A stretch of 64,000 bases of DNA from Amoebophrya sp. A120 (lineage: Eukaryota; Protista; Dinoflagellata). Below are positions 1-64,000 of this stretch, piece after piece (position 1 is the stretch's first letter; each line of letters begins with the position of its first letter). Made by a program: the position numbers and the translations under genes. Where the stretch lies: contig CAJINV010000002.1 in NCBI GenBank assembly GCA_905178155.1, positions 10,586,709 through 10,650,708 of the forward strand. Reading direction: 5' to 3'. The notes beneath the pieces were generated by a model, which searched no databases, had not been told where the DNA came from, and was given only the letters and a program-made list of their open reading frames with translations.

Positions 1-670
1 TGATGAACAAATCTTGGACGGCCTTCTCGGAGTTGGCACCTCGAAACAGAAACACAGACAGATTAAGCCCCAGAAAGGAACAGCGCAACCGTTCCACTTG
101 AACATATGGAAAAATCAACAGCCTGTAATGACGTAAGAAAAAGTAGTGACGACCGAAGGAGTGCGCCCGCGCACTACAAAAATTGAAAGGCAACATGGAG
201 GAGCTACTTACGTACCCCCACGGGGGTGACCAATGGCACGATACTGCTCAGCTTTGCCGCAGCCAGCCGAACCACATGCAATAAATAACGCCTGGAGGCA
301 GAACAGGAGGGCATCCCAAGAGCGCAAAGCCACCCGCACGTATTACATCCGACCGGCGGAACACGTAGCGCGGGGGCGTGGATTTTTTTCGCTGCCATCT
401 ATCATTGTGAGCAATGAATAGGCCCGAGACCCCCGGGGCCGTGGAGCTGTAGAAGTAATTCTTGCTATCATGTCGCTTGTTGTCGCTAATATTGTTGAGT
501 TGAGACGTGAAACAAATCTAGCAAATCTAACGCGCCGCCCTCGTCCGTTTGTCGTGAATCTGCGGGAGCTCGCTGCTGCGCGCAGGCGTGACCGGTGTGG
601 CGAAATTTGCCGAACGGCGGGGCTGGAAATAATCGCGGTGGGCAGGCAGCTGGAGAAACATGCCCGGGAA

Positions 671-2446
671 CTAGGGGCCCGCAGTGGAGGTGGCTCGCGG
701 AGTTTGTGCGGGCTGGCTTTTGCTATTGCCGCTGCGACTGCTACCAATGTTCCCGGAAAGTTCAAAAAAATGGCTCTCTTGCAGCACAGCTAGCGCAGTG
801 GGCCTCTGGCCTGGAATGAGCTCCAGGCAGCTTCTCACTAGCGTCTCTGCCGCGTCTGCACGCCGTGCGACTTCTTCTGACCATGCATGCTGCAGGAAGT
901 CACTGCCTACGGAAACATCGAAGCCGGGTGACCTCGTTGCACTGTCCCAGCCGTCGCTGAGGGTGCACGCGGTTGCTGCGCTGGCCCCGGAAAACGAGAG
1001 CGCCCCGGGCGTTTTCGACACAGCCGCGAGCGTCCCTGGCCTCGCCGCCGGGATGACAAGGTTGGAGAACATCCGAAAGGCCTGACGCACTCCTGCAATC
1101 TGCTGGAGCTTGCTAAAGGGAAACGCCGCGCCCGAACCATAGAGCCGACCACCAACAGGGCCCCGCTCTCCGCCTGGGACGCGGAACACCGCAGGGCCGC
1201 CAGCGCCGTAGTACGTGCCTGCGTGCTTGGGGAAGTCTCGGCGGGCGTCGCGCACCATTTCCACCGGGAGGGGCCCCAGCTCTGCTTGCATTCGCGCCAG
1301 GTGCATGGCGGCAACAGGCGGCGATGGATCCACACAGCAATCGATTTCCCGTAGTGCCTGCCCCAAAGGCGCCGGCGCGGGTCGCATCCCCTCAAAAACA
1401 AAGTCGTCGCGAAACATCTCCACGCCGGCGATAAGCTCGTAGACCAGCTGCCCTGCGGACCAGATGTCCGCGCTCTCTGAAGGCTCCGGGCAGCCCAAAA
1501 AGAATTCCGGAGCGCGGTGAGTCCAGGTCATGCGCTGCGTCCGGCGGGCGGGCGGATCGGCGGCGCCTTTTTGCGGGTGCACTTCCGAGGTGGGCGACAT
1601 TTCCCCAAGGTCGGAAAGCTTGAGGGAGAGGCCCTGCGCGGGGCTCGACAGTAGCGACCGGGCGGAATCCGGCGTGGGCCGGGTTTCATCGGTGTAGAGC
1701 AACATGTTCTCGGGCTTTAGGTCCATGTGCGCAAACCCATGCGAATGGACCCAGGCCAATCCCCTAAAAATATGCCTCGCAAGCACTTGCGCGACATCCC
1801 AACTCAGGCCGTGCGACTGCCAATGCGCAGTATGCGGGTTCGAGGGTCGCCGCGAAGCAAAGAGGCTGCCACCCCACTTTTTCGCAACCCCAATTCGTTC
1901 ATCTAGGGACCGCGGGGCGGGCACCTTCCCGCAGACCTCGCGGCGGTAGCAATCAAGTGCCTGGCGCAGGTCGAGGACCCCGATCTCGTACGGCGTGCAG
2001 AGGTGTCCCGCAAAGAACGCACAGGGCGCCTGCGGCAGCGCTACGCAGGTACTCGAGGGCGCCGCGGGGTCGCGCCCAGATGCCAGTGGGTCCGCTAGCG
2101 CCTTGGCCCGGAGGGTGTTCAGCAGCGCGGCCTCCTGTTCTTGCTTTGCTTTGTCCCGGGGGCGTCCAGAGCGGGCAACCTTCAGGGCGCACAGCTTCCC
2201 CGTCGTCTTCGACGTAGCTAAATAGACGCAACCGAAGGCCCCCCGGCCGAGAAGTTTCGTGGCGGGCGTAGAAAGGTAGACAACACTGCAGCACTTGGCC
2301 CGCAAGGAGTCCGCGCCGGCGTCTCGAAGGATAAACCTGGGAAGTTTTTTGGGTTGTTTTTGGGGTTGGTTCATATCACTGCGGCTCTCGGGCACGGAAA
2401 GCAAAAAAAGCAAACTGGGCATGGCCGGGGGCCGGGCCGGGCCCAT
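671..2446 (-). CDS. Ser/Thr protein kinase (CMGC/SRPK-like); probable extra 5' exon at about 2545-2742
   Basis: Kinase motifs GRGAFGCVY (G-loop), ALKV, HMDLKPEN (catalytic loop), DLG (DFG equivalent), THRAPE, DIWSAG. An upstream ORF starting MAEVTVP (ATG 2742) follows a pyrimidine tract and CAG and may be exon 1; the junction is unresolved. Confidence 0.9.
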   Translation of the reverse strand: MGPARPPAMPSLLFLLSVPESRSDMNQPQKQPKKLPRFILRDAGADSLRAKCCSVVYLSTPATKLLGRGAFGCVYLATSKTTGKLCALKVARSGRPRDKAKQEQEAALLNTLRAKALADPLASGRDPAAPSSTCVALPQAPCAFFAGHLCTPYEIGVLDLRQALDCYRREVCGKVPAPRSLDERIGVAKKWGGSLFASRRPSNPHTAHWQSHGLSWDVAQVLARHIFRGLAWVHSHGFAHMDLKPENMLLYTDETRPTPDSARSLLSSPAQGLSLKLSDLGEMSPTSEVHPQKGAADPPARRTQRMTWTHRAPEFFLGCPEPSESADIWSAGQLVYELIAGVEMFRDDFVFEGMRPAPAPLGQALREIDCCVDPSPPVAAMHLARMQAELGPLPVEMVRDARRDFPKHAGTYYGAGGPAVFRVPGGERGPVGGRLYGSGAAFPFSKLQQIAGVRQAFRMFSNLVIPAARPGTLAAVSKTPGALSFSGASAATACTLSDGWDSATRSPGFDVSVGSDFLQHAWSEEVARRADAAETLVRSCLELIPGQRPTALAVLQESHFFELSGNIGSSRSGNSKSQPAQTPRATSTAGP

Positions 2447-2520
2447 GTCATTGATTTATATCACTGCGGCTCTCCGGCAATATAAGCAAAAAAAGCAAAA
2501 TGGGCATACTCCTGGGGGCC
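2373..2520. repeat. Two ~60-bp direct repeats, 85-bp period, at the kinase 5' end
   Basis: atatcactgcggctctc-ggca...aagcaaaaaaagcaaa-tgggcat at 2373 and 2458; on the sense strand each copy reads as a pyrimidine tract followed by GCAG. Confidence 0.85.
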
Positions 2521-4290
2521 CTCGAGGCCTTCCAAGGTACTCCGCACAGTGAATCCCACCGGCAACAGTAAAAAGCCGGAGCCGCCCGGCAGCAATCTCT
2601 CCTCCAAGCCGGGCCGAGGCCGCTTCGCTTCAGTGTCCTCGCCATCTTCCGAGCGCTGCCGCTTTCCCGGTGCTGCGGTCGCGGGTGATCGGGCCCGGAG
2701 CGGGACCGGAGGGTTGCTCACTGGTACCGTGACTTCAGCCATTTTAACCAAACAGACTCAAAAGCGAACACCTGGGGTCGAAAAATCGCAACACAACAAA
2801 AAAACTATAAATAGGCGAGAAACTAGCAAAAACTAGCAGCCGGAAAGAATTTCCAGCTGGAAATTAGTACCTGCTTAGCCAGGTGGGGTGGAGGGTAAAG
2901 CATGGGGAGAAAATGCCTGCTGATATCGTGTATTTTGACCTGTGTGGCGTGGGTGTCTATTTCAGGAAATTTGTTGAGGCTCGTGGCCGACTCACGAGAG
3001 GCGTCAAATGAAAGCAACTAGATGCGGCCCGGACCTCATGCATTGCGCGTGCAGCGATGCTTTTTGGTTGCGCCCGCTACTAGTTTGCCTCTCGGGGCTG
3101 GGGTTTTCCGTACGAGTCCGAATCTGAATCACTCGACCGATCTTCTTGCCTTGTGCTGATTTCGATCAAAAATGTTAGGGGATTCAGTTTAGGTGCTCTG
3201 TTTCGGTTGCGGTTCTTTCTTCATTCTAACGAAAAATCAAATGCACAGCTCGCGGAGCAACATGAACATACTCTTTTTTACAGTCAGCGAGGAAGACAAA
3301 AAAATGACCCCCGGCCCGCTCCCCCTCTAGGGGCCTTTTTTGGATTTGTGGATCATATTTGTGGATCATAGCGGGCACACGTCTACGTACAGTGCAAAGC
3401 TTGGGGCGGCATTCCTTGAAACTATATTGTGAGGGTAGAAGCAGTCCTCTGGCTCTGCGTCTTTTGATCACAAATTTCAATTTTTGTAAATGCTCTTACT
3501 AGTTGAGCGCAGAGAAGGGAAGCGCAGGGTCTTTTTGGCCTTATCTATGTATCGGAAATGGATTCCTTGCCGTATTTTTTTCTGTTCTTGAAATGAAAGA
3601 AAAGGCGAATAAGGAACTGCCTTTTTCTACAAAAACGGTGGGAAACTATGGAAATTACCCCAAGCCGGCAAAAACATAGTAAAGGTGTTCGAGCGTGGCC
3701 GCTTTTTCTGAGGTCCGCAAGCAGCTCCCTGGAAAACCGAACCCGATCAGATTGCGATTAGAACGGCGAGCTCTTACCCCTTCCTGTTCCTGGGTGCATG
3801 GGACAAAACATAACAAAAAAAACGACCGAAGAGGGGTACTTCGGCAATTTCCGAACAAAAAAAGTCTTTTTCGTCCTCGTTTTCCTTCGCCTCCTAAGGC
3901 CAAAACTCCTAGGGCTAAAAAGGCTCAAACAACATCGTAGAAACTTTGAACACAATATGTTGCCCGAAAATGATCAATGGTTTCGGCGTGTGTGTCATGT
4001 GTATCAGTAGCCTATATTTTTAGTAAAATGCTATCACAAATGCAGAGATGCTGCCTGCGATGCCGAGTCTACGTTTCGAGCATTTGGAAGTCTCCTGGTA
4101 GTCGAGGCCGTGCTCGTCTGAAAAGAAATCATACACCAGCTCCATCGTTAAACTTAAATCACGCGAAAGTTGTTTATTTTTTTTTCCCTACATCATACAT
4201 AATAAATTGTCATCCGAAAAAAATGTGCACTCACGAATGGGCCGATCCTTGCTCGCATAAGTAACTAAAACTACGTACATTTCATTTTGT

Positions 4291-7200
4291 CTATTCGGAG
4301 GAGAGCAAAGTCGGCGGAACCGCGATAAACTCCCGGGTGTGCGCTCGCGTTTGCATCCGAAGATTTTGGATCTCCACGCCCCGATCAAGAACTTCTTCTC
4401 CCTGGCTCTTACTGCTGCAATCCCGATACCGCTCGTCGCCCCCGCGCTGCTGATAATGCTTGCTCTCCCAGATGCGGACTTCACGATCACGTTCCTTCGC
4501 AAATGGCGCGCATGAGATGTCATTCCAAAGCGCACCAGAGTCCTCAAGGACGAAGTTCTGTTCCCCTGGTGCTCGCGCAAGGTTGACAAGACCGGTACTA
4601 GTGTCTCTCTCCGCATTCTTGAAGTCGGAAGAGCGCCAGTTTTCATCGCTGTCCTTTACTCTTGAGGAACTAGTACCCGTTTTCTTCTGCTGGTGTATCT
4701 GTCCGTGTCCCGCCAGAACGACTTTCTCCTTACTTGCTTGCAGGGGTCGGAGGTAAAACTTTTCCTGCAGCTCCAGAATCTCGGCGGACGGCGGTTGCTC
4801 AACAACCTTGCAAATTGATTCTTTCCGCCCGAAGCCTCCGTCGTGCAAGTTCTCCATCACATCTTGATGCTGAAAAAGATCTTCTCTGGTTGAATTCTTT
4901 ATTTGTCGCTGCCTTTCTTCGTACGTTTCAATTTGATTACTGCGCGGCTGCTGCTGCTGCTGCTGCAAGTCTGTCAGACCTCCTACGGTGTCTGAAAAAA
5001 CACCACTTCCGCCCAACTCGTCGACGATACCGATCTGCTTTGACATAGTCCCGCTGGTTGGCTGGAACCTCTTTAGCAGACCGGTTACCTCCCCTGTGAC
5101 ACCATGCCCGCTGTTTAACGAAGCTCCCACTTTGCTCGCGTTTTGCTGATGTTGCTGTAGTTGAGTCCGGCAGTACTGGTGTAGTCCATCTTCTTGTATC
5201 TCGTCCGGTAATTCAAAGGTGTTGGTCTGCACCAGCTGCTTCGCTCGTGTTTGACGGGGACTGCGGGAAGAGGACGAGGACAGGTAGTTTTCATTTGCTA
5301 CTTTGTGAAGCCGGGCACTTTGTCTCGTCCCACAGCTGCTTTGTGGTCTGTGTGGCATGGTAGGATGTGGCCCTCGTTCCCCCTGCTGTCTCGTCCACGA
5401 AGAGGAGGAGGGCGGTGCCGCACGGACTCCCATCGGACCAACATTTCGACGGTCCCCGCTCCCGTGAAAAGGCTCCTGACCCTGGTAATACTGCTGCACT
5501 TCCTGGTGGTAGTCGCGATAGACGGGAGAGCGGCTTGCGCCTCCTCCTCCGTGAAAACCCCCGTGGGCGGCCGCCCCGTCCAAGCGCAACACTTCTGCTC
5601 CGCGCGGGCTTGCAGGGGTGGGCCGCTGCAAGCCTCGAATATTCTGCTCCTGGTGTTCGTCAGAGAATTGGTTGCTGCAGGTCGATCCCACCAGAGCCAT
5701 GGCGTCGCGCACGTCAAGCTTCCGCACCAGCACGTCTAAAATGTTTTTTGCATGCGGGTGGCGCAGACGCCACAACTTTTCCATTCTCGGGACAAGCGAC
5801 TCCGTGTAGTCCAGCAGCTCGGGGAGGTGCTGTTGATTGTGGCTCTGCTGCTGATCCAAAAGCTCCTCAGCAACGCTGTCCAGAGTCGGCAGCAGCCCGG
5901 TCAGCTGTGCGAGCTTCAGGGAGAGGCGGACGCAGTGGGCGAACCCGCAACGAAGTTCCTGAAGCAAGTCGGCGTGCTCGAATGTGTTTTGCTGCTCCGT
6001 GAGGGCGTTTATTCGCGCCTCGAGCTTGGCGCTGGCGTGCCCCTGCTTGCGCTCTAATTCCGACTGCACTTGTTGCACCAATTGCGGCAAATCCTGCAGA
6101 AGTTTGGATGAGAGTACCAAAATTCGGTTGAATGATGGAAATAAGCCGCCAAAACCTCAGCAAATACCTCAAGCGAGGCCCATTCATTCCGCAGTTCAAT
6201 TTTCCACAGCACATTCGCAACCAAAAGTGGAATTTTTCCTACCTGTGTCTTTAGGTTTTCAATGCTTTTGTCCAGCGCCGCTGCTTTTTCAGTGAGGTTC
6301 TTCTTTGCGTCCACGATGTCGTTGAATAGCCCGCTCACCCTCAGTTCCTGCCCTCCTACACGCCGAACCACGTCAGCTAGCTGGACCTCCGTGGCTTCAT
6401 TGACCGCGTTTAGTTCCTCCGTAAGGCGTTCCTGTTTTGAGTTCGTGGACTTCACAACTAGGAACTCAAGTTCCAAGACTAAAGTGGATAGAAAAACAGA
6501 CAGCGACTTGAAGCCCAGGAGGACCTGGACCTTGAACAGAAAAGGGTAGAAACCCTCCTCAAGAGAAACGAGCGAAGTACCTGCTGCCCGGCGGCGTTTT
6601 GTTCGATGCCCTGCTCGATAGATTGAATCGCGGCCACGGTCTATGCAAGAAAAAAACTGTGTAAGTGTAAGTCTGTGATGCAGAAAATGCAAGACAGTTA
6701 CGCTTGTCATGCTCCACATGCATGATAGGCTCGTTTCCTACGTGTTTTCCCGTCCTATCTGCGCATGACAAGATTTTCCTGTCACGGCAGACGAAATTGT
6801 GATGCTGTTTTCCCAAAAGACCTACACTAACACAGTTTTTTTCTTGGATACGGTCTGCTGCTTAAAAGTGCCCACTTCGTCGAGACACTCAGACACCATG
6901 GTTTCTAGGCGAAGTAGCTTGCCCTCCACTACCGACGCGAACTGGTTCTGCACGTTGTTTGTTCCAGAGTTGGCACTCGGGTTGTTTCTTGTTTCGTTCA
7001 TGCTAGTGCTGAACTCCTGCGCCAGAAGATGTTGCTTTTCCTGCAAAGATCTCACATCAGCCTCGAGACGCGACAGCGCCGTGGTTGCGTGGTGACTCAC
7101 GGCTGCTGCTGCTGCTGCTTCCGCGGCTTTGCTTTCTATTTGGATGTCAAACTTGCTTTGCAAGTCCACAAGCGCTTTCGGATCTGTCAGCATTGCCTTA

Positions 7201-7881
7201 GCGGCCGCGAGGAACTCCTGTTTACGCTCATCCCAGATGGCAGCAGACGAGGGACCACCTGCATGTGTATTGGTGAGTATGATTCTGAACAAGGGAAATT
7301 AAGGCTTAAGGGCGAGGCATGCGCATGGGCGCACGATAGCATGAAAAAAGCATGAAACGAAACACCACCCTCTCGCAAAGCGGTAGAAGCTACTTTCATC
7401 TTTCTTAATTGTACGGACTGCTCTCACTCACGGTCAGTATCGTCACGACCCTGCTTAAAAACGCACCATTTCCGTCCGCTTGCCTCCCTCCCGAGGAGGA
7501 TGACGACCCGCCACTGGCGTTCGACAGAGTCGCCACTTGTGCCTTCACTCGATTCAAGTCCGCATTTACCGCGTCCAGAGCCAGCGTGATATCCTCGAGG
7601 TGATTTTCCCCGCTCATCAGCATGCGGCGCATCTCGGATTCCCACCGCTTTTCGCTGGTCCCGCATTCCACCAAAATCTGCTGCGACCGTGCGGCAGCTG
7701 TGGCAGTCGCGATACAGGTACCGTCCACGTTCTCCAGCTTTGTTGGCACCTGTGGTGCGCCATCGGGCGGGGTCGCAGATGTCGCTCCTTCTGCCTTGTT
7801 CTCATTCTCGTTCGCCTCCAAACTGTCCAACCTGGTGCAGACATGCTGCAAAAGGTCCAAGATTTTACGGTTGAAGTCCAT
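4291..7881 (-). CDS. Multi-exon coiled-coil, Q-rich protein of unknown function
   Basis: ORFs 7405-7881, 6822-7292, 6054-6719 (part) and 4291-6120 have coiled-coil character and can be joined through introns, including element E1 and a 125-nt non-canonical intron at 6118-6242. Some junctions are uncertain. Confidence 0.65.
6118..6242 (-). other. Putative non-canonical intron (GT...TG) with GGTA direct repeat and short inverted repeat
   Basis: Sense 5' CAG|GTAGGAAAAATTC ... GAATTTTG|GTACTC; removing 125 nt joins KTQ to VLSSKLLQDL in frame. Confidence 0.55.
6642..6850. mobile_element. Introner/MITE E1 (209 bp, ~33-bp TIR, TSD CGGTC)
   Basis: tatgcaagaaaaaaactgtgtaagtgtaagtct ... agacctacactaacacagtttttttcttggata, flanked by cggtc at 6637-6641 and 6851-6855. 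Removal gives KQQT-VAAIQSIEQGIEQ. Reverse-complement copy of E4. Confidence 0.95.
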
Positions 7882-8611
7882 TAGGCTGACTGATTTACCG
7901 TGGGGGTGCCGAAAGATGATGACTTATGCGCTATCTGAACAGGATTGGAGGTGGTTCAGGTCCGCAAAGTTGAAGTCAACTAAGTTGTAAGTAGCTTTTA
8001 AGAGGAGCTGGGGAGGAGAAAAATCTATTTTGTCTTAACTGACTTCAGCCAAATATGTATCCATCGTATGACATACGATGTGGATTGACCACCGTCGCCG
8101 AGGGCACGATGCATCCCCAATGTTGAAACGATTGCGACAACGAAACGAAGGAAAAGCCGCAAGCAAAAACAGTGGACCAAAAATGAAATACCAAGACTGA
8201 CACCACAAATCCCCTTAAATGGGAAAAAACGATATAGAAACCACGACACCCTCAGAAAAAAGTAGAGCAGCCGTGGAACCAACTTGTTCAAAAAAAAACC
8301 TGGCGACCGAATACCCACTTTTTCGAAGCCCTCACTCGGAAATTCACAACCTCGGATCAGCTTCCAGCTTCGCAATAGAAAAAACATATTTCTGAGGCGA
8401 ACGCAGAACAAAAGCGAGCGGCAAGGCGCCTAGAACGAAGCCAGGAGATGGCTTTGATATAGCAGTTCTTTCGGGATGATTTTCGTTCTATCGGAACGAA
8501 TGTTCTCGAGGAAAATTATGTCGCTGATTGTCGCATGTTTTGGTAAGTACACCTCCAAGTGGCAGAGCGCTGCGCCAGTGCACGAGCACGACGTCGTGCC
8601 GTGTCGCATGA

Positions 8612-11600
8612 TCAGGACCGGAGCATCTGGAGAAGGTCAAAAGCCTCTTTTAGACTTGCGCCGCCCCCCTGTTCCCGCACCAAGCGCTCGATGATTTCGG
8701 ACTTGGGCAGCTTCGTCGGGTCCTGCTTTTTCCGTTCCTCCAGGTTTGTGCGGAGCTTCGCCACGCGCAGTGCCACATCGTTCCGGCTCAATCCAAAGAC
8801 CCCGCGATCCGTCTTGGGGTGGCACAGCACGTCCCCTAGGCGCCCGATCACGGTGTTACGCTCAGCGTTGAACTCGTCGCGGGTAAGGTTCAGGAGTCGG
8901 AGCCGCACCGGGTCGTCCTTGTACTTTTTTAGCATCTCCTCCGTGCCGACTTTCTTGTTCAAACTGTACTGTTTTGGCGGCACGGCCGGCGGAGCCGCCA
9001 CTGGTGCTTGCGGCGGTGCCGCGGACGAGGAAGCTGGAGCACCGGCTGGCGGGTTGGTCGCCGGCTTTCCGGCAGGAGCCCCCTTTGCTGGCGCCCCTTT
9101 ATTGACCAAGGCGGCACCTGTCGAAGTTGGTGTTGAAACTGGCTTAGCGCCGCCTTTCGATACCGGAGGCTGCGCGGCGGTGGTTGCGCCAGGCGCGGAA
9201 GATGTTGATCCAGCAGGGCCTTTTGAGTTTCCTTTGCCTTGCTCCTGGACTGCTGTAGCTGCTGTTCCCGTAGCTGCGCCTCCTTTTTTGACACCCGCAT
9301 CCGTCGACACCGGAGGTGCCTTGCTTGATATGGGAGTCGCGCTTGCCGCTGGTGTTTGTCCTCCCTTACCTTTAGCTTCCTTTTGCAGTAGATCGGAGGG
9401 GGCTCCTGTCACGGGTTGGGTTTTCGCGGGCTCGCCTTGCTTTCCCTTTGTAGTTGCATCTGCCGCTGCTGCCGGCTTCCCGCCCGTTTTCACCGCTGGT
9501 GCTGAGGAGTCGACTTTTGCCGGTGACGGTTGCTGCTTACCTTTGTCGGAAGCTGCTGAAACTGCAGCAGCCTGCTTTTGGTCTGTTGGCTTCCCTGCTG
9601 CGGATGCGCTAATCCGTGCGTCACCCTGTGCCTTCCCAGAGGCCGGCTTTTCTCCTTTCCCCGGAACCGCGGCCGTCTTACTGCCTTTTGTTTCCGCAGT
9701 TGATTTTTCTCCCTTTCCTCCACCACCGGCCGTCTTCTCGCCTTTTCCGGCTGTCGACTTCTCTCCCTTCGCTGCAGTCTGCGAACCCGATGGTCCTCCC
9801 AATGTTGTGACGGTAGACTTCCCACCAGCGGTACTCGAGGAAGCGGGTTTTTGCTCGCCTTTGCCCGGCATCGCACCCTGCGTTCCCTTTGCTCCTATTG
9901 CACTTTTTCTACCCTTCTCCGCAGCGACACTTAGCTTCTCACCTTTCGCAGCGGTATCTGCCGGCTTAGCAGCCCCTTTGTCAGCTTTCTCAGTTGGCGC
10001 TCCGGCGGCTACTTGCGTACCCTTCGTCGCTGGTGCGCCGGCGCTGCTACTTGTCGCAGCCTCCGCGTTCCCTGTTTTCACAGCGGCGGGTCCTCCTGGC
10101 GCCGCGGCTCTTCCTCCTGATGCTGGAGCTGCTGTAGTCGCCTCAGCACCCTTTGCGCCGGGCTGTAGTACTTCTTTTGGCGTTTCAACAACGGATGGCT
10201 TCTCGGCCTTCATCGAGCCCCTTGGCACGCTCTTCGACTTTTGCGCAGCGTCGCCTTCGTTGCCATTCTCACTAGGGGCCGGACTCTCTACCAGCGGGCC
10301 GTCCGGCAGGCGCTTGGTCCCGGTAATTTTTCCAAGCGAAATCTGCGCGCTGCCCAATTGCGCAGTCTCCGCAACCGGTTCAGCTTCCGTAGGACTTGAA
10401 GATTGCGCCGCCGGTTCTCTTGGCGCCGGTGCCGGTATCTGCTTCGACTCTGCAATCGAAGAGGATGAAGCAGCCACTGCTCCTCCTGTGGTAGCAGCAG
10501 CCGCGGCTACCACCTGGACTGCGGGCTTTTGCACAACACGCGGCGTGAGCTTTGCCTTTTTCGATTTCCGCGGCTCGACTTCTTCTAACTCCGGCTCCTC
10601 GTCCGGCGGTGCGGGCGCTGCCACCACTCGCACGCTCGGCACGGGCGGTTCTGCCGGCGGGGGCATAGCAGCCGTGTCGCTGATCAGTGCTCCCGCAGCC
10701 ACGATCGTTATGGGCACCATTCCGTCGCTCTTGCGCTCGCTCGGCCGCGCCTGGATCTTTGGAGAGGAGGGCGCGGCCCGCACCACCACATCTGGCACGA
10801 GCACGGCATCGGCGCCAGCAGTGCTCGGCACGCTCGGTATGCTGTTCATCGGCACTGGGCCGTCGTTTCGGCTCTCCTCTTCGTGATCGAACTCCACACT
10901 TTCCATGGACCCAACACTGCGCATGCTCTGGACCGACCGCAGACTATGCTGGCTTTCGCTGCGCGTCCGTTTCGCCGGCGGCTCGGCAGCGTCGGCAACC
11001 ATGCCTCGTGCGGAGGTGGAGGGGGCTTCCGGGGGGCGTTTCTGGTTCGTGGGTGCCACGGCGGCGGACTGCTGCTGCTGTTGTAGCTCCGGACTCTCCG
11101 TCTTCTTGGCTCTCGCCATCTTCGCTGCCATAAGCTTGGCTCGCAACATGGCTTTCTTGTCCTCGGACGCATTGCCCGCTGCTTGGGAAGGCTTGGGTTC
11201 CTCTTCTTTTGCGACAGGAGGAGCAGAAGCCTGATGTTTTTTGTTTAAGGCGCATTTGCGTTTTCTTCAAGAACCTCATGCGGGTCAGATGTAACAGTAA
11301 ATTCATCCGCGGATAAAAAAGCGAGTCTCCATGTTGGTAGTGCTGTGATATTTACGGACATTCGTAGCAAGAACTCCGAAGTACCGGGGGAGCTGGCGGA
11401 GCTTCCTTCTGCTTTACTGCCGCCGGCGCGGCAGGCTTCTCTGGGGCGGCAACTTGTTTCATCGCGCTTGAGGACGAAGAGCTTCCGCCGCCCGCGACAA
11501 CACCACCGTTTTTTTTGGCGTTGGTCTGCGCCACGTTGCTGCTACTTGAAGAAGGCTGTTGTTCATTCTTCCCTTCTTTCTTTTTCTGCGGCTTTTTATT

Positions 11601-11945
11601 GCCCCCGGATGGTTCCTGGTGTTGCTTCTTGTCCTGCTTTTGAACCTGGTTGGACCCCACCGCGTTAGAGGCAGCCTCCTTCTTCAGTGTGTTCTTGTTT
11701 CTCTTCAATAGGATTTTAGCACCGCTCTTCTTCTCCGGCGGGGGCTGATTACTCATCATGTTGCTGCTGCTGCCTCCCTTCATCGCGTAATCGTGATCGC
11801 TCATCATCTGACCCTTGTTGCCCGCGCCGTGTTTGTTCGTGCCCATTTCTGCCGGTTTGTTGTTTCCCTTAGCGGGCGCCCAAGCTTTATTGCCACCGCC
11901 CTTGCTGCCGGGCGGTTTGCCCTGCCACGGTCCTGGAGGTCCCAT
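8612..11945 (-). CDS. A/K/G/P-rich low-complexity protein with a small C-terminal helical domain, two exons
   Basis: ORFs 11352-11945 and 8612-11149 join in frame through a GT-AG intron at about 11232-11383 (CCG|GTACTT...CATCAG|GCT); repeated (A)KGEK units. Confidence 0.7.
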
Positions 11946-12556
11946 TTTGACTATCTTTATATATTCCTCTGCCTTCTTCGTTTAACTCCTTCTCTGCAGC
12001 TGATCTGAATTGGTGCCAAGAAGAAATGCACGCATCAACAAACTAAATTTATTGTCCATCTGCAATCGTGGAGAGCAATAGCGTACCTATCTACCGTTCG
12101 AAGGTCTAAATAGAAACTCCATATAGCGGTGAAAAAAAATTATGAAAAGCTTGCGTGCAAAAAACAAAAATTCTTACGAGTTAGAAGGGGGAGAGAAAAT
12201 TGCGTCGCTGCTTTGTAGGTGTTGATCACTTTGGATAAATAATCTGCGAATAACTTGTCGAGCCCAAAGGATCTACGCATCTGAGTTTTTCACGTCCCAC
12301 AACACAGGCAGACAAGTAATAGTGCATCCCTTTTTGTACGAATTTTCGAGGCGTCATCTGCATGAATCCAGAACACTGATTGGTTCTTGTGTAGGCGGAA
12401 GAATGCCTCAAAACGCCTCGACTTGGGCGGCGGCATTCGGCACGTTTTTCAGAAGAAGTGCGTTTTGATCGTTGTTAAACTCCAGCTGAAATAATTATAG
12501 CAGAACTAAGTAGGTATTTCTCAAAATCAGCAGAGAGGGGGCATCCGATAATCAAT

Positions 12557-25266: not shown

Positions 25267-26607
25267 CTATGTTGGAACTCTTTTACCTGATCGCGAATAC
25301 TGGTCTAAAAATTTGCGCACTTTCTGAAGAGCTCCGTCAACTTGAAGGTCGACATAGAACTCCATATCGTGCACAATGCGGTCTCTGACTCCCTCCATCT
25401 TTGCTGCATGCGCATCTTCCGGAAAATACAGCCAGTAGGCACGCCGGCACTGCGTCCCATCTGGAAGCCTCGGGCCAAGGATCCGCAGCAAATGCTCCGT
25501 GGGAAACATGTAGAAGCCCCGAAGCTCGTCATTTTCGTGGAAGTAGTTCAGGGCAAAGATGAAATCGACTGTCTGCATCTCGGCGACGGAGTAGGGGCGG
25601 GTGGCTGGCGATTTTGAAGGATGCGTTGTCGTGACGCGCAGGGCGCGACCGTATTGCGGCAAACGCGCTGATGGTACTCGGTGGAGAGCGCGCGCAGAAT
25701 CAACATAACTGTTGAAAAACCGCAGCGACGCGTCATCTGGGAACGTCAGACTGATTCCGAGTGGCCCGTAAACTTTCTCCTGCATGTTTGCAATAGCGCC
25801 ACAGAAAACGGCCTGACGTGCGGAGGCCAGCATCCCGCTGCAGAAAAATCGGAACCAATCTGATTTTGTACGCAGTTGCATTTGGACTCGCTCGTGGTGA
25901 AGTGCAGTTATGATCTCCGGAATCGTGACACGTTCAGATTCGCCAATAAGACGAAAACGCTCTTCTCCTTGCGTGTGAGCTGAACTGGGCACCGTGAAGA
26001 ATATGTTTGAGTGCGGAGCAACGAGAACGTAAGGGAACGGACGCTTCCTGATGTCGTGGTACAAGAACTTTCGTTCTGAGGAAGTATAAGCCTTTAGTGT
26101 ATCTGGGCCAGATTTTACTTTCGACGTCGTTTTCACAACGACAGGGAACCACGCACTTGGTCGCAATTGCCCTTCTTCGACATATTGCACCAAAGCAGAC
26201 GCCGGCCAATGGTGCGGCAACGGAAAAAAAGTCCATCGCGGGTCGACGTTGCGTACGGCCTTTGTCAAAAAATGTAGCCCGGTCTCCGCTACCATTATGG
26301 ATTCACAGGCTCGTTCGCTTGCTCGAAGACTAACGTCAGAGTCGGTGTCTCCTGAGGACGAAATTTTGATTTGCTGGTTTAGGAGACCTGGTGCTCCGCT
26401 GTCCGCGACATCCAAAATTGTTGCCGACCTTTCAGTTGCTGCCAACGCTTTCATGCTGTGCTCTCCTCTCAAATGAGACAATGCGTGAAGTCTACGTGGA
26501 GCATTACTTCGTTGCGGGACGCCCGCCCAACATGGACGCGTGCGCAGCAACGAAAGATCCCCCCGCGATTGCACAGGCGCTATGCTGCCAAGGCGTGACG
26601 CTATCAT
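25267..26607 (-). CDS. Array paralog P2
   Basis: Same motifs (DPRWTFFPLP..WPA, WFPVVVKTT, RPYS, YWLYFPEDAH, DMEFYVDL); R-rich presequence. Confidence 0.88.
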   Translation of the reverse strand: MIASRLGSIAPVQSRGDLSLLRTRPCWAGVPQRSNAPRRLHALSHLRGEHSMKALAATERSATILDVADSGAPGLLNQQIKISSSGDTDSDVSLRASERACESIMVAETGLHFLTKAVRNVDPRWTFFPLPHHWPASALVQYVEEGQLRPSAWFPVVVKTTSKVKSGPDTLKAYTSSERKFLYHDIRKRPFPYVLVAPHSNIFFTVPSSAHTQGEERFRLIGESERVTIPEIITALHHERVQMQLRTKSDWFRFFCSGMLASARQAVFCGAIANMQEKVYGPLGISLTFPDDASLRFFNSYVDSARALHRVPSARLPQYGRALRVTTTHPSKSPATRPYSVAEMQTVDFIFALNYFHENDELRGFYMFPTEHLLRILGPRLPDGTQCRRAYWLYFPEDAHAAKMEGVRDRIVHDMEFYVDLQVDGALQKVRKFLDQYSRSGKRVPT

Positions 26608-27029
26608 CTTAGTTTGTTGATGTTCGCTGGAATCTTTATGTGCTCGAGACGAGCAGGAAAGATTCCCTCAATCAAAAGGAACCGCGGACATCCGCTTTCG
26701 AAACTGGGTGCTGCTGCTGCTCCTGCTCCTTGACCTACAGAAAACCGACTTTATCGTAGTGCGTCTACAGGATGAATTAGAATTACTTACCTGATCCCAA
26801 CCAGATTAAAATCATTGGAAAAGTGTTTAGCTCATTGATCTAGATCTTTTGGTCGTGGTTAAAAAGCATACTTATAAAATGCTCCCGCTGCTGGTGCTGC
26901 GATACTGCGAGACAATACCTCCCACAGGTTTTAACGGACAGGCGAGACGTAACTTCAGATTTCGTGTCAGATCCGGCCTAGACAAACGGGCCTCGCTGCA
27001 ATATTCTCGTTCTGTCCTCGATCATTTCG

Positions 27030-27101
27030 TCACTTCTTTCCTTTCCCTCTGCCCCTTTTCGTTTTCTTTACTGTTGGTCAATCCTCATTGCTCCACGAAC
27101 T
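27030..27101 (-). pseudogene. Degraded copy of the 3' end of the gene ending at 34593
   Basis: Translates SSWSNED*PTVKKTKRGRGKGKK*, against the original SSSSDDDGPGGKK...KGKGKGKK*. Confidence 0.65.
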
Positions 27102-27178
27102 CCTGTCGCTGAGCGAACGATTATTTTCTTTTGCATCTGCTGTCACTTCTGTGCGAAAGCCAATACAACAGTGCTTCA

Positions 27179-28450
27179 TCATTCTTGTTGCGGGCGCCAG
27201 GAGCTGTCCAGGATCCTTTGAACTTTCGCAACAAGATCTCCGTCGTTCTCACTGTCTTTCAGGTCAATGTAAAATTCCATATCGCGGGCGACGCGATCCT
27301 TAACGTCGCGAGCTCTTGCACGGTGCGCCTCCTCGGGAAAGTATGCCCAGTAGGATCGCCTGCAGTGCGGCACATTGTGGTCCTTTTTTGTCAGCAATGG
27401 AAGTAAGTGGGCCCTGGGGAAAAGGAAGAATCCCCGAAGAGCCTGGGAACGCATGTCAAAATTGAGTGCGCAGACGAAGTCGAGGGATGCGACCTCCGCG
27501 AGTAAATAGGGGCGGTCGCTGTCCTTACCGCACGACGTTGTGAACTTCAAAACACTTCCAACGTGATGCGGATTACACGACGCAATGCGATGCAGAATTC
27601 TGTAATCGCCGACTGTTGTGTTATGCACCCGATTTAAAGATGACTCCGGAAAGGCCAACTCCAGACCAAGTTTTGCGTAAACCATGCTCTGCAACTGTAA
27701 AAGAGCATTGCAAAATGCGGCCTGGCGTGGAGACGCAAGCATTGTTTGCTGAAAAATGTGGAACCAGGCGGATTTGCTTCTCAATGCGCCGGTCTGCCAT
27801 TCATTCTGCATGCGATCCAACAAATCAAGAAGCGGCGTGCGTTGGGCATCGGCGAATTCCGTGAACCGCGGATGCTGCAAGGCGCCTGATGTTCTGGACG
27901 GGACCACGAAAAATGCGTTCGACTCAAGACCAACACAGATCTGGAAGAACGGCACGCAATTGATGCGGAATTTGAAAAACCGTGTCCCCTCGTCAGCGCC
28001 AAGCCGCTTTGCACGTGCTGCTGTCCGCACGAGAAGTGGCAACCAACAGTCGTCGCTACTCCCGTCGCAAAATTGAACCAAATAAGAGGCTGGCCAACCA
28101 CACGGAAGTGGGTAGAACTTCCAACGTGAATCAGTGTCCTCGATAGCTTGCCGCAACAGCTGCCTTCCCGAGAAAGCTATTGCAAGAGTCTGTCCTCCTC
28201 GCCGTTGAACATCGTGCTTCGGATCTACGCGCCCACATCCAGCTTCGTCAGACTGCGTGCCACGCCTACTTACAGCAATTTGTGCATCGGTCGACTGGTA
28301 CCTCCGCTCGCGGCCCGTGATTATACTTTGTCGTTCCGCCGCTGAAGTGGGATAGCAGCTCGGCCTGCTTGGCGCGAACAATGTATCCCGAAAAAATCGT
28401 CCCGGTTGTACCCGCAGTCTGCGGCTGAAGCCAGAGCATAATGGCCCCAT
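27179..28450 (-). CDS. Array paralog P3
   Basis: DSRWKFYPLP..WPA, WLPLLVRT, HRIAS, RPY, YWAYFPEEAHRA, DMEFYIDL; presequence MGPLCSGFSRRLRVQ. Confidence 0.88.
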   Translation of the reverse strand: MGPLCSGFSRRLRVQPGRFFRDTLFAPSRPSCYPTSAAERQSIITGRERRYQSTDAQIAVSRRGTQSDEAGCGRVDPKHDVQRRGGQTLAIAFSGRQLLRQAIEDTDSRWKFYPLPCGWPASYLVQFCDGSSDDCWLPLLVRTAARAKRLGADEGTRFFKFRINCVPFFQICVGLESNAFFVVPSRTSGALQHPRFTEFADAQRTPLLDLLDRMQNEWQTGALRSKSAWFHIFQQTMLASPRQAAFCNALLQLQSMVYAKLGLELAFPESSLNRVHNTTVGDYRILHRIASCNPHHVGSVLKFTTSCGKDSDRPYLLAEVASLDFVCALNFDMRSQALRGFFLFPRAHLLPLLTKKDHNVPHCRRSYWAYFPEEAHRARARDVKDRVARDMEFYIDLKDSENDGDLVAKVQRILDSSWRPQQE

Positions 28451-28927
28451 AGCCACTTGTCAGTTTCCGTCCGTACGAGGCAGCAAATAGAAGACCAAGA
28501 GAAACATGGGTGACATTTCTATTTCACAGCGACAAATTTACATATATCATCTAGACACATCTTTATCTTTCATGATCTCCTCTCTTTCCTGGTTCCATTC
28601 GCTCCTTGACGCTCTGCGCACAGAAAGTTGACGCCCCAGCCTACCGAATCACTCCCTCTCAAGTGGGTCCTCGCCTCATTCGCGAATTCATATTGCGTGC
28701 CTGACACACTAAGAAACGCGGCCTTGATCTTCGACGTGTCCACTACCTTTTGAATCTGTGGGGATCGATGAACTGACGTCAGTTGTCCATGGGTCGCTTT
28801 TCATTTCAGCAGTTGCAAGATCGTTTGCAAAAAACCTAAACCTCAGGTGCGTATGGTGTGGTTCGTTTCGCAGAAAAATCATATCTTCTCTATATCCACC
28901 ACAGCGCAAAGGGTGCACGCAAATTTT

Positions 28928-29039
28928 TCACTTCTTTCCCTTCCCTTTTCCCTTTTTCTTCTTTCCTTTTTTCTTACCTTTCCTCCCGCCCGGTCCGTCG
29001 TCGTCGCTTGATAAAATACTGCTTCCTTCGTCCTTTTTC
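28928..29039 (-). pseudogene. Copy of the 3' end of the gene ending at 34593
   Basis: Translates KKDEGSSILSSDDDGPGGRKGKKKGKKKKGKGKGKK*. Confidence 0.9.
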
Positions 29040-29048
29040 TATCGTGTA

Positions 29049-30446
29049 CTAGGTGCCTTCCAAAATTCGACGAAGTTTCTGCAACTGATTGCCATCTCTT
29101 TCTTCCAAGTCGATGTAAAACTCGAGATCGCTGGGTATCCGCTTCTTCACTTCGTCAGACCGCGCACGATGGGAATCCTCCGGAAAATATACCCAGTAGG
29201 TAGGTTTACAGTGGTCATTCTTACTCGGAGATGGTGCAAAACGCGTCACCAAATAAGAGCGCGGAAAGAAGAAAAATCCTCGCACTTCATTCGCCTCCCT
29301 GCAATAGTTGACTCCACATACAAAGTCGAGTGCTTGCAACTCAGCGAGCGAATAAGGGCGAACGCCCGAGTCAGTCGTGGTCGTTCCGGTCGTAAGAGTC
29401 AGGGCTCGTCCAGCATAATGTGAAACAGGTGAAGCAACCCTGTGAAGAACTTTTCGGCCATTTACAACAGTGTTGTGTGCGGTTTGAGCGCGCCGATACG
29501 TGACTTCTGCGCCGAGTGGTCCGTACACTTTGTCTTGCATCTGGATCATTGCACGGCAAAAGGTAGCTGTTTTTCCAGAAAGGGTGCCCATCCTTTCGAG
29601 AAAGCTGCGATACCATTCTCCTTTTCCTCGGACGCTGCCGCCTTGCCACTCGTTTTGTAGACGCCGTACGAGTTCGCGTGCACCCACTTGCTCCGACTCG
29701 TTAAACCAGTAGGTTTTGGTATTATCAGTCGTAGCCTTTCTGCGCCGTACTCCACGTGCAGGGGAATCGACAAAAAACATACCTGGAAGCGGCCCGACGA
29801 AGATCTGCAGATGTGGCAGCTCATTCACCCGATTGTAGACGAAAACTCGCTTGTCCGATGGCATTTCCATGGACCTTGGGTCGACCTTCGCAAGCTTTTT
29901 TTTGTTTCGATCGTAGGTTTGAAAAGTTGTTTTCAACGATAGTGGGAACCACGAATCGCACTCAGAATGCAGTTCAGCTTCCTGATATTGAACCAAAAAA
30001 GTTGCCGGCCACTGATACGGCAGTGGATAGAAATGCCAAGCCGAATCGAGCCCTTTCACAGCAGAGAGAAATATCCGCGCTCCTGCTTCGGCTATCTCAA
30101 CCGGCGACTCGCGTCGGGCAGAACTGCCTTCTTCGAGAGTTCCACTTAGTCGAGTCTCAGCAGGTGAAGTGACCAGAATGCTGCGCGGTTCTTCTTCTTT
30201 GTCATCCTGAAGCGCCGTAGAAGCGTGTAAACAACGACGATCTAAAAAGCGGCACAGCGGTAGACGCTCTCGTATCGATTTCATCTCATGTTGTCGCTGC
30301 GATTGTCCGTCGCGGGTCCTGACATATGGTAAATTGGGTTCGGATGGGATAGTAGTAAGCCATCGCGACCTAGAAGCACGTGTCGGTAAAGCGCGACTTC
30401 CTGGCACCGACGCAGCGGTGGTTACACGCATTCCTTGCAGGGCCAT
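29049..30446 (-). CDS. Array paralog P4
   Basis: DSAWHFYPLPYQWPA, WFPLSLKTT, HNTVVNGRKVLHRVAS, YWVYFPEDSHRA, DLEFYIDL; presequence from ATG 30446 (MALQGMRVTTAAS...RSRWL). Confidence 0.88.
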   Translation of the reverse strand: MALQGMRVTTAASVPGSRALPTRASRSRWLTTIPSEPNLPYVRTRDGQSQRQHEMKSIRERLPLCRFLDRRCLHASTALQDDKEEEPRSILVTSPAETRLSGTLEEGSSARRESPVEIAEAGARIFLSAVKGLDSAWHFYPLPYQWPATFLVQYQEAELHSECDSWFPLSLKTTFQTYDRNKKKLAKVDPRSMEMPSDKRVFVYNRVNELPHLQIFVGPLPGMFFVDSPARGVRRRKATTDNTKTYWFNESEQVGARELVRRLQNEWQGGSVRGKGEWYRSFLERMGTLSGKTATFCRAMIQMQDKVYGPLGAEVTYRRAQTAHNTVVNGRKVLHRVASPVSHYAGRALTLTTGTTTTDSGVRPYSLAELQALDFVCGVNYCREANEVRGFFFFPRSYLVTRFAPSPSKNDHCKPTYWVYFPEDSHRARSDEVKKRIPSDLEFYIDLEERDGNQLQKLRRILEGT

Positions 30447-30485
30447 TTTGTGTTTGGTCCTTGATAGAAAAAAAGTATGTGTGTC

Positions 30486-30506
30486 CTTGGCCAAAATGCA
30501 GCTACG
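30486..30506 (-). other. Relic dinoflagellate spliced leader upstream of P4
   Basis: Sense CGTAGCTGCATTTTGGCCAAG against DinoSL CGTAGC--CATTTTGGCTCAAG, about 40 nt before ATG 30446. Confidence 0.7.
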
Positions 30507-30997
30507 AAAAAGATCGGGTCTGTGCAGTTCAGCTAGATCAACGAATTGACTTCGCCTAAAGTGACACGCATCCATCAGCATACCCTCGACCTCGGAATTT
30601 CCCGTCTCTCATCTTATCACGGGAAAACGAAAAATAAAGCACACGCGGGTGCCCCCATGTACCTATATTGTAAAGCAAAAGTTGTGATCAGGTCTTTGCT
30701 GCGTCGAGAAAGTTGCGACGCACTTAATTGCCTCGCTTCGCGTTGACTGCTACTGTTCGTCAAATGCAACTCTTCCATATGCTACAGTGGATACGGATAA
30801 GAACATTTCATTGTCAACTGAAGTAGGAAAAGTGCCGTACTAGGACCTCGATGTACTACCCACGAATCATCGTAGCGAGAGCTCGCTTCTTCCATGGGTT
30901 AGTTTCTCTTTCGCAAACAAACCATTCAGCCGAGATAGATTCACTTTCGCAGTCAATGTCGAACCACTATTGGTCTACAAAAAAACGAAGAAATATT

Positions 30998-31102
30998 CTA
31001 TTTCTTCCCTTTCCCTTAACCCTTTTTCGTTTTTCCTTTTTTCTTCCATTTTTTCCCGCCCGGTCCGTCATCGTCGCTCGATGAACTACTAGACTCCTCG
31101 TC
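30998..31102 (-). pseudogene. Copy of the 3' end of the gene ending at 34593, with a premature stop
   Basis: Translates DEESSSSSSDDDGPGGKKWKKKGKTKKG*GKGKK*. Confidence 0.9.
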
Positions 31103-31125
31103 TCTCAATCATCAAAAAAGACGAC

Positions 31126-32487
31126 TCACTGTGAAGTAACTGTAGCTGAAGTAGACTGGTAGTCGCTTATGATTTGTCGCAGCTTCACTAGAGGATCCGA
31201 GCCAGGCTCCCGAAGGTTCACATAAAACTTCAGGTCTTCACTTAAACGCTTTTTGACGTGTTCGAGCTTTGCGCGGTGGCCGTCTTCTGGAAAATACAAC
31301 CACATAGTGCACTTGCATTTATCAGCTTTACCTTCACCCCCAGAAAATAATGCTGCTGCATACCATTTTGGAAAAAAATAAAAGCCATCGAGCTGATGAG
31401 ACGTTACGCAGTAGTTCAACGCGCACAAGAAATCGAGGCTGTTCATTTCTGTGGAGGAGTAGGGCCTTTTCGCTTGCGACTCCGATGTAGCGGTTACAGA
31501 CAATGGTCGAGCTCCACGGTCCCGCACAGTTTGCGCGTTCGCGATGCGATGCAGCACTTTGAAATTTCCAACAGTTGCATTGTGAGAACCCGCACTTCGT
31601 AACGAAGAATTCGGAAACGAGACATCAAGTCCCAAAGGACCGTAGACGTGGAGTTGCATTTGGATTAAAGCACGACAATAAGCAGCTCGCGTGCCACGCA
31701 CAAGACACTCGTCATGGAAAAAAGCAAACCAGTCACAACGACTTCGTAGGTTCCTCTCCGCCTCCTGGTACTTCGCAAGCATCTCGCCCAAAATGTCGTC
31801 TAGTCCCACCTGATCCGCATCCGAAAATGACAAGAAGTGCTGCGCTCCAGTATTTTGCTGTTTCTCCGAATCCGAAGAATGTCGGCCGGCCGGAATCATG
31901 AAAAATTTACTTGATTCGAGCGCGACGAACACCTGCAGAAAGGGATGGCTTCTGCCATTTCCCTGTGGCAACCGAAAGAAAAAACGCTCTTTCTCGACAA
32001 TTTTCCGGGTGTCCGGTGGTGACGTCTGGCCACATTTCAACCGTCGACCATTTGAAGTCAAACTCCCGGCTGTAGTTGTCCGAAGGACGATAGGTAACCA
32101 GTTGTCCACAAGCCCGTCTGCGTGTCTCGCGCGATGCTGCACTAGAAATGTAGCAGGCCATTGCCACGGGAGCGGGTAGAAATGCCAACAAGGATCGACA
32201 TCCGCGATGGCCGCGCAGAAAAGCTCCTTCCCAAGTTCGGCTATAGCAAGGGGCGAGTACCGTGGTGCACAATGCAATTTCTCCTTGGATGCAGCATGCC
32301 GGACGAGCATTCCCTGTTGTAAACGATCAGCTTCGGCAGTAGATGCATCTCCTTCCGGGAGAGACGATTGGGCTTGGTAACGCAATTGCGTGGCGACCGT
32401 TCGACGAAGATCTAGTCGGTGTCGAACACGCAACAGTCCCGACGCGCGGCACCGTTGCGATATGTCCCAGACACGGTGCGGAATCAT
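31126..32487 (-). CDS. Array paralog P5
   Basis: DPCWHFYPLPWQWPA, WLPIVLRTT, HRIAN, RPYS, WLYFPEDGHRA, DLKFYVNL; R-rich presequence. Confidence 0.88.
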   Translation of the reverse strand: MIPHRVWDISQRCRASGLLRVRHRLDLRRTVATQLRYQAQSSLPEGDASTAEADRLQQGMLVRHAASKEKLHCAPRYSPLAIAELGKELFCAAIADVDPCWHFYPLPWQWPATFLVQHRARHADGLVDNWLPIVLRTTTAGSLTSNGRRLKCGQTSPPDTRKIVEKERFFFRLPQGNGRSHPFLQVFVALESSKFFMIPAGRHSSDSEKQQNTGAQHFLSFSDADQVGLDDILGEMLAKYQEAERNLRSRCDWFAFFHDECLVRGTRAAYCRALIQMQLHVYGPLGLDVSFPNSSLRSAGSHNATVGNFKVLHRIANAQTVRDRGARPLSVTATSESQAKRPYSSTEMNSLDFLCALNYCVTSHQLDGFYFFPKWYAAALFSGGEGKADKCKCTMWLYFPEDGHRAKLEHVKKRLSEDLKFYVNLREPGSDPLVKLRQIISDYQSTSATVTSQ

Positions 32488-32761
32488 GTTCTTCGAACTT
32501 CTCGTATGCGGAACATCAGAATCAGAACACTGACAAGGGACTATGCAGCGCGATCACGGACCGACTGCTCCAACAGATCATCAATCCGTTTTAGCGCCTC
32601 TCAGCAGCACTCGACATTCTCCCTCCTTCGCTAGGGATTCATTCTGGTGTAGTCTGAGTCTGAGGAACAAAACTACGAATACCAGGTTTGCGCTGCACGG
32701 CTCGCACCATAACGGCAGGCTAGCACTCCAGTGCGTCGCACAACCCCAATTTTTACCATCT

Positions 32762-34108
32762 CTAGCCTCCGTTGTACGTCTTGCCCATCAAAATATTTCG
32801 AAACTTTTCCAAGTACTCGGACGGTGAAGTTTCACGTAGGTCGATATAGAATTCCATGTCCCTAATAATGCGCTCCTTCACCCCTTCACGTTTCGCACCG
32901 TGCGCATCCTCAGGAAAGTATATCCAATATGCACTCCGACATCTTCTTCCGTCCTTCGCTATTGGAGCAAACATCTTGAGAAGGTAGTCCCTTGGAAAGA
33001 CGTAAAACCCGAGCAGTTCGTCAGCATCTGCAGAATAGTTTAGCGCGCACAGAAAGTCAAGCCTTTCCATCTCCTCCCTTGTGTATGGCCGTGTTGCTCG
33101 TAGTCTGCTATTCGTAGAAGTCGCTCTTACGACATTCAGAGCGCGTCCCAAGAAACCACTGCGATACGCAGGAACTCTGTGCAGTACCCTAGCGCAATCG
33201 ACGTAGCTGTTGAAAGGACTATTTGACGCAGGATCCGGAAAACTGAGATTCATACCCGCCGGACCGTAAACTGTCTTCTGCATGCTAGCCAGTGCGCCGC
33301 AGAACATCGCTTGGCAGGTGGAAGAAATCATTCCCTTGGAAAAATGACGAAACCAGTGAGCCTTGGATGCTGTTCCGCTTCCGGTACCGGTCGCACGTGT
33401 CCATTCTGCTCGCAGACCCACAAGAATCTCATCAAGCGAAACCTGCTCCGACTCCCGGAAGAAGCGACAGGAGACAGCAGATTGCGCCATGAAGAACAGA
33501 CCGGATTCCGGAGCGACTAGCACATTAAGAAACGGCCCATATCCGATCTTGTGGAACAGGAAAGTCCTTTCTTTACTTTCTGCCGTCTTAACTTTCGCTG
33601 TCGTCACTGATGATGCCGGCTTCTGTATTTTGAAGGTCGATTTCACCACCAGTGGAAACCATGTGTCGGAAACTACGCCCTTTTCGCAGTATTGCACTAA
33701 AACAGACGCTGGCCAGTGGTGGGGAAGTGTGAAAAAACGCCAAGCGGTATCCACTGCACGTATTGCGTCCTGCAAGAATTGTGCTCCACTTTCCGATACA
33801 ACGATCGAGCCCCGTTCCCGCTTTCTTGAGACTGAGCTTTGCACTAAATTTTGTGCGACCAAATCTCCCGGGGCGCTGCATGCAGCTTCATCGATATAGC
33901 TGGCAACACTATTTACCGGCAGCTGTGCAGTTACGGCCGCGGTAATGAAGCGCCGTTGTGGTCGTTGAACACGGGCGAGTGCAAGTCGACGATGTTGTGC
34001 CGCACAAATTATGATCCCCCCGCTCTTCAAACGTAACTCCTGCAAGGATTGCACGTTCACTGCTGGAATAAGGTTTGCCTTTGCGCTCCCGATGCCAATC
34101 GCAAACAT
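32762..34108 (-). CDS. Array paralog P6
   Basis: DTAWRFFTLPHHWPA, WFPLVVKST, HRVPA, RPYT, YWIYFPEDAH, DMEFYIDL; most similar to P2 by eye. Confidence 0.88.
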   Translation of the reverse strand: MFAIGIGSAKANLIPAVNVQSLQELRLKSGGIIICAAQHRRLALARVQRPQRRFITAAVTAQLPVNSVASYIDEAACSAPGDLVAQNLVQSSVSRKRERGSIVVSESGAQFLQDAIRAVDTAWRFFTLPHHWPASVLVQYCEKGVVSDTWFPLVVKSTFKIQKPASSVTTAKVKTAESKERTFLFHKIGYGPFLNVLVAPESGLFFMAQSAVSCRFFRESEQVSLDEILVGLRAEWTRATGTGSGTASKAHWFRHFSKGMISSTCQAMFCGALASMQKTVYGPAGMNLSFPDPASNSPFNSYVDCARVLHRVPAYRSGFLGRALNVVRATSTNSRLRATRPYTREEMERLDFLCALNYSADADELLGFYVFPRDYLLKMFAPIAKDGRRCRSAYWIYFPEDAHGAKREGVKERIIRDMEFYIDLRETSPSEYLEKFRNILMGKTYNGG

Positions 34109-34592
34109 GATTTTTCTTTACCGCTATCTTGATTTGACTCTTGCTCGTCGAAAGGTCAGCTCGCACGAAACTCTCTCCGCCTCATATCAACAAAGATCTT
34201 GCGTTATCGTAAGACTGTGCATGGACGACTGAAAATTTGCCGCTAACCGGCTGACTTCGCGCTTTCACAGTCAGTCAAAGCGCGACGTCTAAACTTTGAA
34301 CAACTGCATATGATTGCACGACGGACTCAAATTCATCAACAGGTCAATGAATAGGATTTCAAAAAACGCCTTTACGTAGAAAAAATTCGTACGCGATGAT
34401 CATTGTTCGCACGCATTTCAACAGACCAAAGCAGTATGCAACTATTTGCGTTTCACAGCAGCAGCCATGAGTTGAAATAAATCATTATAATTGCGCGACG
34501 AAGGAACGCTGCTACACCAAATCATGGGCTGTCGCTACTTTTGTTTTCGGTTTTACAGCTGAACATCGCGACGATCTACTGCAAATACAGCT

Positions 34593-36071
34593 TTACTTCT
34601 TTCCCTTCCCTTTTCCTTTTTTCTTCTTTCCTTTTTTCTTTCCTTTCTTCCCACCTGGTCCGTCATCGTCGCTCGACGAACTACTAGCCTCCTCGTCCTT
34701 CTTCTGGAACTGAGCCAGTTGGTTCTCCACGTTCACCCTGGCCATTTTTTCATCTATCCCCGCATCCGACACGTCCATCGCTTCGATGTCGTCCGAGTCG
34801 TAGTCACTGTCGAAATCCCCCGGATCCCCCCGCCTGCCCCGTTTTCTACCTTTCTTCCCTTTCTTCTTCCCTTTGCCCTTCTTGCCGTCGTCGGAGGAGC
34901 TGCTGTCGTCCTTCTTTTTCTTCTTTTTCGCAAGGTCCTGTTGGATTTTCCTCAATTTCTGCACGAACTCCACACTGCTGCGGCCGGTATCCCGAGCGAA
35001 GATGATGAATTTTCCGATCGCGATGTGGACGCCAAACGCGTAGCCGAACATGCCAGTGACAAAAAGATTCCGCCGGAACTCCCAGGATTCCTCAGCTAAG
35101 CGGCGGACCTGTGTTGCAGTTTAGGCTTAGTAATTCCGGCGTGTTTTGCTAGAAGTGCGGTTCTTAATAATTTAGTTGCAAATGCGCCGTAGCATCAGCA
35201 TCACAAACATGACTTCATAACATTATTTACCTCCGCGTTGTGCTTCTCCAGCTTCACATACGATGCCTGCCCCGGTAAAGGCATGGTGGAAAACGTTTGG
35301 GGCAGCACCGGGGCGCCGTTGTTCACGCCGAGAAAGTCCATGGGCGGCGCTGGAGGCGGTTTCCCGGTGATGCCCGGGGTCACTGGTGTCGGAGCGGTCG
35401 AGTTGTCGCCCTGAATCACCGCCCCTGCGAAGGAGGTGAGGGTTTTGCGAAAGGATGAAGACGAGGTAGCGGAGTGATGGTGATGCGATCTTCGAGAAGA
35501 CATTGTCGCTAGGTGTGCGGAAAGGGTATCTACTTCACATGTTGGCTGCTGCTGAGCTGCGGTGCCGAACTGCAACTCCTCGTGGAGATTATGCAGGCCC
35601 CGCAAAGTTTGCTCCAGAAAGCTTGTCATGTTCGTGTCTGTTGCGAGGCAAGCAAAAAGAAACTGTGGTCAACTTCTTTCACCGCAAGAAACCCGGCGGT
35701 CCCAGAACGTCAAGGAATCGGTTTCGTAGCTGCGGTTCCTGTTGTACCGGTGCTGCACGGTGTTGTGCGAGAAATGCTTGCCCAGGAACTGTTCTCCGCC
35801 CTGTCCGCAAGTTCCTCAAGGCTGGGGAGATGAGAGACCCTTGCTGCAGCAGCACGCCCTGGTTGTACAAAATTTGTGCCCTGAGCTGGTCCTCTTCAGG
35901 TGATGTGTCTAGCAGGCCCCAAACCCGGTCATTGGCTCCATCATCAGAAGTGACACTAGCTGAACCTGCCCGATCGGTTGTACCACCCTCACGAACGTGT
36001 GCTAGCTGCAACAATTTCAATTCCAGAAAAAACAGCGCCGTCAGCGTTGCTCCAACCACGATTACACCCAT
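34593..36071 (-). CDS. Probable membrane or secretory protein with a K/G-rich C-terminal tail, multi-exon
   Basis: Hydrophobic N-terminus (MGVIVVGATLTALFFLEL). A GT-AG intron joins HNAE to VRRLAEESWEF, followed by a hydrophobic segment and a repeated DDSSSSDDGKKGK-type tail. Linkage of the 35679-36071 exon is tentative. Confidence 0.55.
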
Positions 36072-36857
36072 TTCTGTCGGAAAAACGAATGGCGACAAGC
36101 TATCACGACGCTCCGACGAAAGGTCAGCGATCGAAAACGAAGTCTGCGCGACTAAAATTTGTGGAGGTGTTGCGAAATGACGACGGTTCTTTTATTGGTG
36201 GACAAGACGCCGACGAACGCAAGCAGATGCACAGACGAAAATCATAAACGAAACGAAATATTTTCGATCAGATCACGATGCGATCACACAGGCAATAGCG
36301 CAGTGGCATGTAAGAACATTTTTATTGCAGACAATGTGCTAAAGCGTAGCTGATGGCCGCGTCAGGTCACTCACGGGGTGTGCAGTATGAAGCCACATGC
36401 TTCAAAGTTATTCCAATCCAACACACAGAAATTCAAAAAACATTTGAAGAAATTATCAATATCTGGTCTCAACATGCAATAGAAAGAAGATGTTTTTTCG
36501 CAGCTCTGGTGAGTTCGCACCGAGGATCATGTGAGAGATTTTGACAAACTAGTGATACAAACCGCAAGTGCTAACTGCTACTTTCTTACTGCTCAAACAT
36601 CTCGATAAACCTTGAGCGATCACTGTAAATCGCAAGAGTAAAAAAACCAACTACTTAAACTTTCATTTGTATTCTCAACCACAAGGACCAGACAGGGAAA
36701 TAGTGCAGCACACAGCATACTTCATAATCCCCATTGCAAACTTCACATGCGCAGTCCCGCAGTGCTCTATAAACAATTCCAGATTCAACGTCTCTCACTT
36801 TCGTACTTTAATGCTAGCAACGCGCTTCTTGATGCTAGAAAGCCGCTTCGCTTTCGC

Positions 36858-39800
36858 TTACCAATGCCACCGCGACACCCTATTTCGGTTTCGCCACGGT
36901 GGTGGTGCAGTTGCCTGCTGACTGGCGTAAAAGCCTCCCTGTGAAGAGCCAGCAGATTGCTCAGCCGGCTGTTGCTGTTGCTCCTGTTCGTCAAAATTAT
37001 ATGCTTGAGCGGCACCCGATGAGGAGGTAGAACCAAAGTCATAATCGTTTCGCGTCTGCTGACTGTCCTGTTGCGCGCTCTGTTCCAAGTGCTGTCTCCA
37101 CTGCTGCTGCACTTGCTGCTGGTGCTGCTGTATTGCTGCGTCTACTTGCGCCGCTTCGTGAGAAAGCCCATCTTGCGCGAGCTCTTGCTCCCATGGATTC
37201 ATCACGTGCTCGTAAGTTTCATCGAAATCGCGATGTAGTTGACCGGGCTCGTACGGATATGGTGAACCGTAGCGGTCGTAGGTAGCAGGCATCGGAGGGA
37301 AATGCACCACTCCCTCACCGCTAGCCAACGCACTTTCCTGCAAGCGGCCCCAGCCTGAGATCCTTTCGCCGCGACCTCCCTGAGGAACGCGGTGTGCAGG
37401 CGGGTCGTAGCTGTGCAGGCTGTTGCCTTGCGGTGTAACACTTGAGAGCGAGTGCGCCACGATGATGCGGTCCCGCGGCCAGGTCGGCGGCGGTCCGTGA
37501 AACGGTGTGAGCGGCAGCTGCGGACGCTGCGACGCCTGGGTCACGCGGTCTCCCCGATTGATCATCCGCGGGCCCCGGTAGTCTTCTGCTGTCTCAGAAC
37601 TTGTATTACCACCACGCTGCGGTTGATGTACGCCGGAAGTGGCTGTAGAGGCCGGGACCGCACCTCCGGACGGAGGGGTGTGCCAGCTCCCGGCGTAGAA
37701 CCCACGATAGCACGGATAGACCAGGCCCGGATGGTTCTCGTCTTCGAAGGGCTGGCCGCTGTGCCAGAAACCCTCGCGGACGAAGCCCCGATGCCGCTCC
37801 CTGCCGAAGCCGTGCTGTTTTCCCTGAAACCACAGCCCGTCAAAGCAGTAGTCGTTCTGGAAGTCGTTTAACACGCCGCGCCCGGTGCGTTTCCCGTGCA
37901 CATACTGACCGATGTACTCAGCGCCGTTGCGGAACTCCCACATATCGCCGTGAGGTGCGTTCTCACACCATTCGCCGACGTAAAACCAGTGCGCAAAACT
38001 GTTTTTCGGAGAGGATGATGAAGAAGAAGAGGATGGACCATTCCGGGCATTATGCGCTATGCACGCCTCTCTCGTTGGTGCCATGCATCCGAAGCCGTGC
38101 TTCTTCCCGTCGCGCCAGTAGCCCTCGTAGCCAACGCCGTTTCTCGTGCCCCAACCGTAGCCGTGACGGAGGCCGTCGAAAAACTCTCCCGTGTACGAAC
38201 CGGCATCAAATTCACGCGTGTTTGGCTTCCCTCCATCATGTCCGGAGCTACTGCTCGTCTGCCGTGTGGAAGTGGCAGCTTGCTCGCGATCGCGTGCTTG
38301 CCGGGGGTCTTCGCCATGATTCGGATACGGATTGATTCCGCCAGGATTCGCTGCGTATTCGCGATCCCGTGCCGCTTCTTGCTCTAGCGTGAGGGCTCCG
38401 AAGTCGCCTCCCGACGCCATGGAATTGTCCGGCGGACTGGGCGTGCGGCTCCAGACGGGCGACGCATCGTCCGCAACCGAGCGAAACACCCACTCCGACG
38501 GCAACTCTGCCTGGTCCGCGGCCTGTCGCTCTCGCTCCGCTGCTTCCTCAGCGCTTCTGCGGTTGGACTGCTGCAAAATCGCGTTGCCCAACAGCCCCAA
38601 GCGGAAGGAGGCAATTCCTCTTCGCGACGCCGGGGGCGGCCGCCCGGGCGGCGGGCCTAGGGGTACAGGACCTGACTCTGCCCTGTCCTCCGGAGGTCCC
38701 CCTGGACCACCATCGTCGACAAGAGTGTCTCCTTCGGTTTCCCCGTCGGCGGCCGGGACCTGCTCAACAATACCTCCCGCCTCCGCACGTGCTACATTGA
38801 GCACCGCGTCCGCGTTGGTCGGCGCGACCCGCGGTGGTTCCCCGGGCGAGCTGCTGCTCCCCGTGCTGAACTGACTACGGGAGAGAACATTATCCCTTCT
38901 AGGTCTCTTGCAGTACCAGTAACTCCCGTGGCCGTGCAACTTGTTTCGCTCCCACTGCCCAACATAGAGTTCCCGCTGCAGCAACTCCTCGTCGTCTGGT
39001 TCTACTGCAGAAGCACCTCGCTCAACTTCTGGGTGAGAGGACTGGCGACGAAAACCATCGCCCCATCGCTCATGTGCAGTCGTGGTGCTAGTAACCCTCG
39101 AACTATGGCCAGCACCGCTTGCAGCGGCTGATGTACTACTAGCTGATCTATTGTCTTCTCTCCTGGGCTTGGTCAGCCTCTTCACCATGCTCAGAAGACC
39201 CGCGCCGTGCTTCTGCCCCGCGGCATACTCGCCCTCGTACCGAATTTCGTGGGTCTGACCGCCCTGCTCGCCCTGGTACTTCTGGTGACCGCGCCCGTGC
39301 TTCTTGCCGTTTTGCCACTGTCCCTGATAGCTACCGCCATCCTGTAGCAGCAGCTGCTGCCTTCGGTTTCGGTCCTGCAACGGCACAAACACCATCTCGT
39401 TCCACCACGGCCGCGCTCCCTGGTGCATCCAAAACCGCGGGAAGCCTGACGGGCTCGGCTGTGGTCGCAGCCGGGGAGGCGCCGGACCACCGATGTTAAC
39501 CGCCGGCGGATCAGGTTGCGGCTCGAGGTCCTGGAAAAATGGCATCCTCTCTCCTTCTTGCTCCGCGGGGACGGCGTCGTCCTGCTCGCGTGGCTGCTCA
39601 CCTGCAGGTACGTCGCGGCGCGGTTCCGCGCTGTTATTCCCCCCCACCGGGGGCACTGGCACTGCTCCATCGGATATACCGCGCTCTTGGTTTGTTGCGC
39701 CACCGTCCGTCGTGTCTGGAATAAAAGGAATAGTTTGCAAATCATCGATAAAGTTCACACCCCCGTTCCCGAGGACGGTGTGCACAATATCACCGCTAAT

Positions 39801-41162
39801 CAGACCGCGAAGTTCTGCGTCAGTCTCATCATCCACAATGGTACTGTCATCCTCGTCGGAGGAGCTGCCTTCGTCCGAGGCAAACTGCAACCTCACAGGG
39901 TCTGGATTATTATTTGTTGCCCCGTCGACAATTTGTTCCTCAGCAGCAATCTCTTCAGACGCTGTGGCGTTCGTGTCTGCAGTCCGTGACCAAAAAATAG
40001 CAGGTGCGGTCGCCTCGTCGGTAAGGTTCATCCCCACGACCTGTCGTTGGAAAGGGATTGGCGCCAGGAAAACGGCATTACGCCGCGGTCGTTGCGGCAC
40101 AGCTCCGGCTTGAGGCCGCTCCTCCGCATTCTGTTGCTCCCCTTCTGGTTCGGCTAGCACTGGTACTCCCTCCGTGCTGTTCGTCGCACCAGCAGCAACC
40201 TCCCCTGCAGCAGGCTCAGCGGCCGGATTCGCGGCTGCGTCCAGGCCCGCACCCACGGTTGACCGATCTACCCGGGTCGACCACCGCATGCGGAGTAAGA
40301 TGTTCTGGGGAATCAGTGAAGCTGGAATTGGCGAGGCTTCGGCCGTCGTGGCAAAGATATTGTGTGTAGCCCGCCGCGGGTTCACGACCTCCGGTTTTTG
40401 CAAAACCCAGCGGTACTCGACGCTATTGCCCTCACCGTTCGCTCGCGGAAACTCATCTGTGGCTTTCCTAAATGATTTCTCATCGTCTTGCTCTTGTAGA
40501 TATGCTGGACTCTTACCATCCGAGGGCTGTGGTGAACCACCGAAAAAACCTTGTCGCGAGAAGAGACCTGTTGAAGCGGAGCTCGAGGTTGCAGTCGACG
40601 GTGTCGCGGTTGTGGCGGGCGATGCAGGGGACCCCCAGGTGGGAGACGAGGAGCCCGGGCGACAAGTGCCGACCTGTCCCTCGTAGTGACCCTGCAGCGG
40701 GACCCGACAAATGGGACACTTTATCTTTTCGCGATTTTTCGCATTTTTACCTACAAAATCGGCCCGGCACCGACGGCAAATCGGGTGAAAGCACGGAAGC
40801 CAGTAAAGTTTGTCTGCCTCGTTCTCAGGGTCATCGTCGGGCGGCGCGGGTACTCCCGTTGTTCCGGCACTCGACGATGCAGGGCTATGCCGGAAGTCTT
40901 CAAGACATACCGGGCATACGGTCGACGACCCTCCTGCAGTGTGGTCCTCATTGTCTTCATCAGTGGCTCTCGCTTGCTCTTCACCTAGCTGCAGAGCAGT
41001 CGACGGAAAAAACGCGGATTCGGAATGGGATATCGACGCGCCAGCGACACCGTCAGTCTGCGCTGAATCTCGAAAACTTTTGGAGGATCCATGGCGCACG
41101 CACAGCAGGGAGTACAAAAAGCTACCGAAACACCTAGCTCGGAAACCGTGCATGTGTTGCAT
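36858..41162 (-). CDS. RING-finger and MORN-repeat protein (1434 aa)
   Basis: RING-HC: CPVC...LPCFHPICRRC...CPICR. MORN repeats YQGQWQNGKKHGRG, YEGEYAAGQKHGAG, YVGQWERNKLHGHG, YTGEFFDGLRHGYG, YEGYWRDGKKHGFG, FDGLWFQGKQHGFG. Confidence 0.9.
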   Translation of the reverse strand: MQHMHGFRARCFGSFLYSLLCVRHGSSKSFRDSAQTDGVAGASISHSESAFFPSTALQLGEEQARATDEDNEDHTAGGSSTVCPVCLEDFRHSPASSSAGTTGVPAPPDDDPENEADKLYWLPCFHPICRRCRADFVGKNAKNREKIKCPICRVPLQGHYEGQVGTCRPGSSSPTWGSPASPATTATPSTATSSSASTGLFSRQGFFGGSPQPSDGKSPAYLQEQDDEKSFRKATDEFPRANGEGNSVEYRWVLQKPEVVNPRRATHNIFATTAEASPIPASLIPQNILLRMRWSTRVDRSTVGAGLDAAANPAAEPAAGEVAAGATNSTEGVPVLAEPEGEQQNAEERPQAGAVPQRPRRNAVFLAPIPFQRQVVGMNLTDEATAPAIFWSRTADTNATASEEIAAEEQIVDGATNNNPDPVRLQFASDEGSSSDEDDSTIVDDETDAELRGLISGDIVHTVLGNGGVNFIDDLQTIPFIPDTTDGGATNQERGISDGAVPVPPVGGNNSAEPRRDVPAGEQPREQDDAVPAEQEGERMPFFQDLEPQPDPPAVNIGGPAPPRLRPQPSPSGFPRFWMHQGARPWWNEMVFVPLQDRNRRQQLLLQDGGSYQGQWQNGKKHGRGHQKYQGEQGGQTHEIRYEGEYAAGQKHGAGLLSMVKRLTKPRREDNRSASSTSAAASGAGHSSRVTSTTTAHERWGDGFRRQSSHPEVERGASAVEPDDEELLQRELYVGQWERNKLHGHGSYWYCKRPRRDNVLSRSQFSTGSSSSPGEPPRVAPTNADAVLNVARAEAGGIVEQVPAADGETEGDTLVDDGGPGGPPEDRAESGPVPLGPPPGRPPPASRRGIASFRLGLLGNAILQQSNRRSAEEAAERERQAADQAELPSEWVFRSVADDASPVWSRTPSPPDNSMASGGDFGALTLEQEAARDREYAANPGGINPYPNHGEDPRQARDREQAATSTRQTSSSSGHDGGKPNTREFDAGSYTGEFFDGLRHGYGWGTRNGVGYEGYWRDGKKHGFGCMAPTREACIAHNARNGPSSSSSSSSPKNSFAHWFYVGEWCENAPHGDMWEFRNGAEYIGQYVHGKRTGRGVLNDFQNDYCFDGLWFQGKQHGFGRERHRGFVREGFWHSGQPFEDENHPGLVYPCYRGFYAGSWHTPPSGGAVPASTATSGVHQPQRGGNTSSETAEDYRGPRMINRGDRVTQASQRPQLPLTPFHGPPPTWPRDRIIVAHSLSSVTPQGNSLHSYDPPAHRVPQGGRGERISGWGRLQESALASGEGVVHFPPMPATYDRYGSPYPYEPGQLHRDFDETYEHVMNPWEQELAQDGLSHEAAQVDAAIQQHQQQVQQQWRQHLEQSAQQDSQQTRNDYDFGSTSSSGAAQAYNFDEQEQQQQPAEQSAGSSQGGFYASQQATAPPPWRNRNRVSRWHW

Positions 41163-41740
41163 AAAATCGCGATTGAAGAAGTATCTTTATTTGACTTTTG
41201 TGTCCCATGACAGACCAATCAAAAATCGCGATGATACTAGATAGATACCAAAACTACTTATCGTGCAGAAAATAAGAGTGGCACAAACATTTCCTGTAAT
41301 CTCATCGGATTCTAATTTTTTCAAGGGCAAAAAAACAAGTACAGCGCGTTTGTACTAGTGACCTACTTACCCTACATAGCGACACAAACAGCCAAAGACG
41401 TACAGAATCGGGATCACGGTCAGGAGCACAAAATGAGCTTAAGCACAAGAAACCTTTACAAAACTTCTGCGACAAAAATACAGATCGAGGATCCTTTTGC
41501 GTGTTGAAACTTTACTTCTTAGGTTCACCCTTCATCTCGAAAAACACAGATACGCAAAGTATCGCGCGCATTGCCACCGGATTCGCATGTTTTCTTTCCG
41601 ATTACGTTCTGAGTTATACGCTCATCTGTGCTTGTACAACTACGTTGCGCTTGGTCTAGCCGTGCGACACAGGAAAATTTCAATCTGCGCACTATTCTCA
41701 ACATCGTCGGTCTAGGCAGGAAGGATAGGAAAATAAATCC

Positions 41741-44123
41741 TCACATATTTATCATATCCAAAATTCTTGATCCCCAAGCCTTTAGTTTCACGTCGTCCGC
41801 ATACCGGCTCATCACGTCCTTGACCATCGCTTCCACCTTGTAGATCGCCATCGTTTCGTCGCGGCTAATGTGGGGGAGAAACTTGTAGAAACCCTCAAAC
41901 CCCGCACAGAGCAGCCACGGATCGCTGAGGTGGTATCCCATGGCGGCGTGGGTCTTTAGTATCAAGGAGAGGTGGTCAAACTTCGCTTCGGCCTGTACTT
42001 CCTCTGGCCAGTCCATACCCGATGCGAGCGCGCGAATGGCGCGAGCCTGGTTGGATTTGAATTTCAATTTGAATCACAATCATAAAAGCTAATAAAGTTT
42101 GATAGTTCAAAAGAAATCCATTACGCCGCCCAGGAAATGAAATGAATCAACTGCGCAACATCGTACCAGCAAAATTTTATCTGCTTGGTGCATGTCCATC
42201 AAGGACTGGAAGCAGTGCACGCCGCCGAGCTTGACAAAAAGCTGCAAGCCCTCCATGCTGGTGGAGATGATCCGAGCCACGGCCTCGATCGCAGCCCGCG
42301 CACCCACCTGCGAAAGTGGCTTCTTTTTCATCGTGTCCAGCATTAGCTCCGTCATGCCGTGCTTCCGCAACAGCAAAGAAAAATCTATGCCAAAGTCCGC
42401 AGACGCGCACACGGTGGACGAAAGCCCACACAGCCCAACGAACACGGCCTCGAACCACCGACCCTCGCTTGCTGTTTTGTTTCCATAGGAAGTGGCGCTC
42501 TATCTGTCGCAAGAGCTACAGTTGAGTGCGACTTTCAGAAATTTCTACTTACACGCGGCAATTATGCAAAGCCAGTCTGACCCAAGAGAAAATTAATAGA
42601 ATGAACATGAAGTGAGGGGAAGTTCTTTACTTGCATGCCTCAAGTTCGCAACGACATCTGCAGCCAAAGCGTCCACCGTCAGGGCTTCGTTACGAATCAG
42701 CGTTTCCAATAAAGGATAGTGCGCGAATTGCTCTTCTTGCATGGCTGGCGTGGTGCTCTTCGTGGCGTTTTCCGAACTGGTCAAGGAGCTTGCGACGCGC
42801 CCACGGGCGAGGCAGAGGACACGAATAAAAGCAAAACTGCGCGTGCAGGATGCTGGTAGGTACCGCGGATCGGCACTTTCAGTAGCAGATGCAGTCGCGC
42901 CGTTTTTCACGACCTGTGGTTTCTAGAAATGATAGAAGCAGCAAATTCAAAGCTGCTTCTCTTCAAGCACATAAAATCAGCATAATTGCGGTTAATCATA
43001 TTCAAAATTCCAGCGCACCATTTCCGCAACGGTGCCTTCTGCGACGCCTTCCATTAGGATGCGTGCGAAAGTTTCGGAGCCCTTTTGATGGAGGTAAGCG
43101 TGAGTCGGAAATAAGCTCATGGCGTTCAGGAGAGAAATGAGAAGCGTGATCCCAAGTGGCGATCCCACTACCGTTTCGCAGGATTCTACGTCGTAAGCGA
43201 GGTTGCAAACCTGAAAGTGCAAATTTTCGATCTTAATGAATTCGTCGATTCGTACCAGGCTGTCATCAGCGCACTGACGCTACCTATCCTATCAAACAAT
43301 ATTTAGAGCGAGGGCCCAACATTCGGAGCATGCAAAACCAGAAGCAAATGCAACAAATTACACTCCCGGCCACGAACCCCGCGATGCTTCCGTCCCCAAT
43401 ATCGTGCTGTCGCATGATACACTCCAGCAGCGCCAAAACGCCCTTATCCAGTGCGGTCTTGGCGTTGGAGGTTTTGTAGACCAGCGACGTGAGGAGTTTC
43501 AACCCTTTGCACACGGTGCGACAATACAGGTCTACGTCAGACGAATACGCGTCCTTGACATAGTCGAGATGCGCCAAAACCGCCTCAAGGGAGCTTTCGC
43601 GGTCCAAGGTGGGGGCGTTCTCCAAAGGCTTCCCTCGGTTGGCCCCGGTCAGCTGCGTGTTCGTGGTGGGGTGTGCGTAGGTCGCAGGTGGAAGAGGAGC
43701 AGCAGAAGGCGGCTGAGGATTTTTGGAGCTGCTCTGTCACGAATTCCCGTCAAAACAAGTTCTTTACTTGAGGTGCGTTAATGTTGAACATTGATGAAGA
43801 TAACGACCCTACAACAACAAAAAAATTGCGCCGCGCCTACTTACCTGCTGGTGATTTATTGCAGGCGGTGGCGGCGCTGGTCTGCTTGTTGTCCCTCCAT
43901 TAGCACTCGTCGGTGTCGATGATGCGACGCCTTCCTCCATGGCCCGCGCGACGATTTCTAGCAGTGAGCATTCCTGTTTGGTCAATTGCAGCAGGTAGTC
44001 GCTCAGCACTTGCCCTTCCATGCCAAAGTGCTTACCGCCGGTTTTGAGTTGCTCCTTAACCAAACCGATTTCATCTTGCACCAGCGCAATCTTTTTCCCG
44101 AAGTCCACCTGCTCCGCGACCAT
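41741..44123 (-). CDS. Multi-exon helical-repeat (ARM-like) protein; boundaries approximate
   Basis: A series of minus-strand exon ORFs with ARM-like segments (ALDKGVLALLECIMRQH, FVKLGGVHCFQSLMDMH, MVKDVMSRYADDVKL), separated by AT-rich introns. Confidence 0.55.
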
Positions 44124-44603
44124 GACAGGCTGGGTCTGCGCAACCTTTGGTGCGCAATCAGGTTCGTAAATTCGGTCGTACCTACTTCAACAGCTGGTCG
44201 TGAAAACAGCAGGCGGTCGTGCTAGAAAGCACAAAGAGACAGCTCGTAACGATCCAGAACGGCCATGGTTTTTGTTTTTTTTTAGGTCAACTAAGGAGTA
44301 AAAATATTTTTCACGCTGGTTTTTTCTCGGAAAAATTGCTCTTCAAAATAGAACTTTTGAAAGCCTCAGTTTCGCAAAGATGATGCCGTAGTTTTGATGG
44401 TACACTTCAATGAAACAGACGAATCAAGTACACCCCCAGCCGCGATTCTCGTGCAAAAAGAAAATCGGATCCGCGCTGTTCAGAATCGTCGCACCATCGA
44501 CGCCAGCACGAGGTTTCTATATTCTTTTGCGCATTCTTCTTCATCTTCAGATCACCTTTTCATTCCAAACTACGGAGTCAAGTACAACTAAGAACGTGGC
44601 TCA

Positions 44604-45983
44604 TTACAAGCCGATCTGCAACCAGGCTACTGCACATCCGATCAGAAAGCCTGCAGAATCAATCAAGAAACCGTTGTCATCAACGCGCCTTAGCTTGTTG
44701 GCTATTTTTTCATTACCATCATCTTCTGCTTCGGGCCCCGCATCACTTCTCAACGAGCCTTGCAGTTGCGTCACCAAAGTCTCCTTGTATTCGTTTTCGC
44801 AATGTGCTGGCAGGTGCAGAAGATGCGAAAGCATATTTTTATCGCAGCCTGAGCTTGCGCTCGCTGCCTCCCCGTTGCCAGCCTGAGGAAGTCTGTCACT
44901 GCCATCTTCTCCTTCCTCGGTAACTGCACAGGCGTAACGCAGTTTCATAACCCAATCGCGACACTGCAGGCCCTCGAAAACAAGCAAAGGCGCGAAGACT
45001 ACCCAACCTAGCGGCAAGTAGATGCTCCTCCAGGCGGCACACCTTGAAAACTTGCTTGCCCACAAGTACCCCGCGACCGCTGTCAGCCCTGCGTTTGTTC
45101 CGAGTGCTGGGCAGGAGCCAAAACTACAGTTGAGGCTGGCGTTCGTTGCCAACGTGGAACCAAGCGCAAGAGACAAAACAAACCGCGGGCCCCGGCACTT
45201 TTCCAAAAACGTAGCCGAGACAAAAAAGACCGTAGCGAGGAAGGCTTGGATCTTGGGCAAGTCCGACCAGCGAATGAAGCTAGCCGCTAGTGGGTCCTTC
45301 ATCAAAAAATAGAGGGTGTCCACAAAAACAGCGGTATCTTCCTCATTGGTTCGGCTGGTTGTATCCGGCCCTCCTCGGTCTCCCTGTGCCTGCGTGGCTG
45401 AAACGAGCGTCACAGCCTCCGGCACTGCCTGTCTATTTTGGTCCTCCCGGTAGGCTCTCAACCATGTTGCACCTTTATTTACGTCCTCTCTTGTAGCAAT
45501 GGAGTTTTGTCGACTACCCGCACCTGCATCCGCAATCTTCTTCCAGTACCAGCTTACGGCAAGGGTCGACAGCACCGAAGCGGTAAGGAGCCCCAGCGTG
45601 GCCGTCGGAAACGCCTCACTTTTTGGGTAAGCAAACGGTTGGATCTCGCCAGCATCTGGTCCTCCTCCGACATTTGATGCTGAAGAAAAGCCATTTTCCC
45701 TTGCCAAAATCTGCTGCTCACGCCAATTTTGTAAGGCACTCACAGCATCCTGTGCGTCTTTTTCTGGATCCGAAAGCGGACGAAATTTGACCGGAAACTG
45801 CAAGGATTTCACTTTGGTTTTCCAATTTTCGGCAATCGAAGTCGTTCCGGTCGCAAAAGCACGCTTTTGCCAGGACTCCTGGTACGATATCCCGACCGCA
45901 TCTCGTCGTCTCCAGCGGAACGACTCCAGCTTTTTCGAGACCCTTCGAGCAGCTGGCCGGCGGAGTAGATAAGGTGCGAACAT
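44604..45983 (-). CDS. Rhomboid-like multi-pass membrane protein, probably mitochondrial and catalytically inactive
   Basis: Presequence MFAPYLLRRPAARRVSKK and several TM segments. LEKCRG..F; ALGTNAG where GxSG is expected; DSAGFLIG where HxxG is expected. Confidence 0.45.
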   Translation of the reverse strand: MFAPYLLRRPAARRVSKKLESFRWRRRDAVGISYQESWQKRAFATGTTSIAENWKTKVKSLQFPVKFRPLSDPEKDAQDAVSALQNWREQQILARENGFSSASNVGGGPDAGEIQPFAYPKSEAFPTATLGLLTASVLSTLAVSWYWKKIADAGAGSRQNSIATREDVNKGATWLRAYREDQNRQAVPEAVTLVSATQAQGDRGGPDTTSRTNEEDTAVFVDTLYFLMKDPLAASFIRWSDLPKIQAFLATVFFVSATFLEKCRGPRFVLSLALGSTLATNASLNCSFGSCPALGTNAGLTAVAGYLWASKFSRCAAWRSIYLPLGWVVFAPLLVFEGLQCRDWVMKLRYACAVTEEGEDGSDRLPQAGNGEAASASSGCDKNMLSHLLHLPAHCENEYKETLVTQLQGSLRSDAGPEAEDDGNEKIANKLRRVDDNGFLIDSAGFLIGCAVAWLQIGL

Positions 45984-46282
45984 TCTACTGCGATTGATGT
46001 ACGGGGAGCCTGAACTAACCAAAGGAAACCATAAATCAGGTAAACAAGATGAAAAGCACAACCACCACGACATGCAAGACAACAACTGAGTGGACCAAGA
46101 TCAAGATCGCGAACACTATTCTAGTAAGTACGTAGCCCGGGCCACACCGCAGGAAGACAACCTCTTTCAGAGTGATAATCAAGCGATTTTTCAATTTCAT
46201 CACAGCTATTCGGTTAACACCGTGTTCGTTTGCACTGAACAAATGATCGTGTCATCAGCGATTACGTGAAGTGATTTCACTA

Positions 46283-49200
46283 TCATTTGATCCCATGAAA
46301 GATCTTTGCGCGTCGCTTCGCAGCACGGCCGTATTTCCTTCCACCCATACCGAAGGCGCTGCGGTCTTGCTTTTTCAGTCGCTTGCCGTGGTTGATCTTC
46401 CATATCTTTCTGCCGGACAAGGGCGCCAATGTTTCTGGGTCCGCAGTGCTGTCTTTTCGCATAGAAATCTTGGCCATCTGCTCTGTCGTGACCACGGGCT
46501 TGCCGCCCTTGCGCTTGCGGTAAGCGGTGGTGGTGTTCTTGGCCTGCTGCTGCGCGATTAGCTCGTCGTTGTACATCAGTCTCCGTCGCTTCTTGTCGTT
46601 CGCACCTGAAATGCTGTCGCCGCCTCGACCAGGGCCGCCCTCCGTGCTCTTCGCTTCCCTTACTGCCTTCGCGACGGGGTCCTCCTGTGCGCCGGCGAGA
46701 GATTTCGGAACCAGGTACTCCGGAAGATATCTGTTTGTATTTATCACAATTCAACAATTTTCTCTTTCTGAAAACGTAGCCTAATGATGCAGTCAAATAG
46801 TTTGCAAGGACGAACAACAGATGAAGTACTTCTACTTAAACACGCGTACTACTTGAAAGGACGAAATATGAACTGTACCTCAGGTGCGAATTCTTGTGTT
46901 TATGCTTGAGGTCTCGCTGGGACATGCGCAATGCCCGGAGGTCCTGGGGGTTCTCCTCAAAGTACTTCTTTAACCGCTGGCTGTTGACTGCCTCTGCCTG
47001 CAGTTCGCGCAACCGCATGGCGGTAACCGCCTTCTTGGTGACCTGCTTCTCCACATCGCGGACTCGGTAGCGGAGCTGCTCAATCGAGCATACGTCGAAC
47101 GGAAGCCTCTGAACTTGGTTGCCGTTTTCCCCGCTTGCACCGCGCCCTGGAAGATGATGAAAACGTTGTTTTTACCATGGCACAACAATCATCACGGACA
47201 GGGTAAAATTTTCACATCGCTACTATCGCATCATGAAATACTTCAGTATTGATCATATTCAAACAAGTCCTCCCATCTATGTACCAAAGAGCTTCTCCGC
47301 GTTTTCCGAAATGGCCTGCATCATGCGCAGTTGGCTCTCGCTGTGCACGTCGATTAAAGTCAACGCTGTGCCGTCGTTTTTGCCTCGCGCCGTGCGGCCG
47401 ACACGGTGCACGTAGGAGCGCAGGGTTCTCGGTGCGTCGGCGTTGATCACGGTGCCTACGTCTTTGAAATCCAGACCCCTTGTTGCGGAAAACTGGGCCT
47501 GCAGCCCGGACTTCGCGGCGACCAGTTTATCCTTACGGGTGACCCGCTGCTCTTCGTCGGAGAGAAAATCCTCGTCCTCCGAGTCCTCCTCTTCGTCTTC
47601 ATCGTCGTCGTCCACTGTAAAGTGCGAAGATTTTGATATAGCATATAACGATCGCTTGTATACACACAATTCTCGCACAAATCTCAATCTCAGGATCAGG
47701 AAGGCTCATTGAGGTCACAAATAGAACGAGCATCGTATAAAAATCGAGCAGCAATCAGTACTGTCTTCTCCCAAAAGCTCAGCGTCGTCTGCTTCGCCGG
47801 CCTCCTCTTCGTCGACGTCGGAAAAATCGGACCCAAAATCAGAGTCTTCTTCATCGTCAGCCTTTTTCTTTTTGTCGTCTTTGCTTGTCTTTTTCGCGGC
47901 GGCTTTGGAGCTTGTCGTCTCTGATGGGGTCTTTTTCTTTTTCGCCTGCTCTTCCTCTGAAATGTCCTCCTCAGAATCATTTTCTTCTGATTCGCCGTCA
48001 TCTGGATCTGCTCCCGAAGTTGCAGCGTCGTTGTCGCTTCCGTCCTCTTCCATGTCGAGATCTTCTTCCTCGAGCTCGTCGTCGCCCTCTTCTTCCTCGC
48101 TGTCAAAATCGTCCCCATCGTCGCTGTCCTCCTCCTCCTTTTCCCGTTTTCGCTTCAGCGCCGCCTGGTGCTTTTCCCTTTGCTGCTCCTTTCGCGCGTT
48201 TTCCTCCTTCAACTTAGCAATTTTTGCCGACGGGACGTGGTTTCTACCGATTTCCGGGTCGCCCAGCTGAATGCTCAGCGTTGAGTTCTGTCGCTCCTTC
48301 TTCTTCGGATTCAGTGTCGCCCCCGCTTCCGATTCCGAAGAACTTGCATACCGGTACTCCATGTCGAGCGATTCCTCGGAAGTTTCCTCGTCGCTGTGGT
48401 CTTCTGCCTTGCTTTCGTTATCGTCAACGTTCTTGGAACGCGCATTCTTTTGTGAGGACTTTTTCTTTTTCTTGCCGAAATCCAACACGTCAAAGCCGTC
48501 GTCCGTCGCAATGCAGACGTTGGTCAGCCCCTGGTTGAAGCTCTGGATCACGTTCTGCCGGCTCTCGAAGCTCAGCTCGTGGTTCAACACCGAGCTGGCG
48601 ATGGCAAACTTGTCGAGGAAGAGCTTGAGTTGGTACGCGTTCTGCAGGTTTTTCACGAAGATCAAAATCTTGCCGCTGACGATCTTCAGCCGCAAGAAGG
48701 AGTACAGGGTCAGAAGCTTGTCTTGCTTCAGGTCCAGCGGGAGGTAGAACTGCGTCAACTTCCGGTTGAACACCGGGTCGTCCTCGTCTAGCGGGTTGTC
48801 GATTCGGACCGGGTTGTGCAGAAGCAAACTGGTCAGGGACTCGACCTGAATTTGTTAAGATAATTTCTTCAAACAGGATCTAAATTCCGAAAAACCCTAA
48901 CCACACAGAATCAAGCAAAAAACGATGAAGATAAAGTCGCAGTAGTAATACCTCTTCGGATAGCGTTGCGGAGCAGAGAAAGGTTTGGAAGTGGGCTGTT
49001 GGCAAGTAGGTTTTCAGTTTCTTGTATCATATGCAAAAACGTCCCCACCCCATAGTCAAGATGGGGAATCGGCTAGACAAGTCCACGAGTTTTGGCTGCT
49101 TTGCATGACAAATTTGGAATCGCAGTGTAGTGCTGTTTGAGGTAGTTCAGCAGCACCACAGATCTAGTATGTCATGCTCATTGGCGCATTACAAATTCCA

Positions 49201-50229
49201 AAACACGACCAGTAAATGCTTCGCATGGAGCTCCACATGACAAACATTTTGAGCATGCAGATTTGCATGACAACTCTGGGGTGGAGACGTTTTTACACAG
49301 GATATCTTGATCGCTTCTTCGTACCCGTAAACGCACATCAAGTCCGCCTCGTCAATCACCAAGGACTTCAGAGACCGCAGCACGCTCTGAATGTCGCCCG
49401 TGCGCAACTGCAGCAGCTGCAACAGTCCGGTGGGCGAGGTGACAAGTACGGTCGGTAACTCGGCGCGTTGGAACGGCTCCCCACTGATGTACGCCGCGAC
49501 GGAGACCTTGTCGTAGCAAAATTCGAGTAGTTTCTCGGCTTCTTCCGCAATCTGCTGGCACAGCTCCTTACTGGGGACCAGGACGACGCCACGGAGGGTT
49601 TTGGCGTCGGACGAATTCGTTTGCTTCGAACTACTCGAGGAACTTGTGGAGGGGCCTCCCACCGTTTCATCGAGAATGCGTTGCAACATCGGGACAAGAA
49701 ACGCCATCGTCTTGCCACTTCCCGTCCGTGCGTTACACAATACGTCCCGCCCCTGCACCGCCGCCGGGATGCTGGCGCACTGCACGGCCGAGGGCCGCTC
49801 GAACATGGCGCTCAGAGGCTGCACCAGTCGCCGGTCGAGATTCAGATCGTCCCAGGATTTTTGTTCTGCCTCCTCCTCAGATGCTGTGGCGCTCTCACCA
49901 CTTTCTCCCTCAGACGACTCCTCCTCGTCAGAGGAGGCTTCTTGTTCCTCGTCGCTCTTACTGACAACAGTGGTAGCTGCGTCGGCATCAACATTCTGGT
50001 CGTCCTCCTTGTCCTCGTTTGCGCTGTCCTCATCCGCAGAGTCATCGTTTTCGGGCTCCGACTTCTCATCTTCTGATTTTTCTTCCACAGGTACTGCTGG
50101 CTGCTGCTTCGATGTTGTGGTGCCTGCTTTGTTTCCCTTGACTGCGGGAGTCGTTGCATCTTCCACCTTATTCGCCTGCTTGCTGGCGGCAGCAGGTCCT
50201 TTCTTCATTACTTTCTTTTTCACTCCCAT
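46283..50229 (-). CDS. DBP9: DEAD-box RNA helicase DBP9/DDX56 (60S biogenesis)
   Basis: Q motif, ARTGSGKT, PSKEL, DEAD, SAT (after E3 removal), RGLDF, YVHRVGRTAR, LRYRV, YFEENP.DL, HLRYLPEYLVP. Four GT-AG introns plus E3. Confidence 0.92.
49025..49304. mobile_element. Introner/MITE E3 (280 bp, TSD TCTTG)
   Basis: tatcatatgcaaaaacgtccccacccca ... tggggtggagacgtttttacacaggata, flanked by tcttg at 49020-49024 and 49305-49309. Removal gives DEADLMCVYGYEEAIK-KLKTYLPTAHFQTFLCSATL. Confidence 0.95.
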
Positions 50230-50956
50230 TTTCGACTTTGAAGTAACGTTCAAAAAATCATCGATGTCAAGGTGTCGATGTCTGAAGTGAAAGTAGTTGA
50301 GAGATGTTTGCGCGCAAGTATAAAGCTTGTCTAGACTACTTATTTCACTGTGTTGTAACCATCGAGAAATACACGATTCTTAAGGAACAGGGTTGCAGCA
50401 GGATTTTTCGATGGATCCACAAATTCGATGACAGCAGGTGATTCATATCCTGATCGAAAGCGAATACTGATTTTGTTTCGGATCCTTTGAGGAGCCCGCA
50501 CTGGATCGTCCTCGAGAGCGTGTACGAAATTTCGGAGGTTTGTCTGTCTTGTTTTTTTGTTCTCTAGGGACCATCACGAGATCTGTCTTTGTTCGTTTGA
50601 ACGCGTCAGAACTTTTTTGAATCTTGTACTACACACAGTAGGTACGTGTCCTACCTTCAGCTAGACCTATTTCGATCAAAGTGGCTCCTAGCCTTTCAGC
50701 CAAACAAAAAGAACCACGAGCGACAAGCAGCTTCAGTCACGCTGCGTATCTAAAGAGTGAGCGCGATTGCTTCACAGGTCGTACATTTTTACAGATTTTT
50801 GCTTTGGATCGATATCAACGAAGGAAAAAAGGTTCGGCAGAATTGTGCCAGTTTAAAATTTGTTCGCCCGCCGTCCTCGGGGCTGTAGTAATCTTGTGCA
50901 TTTAAGTACAACAGCACCCCTGGATGAAAAGAAAAAAAAGACTGCAGCTTCGTTCC

Positions 50957-53091
50957 TTACAACTCGTTTCTGTTTTTCAAGAAGTTTTCCAGCACCGAGC
51001 TGCTCGAGGGTGTCATCGGCTCCACGTCCGCGGCGACGGAGATCGACTCGATGCCCGAGTCATTGGTGCCCCGGGCAATCCGAAAGAAGCCGCCCTCTCC
51101 CCACTCCGGGCCCCACGAGTTTTGCACCTTCCAGTACTTCTGGCCGGAGGTGGAATCGACGCCATAGCCAACGAGCAGCACCGCGTGGTCCACCCGCTCC
51201 CACTCCTGGTGGATGGGCTCGCTTGTGCAGAGGAAAAGTCACAGCCAATAGTTCTTGTCACACATGCACATGAATGGAATACTTCATGACTTCTTCATGC
51301 TTCCCATCGCCGTGCTTAGCCTAAAAATTTCACATCATCTTCGTCATCATGGTCATCATGTGAGCCCCCTGGCCGTACCCGATGTTTCCTCTACCATAGC
51401 ACCCGAAGTCGACTGATACACTCCCTGGTTGTAATACATGAAGTCGTCTTTGGGCTCGAAGGACACGACGACCGGCCCGTTGTCGACGAGTTCTTGCATG
51501 ATGTCCAGCTCGTCGCTGCCCCCGTAGTAGCCGCCAATGTACCGGTGGTTCACGGCCCGGTACGACCCCGCGGAGTTTGCGTCCCCCTCCCCGCCCTTGA
51601 CGCAGTCGAGCGAAATCGGATCCGCGCAGCTCGACGCGGTGCTGTACTGCATGCACTTCGCCGGGATCAGCCCCACGTCCTCCGACCACTTGGACTGCAG
51701 AAACGCGTAGCCCCCGTTGCAACCCTGGTTGTACTCACTGCAGTGCAGGGGAAACGCGATCGAAAAGGGTTCCAGGTTGTTGTTCCGTTGCCGCACCCGG
51801 TTCCGCGCGGACAGCATGCGGATCGTCGCGACCGTGAAGCAGGACCCGCAGTCGCCCTGGTTCACGACGTCGTCGAGCACTCCTTTCTCTTCCCAGTCGA
51901 ACTCTGGGGGAAGCTCCGAAAAGTCAGAAATTTTGCTACGCGTCGTATGAGAAGTTGTTGTACTGGCGTCCCTTTGCAAAAAACTTGTCGACGAGGCGAG
52001 TGTGGTACTTTCATTACTCGTCGACCGCAACCGGCGCTGATTCTTTTTCACCTGCGCGAGCGGCAGCCGCCGCTTGATCCCCGCCATCTTGTTCAGCTCC
52101 TTTCGGGTTTTCCCGACCATGTTGGCGTACACCTCTGCCGTCCAAGTCTTTCCACCGGTAGATTTCGATTTTTGCAGTCGCTTGTGCGACGTGGCTGTTC
52201 TTTTCGTCGAAGCAGTTTCCTGCAAAACGGAGAAATCATTCAGTCGGTTCACCACCGACTCGTGAAACGTATGGTCCAGCGTCCTGCTGTCCTCATGTCC
52301 AAACAAATTGCTTGTGCTTTGTTCCTCCCGGCCGAGACTGTGCAAAAACAGATCGTTCATATTGTCCGAGGCCATGGACACTTCCGGAGATGAGGAAGTG
52401 CTCGCGGTGCTGCTCTCTTCTGAGGACGAAAGGTCGTTCGGGAGTTGTGGAGACTGATTCTTTCGACCGTAGTAGCAGCCGTAGTTGCCGCCGTCTCGGT
52501 CGTGGTACCAGCCGGTCAGCGTTTCGTCGCATTTGGTCTGGTTGCGCCCCAGTGCGTCCAAGTCAAAGCGCGAGAAGGCGAAGAAGACCTGACAGGATGA
52601 ATGATTTGACGACGATGTATTTCTGTAGTTGAAAAGATTTTGCAAGAGACACTCGACCGAGGTCGTTGGTGGAAAAAAGGCAGAAAAGATTCTTAGAAGA
52701 TGGAGTAGGAGACTCGGCTGTTCATAAGTACTTTGTTGTCCACGGCGACTTCGAAGCCCTCGTCGTAAATCATGGTAAACGTCCCGGCGACATCAGTGTC
52801 CGTCTGGGCTCGGTTGGGCATGGACAGCGACACCTTCATCTGCCTGTTTCCCCCTCCTGCGTTACTGTCCACAACCAGATCTCGCGGGTTTGGCTCCCGC
52901 TTTTCGTTGTCTGGCCGCCCATGGCCGCAGGAGGACCGCTCCGGAGACGGCTCGGACAAATAGAAGGTCCAGTCGCCCTCAACTTGATGCCGTAGGCAAT
53001 GCACGGGGAGGTCGGCGGACACGCCGGGGAGAACGGTCGAGCCGAGTGCCAGCAAAAAGAACCGGTGCGAATTTGTCTGAGGAGAAGCCAT
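50957..53091 (-). CDS. CTSC: Cathepsin C / dipeptidyl aminopeptidase (DPAP-like)
   Basis: Signal peptide, then DLPVHCL...WTFYL and [10 protein letters not shown] (exclusion domain); NQGDCGSCF (catalytic Cys), [16 protein letters not shown] (His), QNSWG (Asn). Two introns. Confidence 0.95.
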
Positions 53092-53634
53092 GGCTTTGAC
53101 TCTCCGCGACCCACCTGTATCGGTGACGTCGGGAAGGAAAGTTTATGCAGGAGGCAGCAGTAAGTTTATTAAACTTTGAGCTTTTTTCTCTCCCTCGACA
53201 TGATCCTTTATATATTGTCCTGTGTCTCTCGTGGCTCACGCGCCCTCCGGAGCAGGAGCACAGCGTCTAGTGGGTTTTGGGTTGTGTGCAGCAATGAATC
53301 CAAATGAAAATAGAGAACCAAGATCCTTTTCGTTGTGCGTGGCTCCGCATCTTTATTTACAATGTCGCCATGCGCCATGACCATGCGCGGAGCAACTACG
53401 AACACATGATATACTTACAACACTACAGTTGCAAAAACACAAGGATGCACAACGAACCAGCACAGTATCTTTGCGATATGATGATGTCGTGCGCTAATCA
53501 CTCATCTTCGTTTCTGCGCTGAGTTTTTTCGCGTTACGAGACCAAAAGGCCGGACGCCTGCATCTTCAAAGCGCAGTGAAATAAACATAAACTTTCAAAA
53601 CACGCATGTTTTCTTCGAAACCTATGTATCAACC

Positions 53635-54509
53635 CTAGTCAAGCGCATCTACCGGCCGGTGCATCACAGCAGAATCAGGTGGAGTTCGCCCTAATTGATT
53701 AATTTCTCGCAGATTGTTCGCGATGTGCTCCACCGCGTCACTCTGTTTCGTCAAAGCCTGCTGCAGCGCGTCAAATTTTTTCAGCAAGTTTTTGTTGATC
53801 AACAATTTCAATCCGTTAATCTTGTCATTGGCCCCCGGATCGGGCTCCGGCACCAATTTCCTGGTCTGCGCCGCCCACTTGTGCGCCGCGTCGAGCTGAG
53901 TCTGCAATTCTTCCGTGGTCTCGATTGCAAAGCTCGTTGTCGTCTTTGGGAAAAACGCCGTTCTCGGTAAATGACGTGGCTTCGAAGATGGTATTTTCAC
54001 AAAAAAAGTCACGGCTCCGTGACTGTACTCGACGCCAGGATCAAGACCAAGAAATAACTCTGCTGCGCGCCCACCAAGCATGGACGACCTAGTAGAGCAG
54101 CAAGACCAAATGAACTTTAGGCAATTCTCCCGTTGTTCTTTTGCGGCGGGCCAGGTACTCAGTAGCAGCTGCTCTCCTACAAAGCGCTAGTGCCTTCCTT
54201 GATGTCAGCGACAAACTTCCGCAGGCGATCGTGCCGGTCTGGGAACTGTTCCAGGTGGGACTTCAACAGATTCCACTTTCGCAAAAACGTGTTCGCTTCC
54301 TGGTAGAACTGGTGTCCAGCTTCCTTCGCGGCCTCCTTCTCGTCCGGATTGGGCTCCTGCTTCACAAACTTGTCGGCACGAGACGCAGCGCTTTGCAGGT
54401 CACCTGGAAGACCCTGAAGAAGCGTGTCGCGCTTAGCTTTCCAAAAGCCCGGGACGTCGAATTCTGCGGCCGCGAAACTGGTAGAGGACAGCAGCTCCCG
54501 CAATAACAT
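53635..54509 (-). CDS. Two-exon hypothetical protein
   Basis: ORFs 54177-54509 and 53635-54081 join in frame through a GT-AG intron (TT|GTAGGA...CTAG|G). Confidence 0.6.
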
Positions 54510-54952
54510 CTATCAAGTATCCGCTTTTCTGTCTTCACTTGCTTCCGGATGGAACGAGTGTCACTACTTTCTTTTCAAAAACGATCAACAAAAAGCTCAT
54601 GTACTAAAATCACACTAAGCCACCACTTCGATGGATCGCCTCCTCAGAAGTTAATAAATTCCTTGTCGCATAATTTCAGTCACATTCGCGATGACATTGC
54701 CCCACGAACAAATCACTCGAGTACAATGTTTCCTCCTCTCCACATTCCAAAACTCAGCGAGCAGCTCATCACAACCGTCCAAACATACGAGCGACGAAGG
54801 AGTTCGAGACGATGGTAACCCACCTGCAACGAACAATTGATGCCGCACGATCCCGATCATGTTGCGTAGTTTCGATATCAGGCAACTCCTCTTTTATGAT
54901 CGCACTGTGCGCACATCAAGATTCTCGATTTGTGTTTGTCCTCTATTCTTAT

Positions 54953-57900
54953 TCACAGCGTATCACGATGCGTTTCCGCCTTCAGAGCTCGCACCCCGTT
55001 TCTGAACTCGCGCAGCGCCTGCTCAAACCTCGCCTGTCGCTCTGTCACAAACTCCCGCACTCGTTGCATCTGTTCACTCTCCGTACGCAGGCCGCTGGTG
55101 TAGCTTCTCTCGTCCTTGCGCAGATGGAACAGAACGCGCTCGAACTCGGCTCGGCATTTTTCGTCAAAAACCAGTTGCTGTTCCACCTCCATGCACAGGA
55201 AGCGCGAGCGAATAAACGGGTCCTGGATTACCAGCTGTCGTCCGTCCTCTCCGTAATAACTCGGCACGCCCCACCGGTTGGTCGAGTCGCGGTCGATTGC
55301 GTCCTCCTTCGTCCGTAGTTCACTGCAGTGGATCGCGACGACAAACTTCTCGTGCGGGAACTTGGTCCGACTGCGTTTCGCGGGATCCTGTTCATCCTCC
55401 TTGTGGCTCACTAGGAAAGACCGGCTGGTAATGTTCCCCAGCACGCTGGTGGTCGTGTTTGCGCAACTTTTCCCGCCGTTCTCGCAGCCGAGGCCGTAGA
55501 CCCGGCGGACCGCTGGGCAATACGTCCCGGCTGCTGGATCGAGCTCTGTGAACGGCGCGCGCTCGAAATTGGTCTCGTTCAGCTTATCCTGCTGCGCCAG
55601 GTCCCTTTTCATTTTCTGTTGCTTAATGCCTCCGCCGTAGAACTGCAGAAACCCAAGCCAGAGCCTGGTCAGTGACAACGGTTCTGCCTCCTCGTGAGCC
55701 TTCCCGTCCTGCGGCTCATTGCAGGGCTGCAGTGTGTCAAACCAAGTGTCCCAAACGCCGCGCTCTTCTACTAGGTACGGGTCGCTTTTCTGGTCCACGT
55801 CGCTTGTTTTATTCGCGTGGCTGCCATCGCCTTCTTCTACTGCGTTGTTGCTTTCTTTCTTTTTCTCCGAAGGCTGTTCCAAATGCTGCAGCTCCAGCTC
55901 CTCTTCCGACGTCAGCAAGTCGTCCTGCATCCATTTGGGAAAACCGCTGTTGTTTTGGTCTCCCGAAATGCTAATATCGGTGCCACCAGAGCCCAAAAGT
56001 TTGTTGCTCTCGAGAAGCGGCGTCAGCCCGCAGCTACTCGCCGGCGAGGAGGTGTGCAGCGGATGCTTTTCCCGATCCTCGTGCAGCACCGGCAAGATCC
56101 CCTGGCACTGGAAAAAGAAGATCACCATCAGATTGTAGGCGTAGGAAGAGAGGAATCCGCTCTGGACACCTACGAGGTTGTTTGCTTTCGTCCACGACTT
56201 CACCAGAATCGCGAGCGCGCGGCAGTAGGGGTTTCCGCTGTACCGCTTCAGCAGGGACGTGTTGCGCACGGCCATCTCGTTGTTCACCGTAAAGTCGAGC
56301 TCCAGTGCCTCCGCACCTCTTTGGTATGGAAAGCACGTCTTGCACTTTAGCACGGGAATCTTCGCGTACTTCACCAGTTCGAAGTCGAAGTAGTTGTCGC
56401 CCTGGTCGCGCTGGAGGTCGTTTGCGAACATGTCCAAACAGAGCGCTTTCCGTTCACGGTCCCGGTTCTGCGACTCCTTGTCGAAGCGTTTGCTTTGCGC
56501 GTCGGGGGCAAATCGCTTCCGCGCTATATCCGGAACCCAGAGCGTCACGTCCAAATCGCCCCCCGGGGCCGTGAAACCGTTGGCGCTGCCACCGTAGATG
56601 GTAATCTGAGTTGTTCAACAAGCGAGTTTGAATTGTAGCTGGAGCAGATAATGCAGTCCTAATCATCTATGTACGGATTTTTTACAAACATATGCTTCCA
56701 CCGGAAGGAATAGACACACTGAAACATCGAAAAACAAGCATGTCACTATCATGAAGAATACCATCTCCACATACCAATGCGTGTTGGTCCGGTTGCGCGG
56801 GTCGCACAAGTGCCAGTACAGCGCTTGCCGCACTTCGTGTCGTACAAACCAGCTCCACTGGTCTATCTCTTCCAGTTTTGCTCGCAGAAAAAACTTTAGG
56901 TAGAGGTCGTAATTGGGGTATGCGTCCGGCTCGTCCTCGCTCAAAGCGTTCATTTTGTCCAGATACGCCGTCTGCAGTCCGTGCGCGCGCCGCATAAAAT
57001 TGACCGACACCGCGTTACTCAATGGCTCCGCTTCTGAAGATTCAGACGAAGTAGAAAAAAGGACGTCTTCCTCCAAGTCTTCTTCTCCTTCGACGCCATC
57101 GTTTCTGCTACCAATTGCCTCGAGCGGCTTCTGCTCTTGTTCGCGGCCTGTCGAGGTGGAAAACGAGCTTTGAGACGATGCTTCAATCTTGTCGGAACGC
57201 GACCCGGAACGCAAACTTCTGGCCTCCCCGGGACGACGGAGCTGCTCGCGTCTCAGACTCTTGGTGCAACGACACTTTTCCCAAACGTCACTGACGCTAC
57301 TGTCACTGTCGACGCGCGCGGCACCACTCCCAGGTGAGCTGCTGACATCTTCTCGAAAAAAACCATCTTGCGCTTCCAGGCTGGCTACTAGCGGACTTCT
57401 GATACTACCGTCCTTGCACCAGCCGGGGGATCTACTTCGCTGTCGTCCACTTGCTGGTCCGTCTACTGCTAACGGCGATATTATCGAACTGGAACTTACG
57501 CTCCGCTGTTCGTCCTGCCCCGTTTGCTCTCCTACTCGTACAACCGCAGCAGCATCCACACCGTTTCTGTCGCCTCCCAGGGGCACTTTGTAGGTCGATC
57601 CGGTCGAGGCTGTCCTTCTAATCCTCAAGAAAGCTGTTGACTGCGCTTCTTCTTGCCCCCGTTCGCGCGTCTTCGCCTGTGCCGAGAATCTCGCGTCAAG
57701 GAGTCCTTGTCGTTCCACTTCCGCCTCCGCACCGTCGCGATCGCGCTCCTCAGACGTCTCTGACCTGCTCCTTCTTCTCCTGCTTTCCGCCTTCTCTGGC
57801 GAGTCCAGCGCTGGTATCTTCGAACCCGGCGGGAGGTACAGCTTGCCGCCAACCAGCCCGGTTGGCAGTGGAAGTAACTGCCCGCCGACTCCTGGGAGGT

Positions 57901-58162
57901 AATTGGCACGGGGTTCAAAAACGTTCGTCGCACCACGAGCCGAAGCCTGGGGCCGGCCTGCAAACGTCGCGCTCGGCGGCGGCGGTTGGGCATCATTTCG
58001 ATGAGACGCGGGTGGTCGCGGATGCAATTCCCGCGTCACTGTGGTGGATGGCGGCGTCCTGGAGAGTTGAGATACTTGCAATCGCTCCGCTTGCGATGCG
58101 ACACTTCGGAACGTATCCGATGCAGATCGGAAATCCGACTGGGCGGTCGGGTCACCGCTCAT
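54953..58162 (-). CDS. Cid1/TUTase-family non-canonical poly(A)/poly(U) polymerase with a disordered N-terminus
   Basis: IYGGSANGF...GDLDVTL (NTase G[GS]..DxD), AKIPVLK, LDFTVNN..AVRNTSLL, GFLSSYAYNLMVIFF, IQDPF (PAP-associated domain). One intron at about 56607-56761. Confidence 0.88.
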
Positions 58163-58807
58163 TTCCTGCTGCTACACCCGGCGGGCGCGTCTGCTCGTCA
58201 AAGCGTTATGGTACAGGTAGTGACGCAGCCAGTTATCACTATCATTTTTCCATAGTTACACGACCATGCGAGCACAGCGACTGTGGCGACAAGCAATATT
58301 ACGGCGAGGTCTTCTATTGCCAGTGTACTTTGGATCGCTCACACTCGACTTGAACAGAAACTGGCCCACTTGTAGGTAGGCGAAGACTACAAAAAATTGG
58401 ATTCATCCGTAAACATGTCACGCCACAAGATTGCTGGGATGAAGATCTAGGGTTCACAAAGCTTTAAAATGGTTCAAGTACATCATGAGCAGAGCAGTCC
58501 CACCACAAAATTCTGTTCGCAAATGAATCGATATCGAATCTTATCGCAGATCTTTGGAAAATAAACTGATCCGGCTTTAGGACTTCTTTGTTGTCTTTTT
58601 GCTTTGCACCTCAACACGGATGGATAGATTGTTTCTTTTCGCTTCAGACAAGCAAGGTAGTCAGAAACGGGATGCAGAGCCCAGACAAAGGCGTAGAACA
58701 CAGACAAAAGCCACACACGCGTACTTATCACATCACGACAACAGGCCAGCACAAGTGCAGCTTGTTCCAAAAGCTGGCGGGTACTTCTTCTTGTTTTTGT
58801 TTGATTT

Positions 58808-61800
58808 TCAGAAATGGAAGTCGTCCTCGTAGTCTTCCATACCGTGCTGTGCGCGCACTGGCGGACACATCCTTAAATGATCTACCGCTCGCTGCTGCAA
58901 GTCTTTAAAGGAATTTCCATCGCACAGCAGCTCTTTTCTTTTCTCGCCAACCTGCTCCACGTCTTGACTGCCACCCTCTATCCTCAAATCTCGAAAAAGC
59001 TCCGCAAAAGACGTGAAGCCCTCGCTCTGCAGCTCCAAACTCTTCTGGTAGACCCGCTCGTAGTCCTGTTCATTGAAAGCATCGAATTCCAGGTTTTTCA
59101 TGCGTTTGTCGCGGTGCAGGTTGCGGCCCGCCAGATACGGCAGTGCGAGACAGAAACCGGGATTCTGGTACTCGTTTGCGTTGAACTTTTTCAGTATGTC
59201 GATGGCGTGGTTTGGGCAGGAAATGGTGCGGTCGAACAGAGTGCACTTTTTCAACGGATACAGGTACTCCTCCAACGGCAGAAACCCCTCCCACGCCTGA
59301 AACACCGGCATTTTCCCCAGATAGCACAGCGGGTTGACGGGGGGAGACACGCGTGCCGTCGAACCTTTCGAACTCCCAGCACCAGCACTCGAAGTTGCAA
59401 TTTCGCTGCTAGTAGCTTGATATTCTGCAAGAGATGAAAGTCGAATTCTCTTCCGGCGGCTTTTTTGGAACACAAACCGGCTCGACTTCAGCTTCTCGAC
59501 GACTCTCGTGATCCCGCCCGTTCCGCGGCGCAGCGCCCAGGGGTTGAACCCAAAGATCTTCACCCCTCGCCCGTGTCGCGCCTCAATTTCCGCTTGAACT
59601 ACCTTCTGCCTCGCTTCCACCTCGACGTCCTCCTGCATCTTTGCGTACTTGGTTTTCACCTCCTCCTTCTCTCCGTCCGTCCGCTCCGGCACTTCCTTGC
59701 CCTCCTCCAACGCGGTACCGTGCAACACCTCGTGGTGAGCCGCGGCGAGTTCCGACCGCGACGCGGAAAGTCGCCGCTGCTTCGCGTCCTTGTGCATCCA
59801 GTTCTGGTACTCCTTTTTCGCCGCATACTGGTCCGCGTCGCACCACGGCGCGTAACCGCTGCCGCCCATCTTGAACAGGTACGCAAAGTTGAGCCGCCGC
59901 TCGATGACGTAGGACCGGAGCTCCACGCCGATCGCGTAGGGCTTGTACCAGCCGCAGGCGAGCAGATCCTGCCGCACGTAGTTGCTCCAAAAGTTGTTAT
60001 TCGTGTGGAGCGAAAAGGTCTGGTGGCACATCCCCGCCCCCTTCTGCGCAGTCAGCACCTGGCTCAGTTCCGCGGACACGTCCAGCCAGGCGTCCTCGCT
60101 GTGCAGGCCGATCATGAACTCCAGGTCGTCGTCGATCACGTCCCACCGTTCGTTATTTGCTGCTTCCGCAGTATCACGACTGTTCACCCCTCCCGCCGCG
60201 TCCGTCAGGCGGCCGGCGATCTTCCCCCAGCGTAACGCGCCGATCATGGTGCCGCCGGCTGGCCAGAACTCCAACCCGAGCCGCTCGAGCTCGTCCACGA
60301 TGATGTGGAAAACTTTTTCCATCTGTTGGTCGTACTCCTCGGGCACGATGTCCGTTTTGCATATCCAAGAAAAAAACTGTGTTAGTGTAAGTCTTTCGGG
60401 AAAACAGCATCACAAGTTTGTCTGCCATGACAGGACAAACTTGTTATGCGCAGATACAAAGGGAAAACACATGGGAAGCGCGCTGATCATGCATGTCGAG
60501 CATGACAAGTGTAACTGTTTTGCATTTTCTGCATCACAGATTTACACTTACGCAGTTTTTTTCTTGCATATTGCACGCGTCTTCCGCACTGCAGACGTCC
60601 GCGCGCTCCTCTACGCGGTTGATCTTCTGTCCGTACAGGATTTCCTTCTTCGACATCATGCGGTTCTCGGCAACACGGATCAGCCCGATCCAGTCGATAT
60701 TCCGCCCGCCCGCGATCCAGGTGTGCCAGTTGGGGATGGCGTACTTGTTGCGCGCGGGGAGGTAGACCCGATTGATCAAGTGGTGGGAATACTTCAAGAA
60801 GTGGCTCCACGCCGCGAGCGGCTCGTTGCGCAGCATGGCCTGGATCGCCTCTTCAAATAGCTTATTGATGTAAACGAGAAGCGCCAGCATCACGGCGGGC
60901 GTGCACGCGTTAAAAGTGAAGTTCGGGTCAGTCATCAGCAGGTAATGCGTCATGCGATTGATGTCCGGCTTCTTCGCGGCACCAGCAGAACTTGCGGATT
61001 CTCCGTCGCGATCTGAATCAGCGACGTCCTTTTGCCCATTTGTTCCATCTTCTCCCCCGCCGAGCACCCGGCTCTCCACGCTCGCCGCATCTGTATTCAT
61101 CGCGTCCGCCTTGTTATTTTCCTTTGGCAGCTCTCCAGTGGCCTCGCGCTCGATGCGCTCGTACTCGCTTTGCGACTTCAGGCGCATGGCGCGGGCGACG
61201 GTAGCGTCCATCTCATCCACGTCGGCGACTTTTCCGAGAAGTTCCGCCACTCCGTCGCGGAAGAGCCGGTAGAAGTTGACGCTTTGTTCCTTCTCGTAAT
61301 CGAACATCGTGCTCGTGCGATCCATGCACTCGTCGCCAGCAATCGCCTTATTCTGGATCGTCAGCTGCATGTTGTCCAGCGGCAACACGTGGTACACCCA
61401 CTGCGGGTGGTGCACCGTGAAAATTCGCATCAAATTCTGCCGGATCTCAATGAACCTTGTGGAGTTTCATGTTTTGGAGAAGATGGACTTGTTGCGGCGG
61501 AAGGAAGTAGCCCACAAAGTGCCATGGTCTTCTCCCCAGTGCAATAGCAATTCTTAAGAGCAGCATACAAAGTTCTTTTTCTATGATTTTGTTCATAGCC
61601 CCCTTTCTAAGTGCAAAAGTAGAAGCAGAAACAATGACCCGTTATGTACCTACCATAGGCCTGAAGCATCAGCGGCGGAAGGATGTTCTTCACTTCGAGG
61701 TAGGGCGACTCCGAGAGCACCAGAAACATCCGACGCATCCCCGCCATGCTGCTTGGGTGCAGTGTGTACGCAAGCTGGCGCGGAAGGCGAAGCAGATCGG

Positions 61801-62446
61801 TTCTCGACGGGTCATCCTCGGCTGCCACGGCCGACATCTCGTGGAAGAAAGCCTGCTCTGGCTCTGTTTCCATGAAGAGTTCCGCGATGGTATTGAAGGT
61901 TTGCTGCACCCGGTACCACGTTTCCGCGTCCATCAGTTCCAGGGCGGCTTTCGTTTGGATGTGATAGTACTGGGACAACCCAATCACTTTGAACACCTGG
62001 CTCAAAAAAGCGATCGGGCGGCAAAACTTCTCAAAGTGCGCACTGTTCACGAGGAAAAAGTTCTGCAGCACGGAGAGCTTTTGAGAAAAATGACTGCTGT
62101 CAAAGTAGCGCTGCATTTCGGCGAGGTACACACCGTACGGCGAAATCGGCCCGTTTTCGTTCGGTCCCCCACCCAAGGCATTCTGGTACGTCGTGCCGTA
62201 CTTGGTCAAGATGTCGTTGCGCAGTTCGGCATTCAGCGGGTCGCACTGCAGCGCTTGCGGCCGGCGGTGCCGCACGAACCACCTCAAGCGGGAAAGCGCG
62301 TTCGTGGTGTTCAGATCGGGTCGATCCTCGAAGTGAATGATGTGCGGCACAAGTTGGGCGTGCACGTTGTCTTCGCTCCTCCAAACCAGCTGCAACTGCC
62401 AAAAGCTGCTGGCGAAGAAGAGCTGCACCCAACGAAGCAAACGCAT
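58808..62446 (-). CDS. LicD/fukutin-family nucleotidyltransferase-fold protein with a long N-terminal region
   Basis: FWPAGGTMIGALRWG...DDDLEF and LYPLKKC...ISCPN; N-terminal hydrophobic segment. One GT-AG intron (about 61457-61629) plus E4. Confidence 0.8.
60362..60570. mobile_element. Introner/MITE E4 (209 bp, TSD TTGCA), inverted copy of E1
   Basis: tatccaagaaaaaaactgtg ... cgcagtttttttcttgcata, flanked by ttgca at 60357-60361 and 60571-60575. Removal gives AEDAC-KTDIVPEEY. Confidence 0.95.
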
Positions 62447-62899
62447 TTTTCGGGGAAAACCTCCACAAACCATCGTGCTTCCAACAGAAGCAGCAATTGA
62501 CGACGAACGTTAGCGTGACATCTTGACACACGTAGCCAAGACTGACCCTGGTGCTGTTCGGCGAAGAGCGTCAGTCGTGGAGAAGATCCTCTTTCGGAAA
62601 GACGCGACTTTGCACAGAAAAAAAGCATCAAACAACACCGATTGTCCTTGAACACTAATCTAGAACGCTTTGTTCTCTACTGCACGAACGACCTGGAGGT
62701 CCTTCCTAGAATCAGTGCGAGTCTGACTTCATCCTTCCTTCACCGCACAGACGGTGACTGGGTGCCTGTGTAGCGAGCACTATTTCTTCAGAAACGTCGA
62801 CGATCGTACACAACATCTACGGACTATTTCAACCACCACGCACACATAAAACGCGCGATCCTGTCGAAATCTACGGAAAGTGGAAGAACTAATCAGATC

Positions 62900-64000
62900 C
62901 TACGCTCCAGAAAGCGTTGGCACGCCTAGTATTTGCACCATCACAGCCTTGTCCTCCTCGATCTGTTTTTCCTTCGCCAAGGCTTCCTGCCTCGCCAACT
63001 GGTCCCGGGCGGACTCCTGTTTGGCCGGCGAATTGTTTCGCGTCGTGTAGTATCAAATGTAAAAATGTCTGGGTCTGGAAGATTGCGAGATTTGTCATGC
63101 ATATTTCGGATCACCCAAATGGCGTCTGATGCAGGCAAAAGCATCACAGGTTTTGAGCACGCCTCATGAAGCATGTCCCGCATGAGAAACTTCCTACTTG
63201 CGTGCCAAGAAATGGACAGCTTTTGGCGCTCATGCAACACAAATTTTTGTGTGTTCCAGAGTTTGCATCACAAGTTCCAACCCTTCCAGACCCAGACATT
63301 TTTACATTTGATATGTAGGTCGACGAGGCTGCGTTCTCTGCCGTGAAGGACAATTTTCTCGTATTACAGTGAAAAATGCCCCCCACCCCTTAAATTGTAA
63401 AAATTTGTGATGCGAAGTGTCCAAATGAAGACTTTTTGTCATGCATGAAAGGAGTATGCATCTTTCTGATGCAGGGTCTAGGCGTGTATCGCATCGCTTG
63501 CATGACAAGCGCCGCTCTTGCTGGGGTCTTTTGCAATACAATACATTCTTGCTGTTCACGATTGGAAACCTGTGATGCTGATAGATGCAAGAGGGTGAAT
63601 GTTTCATTTGGAAAGGTTTGCAATACAAATTCTCCCAAGTTCGGGGGTGGGGGCATTTTTCATTGTAATATCTCGCCCGGTTCCGTGCGCTGTTTTGCTT
63701 CGACGAAGAGGCGCTGGAGGCAAATCCTGGCTTGCCGCCGCGCTCAATCTCCACTGAAGCGTCCCGGACCTTGCTCGCTAGCTCCTTCAGCAATTTCTCG
63801 GTGGCCTCGTCGTCGAGTTGGCCGCGTTTGCTGGGGCTCTTCACCGAGCGGAGTTCCAGCGCTACACGCTCGACGAAGCTACGCCCCTGGCCCGCGATGC
63901 CGCCGACTTCGTTTTTCGGCGAGCGGGCGCTGCGCTTGGAGGTGCTCGCGATCGCTCCGAGAAGTTTTTGCACGTCAGATGTCGAGCCGGTCCGGGCGCG
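62900..64000 (-). CDS. 3' part of a hypothetical gene interrupted by E5 and E6
   Basis: After removing both elements the frame reads ...RNRAR-KLSFTAENAASSTY-TTRNNSPAKQESARDQLARQEALAKEKQIEEDK...SGA*. Confidence 0.75.
63051..63313. mobile_element. Introner/MITE E5 (263 bp, perfect 31-bp TIR, TSD TGTAG)
   Basis: tatcaaatgtaaaaatgtctgggtctggaag ... cttccagacccagacatttttacatttgata, flanked by tgtag at 63046-63050 and 63314-63318. Confidence 0.95.
63362..63670. mobile_element. Introner/MITE E6 (309 bp, TSD TCTCG)
   Basis: tattacagtgaaaaatgccccccacccc ... gggggtgggggcatttttcattgtaata, flanked by tctcg at 63357-63361 and 63671-63675. Confidence 0.95.

What the first reader, a model, noticed from the sequence alone, without database searches (positions are those of the whole stretch)
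6637..63675. Six TAT...ATA, 5-bp-TSD elements from five sequence families act as precisely removed introns
Seen: E1-E6 (209, 473, 280, 209, 263 and 309 bp) all begin TAT and end ATA, have 25-35 bp TIRs and exact 5-bp TSDs, and lie inside coding sequence. Removing the element plus one TSD restores the frame in all six cases, including between the DEAD and SAT motifs of the conserved DBP9 helicase. No precise-removal register reads GT-AG. Established: IR/DR-flanked introners are known in Amoebophrya. The shared terminus and TSD rule across unrelated interiors implies a single mobilising transposase. I do not recognise TAT termini with 5-bp TSDs as a named DNA-transposon superfamily (Transib uses CAC, Ginger/Tdd uses TGT).
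Basis: partly seen in the sequence, partly recalled or inferred. Interest (0 to 1): 0.8.

Follow-up and report, generated by a model that had tools for sequence, protein, structure and literature searches.

The report
Known Amoebophrya transposon-derived introns
These six short jumping-DNA inserts in genes of the marine parasite Amoebophrya are members of an already published class of unusual introns: three are seen cut out cleanly in transcript-derived sequence, likely guided by the hairpin their own ends form rather than by normal splice signals.

Summary
Six TAT...ATA elements with terminal inverted repeats and exact 5-bp target duplications lie at the stated places (0 in 50 shuffles). Spliced-type contigs skip E1, E2 and E3 by exactly element plus 5 nt; no junction was seen for E4-E6. 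The host helicase matches a protein named Amoebophrya sp. A120. The class is published: Farhat 2021 gives A120 introner ends as TAT+7 nt+AAA with 5-bp direct repeats, and a Gozashti 2025 supplement notes '5-bp TSD, TA/TA termini' for family 38. TA..TA ends also define IS3EU/GingerRoot, which have 6-bp duplications, so membership there fails. Added here: a sister genome (Prp18 93% identical) carries the same families; 212 of 260 short TIR pairs have an exact 5-bp duplication, none 4 or 6; targets look random, with a GT-AG register in 4 of 69 (3.7 expected); and an internal motif, TGTSATGC, is shared by 13 of 14 interior clusters, so interiors are not wholly unrelated. No transposase was found. 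Splice chemistry and mobiliser remain open. Verdict: already known, with modest refinements.

The parts
6637..6855 (.). E1: element 6642-6850 (209 bp) with CGGTC duplications; intron of a minus-strand gene without Pfam match; same family as E4
   Evidence: X1 contig skips 214 nt; RNA fold z -7.2
16413..16895 (.). E2: element 16418-16890 (473 bp) with CCGGC duplications; sits at the start of the second of two ~500-aa repeats of one minus-strand gene
   Evidence: X1 and X3 contigs skip 478 nt; empty paralogous site in the first repeat
49020..49309 (.). E3: element 49025-49304 (280 bp) with TCTTG duplications, between the DEAD and SAT motifs of a DEAD-box helicase
   Evidence: X1 record 1 lacks 391 nt = 285 + a 106-nt GT-AG intron; no indel against four homologues; fold z -5.8
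60357..60575 (.). E4: element 60362-60570 (209 bp) with TTGCA duplications, opposite orientation to E1 relative to transcription
   Evidence: open frame after removal; no junction seen
63046..63318 (.). E5: element 63051-63313 (263 bp) with TGTAG duplications
   Evidence: no junction seen
63357..63675 (.). E6: element 63362-63670 (309 bp) with TCTCG duplications, 48 bp from E5
   Evidence: no junction seen
46286..50229 (-).
   Evidence: Pfam DEAD and Helicase_C; P0001 named Amoebophrya sp. A120 maps here

Best explanation
The six inserts are non-autonomous TIR transposons (MITEs) of the published Amoebophrya A120 introner class, three of which are shown to be removed exactly with one 5-bp duplication, likely because their paired ends form a hairpin that a modified splicing machinery uses to place the cuts. 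Shown: structure, 5-bp rule, exact removal of E1-E3, no visible target preference. Inferred: an integrase-related DDE transposase acting in trans cuts with a 5-nt stagger and binds the TAT-N7-AAAAA end and the repeated TGTSATGC sites; after transcription in either orientation the TIRs pair, bring the two duplications together, and the cuts fall at a fixed offset from the stem base, so the original exon sequence is restored whatever its letters. The machinery is most likely the U1-less spliceosome that Farhat 2021 describes.
For: Exact skips of 214, 478 and 285 nt in contigs that also skip GT-AG introns and match exons without differences. Strong folding of all six (z -5.6 to -11.1) against -2.1 to +1.4 for four GT-AG introns (a fifth control had wrong coordinates and is dropped); the ends pair in the two structures inspected. 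Sister genome: 212 of 260 short TIR pairs, picked without a duplication filter, have an exact 5-bp duplication, 0 have 4 or 6; frame kept in 8 of 8, 8 of 8 and 10 of 10 unambiguous cases at three thresholds; GT-AG register in 4 of 69 versus 3.7 by chance; both orientations to the host strand. Motif: 505 hits in 56.9 kb of elements versus 4.3 in shuffles, 192 of 212 elements, clustered 30-50 nt from the ends, 13 of 14 interior clusters. Literature match.
Against: No junction seen for E4-E6 (one search showed 15 of 188 joints, crowded by the DNA-like run). X1-X4 are one sample and RNA only by guess; joints rest on one or two contigs. No transposase found, and Farhat 2021 found none in A120 and argued against transposase-driven spread. 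The true cut positions cannot be read from mRNA because the duplication makes registers equivalent. The motif could be an RNA splicing signal rather than a transposase site. In raw RNA runs X8 and X9, reads carry related TIRs joined to other flanks or interiors, so some copies occur unspliced in RNA.
Confidence: 0.62

Rival explanations
1. Same elements, but removal is spliceosome-independent: an endonuclease/ligase recognises the stem and releases a linear or circular intron, as proposed for euglenid nonconventional introns.
For: No target preference and no GT-AG excess; U1 not detected in A120; euglenid TIR introns are released as full-length circles without lariats (PMC11282704 passages).
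Against: A120 keeps 83 of 89 spliceosomal proteins and U2, U4, U5, U6, and GT-AG and TAT introns sit in the same transcripts. No direct test here.
Confidence: 0.25
2. A relaxed ordinary spliceosome reads sites supplied by the target: the last base of the duplication plus the element's T gives a GT or AT donor.
For: In the window the sense-strand last base is a purine in 6 of 6 (GT twice, AT four times). GT and AG are the commonest annotated ends in A120 families.
Against: Not repeated in the sister genome: purine 38 of 69 versus 33 of 69 at the mirror position, p 0.50; the matching acceptors spread over 15 dinucleotides. CT and TT donors are also common in the published tallies, which lean on annotation choices.
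Confidence: 0.08
3. The elements are not introns: transcripts come from alleles or cells in which the element is absent from the DNA.
For: An empty site gives the same joined sequence; X1-X4 and X5 are different samples; 173 joints were hidden.
Against: DNA-like X5 contigs at flat depth 43-45 run 27-29 nt into the element ends without breaking at the duplication (records 6, 8, 9), so no empty allele passed the assembler's filter at E3-E5. The published introns are RNA-seq supported genome-wide.
Confidence: 0.04

Closest known systems
Amoebophrya A120 introner elements (Farhat et al. 2021, PMC7789003; sections 10, 11, 12, 16, passages and supplement legends read)
   Same: IR starts TAT + 7 nt + AAA, 5-bp direct repeats in Fig. 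S19 legend, non-canonical splice sites, mean non-canonical intron length 240 nt; host protein named A120.
   Different: Nothing essential. The paper gives IRs of 8-20 nt and DRs of 3-5 nt and calls families strain-specific; here arms are 28-39 nt, the duplication is strictly 5 bp, and families are shared with a sister genome.
A120 introner family 38 and other A120 TIR families (Gozashti et al. 2025, PMC12130899; passages and all 58 A120 rows of file sd07.xlsx read)
   Same: [quoted passage not shown]
   Different: Family 38 has ORFs similar to Copia/Gypsy sequences; E1-E6 are non-coding. I could not see the family sequences, so E1-E6 are not assigned to numbered families.
IS3EU/GingerRoot DNA transposons (PMC10045372, PMC6839031, PMC12730594; passages read)
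   Same: TA..TA ends, TIRs, integrase-related DDE transposase, no target sequence preference.
   Different: Their duplication is 6 bp, rarely 7-8; here 5 bp in 6 of 6 and 212 of 260, never 6.
Euglenid nonconventional introns (review PMC11282704, passages read)
   Same: TIR stem brings non-canonical junctions together, TSD-like repeats, likely MITE origin.
   Different: Different lineage and end motif; circular release shown there, untested here.

Membership tests
Amoebophrya A120 introner elements | Inverted repeat beginning TAT + 7 nt + at least three A | tested here: met
   12 of 12 ends; definition
Amoebophrya A120 introner elements | Direct repeat of 3-5 nt at the boundaries | tested here: met
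   5 bp in 6 of 6; Fig. S19 legend
Amoebophrya A120 introner elements | Removed from transcripts at non-GT-AG sites | tested here: met
   E1, E2, E3; E4-E6 not seen
Amoebophrya A120 introner elements | Repeated in the genome | tested here: met
   E1/E4 89%; X5 summed depth 15,000-255,000 over element bins versus 43-74 elsewhere; relatives of E1, E3, E4, E5, E6 in the sister loci at 87-96% best identity
Amoebophrya A120 introner elements | Host is Amoebophrya A120 | tested here: met
   P0001, 100% identity, named so by its source
IS3EU/GingerRoot | TA..TA termini | tested here: met
IS3EU/GingerRoot | 6-bp target duplication | tested here: not met
   5 bp in 6 of 6 and 212 of 260; 0 with 6
IS3EU/GingerRoot | Transposase in the IS3EU/GingerRoot clade | not testable with these tools
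   no autonomous copy found; no whole genome held
Ginger1/Ginger2 | TG..CA termini | tested here: not met
   ends are TA..TA; Ginger ends; Gozashti main text says family 38 lacks Ginger termini and TSDs
Ginger1/Ginger2 | Integrase-related transposase | not testable with these tools
   elements are non-coding; only indirect hint from family 38
U2-type spliceosomal intron | GT-AG (or GC-AG) ends | tested here: not met
   0 of 6; 4 of 69 in sister loci, chance level
U2-type spliceosomal intron | Lariat intermediate with branch point | not testable with these tools
   no raw RNA reads cover these genes

The most novel reading that the evidence does not exclude
All TAT...ATA families are one unnamed lineage of integrase-related DNA transposons (TA..TA ends, 5-bp duplication, repeated TGTSATGC sites), and Amoebophrya splices them with a machinery that reads the element's own stem and measures five nucleotides, making every insertion in a gene harmless whatever the target sequence.
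Probability: 0.35. Interest if true: 0.8.

Novelty: already known. Interest (0 to 1): 0.3.

Why it matters
The class itself is in print, so the window adds little. The two open questions behind it matter: how an intron is placed without splice-site consensus in a cell that seems to lack U1, and which enzyme spread tens of thousands of these introns. A strict 5-bp rule, random targets and a shared internal motif make both questions sharper and give search handles for the missing transposase.

Tried and rejected
Whole-genome scan: no genome held. Raw RNA runs X8 and X9 covered 1 and 2 of 30 bins, only element-like pieces, so they say nothing on expression of these genes; no holder is on record as RNA. 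Purine-donor idea from 6 of 6 window sites: not repeated in 69 sister insertions. A loose six-frame test of frame restoration did not discriminate (151 of 170 for +5 versus 136-142 for controls); the sharper test did. Transposase search: long TIR pairs with duplications (631-1,148 bp; a 3.5-kb pair with nested MITEs) held no convincing ORF; Pfam on 105 of 209 sister-locus ORFs of 200 aa or more (left out: four non-JACKZZ loci, many overlapping antisense frames and the shortest) found no transposase or integrase, only a Copia-type RT beside two ordinary MITEs. Four viral and four other metagenome pattern hits have 0-1 motif copies and are treated as chance. Homologue search for E4's gene gave one 44% match that does not span the site. 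Earlier scan notes: none in three look-ups. Roy et al. 2023 is not held. The motif TGTSATGC did not appear in the passages I read or in searches; figures S19-S25 of Farhat 2021 were visible only as legends and may show it.

Full report
Observation. Fifty block shuffles of the window gave no such element against six observed. E1 and E4 are 89% identical and inverted to each other; the other pairs share only short pieces, so there are five families. All host ORFs are on the minus strand, and removal of element plus one duplication leaves an open frame across each junction. No equivalent register reads GT-AG (two extra E1 registers checked by eye).

Host. The ORF upstream of E3 matches at 100% a 1,040-aa protein that its source names Amoebophrya sp. 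A120; it maps to 46286-50229. That protein reads through the E3 site without an indel against four homologues, among them A25.

Removal. Four runs of one sample (X1-X4) are RNA by guess only, but their contigs skip GT-AG introns of 149, 149, 154, 106 and 143 nt and match exons without differences, so they behave as spliced cDNA. They skip 214 nt at E1 (one contig, 56 nt on the short side) and 478 nt at E2 (two runs). At E3, X1 record 1 holds 70 letters where the genome has 461; the 391 missing equal 285 plus the 106-nt intron. That is exact removal for 3 of 6. No joint was seen for E4-E6; one search showed 15 of 188 joints. DNA-like run X5 has flat depth and contigs that enter the element ends, which argues against empty alleles at E3-E5. 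Raw RNA runs X8 and X9 did not cover the host genes; their few reads carry related TIRs with other flanks.

A second genome. A degenerate end pattern returned 160 rows (157 loci; the scan hit its limit), all but four loci from one assembly, JACKZZ01. Its Prp18 is 93% identical to the A120 protein, so it is a close relative and not the same strain. It holds relatives of E1, E3, E4, E5 and E6 at 87-96% best identity. Among 260 short TIR pairs chosen without regard to flanks, 212 have an exact 5-bp duplication, 32 more differ at one base, and none has 4 or 6. Duplications show no base preference. In 69 insertions that could be oriented to a coding strand, a GT-AG register exists in 4, against 3.7 simulated, and the purine bias of the six window sites vanishes. 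Where frames were unambiguous on both sides, removal of element plus 5 nt kept the frame in 8 of 8, 8 of 8 and 10 of 10 cases at three thresholds; a looser test was uninformative. Families lie in both orientations to the host strand.

Shared anatomy. The interiors carry repeated TGTSATGC in both orientations: 18 of 20 window hits; 505 hits in 212 sister elements versus 4.3 in shuffles and 0.33 per kb outside; mostly 30-50 nt from an end; 13 of 14 interior clusters. The terminal consensus is partly circular, since ends were the search key; the motif is not. I read it as a transposase binding site by analogy with other DDE elements (recalled); an RNA role is not excluded. All six elements fold far better than shuffles, four GT-AG introns do not, and the ends pair in the two structures inspected.

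Mechanism. Shown: TIR elements with a 5-bp duplication, no visible target preference, exact loss from transcripts in three cases. Inferred: spread by an integrase-related transposase in trans; cuts placed by the element's stem at a fixed offset, since the target supplies no consistent signal; catalysis by a spliceosome that lacks U1. A spliceosome-independent route as in euglenids is the main rival. mRNA cannot show the true cut sites, because the duplication makes registers equivalent.

What is known. Farhat 2021 (sections 10-12 and 16, passages, supplement legends) states that A120 IR motifs start with TAT, then seven variable bases, then at least three A, counts 29,850 repeated introns in 1,954 families, and shows 5-bp direct repeats. 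It found no transposase in A120. Gozashti 2025 (passages; all 58 A120 rows of one supplementary table) files family 38 as Ginger with '5-bp TSD, TA/TA Termini', while its text says the family has Copia/Gypsy-like ORFs and lacks Ginger ends; only 2 of 58 rows carry a superfamily name. IS3EU/GingerRoot have TA..TA ends but 6-bp duplications, so the elements resemble that group and fail its test. I found no transposase.

Verdict. Real, mostly confirmed as introns, and already known as a class. The refinements (strict 5-bp rule, random targets, shared motif, sharing with a sister genome) did not appear in what I read, but figures and Roy et al. 2023 were out of reach. Interest 0.3.

Noticed in passing
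window 14714-18761 (-): E2 removal joins two ORFs into one gene made of two ~500-aa repeats 42% identical; E2 lies at the first codons of the second repeat and the first repeat is an empty paralogous site. No Pfam match.
   Followed up: partly
window 23586-34117 (-): Six tandem single-ORF paralogues of 426-519 aa, 32-48% identical, no Pfam match and no TAT element.
   Followed up: partly
window 1-64000: The long ORFs, including all with Pfam matches (kinase, ribosomal S9, CobW, MORN, DEAD helicase, cathepsin C, MTPAP-like), are on the minus strand, as in the one-way gene clusters reported for Amoebophrya; 16.9-49.0 kb has no TAT element.
   Followed up: no
runs X8 and X9 over window 63051-63084 and 49054-49110: About 100 raw RNA reads in each run carry an E5-like or E3-like piece joined to foreign sequence: related elements present in RNA at other loci or in another strain.
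   Followed up: no
L042:8746-9717: A 972-bp element with E5-type TIRs and a 5-bp duplication interrupts an ORF with RNA polymerase Rpb1 domains; other long non-coding members at L013:632-1465, L028:3862-4492, L052:7841-8988.
   Followed up: partly
L057:7953-11501: A 3.5-kb stretch bounded by perfect 25-nt TIRs (duplication differs at one base) holds several nested MITEs and no convincing ORF.
   Followed up: partly
L012:2090-4544: Copia-type reverse transcriptase region near two E2-type MITEs; not TIR-bounded.
   Followed up: partly
L033:5450-5477: A lone E2-type right end with no partner in 5.4 kb upstream; deletion or assembly artefact.
   Followed up: partly
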